A stretch of 64,000 nucleotides of DNA from Herpetosiphon aurantiacus DSM 785 (GTDB lineage: Bacteria > Chloroflexota > Chloroflexia > Chloroflexales > Herpetosiphonaceae), in contig CP000875.1 of the NCBI GenBank assembly GCA_000018565.1, positions 505,199-569,198 on the forward strand, given 5' to 3'. The notes below the pieces were generated by a model. It was not told where the DNA came from. It ran no database searches and saw nothing but the letters and a program-made list of their open reading frames with translations. Made by a program: the position numbers and the translations under genes. Within the stretch, counting starts at the first letter, position 1. Each line of letters opens with the position of its first letter. This document shows, in pieces, positions 1-64,000 of this stretch.

Positions 1-3
1 GGG

Positions 4-1520
4 TTGTTGCTATGCTTGGGGGTGTTGAGCACCTGCCAAGCCCAACAGCCCACCCCAACCGTGATTACTCAAGCTAGCCCAACCATGCCACCAGCAGTAG
101 CCCAAGCCAGCCCAACCCAACCAAGCGCCACCCCAACCCCGCTACCCTTGCGTGTGCCCACCAATGAACGGGTGTTGGTGCAATTGAAAAAACCTGAATT
201 TGGCTTAGATATTAACTATTTTTGGATAGAACCAAGTGGCGAATTAACCGCTGTTGGTGCCGAATATCCTTATAAATTTATCAGTATCTTTGCTGAACAG
301 CAACTTGCAATTACCCATTTGGCCCATTTTATTCAGCTTTTTGATTTGACAACCAATCAATAGAGCAACCAGTCTCTGCTACCGAAATCCTACTCCCTGA
401 AACTGAGCGTTACCCACTAGCGATGTTCGCCAAGGGAAGGGTTTCATATTCGACTCTCTGGAGCGATCAACAAGTTGATCTGCTTGAGAATATGGATGTA
501 GTCGTCAATCGGCCTTATTTACCAGCTTTAGTCTTGTATATGCGCTACAATCCAGACCCTCAGCCTCATGAGCTATGGTTGTATGATCCACAAATGCAGA
601 CCCATACTCAAATTGAGTATACGAACCCAGATTATGTATTCAATGGGATGAGTCAAGCTTTGATCGATCCCAATTTGTAACAAGTGCTGATTATCCGAGT
701 GCCCCATGAATCGCCCCGTTTGTTGCGCTTAGATTTAGTCACCAATCAGCTTTCTGCATTTGAAACAACGTTCCAGCCGAATGATTACCGACGGATTGAG
801 CCGCTGGCCTGGCATGGACAAACACTCTATGTCTTGTTTCATGATCAACCAAATGGCTCCGCTACGCTCCAGCCAGTGTTAGCCAAGCTAACGCTTAACC
901 AACAAGCTAAAATCGAGATTTTAGCCGAATTAGCCGATTGGCCTGATTATTGGGTCAGTGCCAACCAACAAGCCCTCGTTTATCGCCAAAGCCAAACGGC
1001 CACTGAACAAACGCTGGTCTGGTGGAATTTAACCGATCAAACCTCACGCACGCTCACATTGCCGTTGGTATCGCACGCTGCCCTAGCCTTGGCTCCCGAT
1101 GGCTCGGCCTTGGCGATGGTCACGCTTGACCCAACCCAGCAGGTGGCCGAATTGCGCCGCTACGACTATGCCAGCCAAACTTGGCAGACACTTGATCAAC
1201 AGGCAAGCGGTCAGATTGTCACCACCAATCCTGTTGTTGGTTGGTCGGCGGATAGTCAACATTTGTGGTGGCAACGAAGTTTGCCACAGCCGTTGCTTGC
1301 CAAGGAGTATCGCGTGTACACAGCAACCGGAGCGTTGCAATCGACTGACGAATTGCCATTGCATCACCAGGCGGTGGTGAGTGCGGATGCTGAAACTCTC
1401 GTTTTAGTTGGGGTGGCGGGCACAATGCTTCAAGAACGCCAACATGGGCGCATAACCGCCCAGTTTCCTTTGCCCGTTGATCTCTTGGAGCAAAAGGTGC
1501 TAGCTGGAGTCAATCGCTAA
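4..1520 (+). pseudogene. Possibly disrupted secreted beta-propeller (TolB/PD40-like) gene. Three consecutive ORFs (4..363, 423..680, 684..1520). ORFs 2 and 3 are in the same frame, separated only by TAA at 678..680. ORF 1 is in another frame and enters from upstream of the window.
   Basis: Signal/lipobox-like N-terminus (LLCLGVLSTC). The motif LDL(V/T)TNQ recurs in ORF 1 and ORF 3. A single in-frame stop sits between ORF 2 and ORF 3. No separate RBS for ORF 3. Confidence 0.3.
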
Positions 1521-1645
1521 AAGCCAGACCCCAGCTTGGTTGTTACCAAACTGGGGTTTTCGATTAAGTTGCTGCTTAGTACTCATTGGCAGCTAGAGTT
1601 TCGCCCCACGGCATTGGTTGGTTGCAGTCACAAAACTCATATCCT
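1521..1645. repeat. Direct repeat copy A (about 125 bp, about 80% identical to 4413..4537). Contains a terminator hairpin agaccccagcttgg..ccaaactggggt.
   Basis: Aligned by eye to copy B. The reverse strand reads L*LPMSTK, a decayed version of the protease C-terminus LYLPMITK* that copy B encodes. Confidence 0.7.
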
Positions 1646-1763
1646 TGTGTGTACCCAATCAGTCTTGGGGCTGATGGGTACTCAGTCATGCGATGGGCTA
1701 GCTTTGGGGCCAAGCGGCTTAAACTGAGCCTGTGCTTACATCCATGCCAACGAGGAGACCACG

Positions 1764-2774
1764 GTGTCAGTTATTGATGTTCGTAATTTGGGCAAAACCT
1801 ACCGCACCATTGAAAAAGAAGGCGGAGTCAAAGGGGCGATCAAGGCGCTCTTTCGGCCTCAATATCGCGAAAAAGTGGCAGTTCACGATTTGAATTTTCA
1901 AATCGATGCTGGCGAAATTGTCGGCTATATTGGAGTCAATGGCGCTGGCAAATCGACCACAATCAAAATGTTGACGGGAATTCTCTACCCTACGACTGGC
2001 GCTGTTACAGTTTTGGGTCACGATCCGCAGCGTGAGCGGGTGGCTAATGCGCGTAATATTGGGGTCGTGTTTGGTCAGCGTAGCCAGTTATGGTGGGATT
2101 TAGCGCTGATCGAATCACTCAATTTGGTTGCCAATATTTATGAAGTCGAGCCAAGCCGCTATAAGCAATTGCTCAGCCATTTCAGCGAGGTCTTAGAGCT
2201 TGACGAAATTTTAAAAACGCCGATTCGCTCGATGTCGCTCGGCCAGAAAATGCGAGCCGAACTAGCGGCAGCCTTCATTCACGAACCCAAAATTGTGTAT
2301 CTTGATGAGCCGACGATCGGGCTTGATGTCATGGTCAAACAGCGGATTCGCGAATTTATTAAAGATTACAACCAAACGCATAATACGACGGTGATGCTTA
2401 CGACCCACGATTTAGGTGATATCGAGCAGCTTTGTTCGCGGGTGATCATCATTGATGCTGGCAGCAAAGTCTACGATGGGCCGTTGCATGCCATCAAGCA
2501 ACAATTTGGCAAATATCGCACAATTACCTTTGAAACCAACCAACCAATTACCAATGTGCAATTGCCACCAGCCTGCGAGCAATTAAGTTTGAGCGAATAT
2601 AGCCTTGAATTGAAGTTTGATCGCAGCCAATTAAGTGCCAGCCAAGTAGCCACAGCCTTGATGCAGCAAATAGATGTGGCCGATTTTACCTTGAATGAGC
2701 CTGATCTTGAGAGTATCATCAAACATTTATATCAAAACCCCACAGCCTATAACGAGGTAGCAGTTAATGAATAA
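1764..2774 (+). CDS. ABC transporter ATP-binding protein (GTG start)
   Basis: Walker A GVNGAGKST, ABC signature LSLGQKMR, Walker B IVYLDEPT. RBS GAGGAG 8 nt upstream of GTG. Confidence 0.9.
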   Translation: MSVIDVRNLGKTYRTIEKEGGVKGAIKALFRPQYREKVAVHDLNFQIDAGEIVGYIGVNGAGKSTTIKMLTGILYPTTGAVTVLGHDPQRERVANARNIGVVFGQRSQLWWDLALIESLNLVANIYEVEPSRYKQLLSHFSEVLELDEILKTPIRSMSLGQKMRAELAAAFIHEPKIVYLDEPTIGLDVMVKQRIREFIKDYNQTHNTTVMLTTHDLGDIEQLCSRVIIIDAGSKVYDGPLHAIKQQFGKYRTITFETNQPITNVQLPPACEQLSLSEYSLELKFDRSQLSASQVATALMQQIDVADFTLNEPDLESIIKHLYQNPTAYNEVAVNE

Positions 2775-3579
2775 ACTTGCTTATCGTTTGCGCATCTATC
2801 GCAGTGTGGTTGGCATGAATATTAAAGAAATGCTAGCCTATAATTTATGGTTTTGGTCGCAGCTTGGGGCGCATCTCTTCCTCACAATTGTGTATGTTTC
2901 GTTTTGGAAGGCACTGTATAGCGAACGCGAAACCATCGCAGGCCTAACCATGCAACAAACCTTAACCTATATCATCTTGGCCCGCATGATTGCGCCATTG
3001 GTACAATGGGGCTATACCCAAGAATTTGGCTATTGGATTCGTGAAGGCACCATTTCTAGCGAATTATTGCGACCAGTTGATTTTCAAGAACGCATTTTTA
3101 TTGGACATCTAACCAGAACGTTTGTTGCCTTAGCGCAACAACTTTTAGTAACCGGCAGCTTTGCAGTTTTAGTGTTTGATATTCGCTTACCAACTGATCC
3201 ATTAATTTGGCTAAGTTTTCTGATTTCGTTATTACTTGGCTGTAGTATTTTATTCTGCTTTGATTGGATTTTTGGCTGTGTCGCTTTTTATTCAACCGAA
3301 GTTTGGGGTTTACAAGTCGTGCGAGGCTCTATTTTGATGCTGTTTAGTGGCGTACTTTTGCCATTAACCATGTTGCCTTCAGGTTTACAAACCCTTGCCC
3401 AATGGATGCCCTTTGCTCAAAGTGTGTCGATTCCGGTATCGTTATTGAGCGGCATTACGCCACTGGATCAGCTTGGATCGATTTGGTTGCAACAATTAGC
3501 TTGGCTAGCGGTCATGTTAATGCTTTCCCGCTTGATGTTCAACTTCAGCGTGCGCAAAATAACCGTACAAGGTGGCTGA
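2767..3579 (+). CDS. ABC-2 type transporter permease
   Basis: Multi-TM hydrophobic protein. ATGA overlap with the ATPase gene. RBS gaggt. Confidence 0.8.
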   Translation: MNKLAYRLRIYRSVVGMNIKEMLAYNLWFWSQLGAHLFLTIVYVSFWKALYSERETIAGLTMQQTLTYIILARMIAPLVQWGYTQEFGYWIREGTISSELLRPVDFQERIFIGHLTRTFVALAQQLLVTGSFAVLVFDIRLPTDPLIWLSFLISLLLGCSILFCFDWIFGCVAFYSTEVWGLQVVRGSILMLFSGVLLPLTMLPSGLQTLAQWMPFAQSVSIPVSLLSGITPLDQLGSIWLQQLAWLAVMLMLSRLMFNFSVRKITVQGG

Positions 3580-3581
3580 TA

Positions 3582-4370
3582 ATGCTGCGTTATAGCAAAA
3601 TCTATTGGTATTTCGTCGTTCAGCGTTTCAAAATTTTGATGGAATATCGGCTGAATTTTTTTATTGGCTCGATTTCAACCGTGCTATTTCAAGGTGCGAG
3701 CATTATTGCAATGTGGGCAGTTTTGCGCCAAGTTCCAAGCATCCAAGGCTGGACACTTGAGCAAATTCTACTAATTTACGGCTTGTTGACCTTATCCAAA
3801 GGCATCAATCATTTGTTTGCTGATAATCTTTGGGTGATTGGGCGCGATTATATTCGACCTGGCCAATTTGATCGTTTTTTGGTGCGGCCAATTAATCCAT
3901 TATTCCATTTATTAGCCGATCGAATTTGTCATGATGCGATTGGTGATTTTATTGTCGGCTTTGGCTTGGTTGGTTATGCAATGGTCAAGTTACAATTACC
4001 AATTACCCTGGCAAGCATTAGTTTTATCATATTAATGGTTATCAGTGGGGGCATTATTTTTATTGCGCTGAATTTAATCACTGCGGCAACTGCTTTTTGG
4101 ATTATGGATTCAATTCCGGTAACCAATCTAGTGTTCAGCACCAATGAATTTGCGCAATATCCGCTAACCTTTTATCATCGCTCAGTCGGCATTTTATTGA
4201 CATGGCTGTTACCATATGGCTTTGCCTCGTATTATCCGGCCAGCTATTTACTCGGCCACTCGATTGGCTGGATGGCATGGCTGGCTCCGCTGATAGCGCT
4301 CGTGAGTATCACCATTGCCTATCGCTTTTGGGTATTTGGCCTCAAACACTACGGCAGCACTGGCTCGTGA
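3582..4370 (+). CDS. ABC-2 type transporter permease (second)
   Basis: In-frame ATG at 3582, 2 nt after the previous stop. Multi-TM. The longer 3402 start would overlap the upstream permease. Confidence 0.8.
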   Translation: MLRYSKIYWYFVVQRFKILMEYRLNFFIGSISTVLFQGASIIAMWAVLRQVPSIQGWTLEQILLIYGLLTLSKGINHLFADNLWVIGRDYIRPGQFDRFLVRPINPLFHLLADRICHDAIGDFIVGFGLVGYAMVKLQLPITLASISFIILMVISGGIIFIALNLITAATAFWIMDSIPVTNLVFSTNEFAQYPLTFYHRSVGILLTWLLPYGFASYYPASYLLGHSIGWMAWLAPLIALVSITIAYRFWVFGLKHYGSTGS

Positions 4371-4412
4371 GAATTGCTCTACGGGTTGGTATTCTACCTT
4401 CAATCGCTAAAA

Positions 4413-4537
4413 AGCAAGACCCCAGCTTGATAATAACCAAGCTGGGGTCTCCAATTAAGCTGCTACTTGGTGATCATTGGTAGATAGAGATTCGAGCCAC
4501 GGCACTGGTTGGTTTCAGTTACGAAGCTGATATCATC
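4413..4537. repeat. Direct repeat copy B. Its left part is the intrinsic terminator of the protease gene; its right part encodes the last ~25 codons of the protease.
   Basis: Hairpin 4417..4450 (agaccccagcttg/caagctggggtct) with a T-run on the minus strand. Similar to 1521..1645. Confidence 0.7.
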
Positions 4538-7516
4538 GATACTAAAGCGCACAATGTTGGCAGTTGAGTTATTGACTGAATCGAAGCGCAAGACATGCTC
4601 GCCGGCACTCAGATCGGTCAACGGAATCGTGACTTTGGCATAGCCATTGTCATATTCGGTATTTGCGTCGCTAACCCGGAAAATTTCCTCACCATCAAGG
4701 CTAAGCTTGACGTAATCTTGAATTCCCCGACCGTTATGCGCGTAAATCGAGAGGTAGAATTCCAGCGTTGCATCGCCTGCGGTTGTCGTGAAGGTTTGTT
4801 GGGCAAAGGCTGTTTCGGTCGTGCCTGAGCGTGCGCCAAAGCGCAACCAACTTGTGCCAGTCCGTGGTGCGCCAGCACAACCAGGCAATGAACACAATGG
4901 CGGCGAAACATCGCTAAATGAGTTTGAGAAGGCTTGCCAATTGGTGCCAAGCTCGAAGCCACCATTAATCAGGCTTTGGCCAGCTGGCTCAACCTCGATA
5001 TTAAATACTTGACTGGCTGTCAGGTTGCCGCTATCGCGCACAGTTACGGTAATCGGGTAGGTGCCAACTGCGCTGCTACAGGCACAATTCACGTTAGCCT
5101 TCAAGATCCCAGCTTGGTTGCTGATGCTAACGTTCATGCCTGTTGGTGCGCCAGCGGTACTGACTGTCAACGCACCCGCCAAATCAAGATCATCCGAGGC
5201 AGTGCCAATGGTCGCGCTGGTTTGCTTGCCTTGTTGCACCAATACGTCGCTGCTAAGGAACAAACTTGGCGCGGCTGGTGCGGCTGGGCCATTACAGGTG
5301 TAAATTTCAAAGTCGTCGATCGACCAGGTAACTGAGCGATTTGGCGTTGGGGTATCGCCAAGCGCGACCTTGAATCGGAAGCGGATCGATTGCCCAGCCA
5401 AGCTGGCTAAGTTCAAGCGGCTGGCGTTATAGCCATTGCTGTTGCCAACATAGGCTTGCTCGCCGCCAAACGCGCCATCTTCGGCGATATTAGTTGGGCC
5501 GTTGAAGCTAAACAAACCAGCAGCTGACTGCCAAGTACTACCATTGTTGGTGCTATATTCCACCACGCCCGCATCGATTGGCGCATAGAAATCATAGGCA
5601 TGGCGGAAGTAGGCAAAGCCATTGGCGGGAACCGTGACACTCGCATTTTGGGTAAAGGCCGATTCTTCAACCGCCTGATTCCACCCATACACACCGTTAT
5701 AGTTGGTTGCTGAGCCACTACCGCTAGTTGCATATGTCCCAACGAGTGGCGCTGGATTGGTAGTCCAAGTTTCGGTGCTGCCACTCAAGGCGCTTGCACT
5801 CCAACGATTATTGGGCAAGGCCTCAAAATCTTCGTTGAAAACGGTCGTTTGGGTTTGGCCAGGGCTACAAGCAGCAATATCAGGGGCTGGCGCGTTGGTT
5901 GGCTGAAGATCCATTTCGGTTGCCAAAATGGTTTTATTGACTTCAACACAATCGGCGGCGGTAATCCCATGGCTGCCTGTCAGGCTGGTACAGGCTTGGC
6001 GCAAGGCCGAAGCAAGGTCGGCATAATCGCTGCCCGAAGTTAACGAGCTAATTTGGGTTTCATAGAATAAATGGGCAGTTTTGGTGATGCCAATTGAGGC
6101 GATGGTTTGGCCGTTGAACGTATCGCCATCGCTTAAAAGATAGGCAGCCTTATTGGCGACACCACTGTTACTGTGCACCCCACCACTATCAAGCAGATTA
6201 GGATCGAGCACATACAATTCGCTCAACATGCGGTCGGGCTGATCACCTTGGGTTGGGTCTTGCATATTGCGAATCCCGCCCAAATCCTCGCCCATAATCC
6301 AGCGGGTAGTTTCGTCATCGTCGGCGCTACCATTGGTTTGATCCATAAATTCGCCGAAGATATCCGACATGGCTTCGTTGATTGCACCTGATTGGAAGTA
6401 GTAGAACAGGTTCGAGGTATATTCGGTTACCCCGTGCGACAATTCGTGGGCAACCACATCGTCGGCAGCAGCAAAGCCTTGGCCATAGGTCATTTGGCGA
6501 CCATTCCAGAAGGCGTTGCCATACGGGCAGCCCGCGCCAGGTGGGCAGTGCTTGACCAGTGAGATCAAGTTCATGCCGTTGTTGTCGATGCTGTTACGGC
6601 CAAAGAACAAGTTGAAGAAGTCGTAGGTATCACCCGAATAATCGTAAGCGGCATCGATATCAGCATCGTTGCTAGCGGCTGAGCCTTCGGTGCGCACATA
6701 TTCGCTTGGTTGATCACAGTTGTTATTGGGATTATCGTCGTTATCGACCACGTTGTTATCGTTACAAACGAAGCGATTTTTAGCAAAGCCAATTTGATTG
6801 AAGGCTAAGCTAATTTCGCCTGACTGGGCGTTAACGAACACATATTCGCGAATCGGGTTGCTGCTGGTTGATTCAACCGTAACAAACCAAACCAGGCTGC
6901 TTTTTTGTAAGCCTGTGCCACCCAACAAAGCTGGGTTATAAATTGCTAATTCGCTTTTGCTCACGTTCAACGCTGCCAAATTGACATCGTATTTGGTGGC
7001 AACATAGGTTTGGGCGGTATTAATCGCCTTGGCTTGGTCAATTTTGGGGTTGGTGTTTAAATTGAGATTTGGCAACACTTCGCCGTTGATGCTCAGTAAT
7101 TCACCAGCCTGATTGACTTGAACTTGCAATTCGCCAGCAATGACTGGCACGCCTTGGTAGCGCTGTTTATAACGCACAACCTGGCGACCATCTTGGGTGG
7201 TGCTAGTTTTGGCAACGGTGGCATCGCTGGCTTGAGCTAAGCCGAACAAATTGCCATATTCAGCCAAATAGGCATTGGCAATGTTGAGCGTATCAGCGCG
7301 ATTCAAGCCTACTGGTTGATCGAGGGTTGTGCCAGCGGCTGCGCCAATCCAGCGCACATAGCCAGTTTGGCTGTGGCGAGCAACATTGGCTCCTTGGCTG
7401 AGCAAGCGATTGATGGGCGAATTGGTGGTGGGCGTTTGGGCATTGCTCCGGCTTAACGGCAGCATGCTCACAACAATTAATACTGCTAGCAAACGCAGCA
7501 TTCGCATCGAACGCAT
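4463..7516 (-). CDS. Secreted M4 (thermolysin-family) zinc metalloprotease with a long C-terminal extension
   Basis: HExxH in VVAHELSHGV, then GAINEAMSDIFGE (the third Zn ligand region). Signal peptide MRSMRMLRLLAVLIVVSMLPLSRSNAQ. RBS aaggaaag before the ATG at 7516 (the 7654 start is rejected). Confidence 0.85.
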   Translation of the reverse strand: MRSMRMLRLLAVLIVVSMLPLSRSNAQTPTTNSPINRLLSQGANVARHSQTGYVRWIGAAAGTTLDQPVGLNRADTLNIANAYLAEYGNLFGLAQASDATVAKTSTTQDGRQVVRYKQRYQGVPVIAGELQVQVNQAGELLSINGEVLPNLNLNTNPKIDQAKAINTAQTYVATKYDVNLAALNVSKSELAIYNPALLGGTGLQKSSLVWFVTVESTSSNPIREYVFVNAQSGEISLAFNQIGFAKNRFVCNDNNVVDNDDNPNNNCDQPSEYVRTEGSAASNDADIDAAYDYSGDTYDFFNLFFGRNSIDNNGMNLISLVKHCPPGAGCPYGNAFWNGRQMTYGQGFAAADDVVAHELSHGVTEYTSNLFYYFQSGAINEAMSDIFGEFMDQTNGSADDDETTRWIMGEDLGGIRNMQDPTQGDQPDRMLSELYVLDPNLLDSGGVHSNSGVANKAAYLLSDGDTFNGQTIASIGITKTAHLFYETQISSLTSGSDYADLASALRQACTSLTGSHGITAADCVEVNKTILATEMDLQPTNAPAPDIAACSPGQTQTTVFNEDFEALPNNRWSASALSGSTETWTTNPAPLVGTYATSGSGSATNYNGVYGWNQAVEESAFTQNASVTVPANGFAYFRHAYDFYAPIDAGVVEYSTNNGSTWQSAAGLFSFNGPTNIAEDGAFGGEQAYVGNSNGYNASRLNLASLAGQSIRFRFKVALGDTPTPNRSVTWSIDDFEIYTCNGPAAPAAPSLFLSSDVLVQQGKQTSATIGTASDDLDLAGALTVSTAGAPTGMNVSISNQAGILKANVNCACSSAVGTYPITVTVRDSGNLTASQVFNIEVEPAGQSLINGGFELGTNWQAFSNSFSDVSPPLCSLPGCAGAPRTGTSWLRFGARSGTTETAFAQQTFTTTAGDATLEFYLSIYAHNGRGIQDYVKLSLDGEEIFRVSDANTEYDNGYAKVTIPLTDLSAGEHVLRFDSVNNSTANIVRFSIDDISFVTETNQCRGSNLYLPMITK

Positions 7517-7735
7517 AAATCTTTCCTTACACACTAAACGAATAACGCTCAGCATCACGCTATAAGGAAGAGTTGCCAGACCCCTCCCGATGCTGCCTAA
7601 TCCTCGCTCACCAGAGTTTCTCTCCGACCCGCGTTGCCAACCTCCCAAAAGCACTAGATGATCATATCAGCAATAGCGTTTGGCGATTATAGCGCATTCT
7701 GGCCAAAATGTGCATAGATCTTAAGATCGAGTTAT

Positions 7736-7760
7736 CTCAAAAATTGGGCCAATTTTTGAG
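7736..7760. promoter_or_regulatory. Perfect 10-5-10 palindrome ctcaaaaatt-gggcc-aatttttgag between the divergent protease and hrcA genes
   Basis: Exact inverted repeat read directly from the sequence. Confidence 0.4.
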
Positions 7761-7826
7761 ATTTTGTCGCAATTAGTTGTTGCTTTGGCGAAATGTTAGA
7801 GCGATGTAAGAGCTAGCGCTGCCCCG

Positions 7827-7855
7827 TTGCTTGCTCTATCGCGGCGTGTTACAAT
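7827..7855 (+). promoter_or_regulatory. Sigma-70-like promoter of the hrcA operon (TTGCTT-N17-TACAAT)
   Basis: Hexamers with 17-nt spacing, about 45 nt upstream of the CIRCE element. Confidence 0.55.
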
Positions 7856-7900
7856 ATTCAGCGGCGTGCGGCGAGCACGCCACTCTTATAACTTACCGAG

Positions 7901-7927
7901 TTAGCACTCCTCGGCCAAGAGTGCTAA
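7901..7927. promoter_or_regulatory. CIRCE operator (TTAGCACTC-N9-GAGTGCTAA), the HrcA binding site
   Basis: Perfect match to the CIRCE consensus, 14 nt upstream of hrcA. Confidence 0.92.
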
Positions 7928-7940
7928 AGCGAGGTGAGCG

Positions 7941-9005
7941 ATGCATCTTGAACTCAATGAGCGGCGACGACGGGTTCTTAAGGCGGTTATTCAACAATAC
8001 ATCGATACGGCAACGCCAGTAGCCTCGCAAGACCTTGCTAGGAGTTTGGGGGTTAGTTCGGCGACTGTCCGCAACGAAATGGCGGCGTTAGAAGATGCTG
8101 GCCTGTTGACGCATTTGCATACCTCGGCTGGGCGTTTGCCAACTGATGCTGGCTATCGCTTTTTTGTCGAAAATTTGATGGATCGGGCGGCGCTTTCGAC
8201 CCAAGAACAGCGCATGATCCAACATCAGTTTTATCAAATCCGCTCGGAATTGAACCAATGGATTCATTTGGCAGCAGCGGTTTTGGCTCGCACCGCCCAA
8301 ACGGCGGCGGTGGTTACGCCCCCGCGAGCCTACGAGAGCCGCTTCAAACATATCGAGTTAATTTCAATCAACGATGCCTTGGTCTTGTTGGTGTTGGTGT
8401 TGCACGAAGGCTCGGTCAAGCAGCAAACGCTGCCTGCCGACCCCAATACGACCCAAGAGCAACTAAGCCGCATCGCCGGACGAATTAATGAGTTGTGTCA
8501 TGAAGCCTCAGCCAAGGCGATTGCCAACATCGCTCACAATCAGTCAACCAACCAGCCGCCGCTTAGCAGTTTTGAAGTGCTGGTGATCGAGAGCGTGGCG
8601 CGGGCCATGCAACAATTCGAGGAGCATGTCAACGAATTAATTCATCACGATGGCCTGCTAGAGATGTTGCATCAACCAGAATTTGGCCAGGTGACGCGGG
8701 TACGCGAGGTGCTTTCGATCCTTGAAGGCGGCACCATGCTTGAGTCGTTGATTCCCCAAGCCTTGGCTTCGGATGGCGTGCAAGTGATCATCGGTGGTGA
8801 ACATAGCCGCGATGAACTGCGCGACTATAGCGTGATTTTGTCGCGTTACGGGGTCAATGGCGATGTTGCTGGTGTGGTAGGGGTTTTAGGGCCGCGTCGC
8901 ATGGCCTATCCACGTTCCATCTCCAGCGTGCGTTATATTGCTGGCGTGATGAGCGATTTGATGGGCGATTTATATGGCGAACGCAAAATAGAACCATCAG
9001 AATAG
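7941..9005 (+). CDS. hrcA: Heat-inducible transcription repressor HrcA
   Basis: N-terminal winged-helix region [36 protein letters not shown]. Sits downstream of CIRCE and is followed by grpE-dnaK-dnaJ. Confidence 0.95.
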
Positions 9006-9063
9006 TGCTAGACGCTAGGCTGTGATCATACAAGTTTGATCTTTACGGAGGTACGGAGTTCTC

Positions 9064-9579
9064 ATGACGGAAGAAGTGCAAGCACAATCAACTGACGATA
9101 CCAATCCTCAAGGCGATGCCGAAAGCCTGAACGAACGGATCGCCACGCTCGAACGCGAAGTTGAAGAACACAAAACCAACTGGATGCGAGCAATTGCTGA
9201 TTTCAAAAATTACAAACGCCGCACCGAAAGCGAACGCGAGGAGTTGATTCGCAATGCTAGCGCTGGTTTGATGTTGAAATTGCTTCCAGTGCTCGATGAC
9301 CTGCTCTTGGCGATGGGTCAAATTCCCGCTGAAATTGAAAACAATCAGTGGATTGGCGGCGTTAAACAAGTACAACGTAAATTTGAAACGGTGCTTGAAG
9401 GCGCTGGCCTGCAACCAATTCCTGCCGTTGATGAAGAATTTGATCCGAATATTCACGAAGCAATTATGTTTGAAGAAGGCGACGAAGCGCAATCAAACAA
9501 AGTTGTGGCCGAATTACGCCGTGGCTATAAGCTTGGCGAACGGGTCTTGCGTCCAACGGTCGTCAAAGTCGGCAAGTAG
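9064..9579 (+). CDS. grpE: Nucleotide exchange factor GrpE
   Basis: Coiled-coil N-terminal region and GrpE-like C-terminus. Position in the operon. RBS ggagg. Confidence 0.9.
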
Positions 9580-9674
9580 GAGCAACTAGTCAAAGCATCG
9601 TTTTAAGTGGCATTGCTGCCGTGATTGGCCGTCGCTTAGCGATGCTTTGTCGCTGTCTGTGGAGCACGAGCTAT

Positions 9675-11531
9675 ATGGGTAAAGTGATCGGTATTGACCT
9701 TGGAACAACCAATTCAGTGGTTGCGGTCATGGAAGGTGGCGAGGCGGTGGTGATTCCTAACGCCGAAGGCGCTCGCACCACTCCTTCAATTGTTGCCTTG
9801 AGCAAAAACGGTGAACGCACGGTTGGCTTGGTTGCCAAGCGCCAATCGGTCACCAATCCCGAAAATACAATTTATTCGGTCAAGCGCTTTATTGGTCGTA
9901 AATTGGATCATCCCAGCGTCCAACGCGATAAAGATTTGATTCCCTACCGCATGACCAGCGCTCCCAATGGCGATGCGCGGGTCTTGATGGGCGGTCGCGA
10001 TTATTCGCCGCAAGAAGTTTCGGCCATGATTTTGCAAAAACTCAAAGCCGATGCCGAAGCCTATTTGGGTGAGCCTGTCAGCCAAGCGGTGATTACGGTT
10101 CCGGCCTATTTCGATGATTCGCAGCGCCAAGCGACCAAAGATGCTGGCAAAATTGCTGGCCTTGAAGTATTGCGAATTATCAACGAGCCAACCGCCAGCG
10201 CCTTGGCGTATGGCTTGGAGCGCAACAGTAACGAATTAATTGTCGTCTATGACCTTGGTGGTGGTACGTTCGATGTTTCCATTTTGGAGCTTGGCGAGGG
10301 TGTGTTTGAGGTTCGGGCGACCAACGGCGATACCCACCTCGGCGGCGATGATTTTGATCAAAAGATTATCGATTGGCTAGCCAGCGAGTTTCAACGCGAA
10401 AATAATATCGATCTGCGTAGCGACCGTATGGCACTGCAACGTTTGAAAGAAGCTTCGGAAAAAGCTAAGCAAGAACTTTCGAGCGTGTTGCAAACCGATA
10501 TTTCGCTGCCATTTATCAGTGCCGATGCCAGTGGCCCCAAACACTTGAACACCACTCTGACCCGTGCCAAACTTGAGCAACTGACCGCTGATTTGGTCGA
10601 ACGCACGCTCAAGCCAATCAAACTGGCCTTGCAAGATGCTGGTTTGAAGCCAGGCGAAGTTGATGAAGTGATTTTGGTTGGTGGCCAAACCCGCATGCCC
10701 GCAGTGCAGGCTGCGGTTAAAAAATTCTTTGGCAAAGAGCCACACAAGGGTGTAAACCCTGATGAAGTGGTGGCGATTGGGGCTGCAATTCAGGCTGGCG
10801 TGCTGGCTGGTGATGTTACCGACGTGTTGTTGCTTGACGTAACGCCATTGACCTTGGGGATCGAAACCTATGGCGGCGTGATGACACCATTAATTGATCG
10901 CAACACCACGATTCCAACCAAGCGCTCACAAATTTTCTCAACTGCCAGCGACAACCAAAACAGCGTTGAAATTCATGTGTTGCAAGGCGAACGGGCTGAA
11001 GCTCGACATAACAAATCCTTGGCGCGTTTTACCCTCGATGGCATTCCAGCCGCGCCGCGTGGCGTGCCGCAAATTGAAGTTATTTTTGATATTGATGCCA
11101 ACGGGATTGTCAACGTCAGCGCAACCGATAAAGCTACCAACAAAGAGCAAAAAATCACGATCACGCCATCATCGGGCTTGAATGATGATGAAATTTCAGC
11201 CATGATTCGCGATGCCGAAGATCATGCCGATAGCGATGCTCGCCGCCGTGATCAGATTGCGACCCGCAACAAAGCCGATGGCGTGATCTACGCTGCTGAT
11301 CGGATGTTGCGCGAAGCTGATGATAACGTTGATTACACTGCCCGCAACACGGTCGAAGATCGGATTGCAGCGCTACGGGCGGTGCTTGATGGCGATGATA
11401 TGGAAGCGATCAACAATCGTACCGCTGAATTGAGCGTGGCAATGCAACGACTCAAACCAGCGCCCGATTTTGGCATCGAGCCAGAAACGCCGAGCCAAGA
11501 CCACGGCTCCGCCGACGAGGTGGAACTGTAA
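9675..11531 (+). CDS. dnaK: Molecular chaperone DnaK (Hsp70)
   Basis: [22 protein letters not shown], and the full Hsp70 architecture. Start moved to the conserved MGKVIG. Confidence 0.97.
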
Positions 11532-11535
11532 GCGA

Positions 11536-11660
11536 AAGTCAAAAATCTAAAATCAAAAGTCAGAAATCAAAGGGCGAAATACTCCAAAGATTTCGAAAAG
11601 ACCATCGATTCTGACTTTTGACCTTTGGCTTTTGGCTTTTGACCTTTGACTTTTGACTTT
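11536..11660. repeat. Inverted arrays of 7-bp repeats (AAARTCA x5 / YTTTGRC x7) between dnaK and dnaJ
   Basis: aaagtcaaaaatctaaaatcaaaagtcagaaatcaaag ... ctgacttttgacctttggcttttggcttttgacctttgacttttgacttttt. Confidence 0.75.
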
Positions 11661-11676
11661 TATCATAGGGATATGT

Positions 11677-12813
11677 ATGGCAACCGAGGCAAAGCGCGAT
11701 TACTACGAGGTTTTGGGTGTGGGCAAAAGTGCCTCGCCTGACGAGATCAAGAAGGCCTACCGCAAGTTGGCCATGCAATATCACCCCGACCGCAACCCAG
11801 GCAACGTCGAGGCTGAGAATAAATTCAAAGAAGCGACCGAAGCCTACGAAGTGCTTTCCAACGACCAAAAGCGCCGCATGTATGATCAATTTGGTCATGC
11901 TGGCAGCAGCGGTCAAGGCTTTGATCCGTTTGCCGGTTTTGGTGGCGCTGGCGGCGATCCATTCAGCACAATTTTTGATGCCTTTTTTGGCCAAGGTGCA
12001 CGCGGTGGTAGCCGTGGTGGCACTCGCCAAGGAGCCGATTTACGCGCCGACCTCGTAATTAGCTTTGAAGAGGCTATTTTCGGCACCGAAAAAGAGCTTG
12101 ATTATCGTCGGCTCGAATCGTGTGGACCTTGTGGTGGTAATGGCGCAGAGCCTGGTACCGAACCAACTCGCTGCCCCAAATGCCAAGGTTCGGGCGAAAT
12201 GCGCGTCCGCACTTTCCTCAACATGGTCACGGTAACCACCTGTGATCAATGTAATGGTCGCGGCGTGATTATTCCCATCCCATGCAAAACCTGCCGTGGT
12301 GAAGGCCGCGTTCGTGAGACCGTCAAGCGCAAACTAACCGTGCCAGCAGGCGTTGACGATGGCATGCGGATTCGGATTGGCGGCGCTGGTGATAGTGGGC
12401 CAAGTGGTGGCTCAGCTGGCGATTTATATGTCAACTTGCGAGTACAACCACACGATTTCTTTGTGCGCGAAGATAACAATATTCTGTTGCAGCTGCCAAT
12501 TAATCTGGTGCAAGCCGCTTTGGGAGCGCAACTCAATGTGCCAACTGTTGATGGCGATGAGCCATTGAATGTACCAGCGGGCACACAGGATGGCACAGTC
12601 TTTACTTTGCGCGGCAAAGGCGTGCCCTACATTGATTCATCGGGGCGAAATTTGGGCCGCCGAGGTGATCAGATGGTTGTGGTCAAAGTGCGTGTGCCAA
12701 CCAAACTCAACGACGAGCAACGCGAACTTTTCCAAAAACTTGGCGAAACCATGGGTATGGACCATTTCGAGCAAAAAGAGCGCGGCTTCTGGAGCAAAAT
12801 CTTCGGGAGTTAA
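11677..12813 (+). CDS. dnaJ: Molecular chaperone DnaJ
   Basis: J-domain with HPD (YHPDRNPG), a Gly-rich region, and four CxxCxGxG zinc-finger repeats. Confidence 0.95.
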
Positions 12814-12941
12814 GCCATGTTGGTTAATGGGGTAGGGTTGGCTAACTAGCTACCTACCCTTTGCACCTTTGGTTTAACCACTTTTTCACCCATTGTTACT
12901 ACTTGCGATTAAATTCATGGGCAAAAAGTCGATTTTGCCTC

Positions 12942-12970
12942 TTGTAACTCGTGAGTACTTTTGGTACAAT
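12942..12970 (+). promoter_or_regulatory. Sigma-70-like promoter TTGTAA-N17-TACAAT upstream of the zinc-ribbon protein gene
   Basis: Near-consensus hexamers with 17-nt spacing, about 125 nt upstream of the ATG at 13098. Confidence 0.5.
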
Positions 12971-13097
12971 GGTTGCGTTGACATGGTTTGGTTCCTCACA
13001 TTACCTCGGACTGAGTGGATATGCAATCTCTTCCCTGAGCTTCGTGACTCCAACCTGAAACAATTGGATACATTACCATAGTTGGAGAAACAAGCTA

Positions 13098-13511
13098 ATG
13101 AGCTTTACCGACAAGACGTTGAACTGCCGCGATTGTGGCAACGAGTTCGTATTTACTGCTGGCGAACAAGAATTTTACTCACAAAAAGGCTTTGACAACG
13201 AGCCAACTCGCTGTTCAAACTGCCGCCAAGCCCGCAAGCAAAATCGCGGTGGCGGTGGCTACGAAAGCTCAAGCCGTGGCGGTGGCGGTGGTGGTTATAG
13301 CCGCAACAGCTATGGCTCAGATCGTGGCGGTTACAGTTCAGATCGTGGCGGTTACAGTTCAGATCGTGGTCAACGCGAAATGCACACCACCACTTGTTCA
13401 TCATGTGGCGGCCCTGCACAAGTGCCATTCGTACCACGTGGCGACAAACCAGTCTACTGCCGTGACTGTTTCCAAAGCCAACAATCATCATCACGCTCGA
13501 ACCGCTGGTAA
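13098..13511 (+). CDS. Zinc-ribbon protein (FmdB-like CxxC...CxxC at the N-terminus, second CxxC...CxxC at the C-terminus) with a Gly/Tyr/Ser/Arg-rich low-complexity linker
   Basis: CRDCGNEF...CSNC and CSSCGG...CRDC. Tandem 21-bp nucleotide repeats encode SDRGGYS x3. RBS ggag. Confidence 0.75.
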   Translation: MSFTDKTLNCRDCGNEFVFTAGEQEFYSQKGFDNEPTRCSNCRQARKQNRGGGGYESSSRGGGGGGYSRNSYGSDRGGYSSDRGGYSSDRGQREMHTTTCSSCGGPAQVPFVPRGDKPVYCRDCFQSQQSSSRSNRW

Positions 13512-13549
13512 GATTCTTGGGGAATCAATCCTCATTCTTATAAGCAAAA

Positions 13550-13583
13550 CCGCTGCTCTTACCAAAGAGCGGCGGTTTTTTTG
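13550..13583 (+). terminator. Rho-independent terminator
   Basis: GC-rich hairpin ccgctgctctt/aagagcggcgg followed by a run of 7 T. Confidence 0.75.
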
Positions 13584-13755
13584 TGATCCTCACAACTTCA
13601 AGATAGTTCTTTAGTACGGATCACGGAGTAGTACTAGTGCTATCCTCGATTAGCTGCGTTATACTATAGCCCATACTATTTAACACTTTTTAGCCTGATT
13701 CTTAGAACAATAAAGCCTGTTTGTAATGGTTTATCGTATGAACAACGGCCAGCGC

Positions 13756-13859
13756 TCCCTCACCCCCAGCCCCCCCTCTCCCGTACGCGAGGCGAGGGGG
13801 AACCGCTCCAGCAGTGCTCCCCTCGCCCGCCTCCGTGGGAGAGGGGCTGGGGGTGAGGG
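13756..13859. repeat. G-rich palindromic intergenic element (family copy 1)
   Basis: ccctcacccccagccccc...gcgaggcgagggg / cccctcgcccgcc...gggagaggggctgggggtgaggg. The two halves are reverse complements of each other. Confidence 0.8.
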
Positions 13860-13941
13860 AACGGAAACATGGTTGCCAACCCAATGAACCATTACACCTA
13901 TTGGCTAGCTTTGTACAACCTCTTCCAACGGAGGTACTGGC

Positions 13942-14817
13942 ATGCGTCGTGTTTGGTGGGGTGTGGCTGGTTTAGCTCTCATCGGAATGATCACAGTTTT
14001 GATTTGGTGGCTAGCAAAACCGCTTGAAACAACCTTGGAACGTGCCCAACGCACAGGCATGATCCGGATTGGCTATGCCCCCGAAGCGCCTTTCTCGTAT
14101 CGCGATGCTACTGGCACTGTGGTTGGCGAAGAGGCAGTGGTGATTACTTGGGTGATGCAGCGCCTAGGAGTTTCTCAGCTGGAATGGGTGCAAACCGAAT
14201 GGGCCGATTTAATTCCTGGCTTACAAGCTGGGCGTTTTGACTTGATTGCCAGTGGAATGTTTATTACCTGTGAGCGAGCCGAACTCCTTGCGTTTAGCCA
14301 ACCAACCTTTGCCCTCAGTCCAGCTATGCTCGTCGCTAAAACTAACCCATTGGGCATTCAGAGTTTTGCCGATTTTCAGCGGCCAGATCGGCGTTTGGCG
14401 GTGATGCGTGGTGCACGTGAGGCCGAAATTGCCCAAGCCCTGGGGATTGCGCCAGAACAATTATTATTTGTGCCCGATGTGCAAACAGGCTTGGCGGCAG
14501 TGCTGGCAGGCCGTGCCGATGCCTTAGCCTTGACCGATATCAGCATTGATTTGTTGGTATTACAAGCGCCAGATCAAGTTGAACGAGCCATGCCGTTTGT
14601 GCCACCAATTATTGATGGAAATTTAAGTATTGGCTATGGAGCCTTTGCGATGCGTCATAAGGATGCACATTTGCGCACAGCAATTGATCAACAGTTGATT
14701 GGATTTATTGGCAGTGACGAACATTATGGCTTAATTGCGCCGTTTGGGTTTTCGCGCGAGCAATTGCCCAATCGTTCAACCGCCAGTCTGCTCCAAGGTT
14801 GTGAGAATGGCTCATGA
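13942..14817 (+). CDS. Membrane-anchored periplasmic substrate-binding domain protein (family 3 SBP-like), probably a sensor partner
   Basis: N-terminal TM segment, then an SBP-like domain. ATGA overlap with the downstream histidine kinase. Confidence 0.6.
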   Translation: MRRVWWGVAGLALIGMITVLIWWLAKPLETTLERAQRTGMIRIGYAPEAPFSYRDATGTVVGEEAVVITWVMQRLGVSQLEWVQTEWADLIPGLQAGRFDLIASGMFITCERAELLAFSQPTFALSPAMLVAKTNPLGIQSFADFQRPDRRLAVMRGAREAEIAQALGIAPEQLLFVPDVQTGLAAVLAGRADALALTDISIDLLVLQAPDQVERAMPFVPPIIDGNLSIGYGAFAMRHKDAHLRTAIDQQLIGFIGSDEHYGLIAPFGFSREQLPNRSTASLLQGCENGS

Positions 14818-16955
14818 AGCGTTTTGCTTGGTTGCGGCGCAAAGAATTACGCCCATTAATCGCTTTATTGAGTGTGGCTTTAGTTTCGATTGCCCTGTTG
14901 CAATGGAATTATTACCAAATGCGCTCGATGATTCAATCGCAAATCACGGCGTTTAATGGGATGACTCAAGCCCGTTTGAATATGAAACGTGGCTATTTGA
15001 TTGCTGAGCAGGTATTAAATGGCAACCAAACCCTGCTGCCCCAAGATGCAATTGCCTATCTTGATCAGGCGATTTTGGCGGTTGATGATTGGCAGCAAGG
15101 TAAAAATCCCGTTGTAGTCTTTGATCAATTGTTGCCGCCAGATCCACCAACGCAGCAAGCGCTCACTGACTATCGCCAGCATTTGGTCAGCTTTCGAGCC
15201 TTATTATTGCAACATCTCAATCGCCCACAAGAGCAAGCCCAAACCACGATTGATCGCCGAATTGCCTTCTCAGAGTTGGAATCTGAAGCTGAGCAGTTGG
15301 AAAATCGTTTATACCTTGATTTGGAATTATCAATTAAACGGCAGGCCGAGCGCTATTCGTTGATGTTGGTTGGCTGGCTGATTTTCTTGGTGATTATTGC
15401 GGGAGTTGTCTATCGTTTGTTGGGTTTGCAGCGCTTGGCGGTGGCTCAATTGGCCGCCAGCGAAAAACAATTTCGAGCGCAATATCGTGGCATTCCAATT
15501 CCAACCTATACATGGCGTTGTATTGACGACGATTTTATTCTCGAAGGTTTTAACGATGCAGCGATGATTATTACCCAAGGAGCAATTACCAAATTTGTCA
15601 ATCAATCAGCTAGAATTGTCTATCGCAATGAGCCAGAGATTTTACACCATTTTGAGCGTTGTCAACGTGAAAAAATAACACTTCATCAAGAAATTCGCTA
15701 TGAGTTTAAATTAATCAATCAAGTTAAAGATTTGTATGTGAGCTATGTGTTTATCGAACCAGATTTTATTATGGTGCATACCGAAGATCGAACTGATCGC
15801 AATCAGTTGCAAATGCAATTAATTCGTGCCCAGAAAATGGAAAGTATTGGGCGCTTGGCTGGTGGGGTAGCTCACGATTTCAATAATTTGTTAACTGCAA
15901 TTAGCGGTTATACAACCTTGGCGATTGATAGTGCTCAGCAAGGCTTTCCGGTGGTCGAAGAATTAACTGAAATTCAACATGCCACTGATCGAGCAGCAAT
16001 GCTTACCAGTCAATTATTAACCTTTGCACGTAAGCAGCAAATCCAACCAAAAATTGTCAATATCAACGATTTAATTATGTCGATGGAGAAATTGATTAGA
16101 CGAGTTTTACCAGAATCAATTCAATGGCGAACTGTACTTAATGTTAATATTGATTTAGTTTTGGCTGATATCGGCCAGATTGAGCAAGTATTATTGAATT
16201 TAGTAGTCAATGCGCGTGATGCTATGCCTCAGGGTGGAAATTTGCTGGTTGAAACAAATAATGTTGCAGTTGATGCAAATTATGCACGAACTCATATTGA
16301 TGTACCAATTGGCAATTATGTTTTATTCGCGGTGAGCGATACCGGCATCGGCATGACCCAAGAAGTCCAGAGTCGGGCATTTGAGCCATTTTTTACCACT
16401 AAAAGCGATCACGAAGGTACTGGTTTGGGTTTAGCCACCTGTTATGGCATTATCAAGCAACATGGCGGCCATATTGGTTTGTATAGCGAAGTTAATCATG
16501 GCACGACGATTAAAATTTATTTGCCACGTTCAGAGCAAGCTCAACTCGATGATGCTCCAAGCCTCATCCAAAACTTACCTCGTGGCACGGAAACGATTTT
16601 GGTGAGCGAGGATGAGCCGCAGGTACGGGCGGTTTTGGTGCGGATGCTCCAAGGCTTGGGCTATAGCGTGCTCGAAGCACTGCATGGCTCCGAGGCCTTG
16701 GCCTTGCTCCAAGCCCAGGCGCTTGGCACAATTCAGCTCTTAATTACTGATATGGTTATGCCACAAATGGGTGGTTTTGAGCTGAGCCAACGGGTTGCTG
16801 AGCTTGATCCTCAGCTCAAAATTTTGTTTATTTCGGGCTACTCCGAGCATAGTTTGGCGCAACATCAGCAATTAGCCCAACAGCCTTTGTTGCTGAGCAA
16901 GCCATTTTCACTGGCTACTTTGGCGCAAACAGTCCGCAAGGTGCTGGATGATTAG
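14814..16955 (+). CDS. Hybrid sensor histidine kinase / response regulator
   Basis: TM segments. HisKA H-box AHDFNNLLTAISGY. HATPase N/G boxes (NARDAM, DTGIGM, GTGLGL). C-terminal receiver (LLITDMVMP). Confidence 0.9.
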   Translation: MKRFAWLRRKELRPLIALLSVALVSIALLQWNYYQMRSMIQSQITAFNGMTQARLNMKRGYLIAEQVLNGNQTLLPQDAIAYLDQAILAVDDWQQGKNPVVVFDQLLPPDPPTQQALTDYRQHLVSFRALLLQHLNRPQEQAQTTIDRRIAFSELESEAEQLENRLYLDLELSIKRQAERYSLMLVGWLIFLVIIAGVVYRLLGLQRLAVAQLAASEKQFRAQYRGIPIPTYTWRCIDDDFILEGFNDAAMIITQGAITKFVNQSARIVYRNEPEILHHFERCQREKITLHQEIRYEFKLINQVKDLYVSYVFIEPDFIMVHTEDRTDRNQLQMQLIRAQKMESIGRLAGGVAHDFNNLLTAISGYTTLAIDSAQQGFPVVEELTEIQHATDRAAMLTSQLLTFARKQQIQPKIVNINDLIMSMEKLIRRVLPESIQWRTVLNVNIDLVLADIGQIEQVLLNLVVNARDAMPQGGNLLVETNNVAVDANYARTHIDVPIGNYVLFAVSDTGIGMTQEVQSRAFEPFFTTKSDHEGTGLGLATCYGIIKQHGGHIGLYSEVNHGTTIKIYLPRSEQAQLDDAPSLIQNLPRGTETILVSEDEPQVRAVLVRMLQGLGYSVLEALHGSEALALLQAQALGTIQLLITDMVMPQMGGFELSQRVAELDPQLKILFISGYSEHSLAQHQQLAQQPLLLSKPFSLATLAQTVRKVLDD

Positions 16956-17041
16956 AGCGAATTAAGCCACAGATTGACACAGATGGTTAGGATTTGTTTT
17001 TGCATACTAACGATTCAATAGTTGTACCTACAAGCGGTTTT

Positions 17042-17067
17042 GCCACGAATTGCACGAATTACACGAA
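17042..17067 (-). repeat. TTCGTGNNN x3 tandem 9-mer repeat (minus-strand orientation)
   Basis: cacgaattgcacgaattacacgaa is the reverse complement of ttcgtgtaattcgtgcaattcgtg. Confidence 0.7.
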
Positions 17068-17114
17068 CTAATTTAAGCCTAAAACCCAATAAAATAATCC
17101 ACAAATTGAAATTT

Positions 17115-17176
17115 AGGGGGTGCAGGGGGATGAAAACACCCTGCGTTCCCCGCCTTGAGGCGGGGCGGAGGGGTGG
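17115..17176. repeat. G-rich palindromic element (variant copy 2)
   Basis: gggggtgcaggggga..ccctgcgttccccgccttgaggcggggcggaggggtg. Confidence 0.6.
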
Positions 17177-17344
17177 TGATCACGAATGAATATTAAAAAC
17201 TACTACTGTAAGCTAGAACGGAGGGAGAGTGATCCTCAATCTACGCATAAAACCCCTAAAGACTACATGAAATAAAAGCAGAATTGGCAACTAGCCCAGC
17301 TCAAGGTATGCTTAACCAAAAGCAATTTTAGAGGTAGCTGACCA

Positions 17345-17977
17345 ATGAAAAAATACAAACTAGTGCTGTTTGATTTTGATGGAACCTTGGCCGATTCAAT
17401 TCCTTGGTTGGTCAAGGCGATCAACGGCGTGGCCGAGAAATATAAGTTTCGCCAACTTACGCCCAAGGAATTTACCGAGTTGCGCGGCCAAAACCCCCGC
17501 GAGGTGATGAAATATATGCAGGTGGCTTGGTGGAAAGTGCCATTAATTGCCCGCCATATGCGCCAACTGGCCGCCCAGAATATTCGCCATATTCAGCTTT
17601 TCGATGGCATGGAATTGATTTTGGCTCAATTGGATGCTGCTGATGTGCGTTTGGGCGTGGTCAGCAGTAATAGCGAAGAGAATGTACGCCATGTGTTGGG
17701 TGATGCCTTGGCCAATGTGGTTGAGTTTTACGAATGTAGCGTGCCAATTTTTCGCAAACGTGCCCGTTTTGAGCGAATTGTGCGCAAAGCTAACCTTGAG
17801 CGCGAAAAAATTCTATGCGTTGGCGATGAGATTCGCGATGCTGAGGCGGCCAAGCAAGCTCAATTGGCCTTTGGTGCGGTGGGCTGGGGCATGAGCCGCA
17901 TTCAAGATTTTGCCCCCTATGCGCCGCGCGAAGTGTTTTTTCAGGTTTCCGATATTGCCACCCGCCTGATCGATTGA
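17345..17977 (+). CDS. HAD-superfamily hydrolase (phosphoglycolate phosphatase-like)
   Basis: Motif I LVLFDFDGTLADS. Later GVVSSNS and VGDEIRD motifs. Confidence 0.8.
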   Translation: MKKYKLVLFDFDGTLADSIPWLVKAINGVAEKYKFRQLTPKEFTELRGQNPREVMKYMQVAWWKVPLIARHMRQLAAQNIRHIQLFDGMELILAQLDAADVRLGVVSSNSEENVRHVLGDALANVVEFYECSVPIFRKRARFERIVRKANLEREKILCVGDEIRDAEAAKQAQLAFGAVGWGMSRIQDFAPYAPREVFFQVSDIATRLID

Positions 17978-18075
17978 ATTGCTGATCGAGCAACCAGATT
18001 TTTCGGTTTTTTGGGGGTACAATACATGTGGTTCAGTACTGAACGGTATTGATTGTGTGTTTTGGAGGAAGCTCG

Positions 18076-18927
18076 ATGAGCCTCGGTTCTCTAACATTTC
18101 GGCTTGGTGGTGATCTCGAAATTCGGCGGTTGGGCTTTGGTGCGATGCGCATCACAGGCGATGGAATTTGGGGCGAACCAAGCGATCGCGAACAATCTAA
18201 GGCGGTATTACGCCGCGCTGTCGAACTTGGCGTGAATTTTATTGATACTGCTGATTCATATGGCCCCGATGTCAGCGAATGTTTGATCGGCGAAGCCTTG
18301 CACCCCTACTCAGCTGATATGGTGATTGCAACCAAAGGTGGCTTGCTGCGCGGCGGCCCGAATATTTGGTATTCCAACGGGCGGCCTGAACATTTGCGCA
18401 TTTCGCTGGAAAAAAGCTTGCGCCAATTAAAACTGGAACGGATTGACCTTTACCAATTGCATCGAATTGATGCCCAAGTGCCTTTGGAAGAATCGTTGGG
18501 GGCGCTGAGCGATCTACGCAACGAAGGCAAAATTCGTCATATTGGCCTGAGCGAAGTTAATAACGAACAATTGGCCCAAGCGCAAAAAGTCGTGCCGATT
18601 GTTTCGGTGCAAAATCGTTATAGCATTGGCGACCACGAATGGGAAAGCATGGTCGATGCCTGCGAAGCCCAAAATATCGCTTTTATTCCATGGTTCCCGT
18701 TGGCGGCTGGCCGATTAACTGCGCCTGGTGGCACGCTTGATCAAATTGCCAAAAAATACGAAGCTAGCGTTGGCCAAATTGCCTTGGCATGGTTGCTCAA
18801 ACGCTCGCCAGTGATTTTGCCAATCCCTGGAACATCCAAAGTTAAGCATCTCGAAGAAAATATGGGTGCTGAAAAAATCGCCCTGAGCGACGAAGATTTC
18901 CAAACCCTGCGCGAGTTGCAAGCCTAA
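18076..18927 (+). CDS. Aldo/keto reductase family oxidoreductase
   Basis: IDTADSYG, LGLSEV and the rest of the AKR fold. RBS ggaggaag before the ATG at 18076. Confidence 0.85.
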   Translation: MSLGSLTFRLGGDLEIRRLGFGAMRITGDGIWGEPSDREQSKAVLRRAVELGVNFIDTADSYGPDVSECLIGEALHPYSADMVIATKGGLLRGGPNIWYSNGRPEHLRISLEKSLRQLKLERIDLYQLHRIDAQVPLEESLGALSDLRNEGKIRHIGLSEVNNEQLAQAQKVVPIVSVQNRYSIGDHEWESMVDACEAQNIAFIPWFPLAAGRLTAPGGTLDQIAKKYEASVGQIALAWLLKRSPVILPIPGTSKVKHLEENMGAEKIALSDEDFQTLRELQA

Positions 18928-18930
18928 GTA

Positions 18931-18960
18931 ACATCAAAAGGCAAAAGTCAGAAGTCAAAA
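18931..18960. repeat. AAARKCA heptamer array (aacatca aaaggca aaagtca gaagtca aaag)
   Basis: Same 7-bp unit as the dnaK-dnaJ intergenic arrays. Confidence 0.6.
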
Positions 18961-19021
18961 GATGGAATATGGCTACTGGCTATGGACTATCGGAACATTT
19001 TGTAGAATTGCCTTTTGTCTT

Positions 19022-19128
19022 CCCTCACCTCCTAGCCCGAACGCGAGGCGAGGGGGAACTTTCCCATTATGAAGGAAGGGTGGAACGCCCCTCGCCCACC
19101 GCCGTGGGCGAGAGGTTGGGGGTGAGGG
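19022..19128. repeat. G-rich palindromic element (copy 3)
   Basis: tccctcacctcctagcccgaacgcgaggcgagggggaac ... cccctcgcccaccgccgtgggcgagaggttgggggtgaggg. Confidence 0.8.
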
Positions 19129-19178
19129 AACGAGACCTGTCTGTTAATCTAATTATTCCATATAGCCCATAGCCACAT

Positions 19179-19203
19179 TTCGTGCTCTTCGTGTTCTTCG
19201 TGG
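19179..19203 (+). repeat. TTCGTGNNN x3 tandem 9-mer repeat
   Basis: ttcgtgctcttcgtgttcttcgtgg. Confidence 0.7.
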
Positions 19204-19442
19204 ATCAACGTTAAAAACAAAAAGGGTAGCGAGGCTACCCCAATCAACCACCACATATCACTTCCACACACTAAAATTCACACGTCGCACCCCTCGCTGA
19301 GTATTGTAGCAACTTCCTACGCAACTGCCTAGCACCTAAGTGTAACAATCAGGTAACAATTGGCTGATAAACGCCTGATGTTGCTCTGAGACTTGTTTTT
19401 TTGGCTAAAATAGCGCTATGCAACAGTTTGGAGGTTTGGGCT

Positions 19443-20132
19443 ATGAGTCGCATCCTGATTGTCGATGATGATCCAGCGATTTTGAGTGGGGTCAGCACCT
19501 TGTTGGAGCAAGCAGGCTATGAGATTGCTCAGGCGGCTAGTTTGGCTCAAGCTCGTTCGCATTTGCAGGCATTTAATCCCCCAAGCTTGGTGATTCTCGA
19601 TTTGATGCTGCCTGATGGTGATGGCTTTGAGTTGTGTCGCCAAATTCGCCAAGGTGGCCAATATCTGCCAATTCTGATGCTTTCAGCCCGCGATGAATTA
19701 CAGGATCGGGTTGAAGGCTTGACGGTTGGCGCTGATGATTATCTGACCAAGCCGTTTGCACCTGCCGAATTAGTGGCTCGGGTGCGGGCGATTTTGCGCT
19801 TGGCGCAACACCAACGTGAGACGATTGGCTCATTCGAATGCGGCAAATTGCGCTTCGATTGCGAATTACAACGCGCTTGGTGGGATGAGCAATTACTCGA
19901 ATTAACGCCTAAAGAAAGCGGAGTTTTGTTACAGCTGATGCGTCAGCCGAGCCATGTTTGGGGGCGTTTGGCCTTGCTCCAAACCGTTTGGGGCACAAAT
20001 TTCTTGGGCGATTCGCGGATTGTTGATGTGTGTGTGCAACGCTTACGTGCTAAAATCAACCAACTTGATGCGAATGCCGACCCGATTCAGACCGTGCGTG
20101 GTTTTGGCTATCGGTTAAAGTGTGAGCCATGA
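19443..20132 (+). CDS. OmpR-family response regulator (receiver plus winged-helix DNA-binding domain)
   Basis: ILIVDDD, the phospho-acceptor D in VILDLMLPDGDG, and a C-terminal wHTH (VRGFGYRL). RBS ggagg. Confidence 0.9.
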   Translation: MSRILIVDDDPAILSGVSTLLEQAGYEIAQAASLAQARSHLQAFNPPSLVILDLMLPDGDGFELCRQIRQGGQYLPILMLSARDELQDRVEGLTVGADDYLTKPFAPAELVARVRAILRLAQHQRETIGSFECGKLRFDCELQRAWWDEQLLELTPKESGVLLQLMRQPSHVWGRLALLQTVWGTNFLGDSRIVDVCVQRLRAKINQLDANADPIQTVRGFGYRLKCEP

Positions 20133-20941
20133 TTGTTCTACCGCTCAAATCGTTGCTTTTTGGAATTTTATTGCTACTGTGGCTGGTTGCCAGCTTTGCT
20201 TGGTGGCTTGGTCAGCGTGGCAAACGCCCCATTATCCAACATAGCGCCGATCCATTATTGCGCCAACAAATTGCTCAGCATCGCGCCTTTATTGGCACGC
20301 TTTCGCATGAATTACGCACACCATTAACCGCTCTTTTGGCGCATACCGCAATTGTGCACAACCAACAAAGCGAGCCAGCCGTGCGCGAACATTCGTTGCT
20401 CACCTTGGAGCGTGAAGCTCAACGTATGGCTCGCTTGGTACGCGATTTGTTGGAATTGCACCGTTTGGAATTAAGCGATGAATTGCCCTTGGTTCCGGTG
20501 AATGTGGCGTTGTTGGCCGAAGAAGCGATTGCCAGCGTGTGGGTGATGGCCGATGAAGCCCAAATTGAACTGCAATTCGAGGCTGACCCAACCCATCAGC
20601 GAGTTTTGGCGCATCCTGATCGCTTAAAACAAGTCTGGCTCAATTTGTTGATGAATTGTTTGCGCTATTGTCGTGCAGGCGATCTGGTGATTGTGCGGGT
20701 GCTGGCGAGTGAGCAAGGGTTACGTTGTAGCATTGAAGATAGTGGGCCTGGGATTGCTGCCACTGATTTGCCGCATGTGACCGAGCCACTCTATCGCGGG
20801 GTCTTGGATAACGAAGGCAGCGGCTTGGGCTTGAGCCTAGTCAAACAGATTTTGGCGCGGCATCATAGCACCCTCCAGATTGAAAGTAGCACCAACCCGC
20901 CAACTGGCACACATATATGGTGGATCTTGCCCTATGACTAA
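20129..20941 (+). CDS. Sensor histidine kinase
   Basis: N-terminal TM segment. H-box LSHELRTPLTAL. HATPase motifs (DSGPGI, GSGLGL). ATGA overlap with the response regulator. Confidence 0.9.
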   Translation: MIVLPLKSLLFGILLLLWLVASFAWWLGQRGKRPIIQHSADPLLRQQIAQHRAFIGTLSHELRTPLTALLAHTAIVHNQQSEPAVREHSLLTLEREAQRMARLVRDLLELHRLELSDELPLVPVNVALLAEEAIASVWVMADEAQIELQFEADPTHQRVLAHPDRLKQVWLNLLMNCLRYCRAGDLVIVRVLASEQGLRCSIEDSGPGIAATDLPHVTEPLYRGVLDNEGSGLGLSLVKQILARHHSTLQIESSTNPPTGTHIWWILPYD

Positions 20942-22337
20942 ATTGCGGTGGCTTAGCCTGCTCATTCTTGGTTCGATCATCTACTGGCTTTTGCCAATCG
21001 ACGGCAATTTAGTGCTTCAGACCAACCAACAAGCTGGTTGGCCCCAAATTTGGTTTGAACGCGATACCCAAGATCAACAATGGATTTATGTGCGCGATAA
21101 TCAGCCATGGGTTTATGTCGCTTTGACGCTTGATGGCACGAGTTTACAGCGTGATCAGCAATTTGCGGCTGGTAGTGAGCCATGGACTTGGCGTTGGAGC
21201 AGCACTAGCAATACTTTAACCCAAGCCGATATTCGCTTTTATCACGATTGCGATCGTGGTTGCCAAGAACGTGGCAGTCTGATGATTGGTCAGCCTGAGC
21301 CAACCGCTACTCCGCGCCAAAGTAGCCTGCTTGGCGCAATGTTTGCCAACCCCGATCGCGATTGGCATGGTCGGGCGGCGTGGTCGGTAGATTTGGTGTA
21401 TGCGCTGCGAGCCGATGAGAGCCAATGGAGTGTTGATGCCCTAGCTTCGCGGGTGGCGGCGGCACATAAGGCTGGATTGCGGGTGATTATCCGCGTTGCC
21501 TATGATCAAGGCCAAAGTTTGCCACCAAATAATGATGAAACGGCCTTGGCGATCTTTTTGCGCTTTTGCCAGCGCTTGGCCCACGATCAACGTTTGCAGG
21601 CAGTCTATGGTTATAGCATTGGCAATGGTTACAATAGCTTGGGTGAAAATAGCCTCAGCCAAGAACCGCTGACTCCTGCGTGGGTAGCACGAATCTTAGT
21701 TGGGTATGGCGTTGCAACCGAACGCCACGATAATGTGATTGAAACCATGCGCGGTTTGAATCCCCAATTGAAACTGCTGGTTGGGCCAGTGCGGCCTTGG
21801 AGCAACGAGGCAGATGGCGCTTGGGCCGACCCGTTGAATCAGCCATGGCTTAATTATTTTAATAGTTTATTGGTCTTGCTTGATCAAACGATTCGGAGCA
21901 AGCATCAACAGCAAATTAATGTTGCCCCCGATGGCTTTGCGCTGAGTACGGCTGGTTGGCCTGAGCGTAGTGCCGATCCCGCTCAAGAGCCATTGAATGA
22001 TCTGTATTTGAGTCAATCTGGCAAGGCCCAACGTGGTTTTCGAGTCTATCGCGATTGGCTGACGATTATCAATCGCTACCCGAGCACCGCCAATCGTCCG
22101 GTTTATATCACCGCCACCAATACATTTCACCCAGAGCAAGCACGCACGCCGCTGGAAAATTACCCCAAAGGTTGGCTCAGCAATGCCTTGGCTGAAGTCA
22201 GCAGCAACCCACAGGTGCAAGCCTTATGTTGGTTTGTTGATCAGCCGTTTGGTCAACAATGGTACGAATGGAGCCTGAGCGAACCTCAAGGCAAACTGCA
22301 TGAAGCCGCTCAGGAGTTTGATCAACTGTTGCGCTAG
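20934..22337 (+). CDS. Signal-anchored secreted hypothetical protein (possibly a TIM-barrel glycosyl-hydrolase-like fold)
   Basis: N-terminal TM/signal LRWLSLLILGSIIYWLLP. The ORF closes a large gap. No conserved motif I can name. Confidence 0.5.
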   Translation: MTKLRWLSLLILGSIIYWLLPIDGNLVLQTNQQAGWPQIWFERDTQDQQWIYVRDNQPWVYVALTLDGTSLQRDQQFAAGSEPWTWRWSSTSNTLTQADIRFYHDCDRGCQERGSLMIGQPEPTATPRQSSLLGAMFANPDRDWHGRAAWSVDLVYALRADESQWSVDALASRVAAAHKAGLRVIIRVAYDQGQSLPPNNDETALAIFLRFCQRLAHDQRLQAVYGYSIGNGYNSLGENSLSQEPLTPAWVARILVGYGVATERHDNVIETMRGLNPQLKLLVGPVRPWSNEADGAWADPLNQPWLNYFNSLLVLLDQTIRSKHQQQINVAPDGFALSTAGWPERSADPAQEPLNDLYLSQSGKAQRGFRVYRDWLTIINRYPSTANRPVYITATNTFHPEQARTPLENYPKGWLSNALAEVSSNPQVQALCWFVDQPFGQQWYEWSLSEPQGKLHEAAQEFDQLLR

Positions 22338-22795
22338 GGTTGTGGCTCGATGCTGATCTGCGTTAGTACCGAGTTAGCAATAAAGCATTGCTCATGGGCT
22401 TGATGATGAAATTGCTCAATTTGTTCGCTGCTAGGAGCTGGTTCGGCCCAAATGATGTTTGGGCGGAGCGTAACTTTGGTCATGGCGATTTTGCCAGTGC
22501 TATTTTTGCCCATTTTGCCGCTGGCCTGATCCTGATAGTGCTCGACGACCAAGCCAGCCTCGGCCACAATTGATAAAAACCATAACATATGACAGCTTGA
22601 TAGGGCGGCGATAAATGCTTCCTCTGGATCAACCGCTTGCTCGTCGGAATAGGGCAATGGCACGACGTGCGGTGATGACGAGCCTTTTACAACTTGACCA
22701 CCATCAAAAATCCAACGATGAGCGCGGCTATACTTGCCATCGCTAAATGTTGCCGCTTGCCGTTCCCATTCAATCGTTACCGTGTATTTAGCCAT
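22334..22795 (-). CDS. OsmC/Ohr family peroxiredoxin-like protein
   Basis: Length (153 aa) and the conserved AALSSCHMLWF region typical of the OsmC family. Confidence 0.7.
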   Translation of the reverse strand: MAKYTVTIEWERQAATFSDGKYSRAHRWIFDGGQVVKGSSSPHVVPLPYSDEQAVDPEEAFIAALSSCHMLWFLSIVAEAGLVVEHYQDQASGKMGKNSTGKIAMTKVTLRPNIIWAEPAPSSEQIEQFHHQAHEQCFIANSVLTQISIEPQP

Positions 22796-22814
22796 ACGTT
22801 ACTCCTGAACTCTT

Positions 22815-22980
22815 GATAAGGATGAAGGATGAATTATGTGAAACCGCAAAGATCGCGAAACTTAGCTCCATGATTGCTTAACGATATTCCAAGCTGCCAA
22901 CGAACCTAACATTCGTGTCCTTCGTGTCCTTCGTGGTTAACAATGATCTTCATCCCTCATCCTTCATAATTCATCCTTTG
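22815..22980. repeat. MITE-like unit: imperfect inverted repeats (aaggatgaaggatgaattatg / cataattcatccttcatcc) flanking about 110 bp that contains a TTCGTG 9-mer triplet (22912..22936)
   Basis: Both arms read from the sequence. The inner triplet is ttcgtgtccttcgtgtccttcgtgg. Confidence 0.55.
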
Positions 22981-23078
22981 GTTTTTCCCCCACATGGTTA
23001 CCCTATCGCGGCCATTGTGGAATGTTAATAACTCTGGTACTGTTTTTAATAACGCTTTTATTTTGGAGATGCTGGCAT

Positions 23079-24017
23079 ATGTCCTTAGGATCAGGATCAC
23101 AGCTGAACAATGCTGAACGAACCGAGACATTGCAAGAGCTTGGGCTGCTTGATGTTTCTTTCGACCCAGCTTTTGATCGTTTGACCCGCTTAGCAAGCAA
23201 GGTTTTGCAAGCACCAGTGTCGTTACTTTCGCTCGTTGAACATCATCGGCAATATTTTAAAAGCCATATTGGGTTGGCTGAGCCATGGGCCGAGCGCCGC
23301 GAAACCCCATTAACCCATTCGTTTTGCCAACATGTGGTCAGCAATGGTCAAGAATTAATTGTGACCGATGCCCGCGAACATCCCTTAGTTCACGATAATT
23401 TGGCTATCCCCGATTTGGGCGTGATTAGCTATGCAGGTATGCCGATTCGCAGCGGTGGCCATGTACTTGGCTCGTTCTGTGTGATCGATGGCAAGCCCCG
23501 GGTTTGGACGGCTGATGAACTGGATATTCTGCATGAATTTGCTGAATTGTTGATGACCGAACTCAAACTACGCCAAGAAATTCGTATCCACCAACAGGAT
23601 ATTCGCGAGCGGGAGCGCTTGCAAAACGAGTTGATCGGCTTGCAACAAGCCTTGCTCGATGAGCTTTCAACCCCGCTGATTCCTTTAAATGATCAGGTAT
23701 TGGTCGTTCCATTGATTGGAGCGCTCGATCAGCAGCGTGCGCAACGGATGACCGAGGCGCTATTAACTGGTGTCGGTAAATATCGCGCTGATTTTGTGAT
23801 TCTCGATATTACTGGTGTGCCCGTGCTCGATACCTATGTGGCATCGTTGTTGGTGCAAACCTCGCAAGCAATTCAACTGCTCGGTGCGCGAATGGTATTA
23901 ACGGGTTTGCGCCCCGAAATTGCCCAAACCATCGTCAGCGTTGGCCTCGATTTGCGTAGCGTTGTGACCTATAGCACGCTGCAACAGGGCATCGAATATA
24001 CCTTTCGGCGTAAATAA
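23079..24017 (+). CDS. GAF domain plus STAS (anti-sigma-factor-antagonist-like) domain protein
   Basis: N-terminal GAF-like region. C-terminal LIPLNDQVLVVPLIGALDQQRAQRM...VILDITGV is STAS-like. Confidence 0.65.
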   Translation: MSLGSGSQLNNAERTETLQELGLLDVSFDPAFDRLTRLASKVLQAPVSLLSLVEHHRQYFKSHIGLAEPWAERRETPLTHSFCQHVVSNGQELIVTDAREHPLVHDNLAIPDLGVISYAGMPIRSGGHVLGSFCVIDGKPRVWTADELDILHEFAELLMTELKLRQEIRIHQQDIRERERLQNELIGLQQALLDELSTPLIPLNDQVLVVPLIGALDQQRAQRMTEALLTGVGKYRADFVILDITGVPVLDTYVASLLVQTSQAIQLLGARMVLTGLRPEIAQTIVSVGLDLRSVVTYSTLQQGIEYTFRRK

Positions 24018-24022
24018 GTTTG

Positions 24023-24049
24023 TTATTTTTACAATGGCGGAGTTTAACG
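24023..24049. terminator. Hairpin (aatggcggag/ctccgccatt) between convergent genes
   Basis: 10-bp perfect stem. Weak U-tract. Confidence 0.4.
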
Positions 24050-24065
24050 CTCCGCCATTTCGCAC

Positions 24066-25646
24066 TTAAGCAGTTTTGCGCTTGAATTTGCGTTGCAATG
24101 CTGCACCGAAAAATTGCAGCGCATCAAGTTTGAGACACCACAATAAGCCCAAATAGATCAAGCTACTGCCGCCGCCTGCCACGAGCAATAACACAAGCGC
24201 ATTGAATTTGCTTGGCGTTGTCGGCAACAATTGTAGAATGCCCCAACAACTAGCGGCCATTACCAAGGCAGCGCTGGCAATTTTCGCGCTCGCTTGGAGC
24301 ATGGCCTGACCATCAAACACCCGCAAACGCCGATGGGCAACCACCGCCATCACCAAGGCATGAACGGTTAATTGCGCCACATTGCCAGCAATCAAGCCAT
24401 ACATCCCCCAAGCGCGATAGCTCAAACCAGCTACCAAAAAATAGCTAGCAATTGCTGGTGCTTGCACTAAATTGGGCAACAAGGTGTGTTTACGGGCATA
24501 AAAGGCGAAAATTAACGGCTGATCGATTGCGGCGGCCAGCATGCTTGGCAAATAAGCCAATAATACCAAGGCGGTGATCCGCGTGTTTTCGGCGGTAAAT
24601 TTGCCACCTTCAAACAAAATTCGTACCACTGATTCGCCAAGCAAGCCAAAAATCACCAACATTGGCACAATTAAGAGCAGCACCACTTTTAACCCAATGC
24701 CCAAAATGCGCCGAAAACCAGCCTCATCGCCATCGCTGTTGAGCCGCGATAAGGTTGGCAAAATCGCAATCGAGATTGCCGCTGCCACCAAGCCCAGCGC
24801 AAATTGAATAAAGGTCGTGGCGCTACGCATATAGGCCGCCGATTGTTGATCGATGCTGCCTGCAAGCTGACGATCGATCAGCGTTCCCACAAATGAAAAG
24901 CTAATGCCAAGCGCAACTGGTGCATACAGCAAGCCAATTCGTCGCACGCCTGGATGCCGCCAGCGCAACATCGGGCGTAGCCGCGCACCGCGTAGGGCTG
25001 GCAGTTGTAGGGTTACTTGGGCCAATGCCCCTGCGACCATGGCCCAACCCAATACCCGCGCATCCTGCGGCCAAAACCAAATCAGCACAATCAAGGCCAA
25101 ATTAAAGACCGTTGAGGTAAACGCTGGTAATGAGAAGCGGCGTTGCGCTTGTAATAAGCCTGTCAGCACGCCCGACAAACACATAAAAACCACCGCAATC
25201 ACCATCGAGTGCAGCATTGATACGCCAAGACTGAGCATGGTTGGGCTGGCCACGATTTTGGCAGCTAGCACCTGATTGATCGGCTCGGCAAAGATCCAGA
25301 CCAAGCCACCAAGCAGGCCAAGCACCAGCGCCAGCATGGTCAAAATGGTGTTGATAATCTGCCAAAGATCGCCATCATCGTGCTGATCGATGTAATCAGT
25401 TAGGACTGGAACCAGCGCCGCGCTGACCAAACCGCCAACCAAAAAATCGTAGAGTTGGGTTGGTACAGCACTGAGCAACGAGTAGAGGCTGGTTTCGGCT
25501 CCCACCCCAAAATTGTGGTTAATAACTTTATCGCGGACAAGGCCAAGAATGCGGCTGGCAAAATTGCCAACCATTAATAACAAAGCGGCTAGCGCGATAC
25601 TGCGGCCAGCCGTTGTTTGGGTTTTCGTTTCAAGTTTGGTGTTCAT
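24066..25646 (-). CDS. murJ: Lipid II flippase MurJ (MviN)
   Basis: 14-TM protein of the MOP superfamily. N-terminal FASRILGLVRDKVI is typical of MurJ. Confidence 0.85.
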   Translation of the reverse strand: MNTKLETKTQTTAGRSIALAALLLMVGNFASRILGLVRDKVINHNFGVGAETSLYSLLSAVPTQLYDFLVGGLVSAALVPVLTDYIDQHDDGDLWQIINTILTMLALVLGLLGGLVWIFAEPINQVLAAKIVASPTMLSLGVSMLHSMVIAVVFMCLSGVLTGLLQAQRRFSLPAFTSTVFNLALIVLIWFWPQDARVLGWAMVAGALAQVTLQLPALRGARLRPMLRWRHPGVRRIGLLYAPVALGISFSFVGTLIDRQLAGSIDQQSAAYMRSATTFIQFALGLVAAAISIAILPTLSRLNSDGDEAGFRRILGIGLKVVLLLIVPMLVIFGLLGESVVRILFEGGKFTAENTRITALVLLAYLPSMLAAAIDQPLIFAFYARKHTLLPNLVQAPAIASYFLVAGLSYRAWGMYGLIAGNVAQLTVHALVMAVVAHRRLRVFDGQAMLQASAKIASAALVMAASCWGILQLLPTTPSKFNALVLLLVAGGGSSLIYLGLLWCLKLDALQFFGAALQRKFKRKTA

Positions 25647-26359
25647 GCAAAAAGTGTCGTTTCTGGCTGATCGTTCAATCCGAACGAAGGATACACGCGA
25701 TGGAGATAGACCGTATTAAACCAATCGGCTTGGTCAAGGAATTGTTGCCAATCGTGGCGCTGGGTTGCGTGGGCTTCCAAAGCCGCCCGTTTGGTATCGG
25801 CATACTCGCTCACATCGATAATTGTGGTGGCTGGCAATGGGTCGGGATATTCATTGCTGCTGGCGGCGTTGACTGAGCGCGGGCTATTTGGGGCAACGCT
25901 TTGATAATACAAGCGCGGCTGCTCAATCGTTGGGTGCAAAGCCAAATATTGGGCAAAAGCTTGGGTTGTGGCCATACTAATCGCAATATGGTCGGGGTGA
26001 CCATAAATTCCATCAGGCCCAAAGGTCAGCACGATGGCTGGTTGCTCAGCATTCAACACTTCTACAATCTTATCGCGCAACTCGGTGGCGTTGGCCAACG
26101 CTAAACCACCATCGGGATAATCCCAGACGATGCTTCGATCAACCCCAATTGCTTGGCAGGCTTGATGCAGTTCTTCCAAACGCACTGATCCTAAGTTCTC
26201 AGGATTGATTGCTAGTTCAGGGCTAATTTGGCCTAGTTCGCCATGGGTTGCGGTAATAATGACCGTGCGATAGCCAGCAGCATGGGCTTGGGCCAGCACC
26301 CCAACAGGGCCAAATGCTTCATCATCGGGGTGCGCCCAAACAGAGAGGATGGTTGGCAT
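25643..26359 (-). CDS. PIG-L/LmbE family N-acetylglucosaminyl deacetylase
   Basis: N-terminal AHPDDE motif, then HxDH later in the protein. Confidence 0.8.
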   Translation of the reverse strand: MPTILSVWAHPDDEAFGPVGVLAQAHAAGYRTVIITATHGELGQISPELAINPENLGSVRLEELHQACQAIGVDRSIVWDYPDGGLALANATELRDKIVEVLNAEQPAIVLTFGPDGIYGHPDHIAISMATTQAFAQYLALHPTIEQPRLYYQSVAPNSPRSVNAASSNEYPDPLPATTIIDVSEYADTKRAALEAHATQRHDWQQFLDQADWFNTVYLHRVYPSFGLNDQPETTLFA

Positions 26360-26375
26360 GGTTGCGGTTCCTCGG

Positions 26376-27050
26376 CTAAACAGGCTCGATCAAATGCAGA
26401 TCAAACACGCGTAGGAAAATTCGAATAAGCCGTTGTTGCACATCGTTGAAGGCTGGCACAACGGGCAATAATTCGGCCAACGAGGTTACGCCATAATCGT
26501 GAATACCACAGGGCACGATTGCGGTAAAATCAGCCAAGTTGGTGGTGACATTCAAGGCAAAGCCATGCGACGTAACGCCACGGGTATTCGAGCGCACCCC
26601 AATCGCGGCAATTTTGCGGTCGCCCACCCATACGCCAGTATAACCAGGAAAGCGTCGCGCACTTAGCCCATATTCAGCCAGCAGTTCGATGATCACTGCT
26701 TCGAGCATGCGCAAGTATTGATGCAAATCGCGGCCATGATCGCGAATTTGCAAAATGGGGTAGCCGACTAGCTGGCCTGGCCCATGGTAGGTAATATCGC
26801 CCCCGCGATCAACTTCGATCAAGGCTGCGCCACGTTGTTGCAGGGTTTCGGGGCTGACCAAAAGATGCTCATAGCCGCCCGAGCGCCCAATCGTGTAAGT
26901 GGCAGGATGCTCCAACAATACCAAGGTATCGGGAATCGTTTCAGCGCTGCGTTGGCTGACTAATTCGCGTTGCAATTCCCAAGCGGCGTTGTAATCGAGC
27001 ATCCCAAGGATTTGCACCTTTAATAAACGTTGGGTTTGCTGGATTGTCAT
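26376..27050 (-). CDS. lipB: Lipoyl(octanoyl) transferase LipB
   Basis: Length (224 aa) and the conserved region ITYHGPGQLV..., consistent with LipB. Confidence 0.85.
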   Translation of the reverse strand: MTIQQTQRLLKVQILGMLDYNAAWELQRELVSQRSAETIPDTLVLLEHPATYTIGRSGGYEHLLVSPETLQQRGAALIEVDRGGDITYHGPGQLVGYPILQIRDHGRDLHQYLRMLEAVIIELLAEYGLSARRFPGYTGVWVGDRKIAAIGVRSNTRGVTSHGFALNVTTNLADFTAIVPCGIHDYGVTSLAELLPVVPAFNDVQQRLIRIFLRVFDLHLIEPV

Positions 27051-27481
27051 AGTGGCATCAAGCTAATCATCTCGCCGCCGAAGGGTGAGGCTTGGGTCAA
27101 GCGACTGCCATAACTGGCGGGTTGGCTATCAGCCCAATCGACATAATCAGCGTTGTATTGACCATTAAAATAGACATGCACCACTTGGTTATGAGTCACA
27201 CGGCTCATTGCATCCCAGACTTCGTTATCATCGTGCGAATGGGCCACTAACATCGCTCGCTCAGGCATAAACTCATCTTCTTCAGGTGGAATGACTAAAC
27301 CGAGCCATTGATTGGGATATTGAGCTTCGATGATTTCGATTGTTTCGGTGCGCCCACGACTTTCCATCGCGGTATATGGGCAGCCACAATTACAACTCAC
27401 GCCACATTCAGCAGTGCCACATTTGCCGGTAGACACCCGCCCGCCATGGTCGGCAGTGGTTAATTGAATCAAAACAGGCAT
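27047..27481 (-). CDS. Hypothetical protein with an N-terminal Cys cluster (CGTAECGVSCNCGCPY), translationally coupled to lipB
   Basis: ATGA overlap with lipB. No recognisable family. Confidence 0.5.
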   Translation of the reverse strand: MPVLIQLTTADHGGRVSTGKCGTAECGVSCNCGCPYTAMESRGRTETIEIIEAQYPNQWLGLVIPPEEDEFMPERAMLVAHSHDDNEVWDAMSRVTHNQVVHVYFNGQYNADYVDWADSQPASYGSRLTQASPFGGEMISLMPL

Positions 27482-27617
27482 AGCTTAAACTCACAATTTG
27501 AGAACAAACGCTCAGCCAGCATGATAGCACAATCGGGTTATTCTGGCCCAAATCGCTAGCAATTGATGAATTTCTGCTATACTAGCACGCTAGCTACGAC
27601 AACAGAAAGGTTGATCT

Positions 27618-28733
27618 ATGGTTGGACGTGAACTTTATCGGTTGTTGCAATGCCCAACGTGTAACTCACGGGATTTGGCGGTCTATGCTGAGCATGTCTT
27701 ATGTGCTGGCTGCCGCAATCAATATCCCATTCACAAGGGCTATATTGATTTAATGCCGCGACAAACCGAATTTGATTATATTTCAAAATATGTTTCCGAA
27801 GAAGAAAGCATGGGCGAGGAGCTTGATTATCGTGAGATGGCTCCCCCATTATTGGCAGCAGGCGTGCGTCATCGCCAAATTCGGCGCATGCTCGAGCTTA
27901 AGCCAACCGATATTGTGTTTGATAATGCCTGTGGCAATGGTCGTTTTGGCTTATGGAACGCCGATGCCGTTGGCTTGCTGGTTGGCAGCGATCCAGCGGT
28001 GCTGTTCGCCGACCAAGCTTTAGCCGAGATGGAATTGGCGCAAGCTGATTCGCGGCGTTTGCCATTTGTCGATGGCGCGTTCGATAAATCGCTCTCGGTC
28101 GATGTGCTCGAACACTTTCCCCGCGATGTCATCCACGATTATTTGGTCGAGACGGCGCGGGTCTTGAAAGTTGGCGGACGGGTGGCGATCTTCTCGAATA
28201 CCCGTGAAATGTCGCCAATTCAGCCAATTATCAATATCTCCAAGCGCTTGGGCAAATTCTTTGTCAAGCAAGGGGTCTACGATTTCGAGCGCGAAGCACG
28301 ACGTAAATCCGACCACATCAAAGATCTCAAAACCTGGGACGATGTTGAGGCGGCTTTGGTAGAAGCAGGCTTGAAGCCTGTCAAAGTCGTATTTTGGAAT
28401 AGCGTGTTTACCTCGTTTGTTGAGCATGTGCTGATGAAACTGGGTGAATCGTTGATTGCCAAGCGTAAAACTGCCAAAGCTGCCAGCGCAACCGTGTTGA
28501 CCGACGAGGCCGTGAACGCTTCGGCTGGTGCACAGCGCGAAATTGTCGCTCGCCGCGCGATGCGTCGCCACCTTACCCCAACTTCGCCAATTTACTGGGC
28601 ACTCTATACCATCACGTTACTGATGGAATTAGATTTGTGGTTGTTTGGCTGGATGCGCACTGGCCCCTATTTTGTGCTGGCTGAGAAGGTCGAAGGCCGT
28701 TATGTGCCAGCGCCCTTACCCGCCGAAGAGTAA
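27618..28733 (+). CDS. Class I SAM-dependent methyltransferase with an N-terminal Trm112-like zinc ribbon and a C-terminal membrane segment
   Basis: CPTCNS...CAGC ribbon. SAM motif VFDNACGNGRFG. C-terminal hydrophobic helix. Confidence 0.75.
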   Translation: MVGRELYRLLQCPTCNSRDLAVYAEHVLCAGCRNQYPIHKGYIDLMPRQTEFDYISKYVSEEESMGEELDYREMAPPLLAAGVRHRQIRRMLELKPTDIVFDNACGNGRFGLWNADAVGLLVGSDPAVLFADQALAEMELAQADSRRLPFVDGAFDKSLSVDVLEHFPRDVIHDYLVETARVLKVGGRVAIFSNTREMSPIQPIINISKRLGKFFVKQGVYDFEREARRKSDHIKDLKTWDDVEAALVEAGLKPVKVVFWNSVFTSFVEHVLMKLGESLIAKRKTAKAASATVLTDEAVNASAGAQREIVARRAMRRHLTPTSPIYWALYTITLLMELDLWLFGWMRTGPYFVLAEKVEGRYVPAPLPAEE

Positions 28734-29256
28734 AATTCAGCCCTGCTGCTCAGTCGAGTAGCAGGGCTTTTTTATTTTGTGCCTTTATTTATCTTCTTGT
28801 AGGTATGGGTATTTCAGGTTTACAAATGAACACAACCATGTATTTTAGAATATATAAGTATGTATTTTATGTGAATTGATTTATTAAATTTAGATCTTAT
28901 AAATTATCAAAGCTTTACTATTATGCCTAAAATGTATATTGCATAATAAAGAGATATATGCTCTCATCTGTTTTGAGAGATATTCAACCGTGCTTCTTCT
29001 CTATCCTATCTCACAATTAATTCTAAATATACAGTGATATAGCTATCCTAGCATATGTTGCTTTACATTAGATCTAAGAACTCTCTATTTTGTATTTAAT
29101 TATTTTTAATGATTAAATATTTTTCTTCGTTAGATTATATATTTTATAACTCGATTTAAATAATAATTTCATTAAATATCATATCTTTTTAATACGTGTA
29201 ATATTAAAAAGAGTGATGCTATGATTTTTCGCCATTCTTGTAAAGGAGAGATTTCC
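28734..29256. other. About 520-bp AT-rich (roughly 25% GC) non-coding region opening a low-GC island
   Basis: Composition very unlike the flanking DNA (about 50% GC). No ORF longer than 60 aa. Confidence 0.8.
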
Positions 29257-29937
29257 ATGTTCAAAAAACTCAGCCTGATCGCATCAGTGGTACTTATGCT
29301 CATTGTGACACAATTTACGCCAGTCGAAGCACAAGAGCAATCACGCCAAATGGTTTTGGTGGCGGTTGATGTAAGTGCTATGTGTAGCGAATCGATTGAT
29401 TCCGCCAAGAATCATCCATGCGAAAAGGGAAGCAGTATCAGTGTCTATAGCATGCCTCTAGAGGACGCACAAAAACAAGGATACGGCGAATATGTCTTTA
29501 TTACCGGGGATACTACGTTGGATCGGCTTGCTTCTAAACAACTTGCTGATACACTCCATTTACAACTTACCAATGATAAACAAAAAGCTCCTGCTAATAC
29601 CCAAGCTTGTGGATCATATTATAAGAGTATTTCGCGCTCATTTACCATGGGCGGAGGGGTCTACAAACTTGATACATCGGTTCAGTACAAAGTTAATCCT
29701 ACTTGCCAAGTATCAGAAGAAACATATCGTGTAAAAACCTCAAAGACCCACTATGAATTACTTACATGGTCGATCAATTTCCCCAATGTCAATGTTTATA
29801 ATTCAATCCAATCTCAGCCAGGTTTAACCTGGACATCATATGCCTATAATGTTTGGATGAACTCAGGATTCCAACTTTCTGCCGAAACGTATTTTCCTGG
29901 GGAAACACACTGGGAATATTATACGTTGTACCAATAG
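29257..29937 (+). CDS. Secreted hypothetical protein (signal peptide MFKKLSLIASVVLMLIVTQFTPVEA), low-GC gene
   Basis: RBS aaggagag. About 41% GC. Cys-containing secreted protein with no recognised domain. Confidence 0.6.
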   Translation: MFKKLSLIASVVLMLIVTQFTPVEAQEQSRQMVLVAVDVSAMCSESIDSAKNHPCEKGSSISVYSMPLEDAQKQGYGEYVFITGDTTLDRLASKQLADTLHLQLTNDKQKAPANTQACGSYYKSISRSFTMGGGVYKLDTSVQYKVNPTCQVSEETYRVKTSKTHYELLTWSINFPNVNVYNSIQSQPGLTWTSYAYNVWMNSGFQLSAETYFPGETHWEYYTLYQ

Positions 29938-30034
29938 ATCCAAGAATATAAATTACCACTTGTAAGTAATGTCGATCATCCCTCGTGGTGAACACATCAA
30001 TCAAAGCCCGAGGGATGATCAAAGAAAGTAGGTT

Positions 30035-30601
30035 ATGCAACGTTTGATCGTAGCTATGCTGCTGTTGGTGATCCTCATCGGTTGTCGCCAACAACAAACA
30101 ACCCAGCCGCTTACTCCTTCGCCAATCAATAGTATTGATTCACGGAAGATTGAGGCAATCATTCTTAAGCCATTTCAGAATGAGCAGATTCAGAATCTTC
30201 AAATGTATCCAGTGGCAGGGCTTAACGAGGGAATGCTGTTTGTGTATCAGCTCGATTCAGCAAGAGGCAAAGCAATTGGTTTGTTGACTGGAGTTGAAAC
30301 TTTAGGCGAATTCTCAATCCGTAGCCAGTCCCTTGATATTCTTGGGCCTCAGAAGCCGTATGGTTTTTATCTGAGCAATGATGGTGGACAACCAAATTAC
30401 ATTGGCTATGGCTATATTCAACATCCAGAAACGATTAAGCAACTGCGAATTATATTGAGCGATGGTAACAGCTTGGTTGTTACTGGGAATACGATTACTG
30501 GCTTGGTCATGCCCAAACATAATCCGCCAATTCGACTAGAAGTTGTGGGAATAGATGGCACGATCATTGAACAGAATCCAATCACGCTTCCCACTCCTTG
30601 A
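30035..30601 (+). CDS. Lipoprotein (signal peptide with lipobox LIGC)
   Basis: MQRLIVAMLLLVILIGC. About 45% GC. Confidence 0.6.
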   Translation: MQRLIVAMLLLVILIGCRQQQTTQPLTPSPINSIDSRKIEAIILKPFQNEQIQNLQMYPVAGLNEGMLFVYQLDSARGKAIGLLTGVETLGEFSIRSQSLDILGPQKPYGFYLSNDGGQPNYIGYGYIQHPETIKQLRIILSDGNSLVVTGNTITGLVMPKHNPPIRLEVVGIDGTIIEQNPITLPTP

Positions 30602-30606
30602 AATGT

Positions 30607-31629
30607 TTAGCCACCCCAAACCTCGTTTTCGTGGCGCACGATCATGCTAATTGGCAAAATGGTATTTTCGCTGCTAGGAGTTTTGCCTTCGATCAGCTCG
30701 ATCAACACATTGGCGGCGGTTGCACCAAGATCGTACATTGGTTGGTGCAACGAGGTCATGCTGGGGTTGAGGCTGGCGGCAGTTGGCACATCATCAAAAC
30801 AGACCACGGTTATATCATCAGGCACGCGCAGCCCTTGGGTATGCAAGGTTTGTAATACGCCTGTGGCCATCACGGCGCTGCTGACAAACAGGGCGCTTGG
30901 CCGTGGTTGCAAGGCTAGTAATTGCTCAATTGCCGCTTGGCCGCCTTGTTCAGTCTCATTTCCAGTGGCAATCAATGCTGGGTGAATTGGCAAACCTGCC
31001 TCGCGATAGGCCTGTTGATAGCCCTCAATCTGATCGTGGGTGGCCAGTGCATGCAACGAGCCAACGATCATGCCAACCGATTGATGGCCAAGTTTCAGCA
31101 GATGATGCACTGCTTGGTAGCTACCCGCAAAATGGTCAATATCGACGCTGACAATATGATGCAGCAAGGGATGTTTGCCCACCAGCACCATCGGCACGCG
31201 GTCGGCGATCAGTTGCGGTAACAATGGATCATTGATTGTATTGGGAATCACGATTCGGCCATCGACGCTGCGACCATTCAGTAATTTAGTCGCTGGATCA
31301 TCGGCCCGATTGGCGCTATCCAACGAGACCATTAATACATAGCCCTTGGCATTACAAGCCTCGGTCATGCCCTGAAGCAGGTGCGAAAAGGTCGGGTTAC
31401 GAAAGATTGTGGCAGTAGTGCGCGAAATAAAGACCGCAATTACTTTGGGGCGTTGGCCTGCCAAGGTTCGCGCTGCTGCATGCGGGGTGTAATGATGCTC
31501 CTGCATCACGGCGAGCACTCGTTCGCGCACTTCGGCCCGTACATGCGGCTGATTGTTCAGCACCCGCGAAACCGTTGCAATCGAGACATGCGCCAATTCT
31601 GCAATTTGTTCAATCGTCAATGATGCCAT
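30607..31629 (-). CDS. LacI-family transcriptional regulator
   Basis: N-terminal HTH TIEQIAELAHVSIATVSRVLNN and a periplasmic-binding-protein-fold effector domain. Start set at MASLTIEQ. Confidence 0.9.
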   Translation of the reverse strand: MASLTIEQIAELAHVSIATVSRVLNNQPHVRAEVRERVLAVMQEHHYTPHAAARTLAGQRPKVIAVFISRTTATIFRNPTFSHLLQGMTEACNAKGYVLMVSLDSANRADDPATKLLNGRSVDGRIVIPNTINDPLLPQLIADRVPMVLVGKHPLLHHIVSVDIDHFAGSYQAVHHLLKLGHQSVGMIVGSLHALATHDQIEGYQQAYREAGLPIHPALIATGNETEQGGQAAIEQLLALQPRPSALFVSSAVMATGVLQTLHTQGLRVPDDITVVCFDDVPTAASLNPSMTSLHQPMYDLGATAANVLIELIEGKTPSSENTILPISMIVRHENEVWGG

Positions 31630-31640
31630 AACGCGACCTA

Positions 31641-32996
31641 CTAATTCCCTTCTGGACCAAGTGGCTGATAGGTTTGTTGGCGCAGTTTGTTCAGCAACCA
31701 AAAAGCTGCGCCACAGAGCAATAATTCTGAAATAGCTTCGGCGGCCCAAATGCCATTTAGGCCAAATAGCTGTGAGCCAAGCAATAAAATGGGCAGTTTA
31801 ATGCCAATAATGCTGCCAACTAGCAGCAATAGGGCTTGTTTGGCCCAGCCTGCCGCTTGTAAGGCCGCCGCGCTGACCAGCGAAATTCCGGTTAATGGAT
31901 AGGCCAGTGCTAACAAACGCAAGGCAGTTTGGCCTTCGGCAATCAAGGCTTGGTCATGCGAGAGCAGCGAAATCAAGCCACTAGGAATGATCAAGCATAT
32001 GCTGCTAATCAGTAGGCCATAGCCAACCGCTGCTCGCAGCGAAAGCTTAATTGTTTGCCATACGCGCTGAAGATTGCGCTGCCCAAGATTATAGCCGACA
32101 ATTGGCTGCATGCCTTGAATAATTCCAGTTTGCGGTGTCATCAAGCCGCTGTACAAGCTGCCAACAATCGCAAAAACGCTCAAAGCACTAGTGCCGCCAA
32201 GCGTTCGCAACAGATTATTGGTCACAATTGCCATAATGCTAGCGCTGAGATTTTTAATCAGCGAGGGCGAGCCAATCAGCAAAATTTCGCGCATAATCGC
32301 CCAATCGGGCTTAAAGTAGCTCAGTCGTATGTTATATGAGCGTTGTTTGCGAAAAAAGAAAAAATAGATGCTCATGCCAGCTGAAGCAGCCTGCCCAAGC
32401 ACCGTCGCAATGGCTGCACCTGTCATACCCAGCGGAAAAACAATCACCAACAACCACCAAAATCCAATCGTCAGGCTAACCGGAATGATCCAGATCGCGG
32501 TTGAAAAGCCGGTATTGCCGTCGGCGCGGATAATTGCCGAGTAGCCTGTGCTAGTAATTGCGCCCAAAAAGATGATGCGACCATAGTCGATGGCGTAGGG
32601 CGCAATGCTTTCGGTCGCGCCCAACAAATAGACAATTGGCTCAATTGCCAACGTGCCAATCACGCTGATAATGAGTGCCGCCGCCCAAAAAATAATGAAG
32701 GTATTGGCAACAACTCGCGCTGCTCGATCGGGCTGATGTGCTCCCAAGGCGCGTGAAACAACTGAAGCTCCGCCAGCACCAACCGTAGTTGAAACTGCTC
32801 CCAAGGCCAAGAGCACCGGCGCGATAATTGCAGCACCCGCCGCCGCTAAACCATTAATTCCAATCGAAAGTACATAGGTATTGGTGATGCTATAAATTGT
32901 ATAGACCAACAGCGAGATGGTGGTTTGCGACGACATCGCTAATAGCAACTTGCCGATGGGAGCGGTTCCTAATTTTTCAATGCTAGCTGTTGCCAT
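31641..32996 (-). CDS. MATE family efflux transporter
   Basis: 12-TM protein of the MATE family, by length and composition. Confidence 0.8.
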   Translation of the reverse strand: MATASIEKLGTAPIGKLLLAMSSQTTISLLVYTIYSITNTYVLSIGINGLAAAGAAIIAPVLLALGAVSTTVGAGGASVVSRALGAHQPDRAARVVANTFIIFWAAALIISVIGTLAIEPIVYLLGATESIAPYAIDYGRIIFLGAITSTGYSAIIRADGNTGFSTAIWIIPVSLTIGFWWLLVIVFPLGMTGAAIATVLGQAASAGMSIYFFFFRKQRSYNIRLSYFKPDWAIMREILLIGSPSLIKNLSASIMAIVTNNLLRTLGGTSALSVFAIVGSLYSGLMTPQTGIIQGMQPIVGYNLGQRNLQRVWQTIKLSLRAAVGYGLLISSICLIIPSGLISLLSHDQALIAEGQTALRLLALAYPLTGISLVSAAALQAAGWAKQALLLLVGSIIGIKLPILLLGSQLFGLNGIWAAEAISELLLCGAAFWLLNKLRQQTYQPLGPEGN

Positions 32997-33001
32997 ACAA
33001 T

Positions 33002-33979
33002 CTAATCAGCCTTGAGCCAATCCATGGTTGCGCCGAGCAGTTGACGGGCAATTGTGCGTACAAAATCGGTATCGTAATTGCGATAGTAGCATTCGATCGC
33101 CATCACCAGCGCCAAATATAACGAATACAGTTGATTGCGCTGTTCTTCCGCAGGCGTAAAAGCTATTTTGCCATAGCCCTGCATAAAATTGCTCAGGCTT
33201 TCGCCCGAGAATGGCCGAAATTGGGCTTCCATCAAGGGATCGCCCCATAGCGCCCGCTCAAAATCGATGATCCCAACAATCTTGTCATGCTCCACAAAAA
33301 AGTTGGCGTTCCAAGCATCCCAATGTACCAGATAAGGCGTGGTAACTTCATCAAGCGCAGCGGCATGCTTCAACACCGCCGCGCGAATTTCAGCATAGCT
33401 ATATTCAAGTTCAACGTTTTTACGCTGACCATCAGCCAACAAGGCATCGATTAACGTGATAAATGTGGCTTTCCAGCTATCGCCGCGTAGTTTGGGGTTG
33501 CCTTCGTAGCCAAAATAGCTGCCGCTAAATTGATTGATTTCGTGGATAATCGCCCCGATGTGCTGATCAACCTTGGCTTGGACTGCTGGCTCAAGCGCTG
33601 CCCGCACATGTTCGAGATTATCGCCAGCAATTTTTTGCATAAAAAAGTAAGGCGAATCGCACATGCTCAAGCTTTCGTCAAAAAAATAAATTGTTGGCAC
33701 AGGAATCGCTGGATTTTGCTGGACCAAGCGCATGGTCGCGACTTCGGTCTGCATAATATTGCGCTCGTAGCTCAGCACATCGGCATCAGGTAGTGGCGCA
33801 ATTTTGAGCACAACTTCGCGGCCATCGGCTAAACTGATGGCGTAGGCAGCATTAAACCAACCATCTTTGAGTTCTTGAATTGCTTGTTCGTGGGGGGCAA
33901 GCTGCATGCCTTCGAAGGCATGGGCTACCATGGTAGCAATTTGCTCGCGGGTTTTGGCATTTTTGGTGGTGCTATACAT
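33002..33979 (-). CDS. Aminoglycoside/choline-kinase-like phosphotransferase (APH family)
   Basis: Catalytic region HWDAWNANFF and IIDFE, the APH/ChoK Brenner motif. Confidence 0.75.
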   Translation of the reverse strand: MYSTTKNAKTREQIATMVAHAFEGMQLAPHEQAIQELKDGWFNAAYAISLADGREVVLKIAPLPDADVLSYERNIMQTEVATMRLVQQNPAIPVPTIYFFDESLSMCDSPYFFMQKIAGDNLEHVRAALEPAVQAKVDQHIGAIIHEINQFSGSYFGYEGNPKLRGDSWKATFITLIDALLADGQRKNVELEYSYAEIRAAVLKHAAALDEVTTPYLVHWDAWNANFFVEHDKIVGIIDFERALWGDPLMEAQFRPFSGESLSNFMQGYGKIAFTPAEEQRNQLYSLYLALVMAIECYYRNYDTDFVRTIARQLLGATMDWLKAD

Positions 33980-34183
33980 TGGCTGCCTTTCACAACGCTG
34001 CTAACGCTGAAAACCTCCAACCCAGCCGCCCCGATCGGGAGAACCAAAGCGACTGGGTTGGAAGTTCAAGGAGAGTATGCTTCGAACACGCGAGGTAAGC
34101 GCATCCAGGTCGTTGGCGCAGTGTTTGCCGTACTTTGCCCGACGACCTTTCTGAGGAGAAACGCTCAAGCAACGGCAGTGTTT

Positions 34184-34197
34184 CTGAAACGTTACAG
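34184..34197. promoter_or_regulatory. LacI-family operator-like palindrome CTGAAACGTTACAG
   Basis: 13 of 14 positions palindromic, with a central CG. Lies in the 300-bp divergent region shared by the APH-MATE-LacI operon and the paralog gene. Confidence 0.35.
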
Positions 34198-34305
34198 AAG
34201 TATACCATAGCAGTTAATGCGATGCAATAGACTTATTGCAATGATTTTATTAACGTGGCATGGCTGCTGCTTTAGCCTAAATTGCCCAAAATAGTTGAGG
34301 TTGAT

Positions 34306-35307
34306 ATGAATTTTCGTGAATATCGGATTGCTGCGCCGAATGTGCGCTCGTTATGTTGGCATGACCAGAGCTTGGTCGATTGGGTAGCTGGTGGCACGCG
34401 CTATCAGTTGGATGGCCCGATTAAACGTTCATCAACGGTCTATCCGTTTGGCTTTGATGCGGCGGTGCAATCGGCTTCAGGTGAGGTCGTGGTAATTTAT
34501 CAGCGCTTAGGAACCAAGGGTTTAGTGCTTAACAATGGCCAAATTGTGCGCGAAATTAACCGCAGCTACTACTACGCCGACAGCTATGAGTATCCCATCG
34601 CGATTCTTCAACATGCCGATTTGAATGAAGTATTGGTGCATTGCCCCGAAAAATACAATCAACTTGAGCTTGAAGATGTTGTCACAAATCGACGACTGAA
34701 TGAAGCCGAACGCAAGCCAGTCGAGATTTTTCATTCGCGATTAAGTGTTAGCCCCAAAGGCAAATGGTTGGTGAGCGCTGGTTGGCAGTGGCAACCGACC
34801 CATACCGTGGCAATTTACAACGTTGATGAGATCTGGGCACAACCGCAAATCCTCGATACTGAAGGTTTTTGTCCGTCAATTCAAGTCGATATTAGCTCGG
34901 TCAGCTTTTTAGATGAACAAACCCTGCTGATTATCACCGATGAATTTGCTAACCTGAGTGCCGATTTGGTTGATACGCTGGTACAACGACGCGGCGCACA
35001 TAGCATCGGCTACTACGATCTGCTCAATCGCCAATTTCGCGCCACCGTCGAGGCCGAGGAGATTGTGGGCACAGCTATGGCGCTGAGCGAACGCTATGTG
35101 GTTGGTTTTTACGATCATCCAAAATTGTTCGATTGTACCACGGGCAAGGTTGTGCAGCGCTGGCCCGATTTAGCCACAGGCCGTCAAACCCATAGCATGA
35201 TCGGCAGGCTTGATCAATCCATCCCGCCAATCGCCTTTGATCAAGCTAACCAACGTTTTGCGGTGGCCGATGCCAAGGGCATTACGGTGATTGAATTGAG
35301 TTTATAG
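34306..35307 (+). CDS. Hypothetical protein, paralog 1 of a tandem pair
   Basis: Shares long conserved blocks with 35422..36429 (REYRI, VRSLCW, AAVQS.SG..VIYQRLGT, FYDHPKLFDCTTGK, IAFDQANQRFAVADAKGITVIEL). Confidence 0.7.
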   Translation: MNFREYRIAAPNVRSLCWHDQSLVDWVAGGTRYQLDGPIKRSSTVYPFGFDAAVQSASGEVVVIYQRLGTKGLVLNNGQIVREINRSYYYADSYEYPIAILQHADLNEVLVHCPEKYNQLELEDVVTNRRLNEAERKPVEIFHSRLSVSPKGKWLVSAGWQWQPTHTVAIYNVDEIWAQPQILDTEGFCPSIQVDISSVSFLDEQTLLIITDEFANLSADLVDTLVQRRGAHSIGYYDLLNRQFRATVEAEEIVGTAMALSERYVVGFYDHPKLFDCTTGKVVQRWPDLATGRQTHSMIGRLDQSIPPIAFDQANQRFAVADAKGITVIELSL

Positions 35308-35421
35308 GGCTAATAACAGCAGTTCTCGCCCTCAGTTAACTACATTCTCCATCAATCGATGGTTAATACAAGGAGATTCTTCTTATACTATAGTGGGCAA
35401 CGAGATTATTGAGGGTTAGTA

Positions 35422-36429
35422 ATGCACTATCGAGAATATCGAATTTCAGCGGTTGGTGTGCGTTCGCTTTGTTGGGACAAACAGAAACTGATTGATTGGG
35501 TGACTGGAACAATCTATCAACTTAATGGAACTGCTGACCGATTTCATCGTGGCTATGGTCAAACATTTGACGCGGCGGTGCAATCGACATCTGGTGATTT
35601 AGCAGTTATTTACCAGCGCCTTGGCACAGCGGGAATGCTGATTGATCGGCATAAGCCACTACGAACGTTAACGCGTGATAAATACCATGCTACTATTTAT
35701 GAATATCCCGTTGGGTTTCTTCACGATGCTCAAGGGCGTGAATTGTTGATCCATTGCCCTGAACGTTATCTCAAACTTGAAATTGAAGAGGCCCGCACCG
35801 GGCGTTCAGCAGCCTCGTTGAATAAAACCCTCATTGAGCGCTTAAGGTTATGGTTTGCCGAAACGGATGATCGTAATCCGATGGATATATTTCACTCGCG
35901 CTTAATCCAAAGCCCTGGTGGTCGGTGGTTGTTGAATGCTGGTTGGATTTGGCATCCGTATGATACCTTCGTGCTGTATGAAGTAGCCGATGTATTAGCC
36001 GATCCCCGTATGCTTGATTCGAATCACTTTGAATTTGCCTATCCAATAGTTGCTGAGATTAGTGCCGCAGCGTTTCTTGATGATCAAACCTTAATCCTTG
36101 TTAACAGCGAATATCCGGAAGATGATGAAGAATCTCCTAAGTATCACGAAGATCCGCTGTTCCATAGTGGCCCTTATAGCATTGGTAGCTACGATCTGAT
36201 TAATCGTCGCTATCGTTCGGTTGTCAAAGCTGAGGAAATTGTTGGCACCATGATGCCATTAAGCGAGCGCTATTTAATTGGTTTTTACAAGCACCCAAAA
36301 TTATTCGATTGTACGACTGGTAAGATTATTCAGCGCTGGCCACAGCTTAATACAGGCACGCAAACCAGTAGTTTATTAATGAAGCCAGAGTTGATTCCCC
36401 CACCGTTTGCCTTTGATCAAGCTAACTAA
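35422..36429 (+). CDS. Hypothetical protein, paralog 2. An in-frame TAA at 36427..36429 truncates it relative to paralog 1; the remaining tail (RFAVADAKGITVIELSD) is still readable downstream.
   Basis: FAFDQAN then TAA, then cgttttgcggtggccgatgccaaggggattacggtgattgag, which matches the paralog 1 C-terminus. Confidence 0.7.
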   Translation: MHYREYRISAVGVRSLCWDKQKLIDWVTGTIYQLNGTADRFHRGYGQTFDAAVQSTSGDLAVIYQRLGTAGMLIDRHKPLRTLTRDKYHATIYEYPVGFLHDAQGRELLIHCPERYLKLEIEEARTGRSAASLNKTLIERLRLWFAETDDRNPMDIFHSRLIQSPGGRWLLNAGWIWHPYDTFVLYEVADVLADPRMLDSNHFEFAYPIVAEISAAAFLDDQTLILVNSEYPEDDEESPKYHEDPLFHSGPYSIGSYDLINRRYRSVVKAEEIVGTMMPLSERYLIGFYKHPKLFDCTTGKIIQRWPQLNTGTQTSSLLMKPELIPPPFAFDQAN

Positions 36430-36518
36430 CGTTTTGCGGTGGCCGATGCCAAGGGGATTACGGTGATTGAGCTTAGCGATCAATTGTGAGTGGTACAATA
36501 GCCGCTGCTGATGTGTGA

Positions 36519-37400
36519 TTGGGGTTGGCAATGCGGCGACAAAAACCATTGGATTGGGCAACACTTGGGCCAATTGCGGTGCTGTTGGGCTTGTTATTGT
36601 TGATTGTGAATCAGCTTAATCAACCCAAAAATCAGTATGCTCCGTTGAGTGCCTATTTTAATGATGCTGCGGCGAGTGTGCCGCAAAGCCAACTTACCCC
36701 CTTGCCGCCCACAACGTTACAAGCGATTGAGCAAAGCAACGCCGCTGGCAGCTCCAACCAAATCGATTTGGTACTCGAAGCTGAGCTGTATCAAGACCAA
36801 AGTAACGAGTTAGCCAGCGAATTGCAAATTGCCCTCGATTATGTTCAAGAACGTACCAATATCCGTTTGGCCGAACGGGTTACGGTGGTGATCAGCCAAG
36901 ATGCCCAATGTGGCTTCCATGGCGTAACCTACTCCGATGTGCGAGTGATTTATATCTATAGTTGTGCTGGGGTGGCACGCAGCCGTGTGGTGAATATTGC
37001 TGCTCATGAATTTGTCCATCAATTAGAGCAGGATCGCTATGGCGCTGCCCATTTGAGCACCGACTTGGTGCTTTCTGAGGGTTTTGCAACTTGGGGCGCT
37101 GGCCGTTATTGGCTGGGCAGTGCCAGCGATTTTACGAGCTTTGCCCGCGATTATCAGGCCAACGGGCAAGCCTTACCCTTGGCAACCCACTATGCTGGCG
37201 TTGGCATCGATGGTATGAACGTGCTCTATTATCAATGGGCGAGTTTTGTCGATTATTTGATTAATAACTATGGCCGTGAAGCCTTCGATCAATTGTATAT
37301 TTCGGGTGGCGAACGTCAACCTGGCGCAGCCAATTACGCAGCAATCTACAATCGCTCGTTTGGTTTGCTTGAGGCTGAATGGCGGCAAACGCTGGATTAG
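36519..37400 (+). CDS. Membrane-anchored hypothetical protein with an HExxH motif (putative metallopeptidase-like)
   Basis: N-terminal TM segment. AAHEFVHQLE motif. Confidence 0.5.
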   Translation: MGLAMRRQKPLDWATLGPIAVLLGLLLLIVNQLNQPKNQYAPLSAYFNDAAASVPQSQLTPLPPTTLQAIEQSNAAGSSNQIDLVLEAELYQDQSNELASELQIALDYVQERTNIRLAERVTVVISQDAQCGFHGVTYSDVRVIYIYSCAGVARSRVVNIAAHEFVHQLEQDRYGAAHLSTDLVLSEGFATWGAGRYWLGSASDFTSFARDYQANGQALPLATHYAGVGIDGMNVLYYQWASFVDYLINNYGREAFDQLYISGGERQPGAANYAAIYNRSFGLLEAEWRQTLD

Positions 37401-37442
37401 GCCGTGCTACAATGGCCCAAGCAATTGTGCAAAGGAGAGTCT

Positions 37443-38342
37443 ATGCATCCGCCGTTTGGTCCGAATTTGCTTGAGTTAGGCCCGATTGTAATTCGTATGT
37501 ATGCGATTGCAATTTTGAGTGGCGCTATGCTGGGGGGCTGGCTCGGCGCTCATCGTGCCCGCGCCCGTGGCTATAATCCCAATATCGTTTGGGATTGGTT
37601 GATCGTTGGCTTGATTTTGGGCGTTGCCGGCGGGCGAATTTGGTATGTGGCTTCATCGTGGCCGCAATATCGTGATGGCCCATTTATCGATATGATCAAC
37701 ACTACAAAGGGCGGCTTGGCCATTCACGGAGCGATCGTTGGCGCAGTATTGACGGTGATCATCGCCGCCTGGCGCACCAAAACCAATGCTTTGACCTGGA
37801 TGGATGTCTTGGCTCCATGTTTGAGTGTTGGTCAAGCGATTGGGCGCTGGGGCAACTTTTTCAATAACGAAGCCTACGGCGGCCCAGTTAGCAACGGTTT
37901 GCCCTGGAATTTGGATATTCCAGCTCAATATCGGATTCGTGGCACTGAACAATATGATGCCTCAACCCGTTTTCATCCCACCTTTTTATACGAATCGCTT
38001 TGGAATTTAGGCGTGTTGTTTTCGATTGTCTTTATCGAACGCCGCTTTCGTGGGCGCTTACGCAACGGCGATTCATTGCTGATTTATGGTGTGCTCTATT
38101 CGATTGGCCGCTTTTGGATCGAAGATCTGCGGGTTGATAAGCTCTGTACTGGCGGCGTTGGTGGCGCGATTTGTAACGATAGCCTCTCGACCGCCCGTTT
38201 GACCAGCATTGTGTTGATTGTTGGTTGTAGCGCCTTGTTTGTGTTGCGCCGAGTGTTGCAGCGCAATCCACCAGCCAGCAGCTACCAACAATGGGATGAA
38301 CCATGGCAACCAGAGCCTGAAACCGCCAAAGCCGCCGCTTAA
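37443..38342 (+). CDS. lgt: Prolipoprotein diacylglyceryl transferase Lgt
   Basis: Lgt signature region GGRIWYV...HGAIVG...GRWGNFFNNEAYG. RBS aggag. Confidence 0.9.
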   Translation: MHPPFGPNLLELGPIVIRMYAIAILSGAMLGGWLGAHRARARGYNPNIVWDWLIVGLILGVAGGRIWYVASSWPQYRDGPFIDMINTTKGGLAIHGAIVGAVLTVIIAAWRTKTNALTWMDVLAPCLSVGQAIGRWGNFFNNEAYGGPVSNGLPWNLDIPAQYRIRGTEQYDASTRFHPTFLYESLWNLGVLFSIVFIERRFRGRLRNGDSLLIYGVLYSIGRFWIEDLRVDKLCTGGVGGAICNDSLSTARLTSIVLIVGCSALFVLRRVLQRNPPASSYQQWDEPWQPEPETAKAAA

Positions 38343-38478
38343 TCACGATCAGGAGCTTGGGGAATTGACCTCAAGCTCTTTTTTCGCAACAATCCAGCTC
38401 TAACCCACGTATGTTTTGCAAGATTTTTAATCCCCATTGGCCGTTTCCTGCGATGTTCTTTTTGAGAAAGGGTCTGCT

Positions 38479-39903
38479 ATGTTTGGAGTTCTGCGTGGGT
38501 GCTCGCCGCACCTCGATCAACCGACCCATGCCGCGTGGTGGAGCCACATTTGTGGTATGTGCCTAACCTTGCGCGACCAGCATGGCCAAGTTGCTCGCAT
38601 TACCACCAATTACGATGCTGCTTTGCTTTCGGCGTTGTACGAAGCTCAACGCGCTGAGCAAGGCTCCCGCCGCACGAGTGTTTGCGCGTTACGTGGTTTT
38701 CGGGCGCTCGATGTGGTCGCTGCTGATAATCATGGTTCACGCTATGCTGCCGCCGTAAGTTTGCTGATGGCCGCAATTCGGCTGCGCGATAATGTGGCCG
38801 ATCGCGATGGTTGGGCTGGTAAAGTGCCCTTGGTTGCTAACACGGTTGCTAAACGTTGGGATAAAAAAGCTGAGCAAACCGCCCGTGAGTTGGGCTTCGA
38901 GCCAGCTTTATTGCGCCAACAAGCCGTCGCTCAGGCTGAAGTCGAGGCCTTGGTCAATGCCGATTTTTGCACCTATTCGGCTCCGACTGAAGCTGCGGTG
39001 GGTGCGGCGTTTCGGCATACGGCGATTTTGGCCAACCAACCGAGCAATGCCGAGCCACTTGAGCAAATGGGCCGTATGTATGGCCGCATGATGTTGCTGC
39101 TCGATAGCTACAACGATGTGGCTGAAGATCAAGCCCGTGGCCATTTCAATGCCTTGTGTGCCACGCCCCAAGCCGAATTGCGCACGGTTGCCCATAAAAT
39201 CTTCAACGATGCTTTTGCCAATTTGCGCCAACAATGGCAACGTTTGAGCTTGCTGCAAGCACATTTGGTTGAAGTGTTGTTGCTGAATATGTTGCCAGCA
39301 ATTGGCTCGAAAGCCTTTGGCGCATGCAAACGCCATAGTTTGGCTTGTGCCACGGTCTTGCCAGTTGCGGCGGCTTTATTACCAGCCATGGCCAGCGATT
39401 ACGATGACGATCCTTCACGGCGCGACCCCAACCGCGCTTATACTGGGCCAACCCGCGCCCTCAAGCCCCACGAAAACCCTGAATATCAAGGTCAATATCC
39501 ACAACAGCCGCCCTATCAAGGCCAATATCCGCAACAACCATATCAAGGCTATCCACCACAATCCAATCCAAATGATCCCTCGATGTTGCCGCCTGGCTCG
39601 TTGCCGCCAGCTAGTTCACACCCGGTTCCGCCGCCAGGCCATTATCAAGATCGTAAGCGCGATGTAGCGATGGGCGCAGCCTTATGCTGTTGTCAGAGTC
39701 GTAGCCGTCGTCACCACCACTCGCATCGTTCACGTATCGTGTGTTGTGACGATGATTGCTGCGATTGTTGCCAATGCACCTGCTGCTGTTGCGATGCCAC
39801 CGATGCCTGCGAAGGCGATGGTTGTAGTTGCTGCGAATGTGGGGGCTGTGGTGAATGTGGCAGTTGCTGCGAATGTGGCGATTGCTGTAGCTGTGATTGT
39901 TAA
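38479..39903 (+). CDS. Hypothetical protein with a Pro/Gln/Tyr-rich repeat region and an extremely Cys-rich C-terminal tail (metallothionein-like)
   Basis: YQGQYPQQPPYQGQYPQQPYQGYPPQ, then CCCQSRSRRHHHSHRSRIVCCDDDCCDCCQCTCCCCDATDACEGDGCSCCECGGCGECGSCCECGDCCSCDC. Confidence 0.7.
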   Translation: MFGVLRGCSPHLDQPTHAAWWSHICGMCLTLRDQHGQVARITTNYDAALLSALYEAQRAEQGSRRTSVCALRGFRALDVVAADNHGSRYAAAVSLLMAAIRLRDNVADRDGWAGKVPLVANTVAKRWDKKAEQTARELGFEPALLRQQAVAQAEVEALVNADFCTYSAPTEAAVGAAFRHTAILANQPSNAEPLEQMGRMYGRMMLLLDSYNDVAEDQARGHFNALCATPQAELRTVAHKIFNDAFANLRQQWQRLSLLQAHLVEVLLLNMLPAIGSKAFGACKRHSLACATVLPVAAALLPAMASDYDDDPSRRDPNRAYTGPTRALKPHENPEYQGQYPQQPPYQGQYPQQPYQGYPPQSNPNDPSMLPPGSLPPASSHPVPPPGHYQDRKRDVAMGAALCCCQSRSRRHHHSHRSRIVCCDDDCCDCCQCTCCCCDATDACEGDGCSCCECGGCGECGSCCECGDCCSCDC

Positions 39904-39965
39904 CATAAGCAACCCCGCCAAGCAGCCTAGTCGCTTGGCGGGGTTGCATTGTTTATCTGTAGTTT

Positions 39966-40412
39966 TTAGGCGCGGGCAGTGATTTGGCGGCCAGTCAAGC
40001 GTGGGCTGAGCAAGTTGTCAAGCGCCAATGAGCCTGAGCCAAGCAGCACCAAAGCCACGCTAGCAGCGATCAACGCCAACACATATTCGTAGCCACCTTC
40101 GCGTGATGAGAAGCCAGCATCCAAGTGCACGGTAACCAAAGCCACAACCATAGCGATTGCTTCAGCCACTGCAACATAACGAGTAAACAAGCCGAGCATC
40201 AACATAATCCCGCCGATCAATTCCGTTGCAATCAACAAAATTGCCATAAAGGTTGGCGCTGGAATTCCAAGGCTAGTCAAGAAGCCAGCGGTTCCCTCAA
40301 TCCCGCCATTGAATTTATCCAAACCGTGCATAAAGAAAATAAAACCAACGACAATCCGCAAAATGGCGATGCCAAAACCTGGCTTATCGAGTAATTTATT
40401 GATGCTTGCCAT
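39966..40412 (-). CDS. DoxX family membrane protein
   Basis: About 148 aa with 4 TM helices. The LRIVVGFIFFMHGLDKF region is typical of DoxX. RBS aggag. Confidence 0.75.
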   Translation of the reverse strand: MASINKLLDKPGFGIAILRIVVGFIFFMHGLDKFNGGIEGTAGFLTSLGIPAPTFMAILLIATELIGGIMLMLGLFTRYVAVAEAIAMVVALVTVHLDAGFSSREGGYEYVLALIAASVALVLLGSGSLALDNLLSPRLTGRQITARA

Positions 40413-40620
40413 GACCGTTTGCTCCTTTCAAGCAGTGGTTGATTAGACTGCGCTCACTATAAAGCTAGATAGTCCGAAACAACGTCCTTGCTCACGTCCC
40501 AAAGGTCAATAAAAGATTAATAAACGATGAAGTAGCGATGAAGATTGGGCAAAATGGTTAATTTTTTGCAGGTTAAATGCTAGTTTGAGCAGCTAAAATT
40601 CGCACGGCTTTAAATCAAAG

Positions 40621-40701
40621 CCCCTCGCCTGCCGCAGCGGGAGAGGGGTTGGGGTGAGGGGGCGTTAAAACCTACTCTTGCGAGAGGGGTTGGGGTGAGG
40701 G
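40621..40701. repeat. G-rich element, two right-half units (copy 4)
   Basis: cccctcgcctgccgcagcgggagaggggttggggtgaggg ... gagaggggttggggtgaggg. Confidence 0.75.
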
Positions 40702-40712
40702 CATTTCATTAT

Positions 40713-43043
40713 TTATTTGGCGGTTGCACTTTGGCGTTTGACGGCAACCTCAGTTTTGCGATGCTGCAAGTGCTCGGCAATCACATAAGAGCCAATCACA
40801 AATGCGCCAGCTGCAACTTGGGCCGCAATGCCTTCCCACGTCGCATAGAAACCCAGCCACATATTGGCCCAGTAGGGGATTTCGAGGCTACGAATTGGGT
40901 GCAGCGGCATCCAGCCAACCAACTGCATAATGTGCATGGTGTTGCCAACCATAATCAACAAGACCGCGCCAATCATCACCCCAGTCACGATCAGCATCTT
41001 CTTATGGGGCAATTTGGCTTGCAGTCCAAAGACCAGCACACCAACCAAGGCTGTGCCACCAAGCCCCATAGCCACGCCGGCTAACACCACTTGGGTGCTG
41101 GCTTCAAGCACGAGCGCTTGCAAAAAGAGCACAGTTTCAACGCCTTCACGGTAGATGCTGGTAAAGCCCAAGGTGATCAAACCGAGCCAAAGCCCAGCCT
41201 TGCCACCAATAATTCGGCGCTTTTGGGCATGAAAATTGGCCATCCAGCCAGTCCAGTAGACTTTGTGGAAAAACCAGTTGGTGATTAACAACAGCACGGC
41301 GATGGCAATTAATGAAACAATCGCTTCGATCTTTTCTTGATCGCCACGCCGAATCAGTTCGGTGATCAAGCCCCGCGCCAGCACCCACGTCAATACCGTT
41401 GCTAACATGGCGAGGGTTGCACCGATCCAAATTGGTTTGCGATAGCCACGTTGTTCGCCAATTTTGAGGCTTGCCAACAACGAAGCCAAAATTAACACCG
41501 CCTCTAAGCCTTCGCGAAACACAATCACGGCGGCGCTAGTTGCTACCGCTTCGGGCGTGCTAGAGCCGCCAAGCGCATCTTGGGCTAAATCCAATTGTTT
41601 ATCCAAGGCTTGGCGGCTAGCGCGAATATCGCTGAGCGAAGCTTTTTGGCGAATCAACTCAGCTAGGCCAGTAAATTCATCTTTGCCATACCAAAACAGG
41701 TTTTCAATTGGCGCTTTATATTCAGGAGCAAACACAATCAAACGCGCTTCTGGGCCAGATTCCAACACAGCGTAGGCTTCCAAACGGGCCGATTCGGCGA
41801 GATCATATTGGTCGCCAGCCACCGCATTTTCCATCTGATCAAGCATTGAAGCGATTACATCGAAATCGCCTTCGAGGCTGGATTTCTGCCACTCGGCGGG
41901 CATAATTTCGGCCAAGGTTGTGGTGATATGATCGACTTTGGCTTGAACCGCATCTGGCTCGGCCACACTCGTCCGTTGAGCTGCAGCGGTCAGCATCGTT
42001 TCCAGCTCGCGTAGATCGCTGGCGACTTGTTGAGTTTTGGTCGAATCAATTGCGATCAAAAGGCTTTCGAGGTCGCTAAAGGCAGCGGCTGCGCCATTGC
42101 GAAAGGTCGTTGCTTCTTGAATTTCGAGATCCAGCGTAACTTGGCCGTTGCGCACGCCTCGTTCATATTCTACTGGCACTAAGCTTAAGAAACGGCGCAT
42201 CTGGCCAGCGCGGCGTACTTGCTCCGATGGGCTAAGGGGAGCCGCCCGAAAACCGCTCAGCGAGCCTTCAAAGCTGCCGATTGCCGCTTCAAGCTGGTTG
42301 TTGCTGAGTGCTGCTTGACGTAAGTTTTCAGCATTAACCAAAGCTGCATCGACCTTCTCAGGGTGCTGGCTACGATAGGCTGGCTCTAAAATAGCAAAAT
42401 AGCCTTGAATCGCCGCACCAGCCTCAGCTTGTTGAATTAAATTGCCTTTTTGGGCAGCGCTGCGTAGAGTGCGCAAACTCTCGTTAAGCTTGGCCTGATA
42501 GGTATCCAACAAATCGGCATCAAGGGCAGTTCGCGCATCGGCGGCGCTGTAGGCTGCTTGTTTCCATTGCTCGATTGCCCGAGCAGCATCGCCGTTGGGG
42601 CGCGAAAAACGGGTGGCATTGCGAAATTCGCGAACGGGCAGCCATTGCAGTGCTTGCTCAGGTTTGCCAGTATCGATCGCTTGACCAACAATTCCATAAC
42701 TGGCCTTGAGCAAATGCGTCCAGAGCAAAGCCCGTTGTTGGGCAAATCCGGCCACATCTTGTTTTTCCAAGGCTTGGGCTAAATCGGTCCAACGTGTGGC
42801 GATTTCCGCTGCTTGTTGGGGCGCTAAATTGGTCAAATCTTTAGCCAAGGCCTGATCGTACAAGGCTTGGGCTTGGTTAAGCAGGCTTTGGGCTTGAGCA
42901 GGATCATTGGTGAGAATTAATTGGGCTTGCACCAGCAGCGAACGCACCGATTCGCTGGCTTGGGCTGGTGATGGTTCGGCTGCCATGGCCGACCATGGCA
43001 ATAAAGAGACGACCAACGCCAGCAAAAAACGACGCAACCACAT
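40713..43043 (-). CDS. FTR1-family high-affinity iron permease fused to a roughly 480-aa N-terminal periplasmic helical domain
   Basis: Signal peptide MWLRRFLLALVVSLLPWSAMAA. Two REGxE motifs (FREGLEAVL, YREGVETVL) in the C-terminal 7-TM region. RBS taggag. Confidence 0.8.
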   Translation of the reverse strand: MWLRRFLLALVVSLLPWSAMAAEPSPAQASESVRSLLVQAQLILTNDPAQAQSLLNQAQALYDQALAKDLTNLAPQQAAEIATRWTDLAQALEKQDVAGFAQQRALLWTHLLKASYGIVGQAIDTGKPEQALQWLPVREFRNATRFSRPNGDAARAIEQWKQAAYSAADARTALDADLLDTYQAKLNESLRTLRSAAQKGNLIQQAEAGAAIQGYFAILEPAYRSQHPEKVDAALVNAENLRQAALSNNQLEAAIGSFEGSLSGFRAAPLSPSEQVRRAGQMRRFLSLVPVEYERGVRNGQVTLDLEIQEATTFRNGAAAAFSDLESLLIAIDSTKTQQVASDLRELETMLTAAAQRTSVAEPDAVQAKVDHITTTLAEIMPAEWQKSSLEGDFDVIASMLDQMENAVAGDQYDLAESARLEAYAVLESGPEARLIVFAPEYKAPIENLFWYGKDEFTGLAELIRQKASLSDIRASRQALDKQLDLAQDALGGSSTPEAVATSAAVIVFREGLEAVLILASLLASLKIGEQRGYRKPIWIGATLAMLATVLTWVLARGLITELIRRGDQEKIEAIVSLIAIAVLLLITNWFFHKVYWTGWMANFHAQKRRIIGGKAGLWLGLITLGFTSIYREGVETVLFLQALVLEASTQVVLAGVAMGLGGTALVGVLVFGLQAKLPHKKMLIVTGVMIGAVLLIMVGNTMHIMQLVGWMPLHPIRSLEIPYWANMWLGFYATWEGIAAQVAAGAFVIGSYVIAEHLQHRKTEVAVKRQSATAK

Positions 43044-43313
43044 ACAAGCTCCTAAAAATGTGATTTGCTGCTGCTCACGTTGGGCAACAGCATAGTAAAC
43101 CGACAAAGGACGTGACCTGCATGCCAACAGTTCACGCCCTTTGCTCCTTAAGTTGCTTGATGGAGGGACGCACACCCAGCTCCATCAACCTTGCTCTGTC
43201 GCAACTTCTTGCTCATTGATAGCATAGATATACCTGTGGTGTAGCCAGCATATCTATTGTACGAGGATTTGTTAATCCGTTCGCGAACCTATTTTATACT
43301 GAGAATAAGCAGC

Positions 43314-44390
43314 TTATTCGCTGATTTTAATATTCAAACGAGCAGCAATTTGGCTGACTTGACCTGTAATTGCATCAGCACGATTTTGGGCTTCAGCACC
43401 AAGCAAATCGGATTCTTCAGCCGTAAAGTGTTGGCCAGCTTGTTCTTTTTTATAGACATCGGCCACAAAATCGCGTAATGCTTGCAAATTGGTTTTGATT
43501 TGGCGATCTTGGTCGGCATCGAGCGCGGCAACTTTAGGGCTGAGGCTATCGTACACCACCTGCAAACTGCCCAAAATATCGCCAATATCGGCCAATCGTG
43601 AGATAGCCACAAAATCGCGTTGGGTGCTGCTATCGCCAGCCACAAAGCGTGAGTTCTTCCATGAATCGAAATATTCGTTCATGGTTGGCACCATCACGAC
43701 CAAGGCGCTAAATGCATCGGTGTCGGTTGGTTCCCAAGCCTTGGCAGCGGTATCAAGCTCGGTTGCAGTGGCTTTGAGCTTTTGGGCAGCGGCCAACAGC
43801 ACATTGGCTTCGGGCAACGATTCGCCAAATTCTACCGTGCCGTTGCCATTGATATCAGCTTCAACATCGGTAACGCGGAAGGCATCGTAAGTGCCCCAGA
43901 GCGTGCTTTCGGTTACGCCAAACAAATTACCAGGTTTGGCAATCGTGCGGCCATCAGCTAACGTCAAATCATAATTGACCACGCTATCGCCGCCTTCTTC
44001 TGCCGAAGCACCAGCATCAAGCGTCACATCGAAATCGGCCAAACTGCTTACGCCTGCAACGATCCCTTCCATTTGCTCGTAGGTAGGGCTGGATTTCAAC
44101 CAAGCGGCTTTGGCATCGTTTAATGCAGTGCCAACCTCGGCTTGTTTGCTACTCCAGAGGGTCGCATAATCAAAATTGGCAGCTTTCGCCAAATCATAAT
44201 AACGCTGACTTGCGGTCTCCAAAGCGGTGCTGCTATTGATCAAATCGCCAGTTTTGCCCAAAAGATAGGTCTTGATTGCCCCAAGTTCGCCAGCAGCAGG
44301 TGCTTGGGTCGGTTGAGTGGTAGGAGCAGTTTCAGCGCCACAGCCAGCGAGAACTGCCACAAGGGTTAATGCACAAAGCCAACGATACAT
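43314..44390 (-). CDS. Lipoprotein partner of the FTR1 permease (possibly EfeO/imelysin-like)
   Basis: Lipobox LAGC. All-helical Ala/Asp/Glu-rich protein. Same operon as the FTR1 gene. Confidence 0.5.
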   Translation of the reverse strand: MYRWLCALTLVAVLAGCGAETAPTTQPTQAPAAGELGAIKTYLLGKTGDLINSSTALETASQRYYDLAKAANFDYATLWSSKQAEVGTALNDAKAAWLKSSPTYEQMEGIVAGVSSLADFDVTLDAGASAEEGGDSVVNYDLTLADGRTIAKPGNLFGVTESTLWGTYDAFRVTDVEADINGNGTVEFGESLPEANVLLAAAQKLKATATELDTAAKAWEPTDTDAFSALVVMVPTMNEYFDSWKNSRFVAGDSSTQRDFVAISRLADIGDILGSLQVVYDSLSPKVAALDADQDRQIKTNLQALRDFVADVYKKEQAGQHFTAEESDLLGAEAQNRADAITGQVSQIAARLNIKISE

Positions 44391-44501
44391 GAGCCAGAAA
44401 CCTCCAAATGCCAAAGCTTGTAGTTAAATCGGTTAATACTGAAAAAACAGTTTTTATTGCGATTGGCAGAGTATACGTCGCGCTAATACTTCTGTCAAAC
44501 G

Positions 44502-44512
44502 AGAATGATTCT
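44502..44512. promoter_or_regulatory. Fur-box-like palindrome AGAATGATTCT upstream of the iron-uptake operon
   Basis: Perfect 5-1-5 palindrome resembling the GATAATGATAATCATTATC core. About 110 nt upstream of the lipoprotein start. Confidence 0.3.
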
Positions 44513-44621
44513 TAGATTTAGCTGATTAAATGGGGTTAAATACGCTTCAAGCTATCGGCTAGACAATGGTACAATTTGTGATAATACAGCGCTGTTAACA
44601 ATAGTATAGATGCCCTCACCC

Positions 44622-44723
44622 CCTAGCCCCCTAGCCCGCCGAGCGAGCGAGGGGGAACCACTAAGTGAAACGCCCCTCGCCCGCCGCAGTGGGAGAGGGG
44701 TTGGGGTGAGGGCAGGCACTACA
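44622..44723. repeat. G-rich palindromic element (copy 5)
   Basis: gccctcaccccctagccccctagcccgccgagcgagcgagggggaac ... cccctcgcccgccgcagtgggagaggggttggggtgaggg. Confidence 0.8.
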
Positions 44724-44788
44724 TTGCAAACCGAATAAACTATTATCCATACGCTGTAGCTATTCTAGTTTGAGAAAGGAACAATTGA

Positions 44789-46087
44789 ATGCTAAGTGAC
44801 ATAGCCAGCGAGCTAGGAATTGTCTTGGTATTGCTGGTTGCCAACGGGGTTTTTGCTGCATCGGAGCTAGCCATGGTTTCGGCGCGGCGTTCTCGCTTAG
44901 AACAACAAGCCGCCGATGGCGATCTTCGGGCAAAGAAAGCCCTGCAACTCGCCGACCAACCTGATCGTTTATTAGCCACGGTTCAAGTTGGCATCACATT
45001 AATTGGTACGTTTGCAGCAGCTTTTGGGGGTGCTAACATTAGCAAGCCCTTTGCCGAATACCTAAAAACGGTTCCTGCGCTCGCTCCCTATGCCGATTCA
45101 ATTGCATTTACGGTGGTTGTATTGCTCATCACCTATCTTTCGTTGATTATTGGTGAGCTTGTGCCCAAACGCTTAGCATTGCTGCATGCCGATGCGATTG
45201 CCCGTAATTTAGCGCCGCTGCTGGCTTGGCTTTCGTGGCTAACCCGGCCAATTGTCTGGGTCTTGACCACCTCATCGACAGTGATTCTGACGTTAATTGG
45301 CCAAAACAAAAAACCCGATTCTAGCGTAACCGAAGATGATATTTTGTATATGACTCGCGAAGGTCGGGCTGGCGGCACGGTCGCCTTGCACGAAGAGGCC
45401 TTGATCTCACGGGTATTTGATTTTTCGGATCGTACAGCCCGCATGTTGATGACCCCACGGCCTGATGTTGTAGCGGTCAGTGCTAACACTCCCTTGGACG
45501 AAATTACGCGGATTGCGGTTGAACATGGCTATTCACGCATGCCAGTTTACGAAGGTGATTCGCTAGATCGAGCAATTGGGACGATCTATATTAAAGATGT
45601 GTTGCCTTCAATGTTGGGCAACGATCAACGCCAATTGCGTGAATTGGTGCGCCCGCCAACGTATGTATTGGAGCACGAACCAGTTTCCAAGATGTTGACC
45701 CTGTTTCGGCGCACTGGCTCACACATGGCCTTGGTTGTCGATGAATATGGCCAAATTGCTGGAATTTTAACCCTCGAAGATGTGCTTGAAGAATTGGTTG
45801 GCGATATTCGCGATGAATATGACTCCAACGAAGAACAAACCATGGTCAAACGTGATGATGGCTCATGGCTGATCGACGGCTCGGAATCATACGAAGTGAT
45901 TGCAACCCGCTTGAGTATTCCAATTAATGATGATAACGACTTTGTGACGATTGCTGGCTATGTGTTGAACGAACTGCATCGGTTGCCCAACGTTGGCGAT
46001 CATGTAACTTGGGATGAATACGATGTCGAAGTGATCGATATGGATGGTCGGCGGATTGATAAGGTGTTGATCAAAAAACGCGCCTAA
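44789..46087 (+). CDS. CNNM/HlyC-CorC family transporter (DUF21 + CBS pair + CorC_HlyC)
   Basis: N-terminal 4-TM DUF21, CBS domains, then the C-terminal CorC domain. RBS aaagga. Confidence 0.85.
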   Translation: MLSDIASELGIVLVLLVANGVFAASELAMVSARRSRLEQQAADGDLRAKKALQLADQPDRLLATVQVGITLIGTFAAAFGGANISKPFAEYLKTVPALAPYADSIAFTVVVLLITYLSLIIGELVPKRLALLHADAIARNLAPLLAWLSWLTRPIVWVLTTSSTVILTLIGQNKKPDSSVTEDDILYMTREGRAGGTVALHEEALISRVFDFSDRTARMLMTPRPDVVAVSANTPLDEITRIAVEHGYSRMPVYEGDSLDRAIGTIYIKDVLPSMLGNDQRQLRELVRPPTYVLEHEPVSKMLTLFRRTGSHMALVVDEYGQIAGILTLEDVLEELVGDIRDEYDSNEEQTMVKRDDGSWLIDGSESYEVIATRLSIPINDDNDFVTIAGYVLNELHRLPNVGDHVTWDEYDVEVIDMDGRRIDKVLIKKRA

Positions 46088-46168
46088 ACTGCTGAATCGA
46101 CAATCGAGCAATGACGAAGCTCCTTGGAGTTTCGTCATTGTTGTTAATCGGCCTAGATTTGAGGTGTT

Positions 46169-46759
46169 ATGCTTGATTTAGCCAGTGCTTTAGCCCAATT
46201 TCCCATATTAGAAACCGAGCGTTTAGTATTACGCCAGCCAGTGCAGGCTGATCGGGACGCAGTTTTTGCGATTATGGCTGATCCGCAGGTGTTGCGCTAT
46301 TTTGGCCAATTGCCAATGGAATCACCAGAGCAAGCTGAACGGCGTTTGCACAACATCAGCCAATCATTTGAGCAAAAAATTGGCGTGCGCTGGGCGATAA
46401 CCCTGCGTGAAACTGGTGAATGGCTTGGCTCGGGTGGTTTTTGGCGTTTTATGAACGAGCATGCCCGAGCCGAAATTGGCTACGAATTGGCCGCAGCGTG
46501 GTGGGGCAAAGGTATTATGGTCGAGGCGTTGCAAGCCATGCTGCAATTTGGCTTTACAACCCTCAAATTGCATAGCATCGAGGCGCAGATTCATCCACTT
46601 AATCATGGTTCGCGGCGGGTGCTCGAAAAACTTGGCTTTCACCAAGAAGGGCTGCTGCGCGAAAACTACTTCGATTTAGTTGAGCAACGCTTTACCGATA
46701 CCGCAGTGTTTGGCTTGCTAGGGGCTGATTGGCGCTTACAGCATGGTTTAAAAGATTAA
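46169..46759 (+). CDS. GNAT family N-acetyltransferase (RimJ/RimL-like)
   Basis: Acetyl-CoA binding region WWGKGIMVEAL. Confidence 0.8.
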   Translation: MLDLASALAQFPILETERLVLRQPVQADRDAVFAIMADPQVLRYFGQLPMESPEQAERRLHNISQSFEQKIGVRWAITLRETGEWLGSGGFWRFMNEHARAEIGYELAAAWWGKGIMVEALQAMLQFGFTTLKLHSIEAQIHPLNHGSRRVLEKLGFHQEGLLRENYFDLVEQRFTDTAVFGLLGADWRLQHGLKD

Positions 46760-46841
46760 GCTCAGTTAAACCAAAGCTTTGACTTTTTATCTCCGCTACG
46801 GTAGCATAACCTGCGATTGAAACCCATGGAGGTTCTTACAG

Positions 46842-47072
46842 ATGCGCAAACAAATTTTGGCTAGTCTCTTAGTTTTGGCAATCTTGGCTGGTTGTTCAAC
46901 CACAGGTTCGGCTCCAACCACCGCTCCGGTGGTCAGCCAACCAACCAGTGCTGCTCCAGCGGCAACTCCAGCAACCTACCCAACCCCAGCCGAGGGCAAT
47001 GTGGTCGTCGAACCAACCTTGGAGCCAGCCCAATACCCAGTGCCACAAGCCTATCCGGCTCCAACTCCCTAG
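46842..47072 (+). CDS. Small Pro/Thr/Ala-rich lipoprotein (76 aa)
   Basis: Lipobox LAGC after the signal peptide MRKQILASLLVLAILAGC. Followed by a strong terminator. Confidence 0.5.
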   Translation: MRKQILASLLVLAILAGCSTTGSAPTTAPVVSQPTSAAPAATPATYPTPAEGNVVVEPTLEPAQYPVPQAYPAPTP

Positions 47073-47127
47073 GTTGCACGGGCTTGGTGGTAGTGATATA
47101 CTGTAACCAGAATGAAGTACACAGACC

Positions 47128-47160
47128 GAAACGTGGGTGTCCCCCACGTTTCTTCTTGTC
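47128..47160 (+). terminator. Rho-independent terminator (gaaacgtggg-tgtcc-cccacgtttc + TTCTTG)
   Basis: 10-bp perfect stem followed by a T-rich tract. Confidence 0.65.
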
Positions 47161-47247
47161 AGCAATGTTAACCAACGCAGGGTGGCTCGATCAAAGCAGG
47201 TATTATGCTGATGCCTGACCCACTGCACCCCCTAAGCGAGGCTAGAT

Positions 47248-48582
47248 ATGAAAAGTGATTTTTACGCAGCTATTTCACAGATTGCCGCTGAACGTGGCAT
47301 TCCCCGCGAGTCGGTGCAGGATGTTGTCGAACAAGCCTTAATTTCTGCCTATCGGCGCTATTTGGGCAGTAATCCACCACCAGTTGACGTTAAGATTGAA
47401 TTAGAGCCAAATACTGGGCGGATTCGGGTTTACGCTGAAAAGCAAGTCGTCGATGAAGTGATGGATGATCGCTTCGAAATCGATATTGAAGATGCCCGTA
47501 ACGTTCGCGCCGATGTTGAAATTGGCGAAACGGTTTATGTGGAAAGCACGCCCGACGATTTTGGGCGGATTGCCGCCCAAACCGCCAAACAGGTGGTATT
47601 GCAACGGATCAAAGAAGTTGAACGCGACCATATCTATGGCGAATACTTTGATCGCGAAGGCGAAATTGTCACTGCCACCGTGCAGCGCACCGCCAAAGGC
47701 AACGTAATTTTAGAAGTTGGGCGAGCCGAAGCGATTTTGCCCCAAAAAGAGCAAATTAGCCACGACAACTATCGCCATGGCCAACGCCTCAAAGTCTATT
47801 TGATGGAAGCTCGCCGTGATGATCCGCGTGGCCCGCGCTTGGTCGCCTCGCGCACCCACAAAGATTTGATCAAACGCTTATTTGAAATGGAAGTGCCCGA
47901 AATCTACAACGGCACGGTTGAAATTAAATCGATCGCCCGTGAACCAGGTTTACGCTCGAAAGTCGCCGTCCATGCCCGTCAAGAAGGCATCGATCCGGTT
48001 GGCTCGTGCGTGGGGATGCGCGGGATTCGGATTCAAAATATTGTGAATGAACTGAACGGCGAGAAAATCGACGTGGTGCAATGGGGTGCTGATATGCGGG
48101 TATTTATTGCCAACGCCCTCAGCCCAGCCCAAGTCGTCGAAGTTCATCTTGATGAAGGCGAAAAAACGGCCACGGTGGTCGTGCCAGATAAACAATTGTC
48201 GTTGGCAATTGGCAAGGAGGGCCAAAACGTTCGTTTGGCAGCCAAACTGGTTGGCTGGCGCATCGACATCAAGAGCGCATCTTCACTCTTAGAGGAAGAA
48301 CGGGCTGCTGCTGAAGCGCGTGAGGCTGCCGCGTCGGAACAAATGCTGCAAGAAGCAGCGCTCTCAACCGCCAAAGTTGAAACCCGCAAGGTGCGGGTCG
48401 ATTCCTTGGTCACCTATCAAGGGCGACAATATGGCCCCTTGCCAGTTGAACTAATTGGCGAAGAAGTAGCGTTGCGAGCCGCCGCCCAAAAACTCAATAT
48501 TTATTTCAATGACAAGCTGATTGCTAGCTATATCATCGATGATGAGGCTGGTGACAGCGACGAGACGGATACCGAGGCATAG
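47248..48582 (+). CDS. nusA: Transcription termination/antitermination factor NusA
   Basis: N-terminal domain, S1 and two KH domains. The conserved nusA-ylxR-infB-rbfA gene order follows. Confidence 0.95.
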
Positions 48583-48585
48583 CCT

Positions 48586-48909
48586 ATGGCTGCTCAAAAG
48601 CAGTCGCCGCGCCCACGCCATGTGCCACAGCGCATGTGTGTTGCTTGTCGGCGTACCGAGAGTAAACGTCAGTTGGTACGTCTTGTGCGCTTGGCCGACC
48701 AAAGTGTTGTGGTCGATCCAAGCGGCAAGCAAGCGGGCCGTGGTGCATATCTCTGTGCTGAACGCCCATGTTGGACGAATGCGCTGAAACGCGGGGCTTT
48801 AGAACGAGCCTTGCGCGTTGAATTGAGCGCGATTGATCAGCAGGCACTCCAAACGATTGCTGATCAATTTCCCGATGCTGAACCAGCGGTGGAGGCTGCG
48901 ATGAACTAA
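48586..48909 (+). CDS. YlxR/RnpM family (DUF448) protein
   Basis: RMCVACR motif. Sits between nusA and infB. Confidence 0.85.
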   Translation: MAAQKQSPRPRHVPQRMCVACRRTESKRQLVRLVRLADQSVVVDPSGKQAGRGAYLCAERPCWTNALKRGALERALRVELSAIDQQALQTIADQFPDAEPAVEAAMN

Positions 48910-48990
48910 GCCGCATCACTGCCTTCGCCTCTGGCTTCGGCTTCCCAAACCTCAACACCCCCTTGGTGTTGGGTATTAGGAGGACCATAG

Positions 48991-51237
48991 ATGCCAGTTT
49001 CTCAAAAAAATACTCGCGATGGCGTAAGTGATCGCGCAAACAATCGCAAATCTGGCCGTGAAGGCTTCTCCGCTAGTAGCGGCGGCAGCGGTGGTAACCG
49101 TGGCGGCGGCGGTGGTGGCGGTGGCAACCGTGGCGGTGGTGGCGGTAGCGGTGGTAACCGCAATCGGCCTCAATCGCCTGGTGGTGCTCGTCCTGCCCGT
49201 AGCGGCGAAGACGATCGTAACCGCTCTGGTGGCGGCGGCGGTGGCGGTGGTGGCAACCGCAATAATAACCAAAGCCGTGGTGGCGGCGGCCCAGGTGGCA
49301 ATCGTGGTGGCGGCGGTGGCGGCGGTGGCGTTCCACCTCGTGGTAGCGGTGGCGTTCCACCCCGGGGCAGCGGTGGCCGTGGCCAAAACAACAATCAGCA
49401 AGGCGGTCGTGGCCGTGGTACGCCAATTATGGCTCGCCCAGTTGCTCCCGCCCGCCCACGTGGCCCAGTTGAGCTTGGGCCGGTCATGACGGTGCGTGAG
49501 TTATCCGAAGCACTCAGTGTTGGCGCAGCCGATATTATCAAAGAAATGCTCAAGCAAGGCATTTTGGCGAATATTAATCAGCAGCTTGATTATGAAACTG
49601 CCGCCGTGATTGCCGCCGAGTTTGATATCGAAACCTCTGAGCATGTGCCAGAACGGATGGCTGGCTTGGTTGATGATATTGGCGATGCGTTGCGGGCTGA
49701 AACAGCTGAAAATCTCAAAACCCGCCCACCAGTCGTCACGATCATGGGTCACGTTGACCACGGTAAGACCAAATTGCTCGATGCTGTGCGCTCAACCCGC
49801 GTGGCGGAAGGCGAAGCTGGCGGGATTACCCAGCACATTGGCGCGTATCAGGTTGAAATCCATGGCCGCAAAATTTCGTTCTTGGATACGCCTGGTCACG
49901 AAGCGTTTACCGCAATGCGGGCACGGGGAGCCACGGTTACCGATATTGTTATTTTGGTGGTAGCTGCCGACGACGGTGTGATGCCGCAAACGGCTGAGGC
50001 AATTGCCCACGTCAAAGCGGCTGGTGTGCCAATGATCGTGGCAATCAACAAAATCGATGTGCCTGGAGCCAATCCCGACCGCGTGCGCCAACAACTTGCT
50101 GGCGAAGGTGTAACTACCGAATCGTGGGGCGGCGATGTGCCCGATGTCGAAATTTCGGCCAAGCACAAGAAAAATATCGATGGCCTGTTGGATATGGTCT
50201 TGTTGGTCGCCGATTTGCAAGAATTGAAGGCCAACCCAGACAAACCAGCAATCGGTACAATCGTTGAAGCTGAGCTTGATAAAGGCCGTGGCCCAGTCGC
50301 AACCGTGCTGATTCAAAACGGCACGCTGCGCCAAGATGATATTGTGGTGGTCGGGGCAACCCACGGCAAGATTCGCGCAATGTTTACCGACATTGGCCGC
50401 CGGATTCGCATCGCTGAGCCAGCCACACCAGTCTCGATCATTGGGCTTTCAGAAGTGCCACAGGCTGGCGATATTTTGCAAGTGCTCGATGATCCACGGA
50501 TTGCCCGCGAGGTCGCAACGGTACGCCAACGCCAACGCCAAATGGAGCATATGGCCAATCAGCTTGGCAAAGCTACCACGCTTGATGAAGTGTACAAACA
50601 AATTCAAGCAGGCAAAATCAAAGATCTCAATATTATTCTCAAGGCTGACGTGCAAGGCTCAATTGGGGCAATCGAACACTCATTGGCTCAGTTGAACGAG
50701 AAACAAAGCGAGATCCAAATCAAGATTTTGCACCGTGGTACTGGCACAATCAGCGAATCGGACGTGAGCTTGGCCGTGGCTTCGCACGCGATTATCATTG
50801 GCTTTAATGCTCGGCCCGATGCTGCTGCACGCCGCAGCGCTGAAGCCAACGGGATTGATATTCGCTTCTACAACATCATTTACCAATTGATCGAAGACCT
50901 CAACAAGGCCATGATCGGGATGCTCGATCCTGAGATCAAAGAAGTAACCGATGGCTTTGCTGAAGTGCGCAATACCTTCCGCTTGCCATCACGCGAAGTT
51001 GTGGCTGGCTTGATGATGATCGACGGTAAAGTTACCCGTAACTCATTGGTACGGGTCTTGCGCTCAGGGGTCGTGCTGCACGATGGCCGAATTGGCTCGC
51101 TGCGCCGTTTCAAAGACGATGTGCGCGAAGTGCTTTCAGGCTATGAATGTGGGATTCAGATCGATGGCTTCAACGACATCGAAACTGGCGATACCATGGA
51201 ATTCTATCGCAAGGAAAAGATTATTCGTACCTCGTAA
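48991..51237 (+). CDS. infB: Translation initiation factor IF-2 with a Gly/Arg/Asn-rich N-terminal extension
   Basis: G-domain [20 protein letters not shown] aggagg. Confidence 0.97.
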
Positions 51238-51335
51238 GCTGAATTAAATTCTAGCGTGGAGACAAATAGATCTGTTGGCGACAGCAGATATATTTGTCTC
51301 CATTCTGCATTATCACTACCGTGGGAGTGACTGTT

Positions 51336-51716
51336 ATGGCAAAAAACAAACGAGTTGAACAAGTTGCTGAAGAAATCAAAACGATTTTGAGCAACGCGAT
51401 TCAATTTGAAATTCAAGATCCGCGCTTGGGGTTTGTAACCCTCACCAGCGTCAATGTTAGCCCAGATTTGTATCATGCCAATATTAATGTGAGCGTGATG
51501 GGCGATGATACAGCCCGTAAAGATTCGCTAGCAACGCTTGATCGAGCCAAGGGCTTTTTACGGCGTGAGCTTGGTCAACAAATGAAACTGCGAGCCGTGC
51601 CTGAGCTACATTTCCATCTTGACGTGACGATTGATACCCGTCAATATATGGACACGCTGTTTAACCAAGTCGATGAGGAACGGCGGGTTAATCCACCCAA
51701 ACTAGACGACGAATAA
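51336..51716 (+). CDS. rbfA: Ribosome-binding factor A
   Basis: RVEQVAEEIKTILSNAI...DPRLGFVTLTSVNVSPDL is typical of RbfA. RBS ggag before the ATG at 51336. Confidence 0.9.
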   Translation: MAKNKRVEQVAEEIKTILSNAIQFEIQDPRLGFVTLTSVNVSPDLYHANINVSVMGDDTARKDSLATLDRAKGFLRRELGQQMKLRAVPELHFHLDVTIDTRQYMDTLFNQVDEERRVNPPKLDDE

Positions 51717-51726
51717 GGATACCACG

Positions 51727-52719
51727 ATGCTGTATACCACTATTCAACAAGCGGCTCCAGCCTTGCGTGAAGCCATGACCGCCGCACGCCACATTTTGGT
51801 TACCTCGCATATCAATCCTGATGGCGATGCAGTTGGTTCGAGCATCGGGATCACCCGTATCCTACGGGCGATGGGCTGTCGGGTAACCATGGTTTTGCCA
51901 ACCGATCTGCCAAGTTTGGCGGTGGTGTTGCCCGATGCTCCCGAAGTTGGGGTCTATAGCCAGGGCGCAAGCTTGCCCGACGATGTTGATTTAGTGGTGT
52001 TAGTCGATACTGGCAGCATCTCGCGAATTGAACCGATTTTCAGTGCTGAACGCGCTTATTTGGCCCAGCGCCCGTTATTGGTGATCGATCATCATGCTAC
52101 GAACAGCGGCGAAGGTTTTTTAAATTTAGTCATGACCGAAGCAGCGGCAACCTGCGAAATTTTGGGGTTGCTGGCCCATGCTTGGAATCAAGCGATTGAT
52201 GCTGAAACTGCCACCGCGCTGTTGATGGGCTTGGTGACTGATACCCAAAGTTTCCAGACAGCGCATACTAGCCCGCGCACGTTGCGGGTGGCTGCCGATT
52301 TGTTGGCAGTTGGTGGGCGCTTGAATGATGTGATGCGTTCGATGATGTATGGCAAGCCATTTGCCCATGCCAAAGCGTTGGGCTTAGCGATGGAGCGCAT
52401 GCACGACGAAGGCGATATCATCTGGACTGAATTTACCCAAGCCATGCAACAAGGTACCGGGGCTGACGATGAGGCAGGCGATGAAATTACCGCTTATCTT
52501 AGCCGTGTGGCCACCGCCAAAGCCTATGTATTATTTAAAGAGCGGCGTGATGGCACGGTCAAAATCAGCTTGCGCTCCAAACCTGGCATCGATGTTGGCA
52601 GCGTGGCCCATGCCTTGGGTGGTGGTGGCCATCGCGAGGCAGCTGGCGCAACCTTGCAAATGGGCTTGGCCGAGGCTCGCGATTTGGTGTTAGGTGAATT
52701 ACGGGCTGCCTTAGCCTAA
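51727..52719 (+). CDS. nrnA: DHH-family phosphoesterase (NrnA-like oligoribonuclease / pAp phosphatase)
   Basis: DHH motif (VIDHHA), and DHHA1 with GGGH near the C-terminus. Confidence 0.85.
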   Translation: MLYTTIQQAAPALREAMTAARHILVTSHINPDGDAVGSSIGITRILRAMGCRVTMVLPTDLPSLAVVLPDAPEVGVYSQGASLPDDVDLVVLVDTGSISRIEPIFSAERAYLAQRPLLVIDHHATNSGEGFLNLVMTEAAATCEILGLLAHAWNQAIDAETATALLMGLVTDTQSFQTAHTSPRTLRVAADLLAVGGRLNDVMRSMMYGKPFAHAKALGLAMERMHDEGDIIWTEFTQAMQQGTGADDEAGDEITAYLSRVATAKAYVLFKERRDGTVKISLRSKPGIDVGSVAHALGGGGHREAAGATLQMGLAEARDLVLGELRAALA

Positions 52720-52758
52720 ATCAATAGAAAGGTTGTTGGCTCGTTAATCAACGGGGCA

Positions 52759-53643
52759 TTGTTAGCTATGCTGCATGGATTTTTAAACATTGATAAACCT
52801 CAAGGCATAACCTCGACCGATGTGGTGCGGGTGGTCAAACGTAATGCGCGTCAAAAACGCGTTGGTCATGGCGGCACGCTTGATCCCATGGCAACGGGCG
52901 TGCTGCCGATTGCTTTGGGCAACGCCACGCGCTTGCTCGAATATCTGCTTGAGGAAGAGCGAAAAGCCTATACTGCAACCCTTCGACTGGGCATTACCAC
53001 TGATAGCGATGATGTTGAGGGCGCAGTGATCGCCGAAGCACCGATTCCGCCACTTGATCCAGCCTTGATTGAAAGCGTGCTCAGCCAATTTCGCGGCGCG
53101 ATCAACCAAGTTCCGCCGCAATATGCAGCAATTCGCGTCGATGGTAAGCGCATGTATGAATATGCCCGCGAAGGCAAGCATATCGAGTTGCCCGCCCGCC
53201 CAATCACCATTGAGCAACTTGATCTCTTGGCATGGGATGCCCAGCAATTAACGATTGCCGTTGATTGCAGCAAAGGCACCTATATTCGAGCGATTGCCCG
53301 TGATATTGGGGCATTGCTCGGTTGTGGTGCGCATTTAACTGCCTTACGCCGTACCCGCGCTGGAGCCTTTGATCTGAGCAACAGCATTGGCTTGGCCGAG
53401 CTTGATCAACAACCTGAGGTTTTTGCCGCAGCTTTATTGCCACCGCAGGCAGCAATTGCCAACTGGCCATTAATTAATTTGGCTGATGCGATTGTGGCGG
53501 ATGTGCGCATGGGTCGAGTTGTGCAGGTTGATAGCCAAGCCGAACGGGTTGGGTTGCTCGATCAAGCAGGCCAATTGGTAGCGATTGCCGTATTGCGTGA
53601 AGCTGGCTATCAGCCAATCAAGGTCTTTGCCGCCGAGGAATAA
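52759..53643 (+). CDS. truB: tRNA pseudouridine(55) synthase TruB
   Basis: GFLNIDKPQGITS and the catalytic GHGGTLDP motif. Confidence 0.92.
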   Translation: MLAMLHGFLNIDKPQGITSTDVVRVVKRNARQKRVGHGGTLDPMATGVLPIALGNATRLLEYLLEEERKAYTATLRLGITTDSDDVEGAVIAEAPIPPLDPALIESVLSQFRGAINQVPPQYAAIRVDGKRMYEYAREGKHIELPARPITIEQLDLLAWDAQQLTIAVDCSKGTYIRAIARDIGALLGCGAHLTALRRTRAGAFDLSNSIGLAELDQQPEVFAAALLPPQAAIANWPLINLADAIVADVRMGRVVQVDSQAERVGLLDQAGQLVAIAVLREAGYQPIKVFAAEE

Positions 53644-53767
53644 AAGCTGAGGCTATGGGCTTTTGGCGCTAGGGATTTATGGTCTATCCCAAACAAACTT
53701 CCGCTTGCCCAGAGCCTTCAGCCTAGAGCCTTATGCTCTGCTTTGTTAATAACGAACCCTTGAACTT

Positions 53768-54262
53768 CTAATGCGTCGCGTATGGTAAATAAACGAAATT
53801 GGCAGGCACGACTTTGAATGTGCGGGTGACACTTTGGCCTTGAAACGAACCACAATCATACTCAACATGCCAATTCCAAGCTTCTAAGGCATCGGCGGGG
53901 AGTGCTTGGGTTTGGGTATAGCTATAGGTAAATGACGATGGTGGTGGGCCAGAACCCATAGTGCCATTGAAAATATAGTTGCGATCGCCTGGGCCATTGA
54001 GGTAGATTTTGTGACCACAACGTGGGCCTTGCCAATTAAACGTCCATGAATTTGGGGCAATAGGTTGTGCCAAAACGGCATTATCGGCTGGTGATTGTAA
54101 AACTGATTCTGGCGGCGGAGTTGCAGTTGGCCCACCGCTGGCTTGCACAAGCTTGGTTGATGTTGCTGAATTAGCATTACCAGGATCAACCACAATACCG
54201 ACGACGAACAGTCCGATCAGCCCTATCAAAAGCATAGAACCTAAGCGTTTGATCCAATCCAT
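53768..54262 (-). CDS. Signal-anchored hypothetical secreted protein
   Basis: N-terminal TM LLIGLIGLFVVGIVV. No recognisable domain. Confidence 0.5.
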   Translation of the reverse strand: MDWIKRLGSMLLIGLIGLFVVGIVVDPGNANSATSTKLVQASGGPTATPPPESVLQSPADNAVLAQPIAPNSWTFNWQGPRCGHKIYLNGPGDRNYIFNGTMGSGPPPSSFTYSYTQTQALPADALEAWNWHVEYDCGSFQGQSVTRTFKVVPANFVYLPYATH

Positions 54263-54573
54263 ACCATCCTCCTAAACCATAGCCTCAGCTGTATCAATAA
54301 CAGCTAATATGCTATAGATTGATGGTAGTTTTTTCGGGTGCAATACACAATAGCCGATCATGGCTAGATTTACGCAGGATATGAGGATTATCAAGCTGAA
54401 ATTTAAATCTGACCTCTGATTCACTAGAACCTGACCCCTCGTACCTCTGTGTCTTTGGCTTAAAATCCAAATCTTCGCCCCCAACCCTTGAATGATCTTC
54501 AAATAGTGAAAAAAAAAGTGTTGTGTGTATCTAAATCTAGTGAAGCATATTCATCCTAGATTTGGAGGCTTTT

Positions 54574-55398
54574 ATGCCGGTTGTTGGAACTGCTCCCGTA
54601 AAGCCGTGCCCTCAATGTCAATTTCGTAATAAGTCTAGCGCAACATGTTGCCAAAAGTGTGGGCAAAATTTGGCTGCTGCACAAGCGCCTCAATCATATC
54701 AGCCAATCGCTCGCCCTACGGTTATCCCATCCGTTAATACAAGCATGGCAACTCCAACAACCAAGCCAATTGCCCCAACATCAATCCAGCTTTCGCCAAA
54801 CTCGGCTAGGAGTATGCTTCAGCCAAATCGCCAGCAATTATTGGCACAGCTGCAAATGTTTGCTTATGGCCTGATTGGCTTAGGAGCAGTCATTCTGGTT
54901 GGGTTAATCTTTGGTCTCTTTGTTAAAGGAGGCCTGAGCGGCGATTTAGGGGGTATTTTAGGTGGTGGGGTTGAGATTGGAGGCAGTGCTATCCATCTTT
55001 TGCTGTTATTACTTGCAACTTTATTTGAGGCGGGATTATCCAATGGAGGGATTATCGCCTTCGTTGTAATTATTATCATCCTGCTATTGCCTGCATATGC
55101 AATTTTTGCTATTACAACTGGCTCAAAAATCGCTAAGGCAATTATATTAAATCAAATGCCCTATTCTATAAAAAATCTTCAAATATTTAGCGGAATAATG
55201 ATCGGATTTTTTGGATTGATCTATGCATTAACTAATATTCAATTTAAGATGAATAGTAATGGGTTAGGAGGCTTTGGCGCGGAGGCTGGAATTGGTTTAG
55301 GATGGGGATTTACATTAAGTCTTTTCATAATGTTAGGAATATTTATTGGCTGTATTTGGTATAAAAATATAGCATTAAAACTTTTAGTTAACCCATAA
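54574..55398 (+). CDS. Zinc-ribbon (CPQC...CQKC) N-terminal domain fused to a Gly-rich 4-TM membrane domain; first gene of the vWA-PP2C-kinase module
   Basis: RBS ggagg. Double CxxC motifs in the first 30 aa. Four hydrophobic helices. Confidence 0.7.
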   Translation: MPVVGTAPVKPCPQCQFRNKSSATCCQKCGQNLAAAQAPQSYQPIARPTVIPSVNTSMATPTTKPIAPTSIQLSPNSARSMLQPNRQQLLAQLQMFAYGLIGLGAVILVGLIFGLFVKGGLSGDLGGILGGGVEIGGSAIHLLLLLLATLFEAGLSNGGIIAFVVIIIILLLPAYAIFAITTGSKIAKAIILNQMPYSIKNLQIFSGIMIGFFGLIYALTNIQFKMNSNGLGGFGAEAGIGLGWGFTLSLFIMLGIFIGCIWYKNIALKLLVNP

Positions 55399-55408
55399 AG
55401 GAGCAATT

Positions 55409-56077
55409 ATGGAATACGGATTAGAAAGCCCAATCAACTACGAACAAAAATGTCTGTGCATTCTAGTTGTTGATACATCAGGATCGATGCAAGGCAGGCC
55501 TATTGATGAATTGAATCAAGGTTTACAAGTATTTCATCAAGATATTAGCAATAGTTTTTCAACTGCCCAACGACTAGAAATCTGCCTTGTTGAATTCAAT
55601 AGTCAAGCTGATTGTATTGTTGAGCCTAGCTTAGTCGATCAATTTCATATGCCGATTTTGGCTGTTGCTGGCACAACCAAGTTGGTTGATGGGGTTAGGC
55701 TAGCGATTCATAAAGTCCAGGAACGCAAAAGCTGGTATCGTTCAACCGGACAACCCTATTATCGGCCTTGGATTATTTTAATGACTGATGGTGAGCCAGA
55801 TAGCGATCAAGATGTGGCTGGCTTGGCGCGTGAGATTCAGCATGGGGTCAACAATAAACAATTTGTCTTTTTTCCAATTGGGGTACAAGGGGCTGATATG
55901 CGTATGTTGCAACAGATTAGCACCCCTGATCGTCCTCCGATGCTGTTGCAAGGTTTACGCTTTGAAGCATTTTTTGACTGGTTAAGTGCAAGCCTATCAA
56001 TGGTTGCCAGTTCAACTGATGGTCAAGTTATTCAGTTACCATCAACAAGCGGTTGGGGAATTCTTCCCGTATCCTAA
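55409..56077 (+). CDS. von Willebrand factor A domain protein (TerY-like)
   Basis: MIDAS motif DTSGSM, plus downstream T (TKLVDG) and D (MTDGEPD) motifs. 10 nt after the previous gene. Confidence 0.85.
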   Translation: MEYGLESPINYEQKCLCILVVDTSGSMQGRPIDELNQGLQVFHQDISNSFSTAQRLEICLVEFNSQADCIVEPSLVDQFHMPILAVAGTTKLVDGVRLAIHKVQERKSWYRSTGQPYYRPWIILMTDGEPDSDQDVAGLAREIQHGVNNKQFVFFPIGVQGADMRMLQQISTPDRPPMLLQGLRFEAFFDWLSASLSMVASSTDGQVIQLPSTSGWGILPVS

Positions 56078-56133
56078 AATTGGTTGAGGTTAGTCGGCCA
56101 AAACTGACTAACCTCTTTTTTAAGGATGATCTG

Positions 56134-57549
56134 ATGAAACAGAATCAACGACCGCTTATTTTTGGGTTATTTACGCTGCTCCTGCTGAGTAGTATGCTGA
56201 TTGGCTTGCTCTTGATTCGGTTATCTACAACGAAGCAGCAAGCAACTGTGCCGAACCAGCAAGCAGCTACAACGAAACAGCAAGCAACCGCAACAAAGCA
56301 GCAACCAATTGCCAATTCACGTTCAATGACCATCACTCAATCAATCCTGCTTGCTACGCTTGAAGCGATCCCAGCCCCGATACCGACAATCGCGCCAATC
56401 TCTAATTCTGACCTAGCTAAGCTCGACCTTGCCAAACCAACACCTGTTCTTCGAGCCGCAAATAATACTAAGAATGACCTAATCACAGGCTTTTTATGGT
56501 TGAGTGTGCTCATACTTGGCGGATATTTTTTATGGTCACGGTGGTTGGGTTCGCTTCAACTCTTGCCACAAGATCATCCTCGGCCTACGCAGTCTAGGCC
56601 GAAATCATTGGCCACGCCGCCAATTAATCCTGTCCAGCCAAAGCCCAGCCCAGCTATTGTTCCTATGCCTGCCAGCAGCCCTAGACCAACAGCTGAGCCT
56701 AGGAGACGTAATGCTAACTATCAATTACATATATTTCAAGATTCGGTCATCGGGCTGAGCCATACTCAACACGGCTTGCCATGTCAAGATAGCTCAGCTC
56801 ATAGAGCGCTGGATAATGGCTGGGGAGTTGCAGTAGTGGCTGATGGGTTGGGCAGTCGTAAATTATCAGATCGTGGCTCGCAATTTGTGGTTAAACACAC
56901 CTGTGAAAAACTATTTGATCTATTGCACCACTATGCTTGGCATAAAACCAACCAATTACCCACAGAGCAGCAATGGCAGGGCTATGTGAAGGCTGCTTTT
57001 TATGATGTTTATAAGGAATTACTCCAGGAAGCTAAAGTAAACGATCAATCGATTCATGAGTATGCCTGCACATTAATCAGTGTTATTTATAGCCCAATTG
57101 GCATTTTGGTGGCTCATGTAGGTGATGGTCGGGCTGGTTATAGCGATCGGTATGGTCAATGGCATTCGATGATTACGCCCCATAAGGGTGAAGAAGCCAA
57201 TGAGGTGATGCCGTTTACTGCCGATCAAGTCTGGAAAAATCCTCAAGAGCTGATCGAATGTCGGGTGATTCAAGAACCTATTTGTGGGTTTGTCTTGATG
57301 TCTGATGGATGCGAGAAACATACCTTCCAGTGTAGTCAATTTGATCAAGCGAATGAGCGTTGGCACGACCCAAATCAACCACATCAACAATTTTTTGATC
57401 GGTTACAACAACTATTTCGTGAACAAAAACAAAAAGGTTGTAAAGCTGAAGAATTAAAAAAGATGTTTAAAGATATTCTATTGCGAGGGACTACAGGTTT
57501 TGCAAATGAGTCAGATGATAAAACCATGATTCTTGGTTTGTGGATCTAG
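56134..57549 (+). CDS. Membrane-anchored PP2C-family Ser/Thr phosphatase with a Gln/Thr-rich repeat linker
   Basis: N-terminal TM. QQAT.TKQQAT repeats. PP2C motifs VVADGLGS, VAHVGDGRAGY, VLMSDGCE. Confidence 0.8.
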   Translation: MKQNQRPLIFGLFTLLLLSSMLIGLLLIRLSTTKQQATVPNQQAATTKQQATATKQQPIANSRSMTITQSILLATLEAIPAPIPTIAPISNSDLAKLDLAKPTPVLRAANNTKNDLITGFLWLSVLILGGYFLWSRWLGSLQLLPQDHPRPTQSRPKSLATPPINPVQPKPSPAIVPMPASSPRPTAEPRRRNANYQLHIFQDSVIGLSHTQHGLPCQDSSAHRALDNGWGVAVVADGLGSRKLSDRGSQFVVKHTCEKLFDLLHHYAWHKTNQLPTEQQWQGYVKAAFYDVYKELLQEAKVNDQSIHEYACTLISVIYSPIGILVAHVGDGRAGYSDRYGQWHSMITPHKGEEANEVMPFTADQVWKNPQELIECRVIQEPICGFVLMSDGCEKHTFQCSQFDQANERWHDPNQPHQQFFDRLQQLFREQKQKGCKAEELKKMFKDILLRGTTGFANESDDKTMILGLWI

Positions 57550-57568
57550 GCATGATATAAGGATTTTA

Positions 57569-58771
57569 ATGATGACTTTTAGCTATCGAACCAAACAGCA
57601 TATCCATGTTCAACTTGATCAGCTGAATCCGCTTGGTAAGGGTGGCGAAGGTAGTGTCTATTCTGTTATCAATACGCCGAACTACCCTAATCACTGTGCA
57701 AAAATTTTTCATCCTAACCGATTAACTGCTGATTTAGAGCGAAAAATTAACTTTATGGTCGATAATCAACCTTCAACTCTCATAAGTACAAATTATCGGA
57801 TTGCTTGGCCGATTGCTTCGTTATATCACAATAAAAAATTCTATGGTTTTATTATGCCAAAAGCATTTGATAAAAGTATTGGCCTTGAGCGTGTAACTCA
57901 ACCTCAGATTAGCCTCAAAGGTATTGATACTCAATGGATTAAATATCAGCGCAATGATAAACAAGGGATGATTAATTGTTTTAAAGTTTGTGTAAATATT
58001 GCCTTCATTGTTAACCTTATTCATCAAATGAAAAAATATACCTTTGTTGATCTAAAACCTCAAAATATTTTAGTTAACCTCAATGGTTTTGTATCGATTA
58101 CCGATATTGATTCGATGCAAGTGTATGATCCTCAGAAAAATCTGTATTATAAATCTGTAGTTTCTACTGCTGAATACTCGCCACCTGAATATCAAAGCTA
58201 CTTGAAAAAAGGAGGAAATATCACACAAGAATGGGATAATTTTTCGATGGCAGTAATTTTTTATCAATTAATGACCGGGGTTCACCCGTTTGCCGCAACA
58301 TTTGGTGGTAAATTTAGTAATTCAACAACAATTGATGATCATATTAGCCAAAGCTTATTTGTATTTGGAGATAATCGGCAGACAATAACGAAATTGCCAC
58401 CATTACATACATATTATCAGCAAATTCCATTGAATATTCAACAATTATTTTTACGAGCATTTGATAAACCAGTCAGCCAGCGCCCAACTGCCGAAGAGTG
58501 GGGGCAGAATCTATTTGAGTTAGTTTCTAAGGATTCGCATTTGATCGCATCGAACACAGCAGTTGCGGCGCTGGCATTACCAGTAAAATCAGCCTTGAAG
58601 CCGGCTGCTCAATCAACAACTGGCCATGTTCAGATGTTCCAATTAACGAAGGCTTCCACTCATAGTCAGGGGTCTCAATCAACGAAAGCTCCACATAAGA
58701 GTTATGCTTGGGTTGGTTGGCTGATTGTGCTCGTTTGTATTATTGTGGTGATTGCTGTTGCCAACGCCTAA
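57569..58771 (+). CDS. Atypical eukaryotic-like Ser/Thr protein kinase with a C-terminal TM anchor
   Basis: G-loop LGKGGEGSVY. Lysine region CAKIF. Catalytic loop FVDLKPQNILVN. ITDIDS in the DFG position. YSPPEY in the APE position. C-terminal helix WVGWLIVLVCIIVVIAV. Confidence 0.8.
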   Translation: MMTFSYRTKQHIHVQLDQLNPLGKGGEGSVYSVINTPNYPNHCAKIFHPNRLTADLERKINFMVDNQPSTLISTNYRIAWPIASLYHNKKFYGFIMPKAFDKSIGLERVTQPQISLKGIDTQWIKYQRNDKQGMINCFKVCVNIAFIVNLIHQMKKYTFVDLKPQNILVNLNGFVSITDIDSMQVYDPQKNLYYKSVVSTAEYSPPEYQSYLKKGGNITQEWDNFSMAVIFYQLMTGVHPFAATFGGKFSNSTTIDDHISQSLFVFGDNRQTITKLPPLHTYYQQIPLNIQQLFLRAFDKPVSQRPTAEEWGQNLFELVSKDSHLIASNTAVAALALPVKSALKPAAQSTTGHVQMFQLTKASTHSQGSQSTKAPHKSYAWVGWLIVLVCIIVVIAVANA

Positions 58772-59673
58772 AGGCCAATAATGCCGCGCCGACGCAAAAA
58801 GGGCAAGATACTTTGTTCAAGTGGGCGATCGGTGCGGATGCCAGCATAGGTTGCGCCATAGCGTTGACATACTTGTTCGTGCATGCGTACCCAACGAACT
58901 AATTTTTCGCGATAGGCTTTGTGCGTTTGTTGATCAAGCTCAAGCGCCAGTACTTGGCCAGTTTCGCTATCCTCGAATTCGACTGGGCCAGTCAGGGTCG
59001 GCTTAATTTCTTCGGGGTGCAGTAGATGCAAGACGACAACTTGCCAAACTGGTGGAGCGGCAGCCCGCAGCAATGGCTCTAAATCGCTTGTCCATAAATC
59101 TGAAATAATTAAAAGCATGCCGCCAGCACTGCGCCGAACTGCTTGAATAACTGGGGTGAATGAGGTTTGTTCAGCCCAGTTCAAATTGCTTAAATAACGC
59201 AGCATATCAGGGCCACGCGCCCGACTGACCATCGGCCCAAATGGCTTGATTAATTTGCTGGTGAAGGGCCAAATTGTGGTTTGATCGTTTGAGGTTAGGC
59301 CGAGGTAGCCCAGCATTGCCGCTAATCGCAAGGCATAACGGCCTTTGTGCAACTCACCATGGCCCCAATCCAACGAGGCTGAGCAATCCAAGGCGATGGT
59401 TACATTAATATCTTGCTCGGTTTCGCCCAGTTTGAGATGCAAATCTTCGTGACGGGCATAGGCAAACCAATCAACGTGGCGCAGATCATCGCCTGGGCTA
59501 TAGGCGCGATGGTCGCTAAATGTTGGTGCGGGCAAGCGGCGGCGTGAGGCATGTTCGCCACTCAAACCACCACGCAAGTTACGGCGCGAACGCAAGGCCA
59601 AGCGCTCGATCCGCGCTAAAAATTCTGGGTTGAATAGATCGCCGCTAGCGCCCGAAGTAGTCTTGAATCGCAT
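58768..59673 (-). CDS. DUF58 domain protein (vWA-like; the usual MoxR partner)
   Basis: GDDLRHVDWFAYAR...INVTIALDCSASL is the DUF58 signature. Start set at MRFKTTSG to remove the overlap with the upstream gene. Confidence 0.8.
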   Translation of the reverse strand: MRFKTTSGASGDLFNPEFLARIERLALRSRRNLRGGLSGEHASRRRLPAPTFSDHRAYSPGDDLRHVDWFAYARHEDLHLKLGETEQDINVTIALDCSASLDWGHGELHKGRYALRLAAMLGYLGLTSNDQTTIWPFTSKLIKPFGPMVSRARGPDMLRYLSNLNWAEQTSFTPVIQAVRRSAGGMLLIISDLWTSDLEPLLRAAAPPVWQVVVLHLLHPEEIKPTLTGPVEFEDSETGQVLALELDQQTHKAYREKLVRWVRMHEQVCQRYGATYAGIRTDRPLEQSILPFLRRRGIIGL

Positions 59674-60979
59674 CGCGTAGCTCCGCTGGAATATTGGCTG
59701 GATCGTTAATATTGTCAGGAACGCTGCCACCACTGCTCTCAGGATTTCCGCCGCCAGTACCTTCACCACCTGGCAGAGTGATTGAGATATCGCCGCCAGT
59801 GCCAGCGGTGGTTTCGCCAGTTGGTGGGGCTTCAGGCAAATCGAGATCAGGGCCAAGTGGATCAGCGGGGGGCGATGAACGACTGCCAGTAGCTGAATTA
59901 TTGCCAGCACCATTATTATTGGGCTGGCCAGTTTCAGGTTGTCCAGTCTGGCCTTGTTGCTGGTCGCTGCCTGCCTGAGGATCGTTGCTGGTTTGGCCTT
60001 GTTGCTGGTCTCCATTGCCAAAATCGGCTTGAGCATTATCAAGTTGATCAGTTAGTTGGGCCAAATCTTCGAGTGCATCGGCAGCATTTTGAGGATTCCC
60101 ACGCAATTGGTCGGCATTGTTGCGCAAACGCTCGGCCACTTCAGGCTGATCTTGCAACTGCTCGGCAGCTTGCTCAAGCCCATCGGCTATTTCGTTGCGG
60201 GTTTGGGGCGATAACTGATCGGCTTGATCGGCTAGCTTGGCCAGCTCCTCGCTGGCTTGTTGCACATCGCCACGGCGTAGCGCATCGGCGGCAGCGCGGG
60301 TTGCGCCATTATCGCTCAAGCCATCGGCTAAAGCATCGGCTATTTCTTGGCCTTCGGGGCCAAGCTCGGGCTGTTGATCAGGTTGGCTGCCAACTGGCTG
60401 ATTGGGATCGGCAGCTGGATCTTGCTCGGCGGCAGGCTGCTGGGGTGGCTCGGTGGTCGCCAAACTTGCCAATTCGCTCAATGGCTCGGTGGTGGCAGCG
60501 GGCAAACCGGCGTTGATTTGACCAAGCACAAACAGTCCAGTTGCCAACAGCGCGGCTAAGCCTAAACTTTGCCATTCAAGCGCAATTGGGGCAAGCACAC
60601 GGCTGGTTGCATCGCGGGCGACACTGGGCAAACGTCGATTCGCCCGTTCAAGATTGACAGCATGAAAACCATCACGCTGATTTTGAAACTCGCTGGCAGT
60701 GCTCAGTTGGGCATTTAATTGATATTGTTGATCAAGTAATTGTGCTAAGTGAGCAGGTGAGAGAATCGACTTCCAAGCATAAACCACGCCCAACGCTGCA
60801 ACGAGAATCACGATTAAACTTAGAATTGGCCATGAAAGCGGCCAAGCTAGCCAGTTTCGGCCAATTAAGCCAAGGCACAGCACGCCAAGCGTCATCCATG
60901 CGGCGCGAATCAGCAGGCGCTGGCGGTGATAGCGCTGGAGTTCTGTATGTAATTCAGTCAGTTGTTGATTAATATTCAT
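59645..60979 (-). CDS. Membrane protein with 3-4 N-terminal TM helices and a long acidic Gln/Asp/Ala/Gly-rich low-complexity C-terminal region, co-transcribed with the DUF58 gene
   Basis: 29-bp overlap with the DUF58 start. Composition. Confidence 0.6.
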   Translation of the reverse strand: MNINQQLTELHTELQRYHRQRLLIRAAWMTLGVLCLGLIGRNWLAWPLSWPILSLIVILVAALGVVYAWKSILSPAHLAQLLDQQYQLNAQLSTASEFQNQRDGFHAVNLERANRRLPSVARDATSRVLAPIALEWQSLGLAALLATGLFVLGQINAGLPAATTEPLSELASLATTEPPQQPAAEQDPAADPNQPVGSQPDQQPELGPEGQEIADALADGLSDNGATRAAADALRRGDVQQASEELAKLADQADQLSPQTRNEIADGLEQAAEQLQDQPEVAERLRNNADQLRGNPQNAADALEDLAQLTDQLDNAQADFGNGDQQQGQTSNDPQAGSDQQQGQTGQPETGQPNNNGAGNNSATGSRSSPPADPLGPDLDLPEAPPTGETTAGTGGDISITLPGGEGTGGGNPESSGGSVPDNINDPANIPAELRDAIQDYFGR

Positions 60980-61139
60980 TGTGTGCTCCTAGCCTTGGCA
61001 CGCTGGTGAATAGCTGCATGCGCTGAAGCGTGGGAAGTGCAACCAATCAATTGCTTTTAGGAGTGTACCATAGAATGACAATGGATCGGCCTCTGCTATA
61101 ATTGACAGTTGGAACTGATACACCACCGCAGGAGGATTT

Positions 61140-63143
61140 GTGACTCAAGCACATACACTCGATGAACGGGCCATCAATACAATCCGCATGTTGTCGGTTG
61201 ATGGTGTGCAAGCGGCTAATTCGGGCCACCCAGGTTTACCAATGGGGGCAGCGGCCATGGCTTATGTGCTCTGGACGCGCCACCTCAAACATAATCCGGC
61301 TAATCCAGATTGGGCTGATCGCGACCGCTTTGTGCTGTCGGCGGGCCATGGCTCAATGCTGTTGTATAGTTTGTTGCATCTCACGGGCTATGATCTTTCG
61401 CTCGATGATTTGAAGAATTTCCGCCAATGGCATAGTAAAACCGCTGGTCACCCAGAATATGGTTATGCCGCCGGCATCGAAACCACAACTGGGCCACTTG
61501 GCCAAGGATTTGCCACGGGCGTGGGTATGGCGATTGCTGCCCGTCACTTAGCAGGCACGTTCAATCAGCCTGAACTCGAAATCGTCAAGCATCATATTTA
61601 TGCGATTGTCTCCGATGGCGATTTGGAAGAGGGGATTAGCGCCGAAGCTGCTTCGTTGGCAGGTCACCTCAAATTGGGCGAACTTATCTATCTGTATGAT
61701 GATAACGAAATTTCGATTGAAGGCGATACCTCAATTGCCTTTACCGAAGATGTGCCAGCCCGTTTCCGCGCCTATGGCTGGCATGTCCAAGAGATCGACG
61801 GGCTTGATCCTGAGCAAGTTGATGCAGCCTTGCATGCTGCCAAAGCGGTGACCGATCAGCCATCGTTGATTGTGGCTCACACCGTGATTGGCTTTGGCTC
61901 GCCCAATCGGGCTGGCACGGCCAAAGCTCACGGCTCGCCGCTCGGCCCCGATGAAGTTAAATTGACCAAGGAAGCGCTTGGTTGGCCGCTCGAACCAACC
62001 TTCTACATTCCTGAAGAAGTCTTGGCCCACTTCCGCCAAGCCTTGGATCATGGTGCGGCGGCAGAGCAAGCCTGGAACGAATTGCTCGAACGCTACACGG
62101 CGGCGCATCCTGAAAAAGCTGCTGATTTCAAGCAACGCATGTCGGGTGAATTGCCAGCAGGTTGGGATAGTACCTTGCCAGTTTGGCCAGCTGATGCCAA
62201 AGGCGTGGCAACCCGCAAATCATCAGAAACTGCCTTGAATGCCTTGGCCGAGCAAATTCCAGCGCTCATTGGCGGCTCAGCTGATTTGGCCGAATCGACC
62301 TTTACCTTGATCGAGCATGCTCAATCGTTCCAAGCCGATACGCCGCAAGGCCGCAATATGCACTGGGGGATTCGTGAGCATGCTATGGTTGCTGCCGTCA
62401 ACGGGATGGCGTTGCATGGCGGCACGATTCCTTACGGCGCAACCTTCTTGGTTTTCAGCGATTATTGCCGTGCCTCGATTCGCTTGGCAGCCTTGATGGG
62501 CATTCGCACGATTCAAGTCTTTACTCACGATAGCATTGGGGTTGGCGAAGACGGCCCAACCCACCAACCAATCGAACACATTCCATCGTTGCGGATTATC
62601 CCCAATTTGAATGTGATGCGGCCTGGTGATGCCAACGAAACCAGCCAAGCTTGGCGCGTAGCAGTCAGCCATAAAGGCCCAACCTTGCTGGCCTTGACCC
62701 GCCAAAACTTACCAACGCTTGATCGCACCCGCTATGCCTCGGCTGAGGGTGTGGCTCAAGGTGGCTATGTCTTGGCTGATAGCGCTGGTCAACCAGAATT
62801 AATCATCATTGCAACTGGCTCGGAATTGCAACATGCCGTGGCGGCCTACGAGCAATTGAGTGGCGAAGGAGTCAAGGTACGGGTGGTCAGTATGCCATCA
62901 ACCTTGCTGTTCGACGCTCAGTCAGTGGAATATCGCGAGAGCGTACTGCCCAAGGCTGTGACCAAACGGATTGCGATTGAAGCTGCGCATCCCGTGACCT
63001 GGTATAAATATGTTGGGACTGAGGGCGATATTATTGGGATTGATCACTTCGGTGCTTCAGCGCCAATTAATATTTTGATGAAGGAATTTGGCTTTACCGC
63101 CGAAAACCTGATTGCTCGTGCCAAGGCCTTGTTGGCCAAATAA
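61140..63143 (+). CDS. tkt: Transketolase
   Basis: TPP-binding region [10 protein letters not shown]...[10 protein letters not shown], and the full 667-aa architecture. GTG start after RBS aggagg. Confidence 0.95.
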
Positions 63144-63215
63144 TTAATCGATCGATCAAACGGATAACGCGAAGGACGAGTTGCTCGTGCTTCGCGTTAT
63201 GCTGTGGAAAGGCAA

Positions 63216-63665
63216 ATGATTATGAAAATTGCGGTCGGAACCGATCATGGTGGTTTGATTTTGAAGCAAGCAGTAATTGAAGAAGTGCAACGGCTGGGCC
63301 ATGAAGTGCTCGATTTTGGCACCGATTCGCCTGCTTCGGTCGATTATCCCGATTTTGCTGCGGCTGTGGGTAATGCTGTAGTAAGTGGCCAAGCTGAACG
63401 TGGCATTGCGATTTGCGGTAGTGGCGTTGGCGTGACGGTCGCCGCCAATAAAATTAAAGGGGTGCGAGCCTGTTTGTGCCACGACACCTATTCGGCGCAT
63501 CAAGGGGTTGAGCACGACGATCTGAATGTATTGTGTTTGGGCGGGCGGGTGATTGGCCCAGCCTTGGCTGGCGAAATTGTCCAAGCATTTTTGAGCGCAA
63601 CGTTTCACAATGAAGCTCGCTTTACTCGGCGCTTGGATAAAGTGATTGCCTTAGAAAACCAATAA
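63216..63665 (+). CDS. rpiB: Ribose-5-phosphate isomerase B (RpiB/LacAB family)
   Basis: [11 protein letters not shown], and CGSGVG containing the catalytic Cys. Confidence 0.9.
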
Positions 63666-63675
63666 ATTACGGCTA

Positions 63676-63712
63676 AAACAAAGCCCCGTGCTTATTACAA
63701 GCACGGGGCTTT
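63676..63712. terminator. Bidirectional rho-independent terminator (aaagccccgtgctt-atta-caagcacggggcttttg)
   Basis: 13-bp perfect stem. A-run upstream and T-run downstream. Confidence 0.8.
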
Positions 63713-63730
63713 TGAATTTAGGTGATTAGT

Positions 63731-64000
63731 TTAGTTCTTGGTGATTGCTGGCAAGAAGACCAACGATGGGCCTTCTGGCTCAGCTTCGGCAACACAAGCC
63801 TTAACACTGACGTTATCGATCTTCCAGCCATCAGGGCGGCCAACCGAATCGTCGGATGCAAGGCGGAAGCGGAACATCACGCTTTGGCCGTTGTAAGCAT
63901 TCAAATCAACCACGCTCTTCAACCAATCTTGGGGGTCTCCACACCAAGCTTGGCTACCATTGAGTGGGTTGGTTGATGCATTAATTGCACCGTTATACGG
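63731..64000 (-). CDS. 3' end of a secreted-protein gene that continues beyond the window; its C-terminal domain resembles the C-terminus of the M4 protease
   Basis: ...GQSVMFRFRLASDDSVGRPDGWKIDNVSV resembles ...GEHVLRFDSVNNSTANIVRFSIDDISF at the end of 4463..7516. Confidence 0.5.
   Translation of the reverse strand, partial: PYNGAINASTNPLNGSQAWCGDPQDWLKSVVDLNAYNGQSVMFRFRLASDDSVGRPDGWKIDNVSVKACVAEAEPEGPSLVFLPAITKN

Follow-up and report, generated by a model that had tools for sequence, protein, structure and literature searches.

The pair of direct repeats that flank a three-gene ABC-transporter operon in Herpetosiphon aurantiacus DSM 785 was probably (we would put it at roughly 70%) generated as a breakpoint duplication during chromosomal rearrangement and is not the footprint of a mobile cassette, and we hold with the same confidence that the apparent cassette is what remained between the breakpoints of at least two rearrangements. 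The stretch of DNA analyzed, referred to here as the window, is 64 kb long, and positions are those of the window unless another locus is named. The original prediction had the ABC genes inserted as a cassette through duplication of a gene end; of this, the duplication is real and five other Herpetosiphon species have no ABC genes at the site, but the operon is native to the genus and its two junctions differ in age.

The repeats and the convergent genes that share them

A repeat search returned a 125-nt ungapped direct repeat with 80% identity at 1519-1643 and 4410-4534, which is the sole long repeat within the first 9 kb and the longest in the window. Alignment with MAFFT pushes the repeat left to TCAATCGCTAA, so that the unit is taken here as ~137 bp, 1509-1645 (copy A) versus 4400-4537 (copy B), at ~80% identity; the ~125-bp repeats described originally are thus borne out and lengthened. 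The copies are identical at 111 of 139 aligned positions (79.9%, where the original prediction had set a floor of about 65%), their local alignment score of 81 compares with 10.3 +/- 1.3 and a maximum of 15 in 300 shuffles, and their longest identical run is only 13 nt (AGACCCCAGCTTG). No further copy was found in the window. What is duplicated is a module of shared gene end and terminator, and the duplication is genuine.

Each copy runs from the last 11 nt of a plus-strand gene (gene X) across a 52-bp spacer, in which a bidirectional terminator hairpin lies, to the final ~25 codons of a minus-strand gene (4463-7519) for a secreted, thermolysin-like M4 metalloprotease with C-terminal Ig-like domains (FTP, Peptidase_M4, Peptidase_M4_C). 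The coverage of the last codons and stop of gene X (..VNR, stop) had been missed originally. Copy A has X's genuine 3' end and stop codon (1509-1520), then a hairpin with its T-run on the plus strand (1526-1560) and then, on the minus strand, what remains in decayed form of the protease's final ~25 codons (1572-1645). Copy B begins with an 11-nt decayed relic of the X end (4400-4410) and continues with a hairpin with its T-run on the minus strand (4416-4451) and the protease's functional last 25 codons and stop (4463-4537). Read on the minus strand, copy B encodes ...FVTETNQCRGSNLYLPMITK and a stop, and copy A reads FVTATNQCRGAKL, a stop and LPMSTKQQ, with a Tyr codon changed from TAT to TAG and the original stop from TAG to CAG. 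The hairpin of copy B (16 pairs) and that of copy A (13 pairs) both have terminator-like scores, and the hairpin pattern occurs in the 64 kb at these two sites only, against an expectation of 0.00. The minus-strand readings and terminator scores agree with the initial description of copy B as the protease's end with its hairpin and of copy A as a decayed version with the same hairpin. Two other readings of the repeat were rejected: a widespread C-terminal sorting tail joined to a terminator (a comparable tail was seen on none of the window's other ORFs) and a structured RNA (Rfam gave one sub-threshold match, the rnk leader, with 25.7 bits versus a gathering score of 55).

Gene X (4-1520, plus strand) is a decaying pseudogene, in keeping with the earlier statement that it is fragmented. 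The ORF list and tblastn divide it into pieces of 129, 85 and 278 aa (4-363, 423-680 and 684-1520; ABX03082-ABX03084, Haur_0433), versus 757-779 aa for the orthologues in two outgroup species (L007, L008), and the pieces map to aa ~18-126, ~416-487 and ~491-754 of the intact 779-aa L008 orthologue. The lesions include a frameshift, an in-frame TAA at 678-680 and the loss of ~290 codons between the first two pieces, and independently assembled sequences with 100% identity to the window are fragmented in the same way. Pfam gave no match for X, and its 90% protein cluster holds DSM 785 variants only. No X orthologue was recovered for H. gulosus or the MAG JAIUOC01, a protein search with the third piece returning only the window's own sequence; two metagenome scans gave no match either, but they also missed JGI contigs that carry the exact protein, so that their lack of a match carries no weight.

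The ABC operon and its native locus

Between the repeats, all on the plus strand, lie a native upstream region that starts at the breakpoint motif TTGTGTG (1646-1763; motif at 1646-1652) and genes for a 336-aa ATP-binding protein (1764-2774; PF00005, 2e-27, with a DrrA-type C-terminal domain), a 270-aa permease (2767-3579; PF06182, ABC2_membrane_6, 1.6e-16) and a second, 262-aa permease, perm2 (3582-4370; PF06182, 4.6e-53). An ABC ATPase together with two PF06182 membrane components identifies an ABC-2 type transporter; in gene content and order the operon matches an uncharacterised three-gene exporter with a DrrA-like ATPase and two PF06182 permeases, and the best NCBIfam match of the ATPase is the drrA subfamily, at a score under its cut-off. 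There is nothing unusual about the transporter itself.

The operon was found in every Herpetosiphon species sampled, with perm2 orthologues at 86-98%. Four operon loci were examined directly, those of two outgroups (L017; L019 from NSE202, and L020 from a MAG) and of two close relatives, and the other species were covered through a 90% protein cluster. The ancestral context reads NUDIX and SDR genes, the ABC operon, then 332-aa, EamA and MarR genes, and in the outgroups L019 and L020 the operon shares a contig with the protease loci L011 and L007, respectively, lying beside the SDR gene at a separation of 66-75 kb. No flanking repeats were found at the ancestral operon locus L017, and a conserved block of the operon's upstream region (TCATGCGATGGGCTAGCTTT...GCGGCTTAAACTGA) is present in all species. 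Across species the operon is 82.5-83.6% identical in DNA and the protease gene 82-83.7%. Judged by these sequence comparisons, the ABC genes are evidently the genus's own operon and not an imported cassette. The GC content does dip over 2400-4400 (0.40-0.45 in the cassette versus 0.50-0.55 in the flanks), but the comparison of GC that was meant to mark the cassette as foreign fails, in that the value of 0.44 is intrinsic to the operon and is the same at L017.

Junctions in close relatives and a model of successive rearrangements

In five other Herpetosiphon species (L007-L011), X and the protease gene converge on a single terminator and are contiguous, with the module single-copy at the unrearranged site and no ABC genes between, as the proposed synteny comparison had anticipated; in three outgroup species the spacer also carries a REP-like palindromic element, present once or twice. 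Protease orthologues stand at 83-86% in these five species and at 93.5-93.9% in JAIUOC01 and H. gulosus, and the latter two have an intermediate arrangement, NUDIX-SDR/ABC/protease-HrcA-GrpE-DnaK (L021 and L022 in JAIUOC01, L023 in H. gulosus). The right junction of the window (4371-4399) has 13 nt of native operon-downstream sequence, to CTACG at 4383 where homology to the ancestral operon locus stops, and then a 16-nt filler, GGTTGGTATTCTACCT. This ABC/protease junction is the same in H. gulosus and JAIUOC01, filler included, and in H. gulosus it also keeps the X-end relic, TGAATAGCTAA. The left junction in both relatives is still the ancestral SDR/ABC one, and the copy A/ABC junction is found in DSM 785 only. 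The two junctions thus differ in age, the right one being shared with relatives and the left one confined to DSM 785.

From 1645 onward the window is collinear, at 93-95% identity, with the SDR-ABC spacer of L021 and L023 from their position 8064, and the SDR locus of DSM 785 (L026, whose proteins are identical to ABX05964 and ABX05966-68) matches L021 and L023 only up to 8080; both break products therefore carry TTGTGTG. The second product is an SDR/ArsR junction beside the ars operon, ~2,880 accession numbers away, where the SDR side ends at TTGTGTGC and the ars promoter follows. At the JAIUOC-type EamA locus (L024), a relic of the perm2 3' end (CACTGGCTCATGAG) adjoins a 326-aa gene, while the operon itself is complete at that end; another relic at L024 corresponds to window positions 4373-4388, and the junction-specific string TACGGGTTGG also occurs at the EamA locus of JAIUOC01. 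A module relic sought at the EamA/DUF2089 junction of JAIUOC01 gave weak similarity that 15 of 500 shuffles scored as highly, part of which is probably better read as the perm2-end relic. At the CAP/MarR locus of DSM 785 (L029), MarR is present and EamA was not seen, the contig ending 3 kb further on.

Ancestrally, X and the protease gene converged on one shared terminator, as they do in the outgroups, with the operon 66-75 kb away and downstream of a divergently transcribed SDR gene, and from this state we propose two steps. Since the operon and the protease gene point the same way on the contig, an inversion is needed to make the two converge. In a first step, before DSM 785, H. gulosus and JAIUOC01 separated, an inversion-type rearrangement would have fused the operon's 3' end to the terminator and protease end through a break 11 nt inside X; the right junction is present in all three genomes and the mechanism is presumed. 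The ~137-bp module was probably duplicated by staggered breaks or fill-in at this step, where we place it because in DSM 785 X keeps its full end, terminator and protease-end relic; this placement is structural, since no X orthologue was recovered in the two relatives. The perm2 end would likewise have been left on both products. In a second step, in DSM 785 only and with both products present in its genome, the SDR-ABC spacer would have broken at TTGTGTG, 118 bp ahead of where the ATPase gene starts, with the SDR side joining the distant ars operon promoter and the X-copy A end joining the operon by 2-3 nt of microhomology. Only the operon and its conserved upstream region would then be left between the breakpoints, and the remainder for this reason resembles a cassette with direct-repeat flanks. 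Each copy kept the T-run on its own gene's strand, so that the convergent genes and the operon would have stayed intact and terminated. The plus-strand T-run of copy B has decayed.

Staggered-break inversions that leave duplications of the breakpoint regions are described for the Drosophila melanogaster group (Ranz et al. 2007, PMC1885836). As in those flies, sequence that outgroups have in single copy is duplicated here where a rearranged segment was joined, the breakpoints are free of transposable elements, the breakpoint genes are intact, and both breakpoints show a duplication, of the 137-bp module and of the perm2 end (the relic at L024). Complementary break products are seen for the second step in the SDR side at L026, and for the first step only in the EamA-side product, in JAIUOC01. 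Unlike the Drosophila case, the chromosome is bacterial, the intermediate position of one copy was not observed, and the DSM 785 duplicates are direct and 2.9 kb apart, whereas a single staggered-break inversion yields inverted duplicates, so that at least one further rearrangement must have followed. Several observations weigh against the model. The position of X and copy A in the intermediate genome (H. gulosus or JAIUOC01) was not found, nor was the predicted adjacency of X-copy A and ArsR in the relatives; MscS precedes ArsR in both close relatives, and the second step must therefore have taken three or more breaks. Site patterns within the 137 bp are mixed, ~4 sites grouping copy A with DSM 785 copy B and 2-4 grouping all three B copies. 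Copy B of DSM 785 and the last ~500 bp of its protease gene are only 79-86% identical to close relatives versus a baseline of 91-94%, an unusual divergence that is explained by no model considered here.

Alternative explanations and implications

One-step insertion with a 137-bp target duplication, part of the original proposal, is workable only if the operon was copied and pasted, at the cost of additional events, and in that form we consider it unlikely. A second, 2.75-kb copy of the operon would have entered between X and the protease gene in the clade ancestor, homologous recombination between the inverted operon copies followed by deletion would have given the state of H. gulosus and JAIUOC01, and DSM 785 would have lost the original copy. 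This accounts in a single step for the repeats' direct orientation, and the cassette and repeat boundaries coincide within ~11-16 nt; recombination within the operon would restore an ancestral-looking SDR/ABC junction, and the perm2-end relic at L024 might be what a deletion left behind. It takes ~five events, however, versus three or four for successive rearrangements, DSM 785 has just a single copy context, loss of the original copy must have broken the SDR-ABC spacer within ~8-17 nt of the inserted copy's left edge, TACGGGTTGG at the EamA locus of JAIUOC01 is left unexplained, and no copying mechanism is evident, there being no transposase and no terminal inverted repeats.

It is a good deal more doubtful that the convergent-gene terminator module is a recurrent fragile or landing site, at which a hairpin-targeted break or insertion activity moves native operons and duplicates the module as it does so. 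Candidate activities would be RAYT/IS200-like or a structure-specific nuclease, and the X/protease spacer, which holds the REP-like element in three outgroup species, would in the aurantiacus clade have taken up a sizeable piece of the chromosome, most of which then disappeared. If this is true, gene order in bacteria would change by a route not described before.

Prophages and genomic islands integrate at gene 3' ends and bring a replacement end (e14 at icd, islands at tRNA genes), and direct repeats that duplicate a gene 3' end, one functional and one diverged to ~80% identity, recall such elements. Site-specific integration at the protease 3' end, by an element of this kind or by an integrase-less, cis-mobilizable one, is nevertheless very improbable, in that no integrase, excisionase or other recombinase domain was found, the 2,754-bp interval consists of the native operon and the upstream region that belongs to it (1645-4383 being collinear with the relatives' native locus) and leaves only 16 nt at the right junction unaccounted for, the junctions are of different ages, the repeat takes in a terminator and the ends of both genes that converge on it, including the end of the opposite-strand gene X, and 13 nt is the longest identity between the copies. 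We give still less credence to a horizontally acquired genomic islet; the GC dip and the missing cassette at the X/protease site in five species would fit one, but it is refuted by the presence of the operon in every Herpetosiphon species sampled, with one conserved location among the four loci of relatives that were examined, and by its divergence, which equals that of the flanking genes, and its closest homologues outside the genus are only ~64% identical. A transposon or IS insertion is at odds with an interval of three ABC genes only, with no transposase and no inverted repeat pairing the ends at 1646 and 4399, with a duplication of ~137 bp versus the typical 2-15 bp and with junctions of different ages, and an integron gene cassette is rejected because the outgroups have this hairpin at their single-copy site, as the native terminator of X and the protease gene, and the flanks hold no integrase.

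Read as the product of successive rearrangements, the locus is a tidy case and reveals no new kind of element, defence system or biochemical function. It carries a caution for genome scans, in that a low-GC operon with long direct-repeat flanks that is absent from the site in relatives looks like a mobile cassette and here would be a core operon stranded between the breakpoints of successive rearrangements. It would also be a fairly clean bacterial case in which a breakpoint duplication keeps both convergent gene ends, each with its own terminator, and it suggests that selection filters which rearrangements survive.

The duplicated gene-end unit

The longest repeat of the whole 64-kb window is a direct pair at 1519-1643 (copy A) and 4410-4534 (copy B), aligned by a repeat search over 125 nt, ungapped, at 80% identity, and flanking an operon for an ABC ATPase (PF00005, with a DrrA-like C-terminal domain) and two ABC-2 permeases (PF06182 each; the second, perm2, is ABX03087). 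A gapped alignment reaches further left, to TCAATCGCTAA, and the full unit spans ~1509-1645 in copy A and ~4400-4537 in copy B, the two agreeing at 111 of 139 positions. The original prediction that the repeats duplicate the protease gene-end and its terminator is borne out by this alignment, by a local alignment score of 81 (shuffled control 10.3 +/- 1.3) and by the terminator-like character of the hairpins in both copies, which are the only two sites of the hairpin motif in 64 kb. As read from the sequence, the unit consists of the last 11 nt and stop (..VNR*) of a + strand gene, X, a 52-bp spacer with a bidirectional terminator, and the last ~25 codons (...NLYLPMITK*) of the neighbouring minus-strand gene for a secreted M4 metalloprotease. 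Copy A retains a functional X end and the + strand T-run (GGGGTTTTCG); its protease end has decayed (a TAT codon is now TAG, and the stop TAG is now CAG). Copy B retains a functional protease end and the minus-strand T-run (CTTGCTTTTTAGC); only an 11-nt relic is left of its X end, and its + strand T-run has been lost.

Gene X, which has no family assignment, is a pseudogene in DSM 785, with pieces of 129, 85 and 278 aa (the third being ABX03084/Haur_0433) and ~290 codons missing; its orthologues have 757 aa (L007) and 779 aa (L008), and it is broken in H. geysericola too. The X family (window 4-1520; Herpetosiphon loci L003 1838-4264 and L011 15517-22660) comprises tandem ~760-810-aa secreted proteins without a Pfam domain and with faint TolB-propeller similarity; strain NSE202 has up to four tandem paralogues, and both DSM 785 and H. 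geysericola show decay of the family. The C-terminal tail of the protease, NQCRG..(V/L/I)YLP(A/M)(V/I)TK (window 4463-4537), is conserved in all Herpetosiphon orthologues and may act as a signal for sorting or processing; it is absent from every other ORF of the window. Elsewhere in the window, direct repeat pairs of 62-72 nt (34453-34514/35566-35627 and 35223-35294/36399-36470; 77-92% identical, ~1.1 kb apart) probably mark adjacent paralogous genes.

Ancestral arrangement and origin of the operon

The window and H. aurantiacus DSM 785 have identical proteins, and several assemblies, 100% identical to the window, share its arrangement. In five other species or MAGs (L007 to L011: a MAG, H. 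llansteffanensis, H. geysericola, H. giganteus and NSE202), whose proteases are 83-86% identical to that of the window, the protease and X converge contiguously on the spacer, without the ABC genes, and the unit is in its ancestral single-copy state. Because copies A and B have many derived states in common against these outgroups, the duplication arose within the window's lineage; the site patterns of the unit give mixed signals on its timing. A REP-like palindromic element (..CCCCTCGCCCGCC..GTGGGAGAGGGGYTGGGGGTGAGGG), dispersed over intergenic regions, occurs in the window (13815-13858, 19084-19127, 40617-40660 and 44669-44712; also 13722-13861, 17091-17182 and 44610-44718) and in every Herpetosiphon locus examined. 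The X|protease spacer, the one duplicated in the window, holds one copy in L010 and L011 (about 13060-13190) and two in L007 (13060-13615), which suggests an insertion hot spot.

The original reading of the operon as an inserted cassette is partly supported: a genuine duplication has occurred, but what it flanks is neither a foreign nor a mobile cassette. Orthologues in the perm2 cluster, 86-98% identical, come from H. llansteffanensis, H. geysericola, H. giganteus, H. gulosus, NSE202 and MAGs, and in L017, L019 (NSE202) and L020 (a MAG) the three + strand ABC genes lie between NUDIX(+) and SDR(-) on one side and a 332-aa gene, EamA(-), MarR, NB-ARC/TPR, CAP, PrmC and DHQS on the other. L019 shares a contig with the protease locus L011 (75 kb apart), as does L020 with L007 (66 kb), and since operon and protease have the same orientation on both contigs, an inversion is needed for their convergence in the window. 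Over window 1645/1657-4366/4383, identity to L017, L019 and L020 is 82.5-83.6%; the protease gene has 82.0-83.7%, and operon-gene GC is 0.44 in the window and L017 alike. This equal divergence and like composition indicate that the operon is native to the genus, vertically inherited and relocated; the GC dip is intrinsic to it. In the outgroup MAG (CAVYBW01; L020 7229-8010) a frameshift or assembly error divides the SDR gene beside the operon into two pieces, of 181 and 82 aa.

The two junctions of the operon

The closest relatives are MAG JAIUOC01 and a JGI strain (L021, L022; perm2 98%) and H. gulosus (L023; 95%), in which the INTERMEDIATE arrangement is NUDIX(+), SDR(-), the three + strand ABC genes, then protease(-), HrcA, GrpE, DnaK and DnaJ. 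On the left, these relatives keep the ancestral SDR|ABC spacer, which runs collinear with the outgroups across what later became the breakpoint; on the right, their junction is the one in the window. In H. gulosus the latter reads ...TGAGGATTGCTCTACGGGTTTCTACCCTGAATAGCTAAAAT..hairpin..protease end, with filler as in the window and the X-end relic, and JAIUOC01 differs by a 27-bp deletion. Since DSM 785, H. gulosus and JAIUOC01 share the ABC|copy B junction, it arose a single time, ahead of the split between these lineages. The same event's other breakpoint is a JAIUOC-type EamA locus (L024), where EamA(+), 225-aa(-) and 326-aa(-) genes adjoin DUF2089(+). Beside the 326-aa gene are relics of the perm2 3' end (..GAACACTGGCTCATGAG..), a second of which, TTGCTCAATACGGGTTGG, matches window 4373-4388, so the operon end was left on both products, like the 137-bp unit. 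Over window 4345-4950, comprising the protease 3' ~500 bp and copy B, identity to H. gulosus and JAIUOC01 is 79-86% (flanking baseline 91-94%; 87-92% between those two in the same stretch), and the DSM 785 protease has an excess of nonsynonymous change over its last ~250 codons; this could stem from relaxed selection, from a recombination tract or from conversion by copy A.

The left junction is seen only in DSM 785, which also has the other product of its break. The window matches L021 and L023 from position 8064 onwards, starting at 1645 (93-95%), and the DSM 785 SDR locus (L026; ABX05964 and ABX05966-68) matches them up to 8080 only. Around the break the SDR-ABC spacer of H. gulosus reads ..CAAGTTGTGTGCACCCAATCAGTC..; in DSM 785 the SDR side reads ..CAAGTTGTGTGC|TCAGAATCAAG.., then ~20 nt of filler and the ars promoter, and the ABC side ..CTCATATCC|TTGTGTGTACCCAATCAGTC.., so that both products of one spacer break, SDR|ArsR and copy A|ABC, are present. 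They lie ~2,880 accession numbers apart (ABX05965 vs ABX03085), a chromosomal separation if accession order follows chromosomal order. A conserved 118-bp upstream block stayed with the operon after the break. MscS precedes ArsR in H. gulosus and JAIUOC01, and thus the DSM 785 step took at least three breaks. The MscS-ArsR spacer, site of one of these breakpoints, is among the intergenic spacers with short A-rich motifs, in tandem or dispersed (AAAGGCAAAAGGCAAAAGG; AAAATCAAAAGTCAGAAATC), as well as CTTCGTG-type repeats (L031 9700-9790; L028 9740-9790; window 11528-11581 and 18930-18969). An rve-family IS transposase (578 aa; L026 5328-7064) sits inside the NUDIX/DUF3267 block of DSM 785 and is absent from that block in H. 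gulosus, JAIUOC01, NSE202 and the outgroup MAG.

Proposed history of the rearrangements

In the clade ancestor, a block ending in the ABC operon would have been inverted and joined to the protease end, with both breakpoint regions duplicated; we infer that the 137-bp duplication dates to this step, as we do the exact order and number of events. Copy A would then have stayed with X and copy B with the protease. The decaying X block was probably lost subsequently in H. gulosus and JAIUOC01; no X-family member was recovered from either, nor was the site of X and copy A found in the intermediate genome. In DSM 785, the ars locus would have received all that lay upstream of the operon, and the operon would have been joined to X-copy A. 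A possible alternative is an insertion of copy-and-paste type, with recombination between the operon copies afterwards, but it needs more events than the inversion with duplicated breakpoints. Staggered-break inversions in Drosophila likewise duplicate their breakpoint regions (PMC1885836), and the ABC operon with its repeats is an example of this known type of event, rearrangement with breakpoint duplication.

Follow-up and report, generated by a model that had tools for sequence, protein, structure and literature searches.

The spacer between dnaK and dnaJ in Herpetosiphon aurantiacus is, as read from its sequence and that of its relatives, a single instance of a class of heptamer arrays, inverted and convergent, that occurs throughout the lineage, and this is the main point that the first-pass annotation missed. 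The spacer itself is almost certainly a slippage-prone heptamer microsatellite palindrome. With this locus, the heptamer-array palindromes of Xanthomonas and cyanobacteria extend to Herpetosiphon, a filamentous predator within the Chloroflexota. The explanation that best covers the locus as a whole, and that is held with moderate confidence, is a heptamer palindrome with a hairpin that acts on expression. Taken as a separate component, the effect on expression may be that of a REP-like attenuator or stabiliser and is put forward as a tentative proposal.

The window, that is, the whole stretch of 64,000 nucleotides that was analysed, carries all features located below by its coordinates on the forward strand. 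The gene order around the spacer is hrcA, grpE, dnaK, and dnaJ, as given by Pfam annotation of identical public contigs. The dnaK gene occupies 9675..11531 and encodes 618 aa in public assemblies (PF00012, HSP70), with the reading frame open from 9621, and dnaJ occupies 11677..12813 and encodes 378 aa (PF00226, PF00684, and PF01556). An identical DnaJ protein is encoded in HERP1, a MAG from an EBPR reactor (GCA_020161265.1), which is classified as Herpetosiphon, Chloroflexota (PMC9723799). A perfect CIRCE operator, TTAGCACTC-N9-GAGTGCTAA, lies 5' of hrcA at 7901..7927, with 0 mismatches and 0.01 such sites expected. This operator defines an hrcA-grpE-dnaK-dnaJ heat-shock operon, which is controlled by CIRCE/HrcA. 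The heptamer element lies inside this operon and is consequently expected to be transcribed.

The stop codon of dnaK (TAA) is at 11529-11531 and the ATG of dnaJ begins at 11677, leaving a spacer of 145 nt. The left (5') arm of the element is purine-rich and occupies 11535..11571. It begins 3 nt past the dnaK stop, after the letters GCG, and consists of the five units AAAGTCA, AAAATCT, AAAATCA, AAAGTCA, and GAAATCA. The right (3') arm, at 11612..11661, is pyrimidine-rich and complementary to the left arm, and its seven units read TGACTTT, TGACCTT, TGGCTTT, TGGCTTT, TGACCTT, TGACTTT, and TGACTTT. Between the arms lies a unique centre of 40 nt (11572..11611), which forms the loop region and contains a small internal stem, CGAAAT/ATTTCG. 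The right arm stops 5 nt before the Shine-Dalgarno sequence of dnaJ; it is followed by TATCAT and then by AGGGA. This AGGGA (11667-11671), together with the ATG (11677-11679), is the sole part of the spacer that is conserved in all strains of the species.

The first-pass annotation had described five AAARTCA units and seven complementary units, about 40 bp apart, that take up the entire dnaK-dnaJ spacer, and this description was confirmed by direct reading, by TRF, and by a repeat search. Both arms have period 7 according to TRF, with 5.3 copies at 11535-11571 on the left and 7.1 copies with 86% matches at 11612-11661 on the right. The repeat search delimits inverted arms of 45 nt each (11535-11579 and 11616-11660), which are 78% complementary and 36 nt apart. 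The locus holds tandem arrays of at least three 7-nt units, arranged as a convergent pair in which the purine/G-rich strand comes first. With up to 2 mismatches allowed, the 14-mer AAAGTCAAAAGTCA has 11 matches in the window against 0.53 expected, a number reached in 0 of 100 shuffles, and all 11 fall within 11535-11660 or 18937-18957. At least five independent assemblies contain the 145-nt allele without a single base difference, which rules out an assembly artefact. When about 190 kb of Herpetosiphonaceae DNA was searched with the centre by blastn, only the orthologous spacers of contigs L004 and L212 matched, and an exact scan of JGI metagenomes with the centre sequence GATTTCGAAAAGACCATCGATTCTGAC gave 0 matches. 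No target-site duplication was found at the borders of the element, and no Rfam family reached its score over the whole window at gathering thresholds.

At the RNA level, the spacer is predicted to fold with an energy of -44.6 kcal/mol (z = -4.2), and none of 200 shuffled sequences is as stable. The large RNA structure suspected in the first pass is plausible on the prediction that it had named as a check, and it gains comparative support from the nine spacer variants described below, which fold likewise. Both strands fold equally well (-43.2 kcal/mol for the plus strand vs -43.0 kcal/mol for the minus strand). The units of the window allele vary by transitions that are not compensated in the other arm and that leave A.C mismatches on either strand, the sense strand included. 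Consequently, there is no sign of selection on pairing in the sense-strand RNA.

Among contigs that encode an identical DnaJ, the dnaK-dnaJ spacer occurs in two types, AAAGTCA and AAGGATG. In the AAAGTCA type, the left and right arms hold 4 and 6 units in L004, 5 and 7 in the window, and 6 and 8 in L212, whose DnaJ is 99% identical to that of the window. The arm lengths thus differ by whole units, a pattern typical of replication slippage. Their covariation (4/6, 5/7, 6/8) is seen in three haplotypes and would arise by chance in about 1 in 6 cases. The AAGGATG type, found in L001, L006, and L214, has AAGGATG and AGGGATG units on the left, CATCCTT and CATCCCT units on the right, and another centre. 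The two types have nothing in common but the stop codon and the ribosome-binding site AGGGATATGTATG, and the nucleotide identity of dnaJ across strains of the two types is 94-97%. The junction of an essential operon offers a natural allelic series, in which repeat families differ at identical DnaJ and the AAAGTCA family is present in three copy-number haplotypes. This series makes the function of heptamer repeats directly testable.

The comparison was extended to more distant Herpetosiphonaceae, in which DnaJ is 73-79% identical. The spacers of L213 and L221 carry AAGTATG and AAGTAGG units facing CATACTT and CCTACTT units. Since AAGTATG is one substitution away from AAGGATG, this family is probably old at the dnaK-dnaJ site. 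The spacer of L131 carries GGGGTCA facing TGACCCC, that of L130 has two non-complementary arrays (GGATTAG and TGATTAC) around a short stem, and that of L128 is a plain perfect hairpin of 22 bp. In L127 and L129 (DnaJ 73-75% identical), the spacer measures only 11-12 nt and contains no element. All nine spacer variants longer than 60 nt (9/9) are predicted to fold as a single long hairpin, with z values from -2.4 to -7.9, and the ends of the hairpin lie about 3 nt past the dnaK stop and about 10 nt ahead of the Shine-Dalgarno sequence of dnaJ. According to these predictions, no lineage examined with a spacer above 60 nt lacks a hairpin at the dnaK-dnaJ junction. Relatives of DnaJ in metagenome contigs did not exceed 53% identity and were unusable for spacer comparison.

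The dnaK-dnaJ spacer is not the only site of such arrays in the window. A second array of the AAAGTCA family, reading AAAGGCA, AAAGTCA, GAAGTCA, and AAAG, lies at 18934..18961, 3' of an aldo/keto reductase gene, and begins 3-6 nt past the stop of that gene. The first-pass annotation had reported a recurrence of the array at 18931-18960; the array is real, but the inverted architecture does not recur with it. It is a lone arm, and a search of the same spacer for a complementary TGACTTT partner found none. Another inverted heptamer pair follows at 18970..19175 in the spacer after the reductase gene (TGGCTAC, TGGCTAT, and GGACTAT facing ATAGCCC and ATAGCCA). Its arms are 14 nt long and 93% complementary, and they flank a GC-rich dispersed element. 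An element of the AAGGATG family occupies 22818..22978, where AAGGATG, AAGGATG, and AATTATG are separated by a centre of 108 nt from CTTCATC, CCTCATC, CTTCATA, and ATTCATC. In this element, the unit variants AATTATG and CATAATT are mirrored at 22825 and 22965, over 14 nt that are 100% complementary. It sits between divergent genes and is not near the stop of an upstream ORF.

A lag-7 scan detected 4 arrays in the window, against 0.1 expected, and heptamer arrays are present in 3 of the 25 intergenic gaps of at least 89 nt in these 64 kb. Closeness to the upstream stop is common: arrays begin 0-6 nt past a stop codon at 11535, at 18934, and in L001, L006, L130, L131, L213, and L221. The position of the element at 22818 between divergent genes and the lone arm at 18934 nevertheless indicate that neither 3' ends nor hairpins are a general feature of the class.

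The same variability extends across the lineage. L001 shares 93.5-96.4% identity with the window, and intergenic cassettes account for every break in the colinearity of the two. After the reductase gene, for instance, L001 has GGGGTCA facing TGACCCC (at about 17430-17590 in its own numbering) where the window has the AAAGTCA array. L006 combines AAGGATG at dnaK-dnaJ with AAAGTCA after the reductase gene, so cassettes at these two loci assort independently. Strains with about 95% identity in the flanking genes differ in whole cassettes, and both copy number and sequence are polymorphic between close strains. Within the loci sampled, the arrays are dispersed over many sites and belong to several families per lineage, with further heptamer families in L001, L128, L130, and L131. 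L130 has arrays at all three operon junctions, including the hrcA-grpE and grpE-dnaK spacers. No heptamer arrays were found in the 38 kb covering L127 and L129. Unit variants are mirrored between the arms in several copies, such as AAGTAGG/CCTACTT in L221 and AGGGATG/CATCCCT in L001, and such mirror images in younger copies suggest that the arms began by inverted duplication. This mirroring of unit variants has been lost in the window allele at dnaK-dnaJ.

Two arrays of one 7-nt unit, facing each other around a unique centre, fill the space between the stop codon and the ribosome-binding site. In the proposed working of the element, the transcript would form an imperfect hairpin of about 45 bp and about -43 kcal/mol directly 3' of the dnaK stop. 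The effect of this hairpin would be independent of its sequence: a REP-like structure might protect the 3' end of hrcA-grpE-dnaK, hinder read-through, or do both. The expected outcome would be a lowering of dnaJ expression relative to dnaK, with dnaJ retaining its own exposed Shine-Dalgarno sequence. The spacers of 11-12 nt in two Herpetosiphonaceae lineages indicate that the hairpin is not required. A terminator scan of 7600-23100 called no canonical intrinsic terminator at 11535-11661. This result, the equal folding of both strands, the lack of compensatory change, the two lineages with hardly any spacer, and the members of the class found away from 3' ends count against attenuation or stabilisation, and they make a neutral reading of the element a serious rival.

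According to this neutral reading, the element is a mutational by-product without selected function, which arose by slippage together with fold-back or template-switch duplication. Arrays would persist in every spacer in which they are harmless, and the dnaK-dnaJ junction would simply be a tolerant spot. This has a substantial chance of being correct, although it falls short of an even one. Close relatives have other cassettes or none, and some arrays are lone arms or lie in a divergent promoter region. Compared with L004, the window differs in the centre at about 5 of 26 positions, which is in the range of the synonymous divergence of dnaJ (96% nucleotide identity with an identical protein in that comparison). 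The window allele contains neither compensatory unit changes nor strand asymmetry in folding, and Rehm et al. found no regulatory role for the equivalent arrays of Xanthomonas. What a by-product explains less readily is the persistence of the structure. Arrays or a hairpin occur at dnaK-dnaJ in all examined lineages with a spacer above 60 nt, and at least four heptamer families and a plain hairpin have been found at this junction, whereas arrays occur at only about 3 of the approximately 62 gene junctions in the window, and only L130 has them at the other two junctions of the operon. Moreover, a neutral palindrome should decay, yet the arms are 78-100% complementary. Persistence could, however, also mean that arrays are hotspots for replacement by other arrays.

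Three further explanations fare considerably worse than a hairpin acting on expression or a neutral by-product. The first is a MITE- or REPIN-like mobile element, with the heptamer arrays as its terminal inverted repeats. Alleles are indeed present, absent, or replaced between strains, and AATTATG stands beside AAGGATG at separate loci (22832 in the window, L006, and L001), which suggests copying between loci. The cyanobacterial loci L042 and L045 also carry AAAGTCA and TGACTTT around other centres. This origin is nonetheless unlikely: the 145-nt allele is stable across the five or more assemblies, and no transposase or RAYT gene adjoins the element. Inverted ends are present, but the centres are unique, with no second copy in the roughly 190 kb of Herpetosiphonaceae DNA searched, and no target-site duplication accompanies them, which indicates that these arrays are not MITEs with a conserved core. 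In the spacer alleles compared and in that 190 kb, the heptamer was the only conserved unit found.

The second is an internal dnaJ promoter located in the right arm, whose TTGACT and TTGACC would serve as -35-like hexamers. A candidate sigma-70-like match at 11639..11666 combines TTGACC (11639), the last of these hexamers at a suitable distance, and TATCAT (11661) across 16 nt, agrees at 10 of 12 positions, and is the best such match in 7.6-23.1 kb. Its geometry is kept in L004 and L212. Transcription would, however, be predicted to start at about 11673-11677, giving an mRNA that lacks the conserved AGGGA Shine-Dalgarno sequence, and the AAGGATG alleles of the species contain no such match. 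Promoter-like matches are not enriched either (20 vs 17.6 in shuffles), and this one follows trivially from the heptamer sequence, as an allele-specific by-product would. An internal promoter is improbable on these grounds.

The third, a canonical and possibly bidirectional intrinsic terminator after hrcA-grpE-dnaK, would account for the strong hairpin with its A-rich 5' arm and its U-rich 3' arm containing UUUU runs. It is quite improbable and fails as a class assignment, since the scan skips the element yet calls a textbook terminator at 13546-13579, after the next gene, the base of the stem is AU-rich, and loop and centre amount to 40 nt, where such a terminator has a loop of 3-8 nt. The GC-rich families (GGGGTCA facing TGACCCC) have no U-tract, and full termination would silence dnaJ, which has no conserved promoter of its own.

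The weakest explanation, the iteron-like sites for a sequence-specific DNA-binding protein that the first pass had suggested on account of regularly spaced short repeats in two orientations and the same heptamer at a second locus, has a negligible likelihood and is largely refuted, because only the short repeated units are shared with iterons, whose unit length (17-22 nt, not 7 nt), orientation (not inverted), context (here dnaK and dnaJ, with no rep gene or origin nearby and no origin-like switch in GC skew), and conservation all differ, and because strains with identical DnaJ use AAGGATG, relatives use AAGTATG, GGGGTCA, or nothing, and each genome holds several unrelated families. Sequence-specific binding would not be compatible with unrelated AAGGATG units at the same place in strains with identical DnaJ.

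The orientation of the arrays bears on how such pairs originate. A scan of GTDB species representatives with three AARGYCA units gave at least 120 matches, whose taxonomy is to be read qualitatively and not as counts. The matches listed came mostly from filamentous cyanobacteria, Bacteroidota, CPR bacteria, and Acidobacteriota, with none from Herpetosiphon. In Oscillatoria sp. SIO1A7 and Stigonema sp., [AAAGTCA]n is followed after 110-155 nt by [TGACTTT]n, in a frame like that of dnaK-dnaJ. Across the loci from other phyla among the matches listed, 346 heptamer arrays of any sequence and 32 inverted pairs were detected. The purine-rich array is the 5' arm in 27 of these 32 listed pairs, a count that is biased by the seed family, although most non-seed families are also purine-first. 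In Herpetosiphonaceae, all five pairs that were detected automatically are purine-first, and so are the pairs read by eye.

This purine-first rule is a constraint on any model for the origin of heptamer pairs. Its nearly universal recurrence across unit families and phyla (Chloroflexota, Cyanobacteria, Bacteroidota, Acidobacteriota, and, from published work, Xanthomonas), together with the mirrored variants, might be the footprint of a dedicated DNA process, but this is very improbable. In such a process, 7-nt repeats could be added, by templating or slippage, to both 3' ends of a break, after which filler DNA could be captured. Alternatively, a fold-back activity that forms palindromes could be responsible. 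Either form would differ from ordinary slippage and selection, and if such a process existed, the dnaK-dnaJ site would be a recurrent hotspot of breakage or repair.

No paper that links Herpetosiphon or Chloroflexi with heptamer repeats was found in the literature collection that was searched, and the nearest comparisons come from other groups of bacteria. REP, BIME, and REPIN sequences of enterobacteria and pseudomonads (REPINs: PMC3116915) resemble the dnaK-dnaJ element in being intergenic and often intra-operonic imperfect palindromes that are transcribed as hairpins. REPs differ in having a conserved sequence of about 20-40 nt, hundreds of copies, mobilisation by RAYT, and no heptamer periodicity, whereas the dnaK-dnaJ element has no conserved sequence. 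In E. coli, REP/BIME hairpins stabilise upstream mRNA and modulate distal genes.

The heptacistronic dnaK operon of B. subtilis offers a parallel at the same junction. Homuth and co-workers reportedly described, in 1997 and 1999, a stem-loop and an internal promoter ahead of dnaJ in this operon, and the 1999 work is said to show that the stem-loop makes the transcript 5' of it more stable. The operon type, hrcA-grpE-dnaK-dnaJ under CIRCE/HrcA control, is that of Herpetosiphon, and the hairpin at the dnaK-dnaJ junction of B. subtilis reportedly sets the levels of the two proteins apart, in favour of DnaK. It is, however, a simple stem-loop and not a repeat array, and the two hairpins show no homology.

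Heptamer arrays themselves have several precedents. The STRR heptamers of heterocystous cyanobacteria were reportedly described by Mazel and co-workers in 1990. STRRs are defined by the units CCCCAGT, TTGGTCA, and CAACAGT in Nostocales, and inverted pairs are not part of the definition. They share with the Herpetosiphon arrays the presence of several heptamer families per genome, the intergenic or intercistronic tandem arrangement, and the variable copy number, and the AAAGTCA unit itself forms inverted pairs in the cyanobacteria Oscillatoria sp. SIO1A7 and Stigonema sp. Small dispersed repeats inside cyanobacterial heptamer arrays were reportedly described by Elhai and co-workers in 2008. More generally, heptamers are the most over-represented class of long SSRs in bacteria, according to Mrazek (2007), as cited in later papers. 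Marine Beggiatoaceae, which like Herpetosiphon are filamentous gliding bacteria, carry abundant intergenic arrays of the heptamer TAACTGA, which are shared with cyanobacteria (MacGregor 2015, PMC4679880). Unlike the dnaK-dnaJ arrays, nearly all of these are direct repeats just 5' of start codons, with one inverted in 170 sets (PMC4679880).

The GGGAATC arrays of Xanthomonas campestris/axonopodis number 183-186 per genome, of which about 90% are intergenic (Rehm et al. 2015, PMC4692102). In each genome they form 70-75 convergent pairs, and their mean distance from the ORF before them is 28 nt. They are under-represented between divergent genes, show strong differences between Xcc and Xac at corresponding junctions, and are mostly transcribed, and no function was identified for them (PMC4692102). 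The dnaK-dnaJ element shares with them the 7-nt unit, the intergenic position near an upstream stop, the convergent pairing with the purine/G-rich strand first, and the variability. Xanthomonas has one dominant G-rich unit that is prone to form G-quadruplexes, whereas Herpetosiphon, which belongs to a different phylum (Chloroflexota), has several families (AAAGTCA, AAGGATG, GGGGTCA, CTATGGA, and others), most of them without G4 ability. The dnaK-dnaJ locus adds a new phylum to a known repeat class, of which it is in itself an ordinary member.

The heat-shock operon of the window carries a perfect CIRCE operator at 7901-7927 (TTAGCACTC-N9-GAGTGCTAA, 0 mismatches), which is located 14 nt upstream of hrcA. 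This member of the Chloroflexota therefore possesses the classical heat-shock circuit of HrcA and CIRCE. The operon spacers of related genomes are occupied by different structures. In L128, a related Herpetosiphonaceae MAG whose DnaJ is 77% identical, the dnaK-dnaJ spacer (69-135) contains a plain hairpin with a perfect 22-bp stem (CAACCAGCAAATATCGAACGCC/GGCGTTCGATATTTGCTGGTTG), which folds at -33 kcal/mol (z = -7.9) and in which heptamer periodicity is absent. L130, whose DnaJ is 79% identical, represents the nearest of the other species, and heptamer arrays also crowd its hrcA-grpE and grpE-dnaK spacers (2987-3115 and 3657-3727), both as tandem arrays (GGGGTTA x3, AAATCAA x3) and as inverted pairs (CGATAGA/CCTATCG and AGAACAT/ATGTTCT). 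The units GGGGTTA and GGGATTA are similar to G-rich repeats of the telomere type.

The intergenic regions of the window also contain arrays of 9-nt units based on TTCGTG, which are a repeat family separate from the heptamers. Arrays of three units are found at 17044-17067 on the plus strand (CACGAATTG CACGAATTA CACGAA) and at 19179-19202 (TTCGTGCTC TTCGTGTTC TTCGTG), and a further one at 22912-22935 (TTCGTGTCC x2.7). In L001, a strain with a DnaJ protein identical to that of the window, the counterpart CTTTGTGCTCTTTGTGGATCAA occupies the orthologous place at about 17520-17545. Three to four period-9 arrays were found, compared with 0 expected. The arrays lie within or adjoining heptamer elements, and two of them end in TTCGTGGATCAAC or TTCGTGGTTAAC.

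A palindromic GC-rich element of 184 nt (…CCCTCACCCCCAGCCCC…GGGGCTGGGGGTGAGGG…), bordered by TGTAATGGTT and AACCATTACA, is present at 13718-13900 of the window, and L001 lacks it at the orthologous position. Other intergenic regions contain parts of it, with related pieces at 19036-19059, 19088-19132 and 44673-44706 of the window, as well as at 7968-8063 and 9911-9934 of L006, another strain with an identical DnaJ. The element looks like a small, dispersed, MITE-like unit. The window and L001 also differ at 16966-17098, where the window has only a 132-nt spacer, while L001 carries an additional AT-rich gene on the minus strand (15108-15601, 151 aa) for which no Pfam match was found. This gene is a strain-specific insertion or deletion within an intergenic cassette.

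Repeats are likewise observed inside coding regions. Downstream of dnaJ, the coding region of a gene with a zf_Tbcl domain includes a perfect 21-nt tandem repeat (TCAGATCGTGGCGGTTACAGT x2.5, 100% matches, 13317-13369), which is in frame, each unit comprising 7 codons. Long GGC/GGT-rich repeats with periods of 9, 15, 24 and 30, jointly with CAA/CAG-rich 21/42-nt repeats, are found within ORFs at 49079-49377 and 56225-56308, and probably encode Gly-rich and Gln-rich low-complexity protein segments.

Inverted heptamer pairs follow a polarity rule, in which the 5' arm is purine-rich and the 3' arm is pyrimidine-rich. The pairs considered come from the window, L001, L006, L130, L131, L213 and L221, as well as from loci of other phyla. 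This order holds for 5/5 automatically detected pairs in Herpetosiphonaceae. In the 120 loci of other phyla (L007-L126), it holds for 27 of the 32 pairs among the matches listed. For the AAAGTCA family, 19 array-partner matches are purine-first and 0 are reversed, again among the matches listed. Purine-first polarity was not found stated in the literature examined as a general rule spanning unit families. It agrees with the "convergent" orientation reported for the Xanthomonas pairs (PMC4692102).

Follow-up and report, generated by a model that had tools for sequence, protein, structure and literature searches.

We consider it likely that the G-rich palindromic elements in a 64,000-nt stretch of the Herpetosiphon aurantiacus DSM 785 genome (the window) are the H. 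aurantiacus members of the BoxC/PIT/'TM' short intergenic repeats, selfish or neutral and prone to gain and loss. Family membership is shown by the architecture of the elements; also shown are their repetition and intergenic location, their presence in some species and absence from others, one nested insertion and several partial deletions. The first-pass annotation of this DNA had compared them with REP/BIME or MITE-like elements. The broad class holds, as they are short interspersed intergenic palindromic repeats, a category that includes REP/BIME, but the specific comparisons with REPs and MITEs are not borne out. The precise class match, which that annotation did not name, is the BoxC/PIT/TM_ECO 'intrastrand triplex motif' (PMC4666352).

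Four intergenic sites of one repeat family

One repeat family was found at four sites of the window (13757-13859, 19022-19128, 40621-40701 and 44613-44712; Table 1), referred to below as the 13.7k, 19.0k, 40.6k and 44.6k sites. Together, these carry seven full units and one partial unit, well above chance. The G-block GGGAGAGGGGTTGGGGTGAGGG was present three times in the 64 kb in exact or near-exact form, with 0.00 expected, and the repeat search of the window returned a 44-nt unit as a direct-repeat family of four copies. In pairwise local alignments the four sites scored 38-55 compared to 12 +/- 2 for shuffled sequences; this is more than 10 sd above the shuffles, and 0 of 200 shuffles scored as high. 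Furthermore, a profile HMM trained on 21 Herpetosiphon units and run over the 64 kb matched the four family sites only. These 21 units lie at unrelated loci in several assemblies of the Herpetosiphon lineage, confirming that the elements recur outside the copies listed before. Two unit subtypes, alpha and beta, occur in Herpetosiphon, and both the subtypes and the doublet spacer are conserved among the 21 units.

The first-pass annotation had listed five copies as one family. Four of them indeed belong together, and the coordinates given for three (13756-13859, 19022-19128 and 40621-40701) stand, while the last copy spans 44613-44712 and not 44622-44723. The remaining one, at 17115-17176, was rejected as a member: its alignment is at chance level (81 of 500 shuffles scored at least as high) and the HMM gave no match. 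It is part of a second repeat family (family 2; the 17.1k site), which has the sequence GGGGG-TGCA-GGGGG-loop-CCCTGC plus CCCCGCC-TTGA-GGCGGGG-CGGA-GGGGTGG and relatives in other Herpetosiphon genomes (three in L196, two in L197, and in L207). Family 2, too, combines a hairpin with a mirrored G-block. Its hairpin shows compensatory changes between relatives, without matching changes in the third block.

When compared with the ORFs, all four family sites were intergenic, which agrees with the location originally described, and the elements code for nothing. The ORFs 13702..13884(-) and 18969..19172(+) are present, but overlap other frames inside the repeats and are therefore spurious, as had been proposed. 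Some sites are adjoined by tandem repeats of 7-9 nt, the neighbouring short repeats mentioned earlier.

Table 1. Coordinates of the repeat units, of the HMM matches and of the family 2 element within the window
Site	Feature	Coordinates	Strand	Details
13.7k	Inverted doublet, G-tails outward	13757..13859		left arm 13757-13803 on -, right arm 13819-13859 on +
13.7k	181-bp segment missing at the orthologous site of L198	13719..13899		doublet plus outer unrelated palindromic shell
13.7k	HMM match	13817-13862(+), 13756-13803(-)
17.1k	Element of family 2, outside the BoxC-like family	17112..17183	+
19.0k	Inverted doublet, more decayed	19022..19128		left arm 19022-19059 on -, right arm 19088-19128 on +
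19.0k	HMM match	19083-19130(+), 19020-19059(-)		E = 4e-11 (+); weak, E = 0.04 (-)
40.6k	Single alpha-type unit	40621..40662	+	CCCCTCGCCT-GCCGCAGC-GGGAGAGGGG-TT-GGGGTGAGGGGG
40.6k	Direct partial copy, G1-G2 blocks only	40680..40701	+	GCGAGAGGGGTTGGGGTGAGGG; HMM E = 0.005
40.6k	HMM match	40615-40661(+), 40682-40703(+)		second match partial, E = 0.005
44.6k	Inverted doublet	44613..44712		left arm 44613-44658 on -, beta-like, decayed; right arm 44673-44712 on +, alpha-type
44.6k	HMM match	44669-44713(+), 44611-44658(-)

Unit architecture and its counterpart in E. coli

The unit is about 40 nt long and consists of a C-rich block CCCCTCGCCC, a loop of 7-9 nt, a first G-rich block GGGAGAGGGG (G1), TT and a second G-rich block GGGGTGAGGG (G2). 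This three-block order was found at 13819-13859, 40621-40660 and 44673-44712, and in decayed form at 19088-19128. The C-rich block pairs with G1 at 9 of 10 positions, with one conserved G.A mismatch, and the single-stranded unit can form a hairpin. G2 mirrors G1, and direct reading of the sequence gave allowed purine-motif triads (G*G, A*A and T*A) at 10 of 10 mirror positions. The right arms of the 13.7k and 19.0k sites read CCCCTCGCCC-GCCTCCGT-GGGAGAGGGG-CT-GGGGGTGAGGG and CCCCTCGCCC-ACCGCCGT-GGGCGAGAGG-TT-GGGGGTGAGGG, respectively; in the left arm of the 19.0k site the G-blocks are partly lost. Units are flanked on their 5′ side by TTAAAGC (alpha) or GGyGCTCC (beta).

Doublets mostly have the layout beta reverse complement, spacer, alpha, with the G-tails outward, and folding predicts that they can extrude a hairpin or cruciform of about 100 nt. 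At best, the RNA folds of the three doublets reached z = -4.2 to -8.3, with z = -7.2 and -8.3 at the 13.7k site (-86 to -96 kcal/mol; DNA fold -45.9 kcal/mol), -4.2 and -3.6 at the 19.0k site and -6.5 and -6.3 at the 44.6k site. The long head-to-head hairpin that had been claimed for each copy was thus recovered at these three sites, but not at the 40.6k site, where a full unit is accompanied by a direct partial repeat and no long-hairpin fold was obtained (z = -2.1 and -0.8).

The G-strand GGG-AGA-GGGG-TT-GGGG-TGA-GGG fits the canonical G-quadruplex (G4) definition of four G-tracts of at least 3 and loops of 1-7 nt, and GGGAGAGGGGTTGGGGTGAGGG is a predicted G4 motif with a G4Hunter score of 2.36 (2.36-2.39 among the elements). 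The family shares these properties with bacterial G-quadruplex motifs (G3+N1-7 x4), but differs in that a complementary C block always stands ahead of the G-strand and competes for G1 or G2. With the G4 option of ViennaRNA the hairpin was still preferred over the G4. The Rfam covariance models gave 0 matches at the gathering threshold, and in E-value mode only miRNA-precursor matches far below threshold, as for a generic long hairpin.

In E. coli, BoxC repeats, listed among the known stem-loop families (PMC2267715), are the same as the PIT elements (Hoyne/Maher 2000) and the TM_ECO intrastrand triplex motifs (Holder et al. 2015, PMC4666352). TM_ECO have been catalogued in 262 proteobacterial genomes, are always intergenic and form inverted pairs at five places in K-12; their function is not known (PMC4666352). 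TM_ECO oligonucleotides adopt an intrastrand purine-motif triplex in vitro through back-folding of the third block, and NMR pointed to a triplex and not to a G4, while DMS footprinting in E. coli detected none in vivo (PMC4666352). Moreover, their flanks vary more than control sequences do and palindromic sites undergo partial deletions, which has tied them to local instability, and Holder et al. did not find them associated with transposons, phages or plasmids (PMC4666352). In the published tests that are cited there, PIT elements had neither promoter nor terminator activity (PMC4666352). The same motif has been described from Enterobacter sp. 638, which harbours 100 copies of the palindromic repeat CCCTCTCCCXX(X)GGGAGAGGG, for which the authors presumed a role as terminator (PMC2869309).

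The Herpetosiphon blocks match 23 E. coli TM_ECO sequences (CCCTC(G/T)CCC..GGGAGAGGG..GGGTGAGGG) and are near-identical to them. Both groups share the order C block, loop, G1, loop and mirrored G2, a frequent G.A mismatch (the 'mm' types in E. coli), a strictly intergenic and multicopy occurrence with some inverted pairs of two subtypes, the lack of a link to mobile-element genes (in Herpetosiphon, as judged from the 40 window ORFs scanned), and unstable neighbouring sequence with partial deletions at palindromic sites. However, Herpetosiphon stems are 10 nt instead of 9 nt, loop 1 is 7-9 nt instead of 3-6 nt, and loop 2 is TT, CT or GTTG (2-3 nt with 10-nt stems) instead of TTA or CCG. Also, the G-tails of the doublets point outward and not inward, and the host belongs to the Chloroflexota, whereas the TM_ECO catalogue is proteobacterial. 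A relaxed TM pattern matched 13820-13859, 19089-19128 and 44674-44712 (two to three matches with relaxed loop lengths) compared to 0 in shuffles. The strict published pattern CCCTCNCCC-N3-6-GGGNGAGGG-N3-GGGNGAGGG had 0 matches in the window, because the lengths of loops 1 and 2 and the stems differ in Herpetosiphon (taking 9-nt stems, loop 2 is 4-5 nt). By analogy with the E. coli oligonucleotides, for which alone it was shown, the Herpetosiphon variant may also form a triplex.

Apparent gain and loss among Herpetosiphon relatives

In a comparison of the orthologous sites themselves, all four positions were empty, filled or rearranged. The 13.7k site is empty in the close relative L198, in which AAAGCCT is followed uninterruptedly by ATTGGCTAGC, and also in L196 and L197. 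In L199 a 71-nt palindromic remnant is left at this point, and in L001, of the same species, 30 nt of the left arm are deleted. The segment inserted at the 13.7k site includes palindromic flanks that are foreign to the family (GTTTGTAATGGTTTAT... / ...ATGAACCATTACACCT) and therefore has a composite history. No element was found in the 19.0k intergenic region of H. geysericola L196, and L197 has a doublet elsewhere within this region. In the orthologous 40.6k regions of five species, differing unit combinations were found, with none in H. geysericola. Four other Herpetosiphon species lack the 44.6k element and show a small conserved hairpin in its place, while in H. gulosus the site is filled and a family 2 element is nested in the centre of the doublet. 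The empty alleles at 13.7k and 44.6k contain small hairpins with the insertion point within the loop. Furthermore, Herpetosiphon assemblies break within elements. Mobility is inferred here from a few orthologous comparisons only, and any of the 'empty' sites may instead reflect a precise deletion. Of the roles suggested in the first-pass annotation, the one as recombination sites, taken here to include instability, has the most support.

Alternatively, the doublets could be classical REP/REPIN-RAYT elements or MITEs moved by a cognate Y1 (RAYT) or an IS transposase whose gene lies elsewhere in the genome, which we regard as unlikely. REPs and REPINs come with a cognate Y1 (RAYT) transposase gene, which they typically flank, and are further marked by a GTAG-like 5′ tetranucleotide, and MITEs by IS-related terminal inverted repeats and a target-site duplication. 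Like REP/BIME/REPIN sequences, the family consists of short imperfect palindromes that are intergenic, often near gene 3′ ends, and of high copy number with gain and loss between relatives. Its inverted doublets, with a short spacer conserved in other species, give a long hairpin as in REPINs. The conserved stem mismatch, the presence or absence between species, the nested insertion and the location of insertion points within hairpin loops, where a single-stranded target is offered, would also fit. However, the units are flanked by AAAGC or GCTCC and not by a GTAG-like tetranucleotide, and they have a third (mirror) block that is missing in REPs. REP sequences are lineage-specific, whereas the sequence of this family is common to many phyla. 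A Pfam scan of 40 window ORFs gave no Y1_Tnp (RAYT) or other transposase, Y1/HUH protein or integrase, and no IS elements were seen in the window. The resemblance to MITEs lies in the length of about 100-180 bp, the inverted ends and the insertion polymorphism between close relatives. Yet, these 'inverted ends' are the two units, single and partial units exist as well, and the ends are neither transposase-derived nor like those of any IS. The three doublets (13.7k, 19.0k and 44.6k) lack flanking direct repeats; the 13.7k junctions, between AAAGCCT and G... and between ...ACACCT and ATTGG, allow at most an ambiguous 'CCT' duplication. The missing association of TM_ECO with mobile elements (PMC4666352) also argues against this alternative. 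Both identities are disfavoured, REP for the lack of GTAG and the occurrence in many phyla, and MITE for the lack of a consistent target-site duplication and of IS-like ends. The elements are best read as non-coding repeats, structure-prone and prone to gain and loss, that are similar to REPINs.

Possible selection, transcript ends and occurrence across phyla

The exact 22/23-mer G-block recurs in at least 120 genome stretches, with about 12 phyla among the matches listed, and in 69 IMG/VR contigs. This could speak for a selected signal at the DNA level, in which a widely conserved host factor (for instance a nucleoid protein, a helicase, a topoisomerase or a repair enzyme) would bind to or act on the triple-block motif as a triplex, H-DNA or G-quadruplex, or in which the motif would be kept as a local promoter of mutation or recombination. 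The recurrence of the G.A mismatch in E. coli and Herpetosiphon, the same combination of hairpin and mirrored G-block in the unrelated family 2 of this genome, the G4Hunter scores and the in vitro triplex of the E. coli form (PMC4666352) point in the same direction. On the other hand, DMS footprinting found no triplex in vivo, the third block of family 2 fails to follow the compensatory changes of its hairpin, and no candidate factor is known. Moreover, copies freely decay and are lost between close relatives, which argues against site-by-site selection. Overall, we think a selected signal quite unlikely.

Equally doubtful, if not slightly more so, is that the hairpin is kept as an intrinsic terminator or 3′-end protective stem-loop of the upstream gene. 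The 40.6k site fits best: the full unit lies downstream of the stop codon of an FTR1-family gene (40713, gene on the - strand), the partial copy ends about 10 nt from this stop codon, and in mRNA sense a GC-rich hairpin followed by CUUUGAUUU is found about 10 nt past the stop. In H. llansteffanensis, H. giganteus and NSE202 the 40.6k region contains a related hairpin and a T-run, and in alpha-type units of several species the C-strand continues with CTTTAA..GTGGTT. Among 76 single units from many taxa (crude gene calls), 19 lie between convergent and 7 between divergent genes, and single units are nearer to the 3′ end of the upstream gene. The role presumed for the Enterobacter repeats (PMC2869309) is in line with this. 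However, a 3′-end bias is equally expected from tolerated insertions, and in co-directional contexts 25 of these units are G-sense and 25 C-sense. The terminator scan called no element, and the U-tract is generally missing, with a T-rich tail (CTTTGATTT) only at the 40.6k unit; the cited tests of E. coli PIT elements (PMC4666352) likewise speak against a terminator. The 13.7k doublet follows a separate canonical terminator (13546-13579) and lies 83 nt before the next start codon, and the 44.6k doublet is situated between divergent genes (imelysin on -, CNNM on +). The role as terminator or mRNA stabiliser, proposed in the first-pass annotation, may thus apply at most to the 40.6k site and not to these two. 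Any terminator role of the elements is incidental.

Chance clustering of low-complexity G/C-rich sequence, for which only the G-runs of the blocks and the listing of the 17.1k 'copy' on compositional resemblance could speak, is refuted by the absence of every family pattern from 100 shuffles, the alignment shuffles, the HMM matches and the subtypes and spacers kept across species, and is hardly conceivable.

In the preferred explanation, the elements would be structure-prone DNA, selfish or neutral, which intergenic regions acquire and lose. Acquisition appears to favour the loops of pre-existing hairpins or palindromes near gene ends, resident elements would decay through slippage-type partial deletions, and an occasional copy may also serve as a transcript 3′ hairpin. 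RAYT/HUH enzymes recognise single-stranded DNA hairpins, and we can guess that a trans-acting enzyme of this kind, or alternatively template switching during replication or repair, might spread the elements. The near-identity of the 22-mer over more than 10 phyla is hard to square with purely neutral junk and raises the possibility of a sequence-specific constraint or partner, which the preferred explanation does not name. The G-rich palindromic elements of H. aurantiacus are real intergenic repeats of a known, still unexplained class that is present in many bacterial phyla.

Repeat families of the window

Four sites of the window, A (13.7 kb), C (19.0 kb), D (40.6 kb) and E (44.6 kb), share a unit of ~40 nt (family 1), which on its G-rich strand reads CCCCTCGCC(C/T), a loop of 7-9 nt, GGGAGAGGGG, TT or CT, and GGGG(G)TGAGGG. 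Local alignments of the four sites with each other scored 38-55, shuffled copies scored 12 ± 2 and 0 of 200 shuffles were as high. The copies align mutually above chance, and the first-pass annotation had proposed them as one family. The 22-mer G-block occurred three times in the window at ≤1 mismatch (0.00 expected), and the repeat finder placed the four sites in its families D4, D9 and D14 and recovered the outer arms (21 nt) of the site A copy as I5. A profile HMM was derived from 21 units taken from loci of the Herpetosiphon lineage; its only matches in the window were these four sites, in seven units and one partial unit. Extrapolated from the window, several hundred units would be expected in the complete genome. 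A fifth copy had been assigned to the family at 17.1 kb, but this site belongs to a different family: its similarity to family 1 is at chance level (81 of 500 shuffles equal it) and it has no HMM match. The family-1 observation is real with two corrections, this wrong member and one shifted coordinate, that of the final pair, which lies ~10 nt from where it had been placed; the remaining members stand.

All four sites are intergenic, as first described, and the two Pro/Gly-rich ORFs reported there are present and are artefacts of the repeat. The head-to-head arrangement with a long hairpin in each copy holds for the three doublets of inverted units, which gave long hairpins when folded as RNA (z = -4.2 to -8.3) and -30 to -46 kcal/mol when folded as DNA, but not for site D, whose RNA does not fold into a long hairpin (z = -2.1 and -0.8). 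The G-strand satisfies the G-quadruplex definition (G4Hunter 2.36-2.39), and hairpins were still preferred over a G-quadruplex by ViennaRNA. In the second unit of site E, folded as isolated RNA, the minimum-energy fold joins the C block to the second G block (G.U wobble) and not to the first (G.A mismatch); this pairing gives two alternative hairpins, beside the triplex and G4 options. These data show family 1 to be a multicopy repeat of intergenic DNA that codes for nothing and has a strong potential to form hairpins or cruciforms.

The 17.1 kb element (family 2) has the sequence ...CCACCCTTCCGTCCCTCC-GCC-GGAGGGAAACGCCGGGGG-TTTTCAT-CCCCCAGCACCCCC..., which forms two hairpins with a mirrored third block on each; as in family 1, a hairpin is accompanied by a mirrored G-block. 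Every Herpetosiphon relative fetched carries it between the histidine kinase and HAD genes, in opposite orientation in some, and H. geysericola has three tandem copies of ~225 bp each at this place. Its hairpin shows compensatory changes (CCCCGCC/GGCGGGG versus TCCCTCC/GGAGGGA).

Several other repeats were observed in the window. Short units of 7-9 nt (AAAATCA/AAAGTCA, TGACTTT, TCAAAAG, CACGAATTA, TTCGTGCTC and TTCGTGTCC) are repeated in tandem in intergenic regions and are similar to the STRR heptamer repeats found in heterocystous cyanobacteria; two facing arrays form a 45-nt inverted repeat (I1-I4) in the dnaK-dnaJ spacer, and relatives have other heptamers at the same places. A segment of ~130 nt, opening with a terminator-like hairpin (AAAAGCCAGACCCCAGCTTGG...CCAAACTGGGGT), is found in two copies ~80% identical (D3). 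The second overlaps the 3' end of an M4 peptidase gene on the minus strand, so the first may be a gene-end fragment. Three neighbouring paralogous ORFs of 341, 335 and 293 aa, without Pfam match, contain stretches of 71-92% DNA identity that recur every ~1.1-1.2 kb (D2, D8, D13). Repeats within genes were found in the N-terminal part of the IF2 gene (Gly-rich GGN/GGNR tandem arrays), in the zf_Tbcl protein gene (perfect, 21-nt x2.5) and at the end of the DUF5685 gene (18-nt, Cys-rich).

Coordinates of repeats and related features (positions in the window unless a contig is named)
Feature	Location	Remark
Family 1, site A	13757-13859	inverted doublet
Family 1, site C	19022-19128	inverted doublet
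Family 1, site D	40621-40662	full unit
Family 1, site D	40680-40701	direct partial copy
Family 1, site E	44613-44712	inverted doublet
Second unit of site E	44673-44712	folded in isolation
Site A, whole insert	13719-13899	181 bp
Site A, outer shell	13719-13756, 13860-13899	outside family 1
Site A, segment missing from L001	13774-13803	30 nt
Site A in L001 (same-species metagenome contig)	2590-3004
Family 2, window	17112-17183
Family 2, L196 (H. geysericola)	8142-8815
Family 2, L197 (Chloroflexia MAG)	~7310-7660
Family 2, L207 (relative locus)	~4610-4690
Tandem arrays	11535-11581, 11608-11661, 17044-17067, 18934-18961, 19179-19202, 22912-22935	7-9 nt units
Duplicated segment	1519-1650, 4400-4540	~130 nt
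Paralogous ORFs	34282-37400	three ORFs
IF2 gene repeat	49055-49377
zf_Tbcl gene repeat	13317-13369
DUF5685 gene repeat	39826-39887

Relationship to BoxC/TM elements and spread of the G-block

Knowledge of BoxC/TM elements dates back to the 1990s. The E. coli motif TM_ECO, CCCTCNCCC-N3-6-GGGNGAGGG-N3-GGGNGAGGG, corresponds to BoxC and to the elements that the Maher laboratory calls 'PIT' (Holder et al. 2015, PMC4666352). It is found in 23 copies in K-12 and in 3610 across 262 proteobacterial genomes, is invariably intergenic without strand bias and forms inverted pairs of two subtypes at five K-12 sites (PMC4666352). TM_ECO oligonucleotides fold into an intrastrand triplex that is very stable (CD, NMR), in vivo protection was not seen, and earlier work did not find promoter or terminator activity for the E. 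coli elements; their flanks vary more than controls, with partial deletions at palindromic sites (PMC4666352). BoxC is also listed with the known E. coli stem-loop families (PMC2267715), and the hairpin part occurs 100 times in the genome of Enterobacter sp. 638, whose authors guess at termination (PMC2869309). Our literature search found no paper on BoxC/TM-type elements in Herpetosiphon.

Family 1 and TM_ECO have the same three blocks in identical order with near-identical letters, and both commonly carry a G.A mismatch where the C block pairs with the first G block; in some copies the pair is restored by GGGCGAGGGG. The two G blocks are mirror images, so all ten positions are allowed purine-motif triads. 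The strict TM_ECO pattern gave 0 matches in the window, and loop lengths were then relaxed: the Herpetosiphon units differ in a first loop of 7-9 nt, stems of 10 nt and a second loop of 2-3 nt, and the G-tails of their doublets point outward, whereas those of E. coli point inward. With the same blocks but other loops and geometry, family 1 was filed in BoxC/TM as a lineage-specific form and not as strict TM_ECO.

Other assignments, to terminators, REP/REPIN, MITEs or an Rfam family, each miss at least one defining feature. A terminator role, also proposed in the first-pass annotation, is plausible as a role at transcript ends for the 40.6 kb unit only, and the terminator consensus scan called no family-1 element. 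The description as REP/BIME or MITE-like was right in spirit, but the proper class is BoxC/TM. Among the 40 window ORFs scanned against Pfam, no transposase, HUH/Y1 protein, integrase or RAYT was found. Rfam returned 0 hits at gathering score and, in E-value mode, sub-threshold generic hairpins only. A cyanobacterial origin, suggested by the heptamer repeats and with the Nostoc SDR and Nezha MITE families in view, was rejected: HIP1 (GCGATCGC) is not enriched in the window (2 found, 1.65 expected) and the window proteins point to H. aurantiacus or a near-identical strain. The imelysin protein matches ABX03120.1 of H. aurantiacus ATCC 23779 at 100% identity, and the window is a housekeeping stretch (hrcA-grpE-dnaK-dnaJ, nusA-infB-rbfA-truB, transketolase). 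Family 1 is a further member of the BoxC/TM class, not a new system.

In Herpetosiphon the units fall into two subtypes. The doublet order is beta (reverse complement), spacer, alpha; in H. giganteus and strain NSE202 the spacer is ~45 nt long and conserved in part, and in the three window doublets it is shorter (14-28 nt). Sequence similarity ends directly past the G-tails, which places the element boundary there. New here is this Herpetosiphon (Chloroflexota) branch of BoxC/TM, with two subtypes, a REPIN-like doublet and outward G-tails.

Subtypes of the family-1 unit in Herpetosiphon
Subtype	5' flank	C block	Loop 1	G1	Loop 2	G2
alpha	TTAAAGC	CCCTCGCCC	7-8 nt	GGGAGAGGGG	TT	GGGGTGAGGGGA
beta	GGyGCTCC	CCCTCGCCC	GCGTTCAGT	GGGAGAGGGG	GTTG	GGGGGTGAGGGRA

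Viral contigs and one-genome-per-species contigs were searched for the exact G-block, with either Y and with or without an extra base. The block was found in 69 IMG/VR contigs classed as viral (L007-L075), preceded nearly always by CCCCTC[T/G]CCC and a short loop. Some of these (e.g. L043, L057 and L071) hold it within larger contig-specific repeats with the conserved prefix GTGACTCGCCGGGCGGCT. The one-genome-per-species contigs contained it in at least 120 stretches, counts that are lower bounds and biased by the exact pattern, which forces G1 = A and G2 = T. Grouped by record title, they belong to Chloroflexota (at least 32), Xanthomonadales-type Gammaproteobacteria (at least 20), Planctomycetota (at least 17), Cyanobacteria (at least 12), other Gammaproteobacteria and Betaproteobacteria (at least 8 each), Alphaproteobacteria and Armatimonadota (at least 5 each), Acidobacteriota (at least 4), Nitrospirota and unassigned Proteobacteria (at least 2 each) and five further groups with one apiece among the matches listed (at least 5). 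The exact G-block is thereby documented directly in about a dozen phyla, a near-identity that the best explanation of family 1 leaves unexplained. A subfamily-specific doublet pattern matched 52 stretches of JGI metagenomes (G+C 0.42-0.73), none of which fits the window's organism of 50% G+C. Many of the 52 carry tails-outward doublets from other taxa; these are common in high-GC taxa too.

Filled, empty and eroded sites in relatives

Orthologous loci were fetched via their flanking proteins. At site A the close relative L198, whose adjoining histidine kinase is 95% identical, reads AAAGCCT|ATTGGCTAGC without insert where the window has 181 bp, the doublet lying within an unrelated palindromic shell. 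The site is also empty in H. geysericola and the Chloroflexia MAG; in L199 (a 92% relative) a palindromic remnant of 71 nt marks the same position. L001 contains the left arm of site A minus exactly 30 nt (TCCCGTACGCGAGGCGAGGGGGAACCGCTC), a deletion bounded by CTC microhomology. It reflects either true variation within the population or a palindrome that collapsed during assembly. The shell in the window reads GTTTGTAATGGTTTAT.../...ATGAACCATTACACCT; in the ~71-nt insert of L199 it is diverged (ATGGAATGGTTTATGCG/CGCATAATGATTCCAT) and encloses doublet traces only. It may be a further small palindromic element, or the palindrome may have been extended by copying.

The intergenic region of H. geysericola lacks the element at site C, where the MAG has a doublet elsewhere within the same spacer. 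At site D, just past the stop codon of an FTR1-family gene, the combination of units differs per species, and H. geysericola has none. Site E is filled in H. aurantiacus and H. gulosus and empty in four species, which share a conserved small hairpin (CAGCACAGG-N18-CCTTGTGCTG); in H. gulosus a family-2 element is nested at the centre of the doublet. No strain polymorphism was seen at 40.6 kb and 44.6 kb: four same-species metagenome contigs were identical, with breaks inside elements only. Short-read assemblies in general repeatedly break inside the elements, the effect that dispersed repeats have.

The data show that close relatives differ in whether a family-1 copy is present and that partial deletions erode the copies. 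In the empty alleles of sites A and E the junction lies within a hairpin loop, as does the nested family-2 insertion of H. gulosus. These three cases no more than suggest that copies settle in loops of hairpins already present and erode afterwards.

Possible mechanism and significance

New copies may arise by targeting of single-stranded hairpin loops; candidate routes are an HUH-type enzyme acting in trans and, alternatively, template switching where forks stall. Hairpin, triplex or G4 structure would then promote slippage deletions, as proposed for E. coli, and copies would be tolerated chiefly near gene ends. In a rough survey over many taxa, 76 clearly intergenic single units lay nearer the 3' end of the upstream gene, with orientation at 25:25 and convergent versus divergent positions at 19:7. 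Only these 76 were used, 127 of the 254 units from all fetched loci being placed 'inside' an ORF by a home-made caller owing to shadow ORFs in high-GC DNA and repeat-created ORFs.

For annotation, the elements should be masked as repeats and not called as genes or sRNAs, as they yield spurious Pro/Gly-rich ORFs and break short-read assemblies. We regard it as unlikely that the ~40-nt module is among the smallest and widest-spread mobile or actively maintained DNA modules of bacteria, its G-block near-invariant from E. coli to Chloroflexota, Planctomycetota and Cyanobacteria, with a putative widely conserved enzyme inserting it into single-stranded hairpin loops or a widely conserved host factor recognising it. 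If this were true, the filled, empty and nested sites of Herpetosiphon would be a tractable system for finding the machinery. The interest of the family lies in its unexplained conservation across phyla together with these clean sites, at which the mechanism may be traced.

What the first reader, a model, noticed from the sequence alone, without database searches (positions are those of the whole stretch)
28734..30606. Low-GC island: about 520 bp of 25% GC non-coding DNA plus two secreted/lipoprotein genes
The composition drops sharply from about 50% to 25-45% GC between the methyltransferase gene and the LacI gene. The island encodes a Cys-containing secreted protein (29257..29937) and a lipoprotein (30035..30601), neither with a recognisable domain. 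This pattern fits horizontally acquired or xenogeneically silenced DNA. The AT-rich leader is a likely strong or nucleoid-protein-bound promoter region. No integrase or tRNA flank is visible.
Basis: seen in the sequence. Interest (0 to 1): 0.55.

Follow-up and report, generated by a model that had tools for sequence, protein, structure and literature searches.

The report
Acquired AT-rich two-gene islet, Herpetosiphon
A 1.8-kb AT-rich piece of accessory DNA, carrying its own long regulatory leader plus genes for a secreted protein and a lipoprotein of unknown function, sits in a spot of the Herpetosiphon aurantiacus chromosome where related strains carry nothing or something else; it is a real but fairly ordinary case of gene turnover.

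Summary
Window 28770-29220 is 23% GC, the lowest stretch in a 49% GC window, and the two genes behind it are 41% and 44% GC. The window matches Herpetosiphon aurantiacus.

The segment from 28774 to about 30600 lies between the convergent methyltransferase and LacI genes.
- It is absent at this site from the three closest relatives found and from four named sister species.
- H. gulosus keeps only the lipoprotein gene, which carries a premature stop.
- H. llansteffanensis holds a different AT-rich insert here, an OLD/GajA-like ATPase gene.
- H. giganteus and NSE202 hold a small GC-rich palindromic repeat here.

So this is an accessory cassette in a gene-turnover hot spot. It has no integrase, tRNA or terminal repeats.

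P1 is a Sec-secreted, four-cysteine protein. It belongs to a sparse family of about 22 sequence clusters with no Pfam model. Its predicted C-terminal domain is a generic Ig-like sandwich. P2 is a lipoprotein found in only three loci, each time downstream of a P1 relative. Both genes are under purifying selection.

Horizontal acquisition is supported. Xenogeneic silencing and a strong promoter are untested. Function is unknown; an extracytoplasmic protein pair is the best guess.

The parts
28739..28773 (+). Native intrinsic terminator of the methyltransferase gene (13-bp stem, 4-nt loop, T-run). It marks the left edge of the variable spot and is not part of the insert.
   Evidence: Terminator scan. 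Homology with all relatives runs up to 28772-28773 and then breaks. In H. gulosus the 30-nt hairpin is the exact reverse complement.
28774..29256 (+). AT-rich leader of the cassette: 483 bp at 24% GC. It holds no ORF longer than 32 aa and is the presumed promoter, operator and 5' UTR region of P1.
   Evidence: Absent from empty sites. The upstream gap is also long and AT-rich before the P1 relatives in L001 (811 bp, 32% GC) and L092 (555 bp, 34% GC).
28929..29018 (+). Block conserved with the L001 leader. It contains TTGCATAA-N-TATATG and lies about 315 bp upstream of the P1 start codon in both loci. It is a candidate promoter or operator.
   Evidence: Local alignment score 34, against 23.3 +/- 2.6 (maximum 31) in 100 shuffles. 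Also seen in the global alignment. The promoter assignment is inference.
29184..29212 (+). Perfect 11-bp inverted repeat (TCTTTTTAATA / TATTAAAAAGA), 45 nt upstream of the P1 start. L001 has a hairpin or palindrome at the same position with compensating changes.
   Evidence: (I10). Only two sequences are available, so this is weak evidence. RNA hairpin and palindromic operator cannot be told apart.
29243..29248 (+). Ribosome-binding site AAGGAG for P1.
   Evidence: Sequence. L001 has GGAGG at the same place.
29257..29937 (+). P1: a 226-aa Sec-secreted protein with two predicted domains and four conserved cysteines (C43, C55, C118, C150). It is ABX03108.1 / WP_012188016.1.
   Evidence: dN/dS is 0.205 against the L001 copy.
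29974..30020 (+). Intercistronic hairpin with a 12-bp perfect stem. It is conserved in H. gulosus and L001 and is not followed by a T-run. Its start is the breakpoint of the H. gulosus replacement.
   Evidence: I8; z = -3.87.
30035..30601 (+). P2: a 188-aa lipoprotein (lipobox LIG|C). It is ABX03109.1 / WP_012188017.1.
   Evidence: dN/dS is 0.164 against L001. In H. gulosus it carries CAG>TAG at codon 72.
30593..30606 (.). Right junction, uncertain by about 15 bp. Sequence alignable with the empty site of L101-L103 resumes here, so the last P2 codons and the stop may be native DNA. The LacI stop codon is at 30607-30609 on the minus strand.

Best explanation
Window 28774 to about 30600 is an accessory gene cassette of about 1.82 kb. 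It lies in a gene-turnover hot spot between two convergent core genes of Herpetosiphon aurantiacus, a class I methyltransferase and a LacI-family regulator.

Shown:
- The cassette is present or absent among very close relatives. The same spot carries different cargo in other species.
- The cassette, or its P1 gene alone, occurs elsewhere in unrelated neighbourhoods.
- It has no integrase, transposase, tRNA or terminal repeats.
- Both genes are under purifying selection.

Inferred:
- It entered, and is exchanged, by recombination at or next to the terminator hairpin of the methyltransferase gene. Most likely this is homologous recombination in the flanking core genes after DNA uptake.
- It brings its own expression unit. 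This consists of an AT-rich leader of about 480 bp with a conserved promoter or operator block about 315 bp upstream and a conserved hairpin or palindrome 45 nt upstream. Then come P1, a conserved intercistronic hairpin that probably sets the P1:P2 ratio, and P2.
- P1 is exported by Sec and stabilised by two disulfides. It has a small alpha/beta N-domain and an Ig-like beta-sandwich C-domain.
- P2 is lipid-anchored on the outer face of the cytoplasmic membrane.
- The two proteins act together outside the cytoplasm, with a secreted binding or effector protein and a cell-bound partner (receptor, tether or protector).

The biochemical activity is unknown.
For: Composition:
- The leader is 23-26% GC in a 49% GC window. 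P1 is 41% and P2 44% GC, with GC3 of 0.37 and 0.41 against 0.49 +/- 0.065.

Site occupancy in relatives:
- Empty, with 54-60 bp between the terminator and the LacI stop, in H. geysericola and in L101-L103. L101-L103 are the closest relatives, at 93-97% nt identity per gene.
- A 126-bp GC-rich palindromic repeat in H. giganteus and NSE202.
- A 1.9-kb insert at 31% GC encoding an OLD/GajA-like ATPase in H. llansteffanensis.
- In H. gulosus, a 334-aa paralogue of window gene 34282-35307, followed by the hairpin and a P2 copy with a stop at codon 72.

Other contexts:
- The only close homologues of P1 and P2 (72% and 59% aa identity) are adjacent on contig L001. There they sit in a low-GC patch near NAGPA-domain genes, an ISL3 transposase and a DnaB-like helicase.

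Protein families:
- A full HMMER scan of 1.84 billion representatives found 22 matches to the P1 profile. They are about 220-280 aa, with a signal peptide and four conserved Cys, and have no Pfam domain.
- The named members come from Chloroflexi bacteria AL-W and AL-N1.
- A same-strand lipoprotein gene follows the P1 relative in 5 of 8 distinct loci. Three of these are P2 homologues; L091 is 28% identical at E = 4e-27.

Selection and timing:
- dN/dS is 0.205 for P1 and 0.164 for P2 against L001.
- P2 against H. gulosus gives dS = 0.26, the same as the flanking genes at 0.26-0.35.

Structure:
- The AF2 model built from 22 sequences has pLDDT 82.4 and pTM 0.77.

Conserved non-coding elements.

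Mobility signatures are absent: no tRNA and no terminal repeats.

Hot spots that lack mobile-element genes and show recombination at flanking core genes are a described general pattern (PMC5635113).
Against: - No direct evidence of transfer direction or donor exists. The organism of L001 is unknown.
- The gene tree of the flanks is ((window, L101-103), H. gulosus). Presence in the window and in H. gulosus therefore needs a gain plus a loss or replacement, or a second transfer. A single clean gain does not fit.
- The P1-P2 partnership rests on adjacency in three loci and on the decay of P2 in H. gulosus. That decay is one nonsense codon in a draft assembly and could be a sequencing error.
- In L092 and L096 the P1 relative has no lipoprotein neighbour.
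- The second lipoprotein family (L095, L098) is not significantly related to P2.
- No expression data exist.
- No fold or sequence match suggests an activity.
Confidence: 0.65

Rival explanations
1. Secreted toxin or bacteriolytic effector (P1) with a cognate immunity lipoprotein (P2). This would be a competition or predation module of the kind that varies between strains of 'wolf-pack' predators.
For: - P1 is a secreted protein followed by a small lipoprotein gene in 5 of 8 loci.
- Distribution is patchy and strain-specific, and the genes sit in a hot spot that elsewhere holds a defence-type gene.
- In H. gulosus the loss of P1 goes with a stop codon in P2, as expected when immunity is no longer needed.
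- L091 has two further lipoprotein genes plus a MarR and ABC-2 exporter set downstream.
- Herpetosiphon genomes differ considerably in their secreted hydrolase complements (PMC6210107).
Against: - No toxin, hydrolase or pore-forming domain was found by Pfam, NCBIfam, PADLOC, PHROGs, a PDB profile search or fold search.
- Two loci lack a lipoprotein partner.
- No conserved catalytic-looking residues stand out beyond the cysteines, D38 and G58.
Confidence: 0.2
2. An ancient native region of the genus that was lost repeatedly. Its low GC would reflect function (regulatory DNA, secreted-protein composition), not foreign origin.
For: - P2 has diverged between H. aurantiacus and H. gulosus by the same dS as the flanking genes (0.26 against 0.26-0.35). 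The cassette has therefore been in place since before these lineages split.
- The leader has not ameliorated in that time, which suggests its AT-richness is selected.
- P1-family genes are somewhat GC-poorer than their surroundings in most loci.
Against: - It is absent from seven of the nine Herpetosiphon lineages examined, including the three closest.
- The empty site in L101-L103 retains the ancestral GGTTAA/GATTAA that the filled site lacks.
- Searches of 5.8 billion and 1.84 billion proteins found no further close copy.
- The close homologues are in unrelated contexts.
- The same spot holds other AT-rich or repeat inserts in other species.
Confidence: 0.1
3. Xenogeneically silenced cargo. 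The AT-rich leader would be coated by a nucleoid-associated protein and the genes kept off except under special conditions.
For: - The AT-richness is extreme (23% GC against 49%) over about 450 bp directly upstream of acquired genes.
- A second AT-rich insert occupies the same spot in H. llansteffanensis.
- AT-rich palindromes in the leader could be protein-binding sites.
Against: - No H-NS, Lsr2, MvaT or Rok-type silencer is documented for Chloroflexota, to my knowledge. The literature search found nothing relevant.
- AA/TT dinucleotides show no helical phasing.
- Purifying selection on both genes shows they are used.
- Neither binding nor expression can be tested here.
Confidence: 0.15
4. 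Remnant of a prophage or defence island. P2 would be a superinfection-exclusion type lipoprotein and P1 a phage-derived secreted or structural protein.
For: - One P1 relative (L097) lies next to a P22-type antirepressor domain gene and HTH genes. Another (L098) lies next to a weak Csf3 hit and an HNH gene.
- L001 has a DnaB-like helicase with strong PHROG hits 9 kb away.
- The hot spot holds an OLD/GajA-like gene in H. llansteffanensis.
Against: - tblastn of P1 found nothing in 50,697 phage genomes or 72,556 plasmids.
- PHROG and PADLOC gave no significant hits for P1 or P2.
- BFVD fold search found nothing at E <= 0.001.
- No phage genes flank the cassette in the window.
Confidence: 0.07

Closest known systems
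Chromosomal hot spots of horizontal gene transfer that lack mobile-element genes (Oliveira, Touchon, Cury and Rocha 2017, PMC5635113)
   Same: - The spot is a single interval between conserved core genes.
- It carries different accessory content in different lineages: empty, a repeat element, an OLD-like ATPase, a paralogous gene, or the P1-P2 cassette.
- Gene turnover is rapid, and no integrase, transposase or tRNA is present.
- Exchange is presumably by recombination in the flanks.
   Different: - A formal hot-spot call needs a pan-genome and a statistical threshold. Only nine lineages were compared here.
- Recombination in the flanks was not demonstrated. Per-gene identities show no obvious mosaic.
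- The breakpoints coincide with hairpins, namely the terminator and the intercistronic stem. The terminator is inverted in H. gulosus. This hints at hairpin-associated illegitimate events in addition to homologous exchange.
AT-rich acquired islands under H-NS/Lsr2-type xenogeneic silencing (enterobacteria, actinobacteria; from my own knowledge)
   Same: A sharp AT-rich drop at acquired genes, strongest in the upstream regulatory DNA.
   Different: No silencer is known or was shown in Herpetosiphon, and there are no binding or expression data. The AT-rich tract is short (under 0.5 kb), carries elements conserved with its homologue, and shows no A-tract phasing.
Secreted bacteriocin or effector with an immunity lipoprotein (for example the lantibiotic immunity lipoproteins NisI and SpaI; from my own knowledge)
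   Same: The gene order is a secreted product followed by a small lipoprotein of about 160-250 aa. Distribution is strain-specific, and the lipoprotein decays when the upstream gene is lost.
   Different: No sequence or fold similarity to any bacteriocin, lysin or immunity protein was found. P1 is a 200-aa folded protein and not a peptide. No modification or export genes are present.

Membership tests
Horizontally acquired islet in a gene-turnover hot spot | Composition deviates from the host chromosome | tested here: met
   The leader is 0.233-0.264 GC against 0.493 +/- 0.054. P1 has GC3 0.37 and P2 0.41, against 0.488 +/- 0.065.
Horizontally acquired islet in a gene-turnover hot spot | Present or absent among close relatives, with conserved flanking core genes and a recognisable empty site | tested here: met
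   Empty sites occur in L101-L103 (93-97% nt identity) and in H. geysericola. The flanks are colinear in seven further lineages.
Horizontally acquired islet in a gene-turnover hot spot | Different cargo at the same spot in different lineages | tested here: met
   An OLD/GajA-like ATPase at 31% GC in H. llansteffanensis. A GC-rich palindromic repeat in H. giganteus and NSE202. A 334-aa paralogue plus a disrupted P2 in H. gulosus. A rearranged locus with an SPFH/vault-like gene in MAG L032.
Horizontally acquired islet in a gene-turnover hot spot | Homologous cassette in unrelated genomic contexts elsewhere | tested here: met
   L001 (P1 72% and P2 59% aa identity) and L091 (P1-like plus P2-like) have entirely different neighbours.
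Classical integrative genomic island or prophage | Integrase or recombinase gene, tRNA or tmRNA target, flanking direct repeats | tested here: not met
   No tRNA in the 64-kb window. No terminal direct or inverted repeats beyond chance 10-mers. Neighbouring ORFs are housekeeping or regulatory genes. No hits in phage or plasmid collections.
Xenogeneically silenced DNA | AT-rich relative to the genome | tested here: met
Xenogeneically silenced DNA | Host encodes a silencer that binds the region, and transcription is repressed | not testable with these tools
   No expression or binding data are available. The literature search found nothing for Chloroflexi. The proxy test for curved DNA (AA/TT phasing) was negative.
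Sec-secreted protein (P1) and bacterial lipoprotein (P2) | N-terminal signal peptide with an AXA-type site (P1); lipobox [LVI][ASTVI][GAS]C (P2) | tested here: met
   By inspection only, since no predictor was available. P1 reads MFKK-LSLIASVVLMLIVTQF-TPVEA|QE. P2 reads MQR-LIVAMLLLVI-LIG|C. Both are conserved in the homologues.
Toxin-immunity or bacteriocin-immunity pair | Recognisable toxin or lytic domain in the secreted partner | tested here: not met
Toxin-immunity or bacteriocin-immunity pair | Conserved adjacency of the effector with a small cognate protector gene | tested here: inconclusive
   A lipoprotein gene lies downstream in 5 of 8 loci, but these belong to two families that are not demonstrably related (hhalign E = 0.025, probability 2%). 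It is absent in L092 and L096.
Known cis-regulatory RNA (Rfam) in the leader | Match to a covariance model at or above the gathering score | tested here: not met
   Only two sub-threshold chance hits were found: 21 bits against a gathering score of 34, and 17 bits against 84.

The most novel reading that the evidence does not exclude
P1 and P2 would be the founding pair of a new extracytoplasmic two-protein system of Chloroflexota. P1 would be a disulfide-stabilised secreted effector with an N-terminal domain that has no detectable structural relatives, and P2 a cognate membrane-tethered lipoprotein. The system would move as a self-contained cassette with its own AT-rich, structured leader. 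It would act in inter-bacterial antagonism, predation or phage exclusion.
Probability: 0.2. Interest if true: 0.5.

Novelty: new member of a known kind. Interest (0 to 1): 0.3.

Why it matters
The case gives a clean, small example of how a filamentous predatory Chloroflexota genome gains and swaps accessory genes without mobile-element machinery. One intergenic spot directly after a terminator hairpin shows at least five different states in nine lineages.

It also flags an unannotated family of secreted four-cysteine proteins and a partner lipoprotein. These are candidates for strain-specific surface or antagonism functions in Herpetosiphon, whose predatory secretome is poorly understood.

None of this overturns current understanding. 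The value is a pointer for annotation and for a simple knockout experiment.

Tried and rejected
- Sequence searches for function. Pfam, NCBIfam, PHROGs and PADLOC on P1 and P2 gave only sub-threshold noise: HA70_C at E = 0.04, GldI signal-peptide similarity, and an Rz-like spanin signal-peptide similarity. PDB profile searches gave weak hits only: AcrIIC5 or a phage protein at E = 0.006 over 75 residues for P1, and nothing for P2. I treat these as chance.
- More copies of the cassette. Two JGI metagenome scans found nothing. Phage and plasmid tblastn searches were empty. The profile search for P2 found nothing new.
- The 2652-aa protein P0008. It matched P1 residues 30-74 ten times, but it is made of Big_13/Big_6 Ig repeats. 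I treated this as motif-level similarity and not as homology.
- Mobile-element signatures. No terminal inverted or direct repeats were found. The 10-mer TATTTTGTGC at the left junction recurs 105 bp upstream, but about two such repeats are expected by chance in 2.2 kb.
- LacI end. I first thought the insert had replaced the last LacI codons, because the four distant species end in ...DECC(E/A). The empty-site relatives L101-L103 share the window's ...EVWGG ending, so that difference is lineage divergence and not part of the insert.
- Promoter prediction. Sigma-70-like sites are not enriched. The conserved TTGCAT-N17-T(C/A)(T/C)(C/T)AT arrangement is weak in the window, so the promoter call stays an inference.
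- Curvature. AA/TT phasing at 10-11.5 bp is not significant.
- Taxonomy of L001 and L091. Exact-sequence cluster look-ups returned no organism names.
- Link between the two lipoprotein families (P2 type and L095/L098 type). hhalign was not significant.
Full report
**1. Observation**

The window is 49.35% GC. Its 300-bp windows have mean 0.493, sd 0.054 and minimum 0.23. That minimum lies at 28851, inside the finding. GC falls from 0.53 at 28500-28799 to 0.25-0.26 across 28800-29250. It recovers to only 0.38-0.45 across the two ORFs and returns to 0.53-0.55 after 30600.

The ORFs at 29257-29937 (226 aa) and 30035-30601 (188 aa) exist as described. P1 has a Sec-type signal peptide (MFKK, hydrophobic core, VEA|QE). 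P2 has a lipobox (LIG|C). Both were judged by inspection.

GC3 is 0.37 for P1 and 0.41 for P2, against 0.488 +/- 0.065 for 50 ORFs of the window. The genes are moderately atypical and the leader is extreme. No Pfam, NCBIfam, PHROG or PADLOC family is reached, and there is no Rfam family. The window holds no tRNA.

**2. Source organism**

P1 and P2 are identical to ABX03108.1 and ABX03109.1 of Herpetosiphon aurantiacus DSM 785, on a 6.35-Mb contig. All contigs carrying the identical P1 have the same neighbours.

**3. Presence and absence at the site**

A scan of one genome per species with the methyltransferase brought in the syntenic loci of the relatives. In every Herpetosiphon relative, nucleotide homology with the window runs through the methyltransferase gene and its terminator hairpin up to 28772-28773. 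It then breaks and resumes at the 3' end of the LacI gene. The content between these points differs by lineage.

| Lineage | Content between the methyltransferase terminator and LacI |
|---|---|
| H. geysericola | 54 bp |
| L101-L103 (three Logan contigs) | 60 bp |
| H. giganteus, strain NSE202 | Same short spacer plus a 126-bp GC-rich nested palindrome; copies of this repeat family lie elsewhere in the window |
| H. llansteffanensis | 1.9 kb at 31% GC, encoding a 586-aa OLD/GajA/PtuA-like ABC ATPase |
| H. gulosus | A 334-aa gene (paralogue of window 34282-35307, 63% nt), then the cassette from the intercistronic hairpin onward: P2 with one in-frame stop (codon 72, CAG>TAG), a 61-bp duplicate of the LacI 3' end and about 160 bp more |
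| MAG L032 | Locus rearranged |

L101-L103 are the closest relatives found. Their per-gene nt identity to the window is 93-97%, against 89-95% for H. gulosus and 80-92% for the others. They also share the window's MatE gene.

The foreign segment is therefore 28774 to about 30593-30606, roughly 1.82 kb. 28734-28773 is native terminator.

**4. History**

P2 differs between H. aurantiacus and H. gulosus by dS = 0.26, the same as the flanking genes at 0.26-0.35, with dN/dS = 0.21. The cassette was therefore already at this site when these two lineages split.

Every flanking gene nevertheless places the window closer to the island-free L101-L103 than to H. gulosus. The empty site in L101-L103 also keeps the ancestral GGTTAA/GATTAA that the filled site lacks. 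At least two events are needed:
- a gain followed by replacement with an empty allele, or
- two transfers.

This is a presence/absence polymorphism exchanged among close lineages. It is not a single ancient gain, and it is not a native region.

No integrase, transposase, tRNA or terminal repeat is present. Breakpoints coincide with hairpins. The left edge is the terminator, which in H. gulosus is the exact reverse complement of the window's copy. The H. gulosus replacement begins exactly at the intercistronic stem. Recombination in or beside the flanking core genes is the most economical mechanism. It matches the described class of hot spots without mobile-element genes (PMC5635113). This step is inferred and not shown.

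**5. The cassette elsewhere**

In 5.8 billion protein clusters the only other close homologues are P0002 (72% to P1) and P0004 (59% to P2). They are adjacent on a 63-kb ENA contig, L001. There they sit in a 5-kb low-GC patch beside NAGPA-domain genes, an ISL3 transposase and a DnaB-like helicase. dN/dS against these copies is 0.205 for P1 and 0.164 for P2, so both genes are under purifying selection.

The leaders have diverged almost completely, with two exceptions.
- A block of about 90 bp (window 28929-29018, L001 9681-9765) scores 34 against 23.3 +/- 2.6 in shuffles. It lies about 315 bp upstream of the start codon in both loci.
- A perfect 10-11-bp inverted repeat lies about 45-50 nt upstream of the start, with compensating changes.

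The 12-bp intercistronic hairpin is conserved in the window, H. gulosus and L001 (fold z = -3.87). It has no T-run, so it is not a canonical terminator. I infer a role in mRNA processing or stability, or in attenuation.

**6. What the proteins are**

A full HMMER scan of 1.84 billion representatives with the P1 profile found 22 proteins at E <= 1e-3. Most are 220-280 aa. They have a signal peptide, invariant D38, C43, C55 and G58, a nearly invariant C118, and a shared motif V-x-V-A-E-D-K-T...C...C-P-P-G-S-V-I...D-Y-V-x-L-T-G-D. None has a Pfam domain. The named members come from Chloroflexi bacteria AL-W and AL-N1. Another locus, L096, has a MurJ most similar to Chloroflexaceae sequences.

With these 22 sequences AlphaFold2 gives pLDDT 82.4 and pTM 0.77; with two sequences it gave 33.8. 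The model has three parts:
- an alpha/beta N-domain (about 30-110) ending in a long helix;
- a low-confidence linker;
- a seven-stranded beta-sandwich (about 120-224).

P2 has only two relatives: P0004 and the gene downstream of the P1 relative in L091 (28% identity, E = 4e-27). In L095 and L098/L099 the P1 relative is followed by another lipoprotein family. The two members are 31% identical to each other (E = 7e-15). Their relation to P2 is not significant. L092 and L096 have no such partner.

A downstream lipoprotein is thus frequent (5 of 8 loci) but not universal. Together with the stop codon in the orphaned H. gulosus P2, this suggests but does not prove that the two proteins work together.

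**7. Mechanism, with confidence**

- Shown: an accessory cassette in a variable spot, with two selected genes whose products leave the cytoplasm.
- Inferred with moderate confidence: a self-contained expression unit, made of an AT-rich leader with a distal promoter or operator block and a proximal hairpin or operator, then P1, a hairpin and P2. P1 is secreted and disulfide-bonded, and P2 is tethered to the outer face of the membrane as its partner.
- Speculative: the activity. Effector with immunity is the best specific guess (about 0.2). Surface binding or tethering is the neutral alternative. Phage exclusion is less likely.
- Xenogeneic silencing and a 'strong promoter' remain untested. Promoter-like hexamers are at the chance level and there is no A-tract phasing.

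**8. Comparison and novelty**

As a genomic feature this is a new example of a known kind: an islet in a hot spot without mobile-element genes. It fails the defining features of a classical integrative island. As proteins, P1 defines an unannotated family and P2 is a near-orphan. Their function is open.

Interest is modest at 0.3. A specialist would not be surprised by the islet. The protein pair is a reasonable but unproven lead for strain-specific extracellular biology in a predatory Chloroflexota.

Noticed in passing
window 31641-32996 (minus strand): The MatE-family gene between LacI and the APH/fructosamine-kinase gene is present in the window and in L101-L103. It is absent from H. gulosus, H. 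geysericola and H. llansteffanensis, where LacI and APH are adjacent. It is a second indel next to the islet, and its GC is normal at 0.50.
   Followed up: partly
window about 27596 (between 27481 and 27618): All relatives, including the closest ones (L100-L103 and L011-L014), carry about 675 bp more here, encoding a 188-aa DUF4256 protein. The window lacks it, which indicates a deletion specific to this genome.
   Followed up: partly
window about 13750-13860 and 44615-44720; L011 11165-11308; L013 same site: A family of GC-rich nested palindromic repeats (CCCTCACCCC...CCCCTCTCCCG...GGCGAGGGG / CCCCTCGCCCGC...GGGAGAGGGG...GGGGTGAGGG), resembling REP or MITE elements. Copies lie in two intergenic regions of the window. 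A copy fills the methyltransferase/LacI spot in H. giganteus and NSE202.
   Followed up: partly
L012 11158-13060 (H. llansteffanensis): The same spot holds a 1.9-kb insert at 31% GC with a single 586-aa OLD/GajA/PtuA-like ABC ATPase gene. This is a candidate anti-phage defence gene without an obvious partner.
   Followed up: partly
L100 5567-5601 against window 28739-28768: The methyltransferase terminator hairpin of H. gulosus is the exact reverse complement of the one in H. aurantiacus and the other relatives. This is a flipped quasi-palindrome at the recombination breakpoint. H. gulosus also has three copies of the LacI 3'-end segment (about 6647-6680, 7324-7384 and 7544-7604).
   Followed up: partly
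window 54562-58771: A second low-GC stretch (GC 0.37-0.45, GC3 0.30-0.39) covers four same-strand genes: a hypothetical protein, a VWA-domain protein, a PP2C phosphatase and a Ser/Thr protein kinase. It may be another acquired block.
   Followed up: no
window 15451-16300: A low-GC stretch (0.35-0.37) lies inside the 713-aa hybrid histidine kinase/response regulator gene 14814-16955.
   Followed up: no
L092 about 5506-5625: The leader of the P1 relative in Chloroflexi bacterium AL-W contains eight tandem copies of a 15-bp unit (GCAATGAAGCACGAC), next to a divergently transcribed GerE/LuxR-family regulator gene. L095 also has a GerE-type HTH coding sequence directly upstream of its P1 relative.
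   Followed up: no
P0008 (2652 aa, not in the window): A giant protein made of Big_13/Big_6 Ig-like repeats matches P1 residues 30-74 ten times (E = 1.7e-10). This hints that the first strands of the P1 N-domain resemble part of an Ig-like repeat.
   Followed up: no
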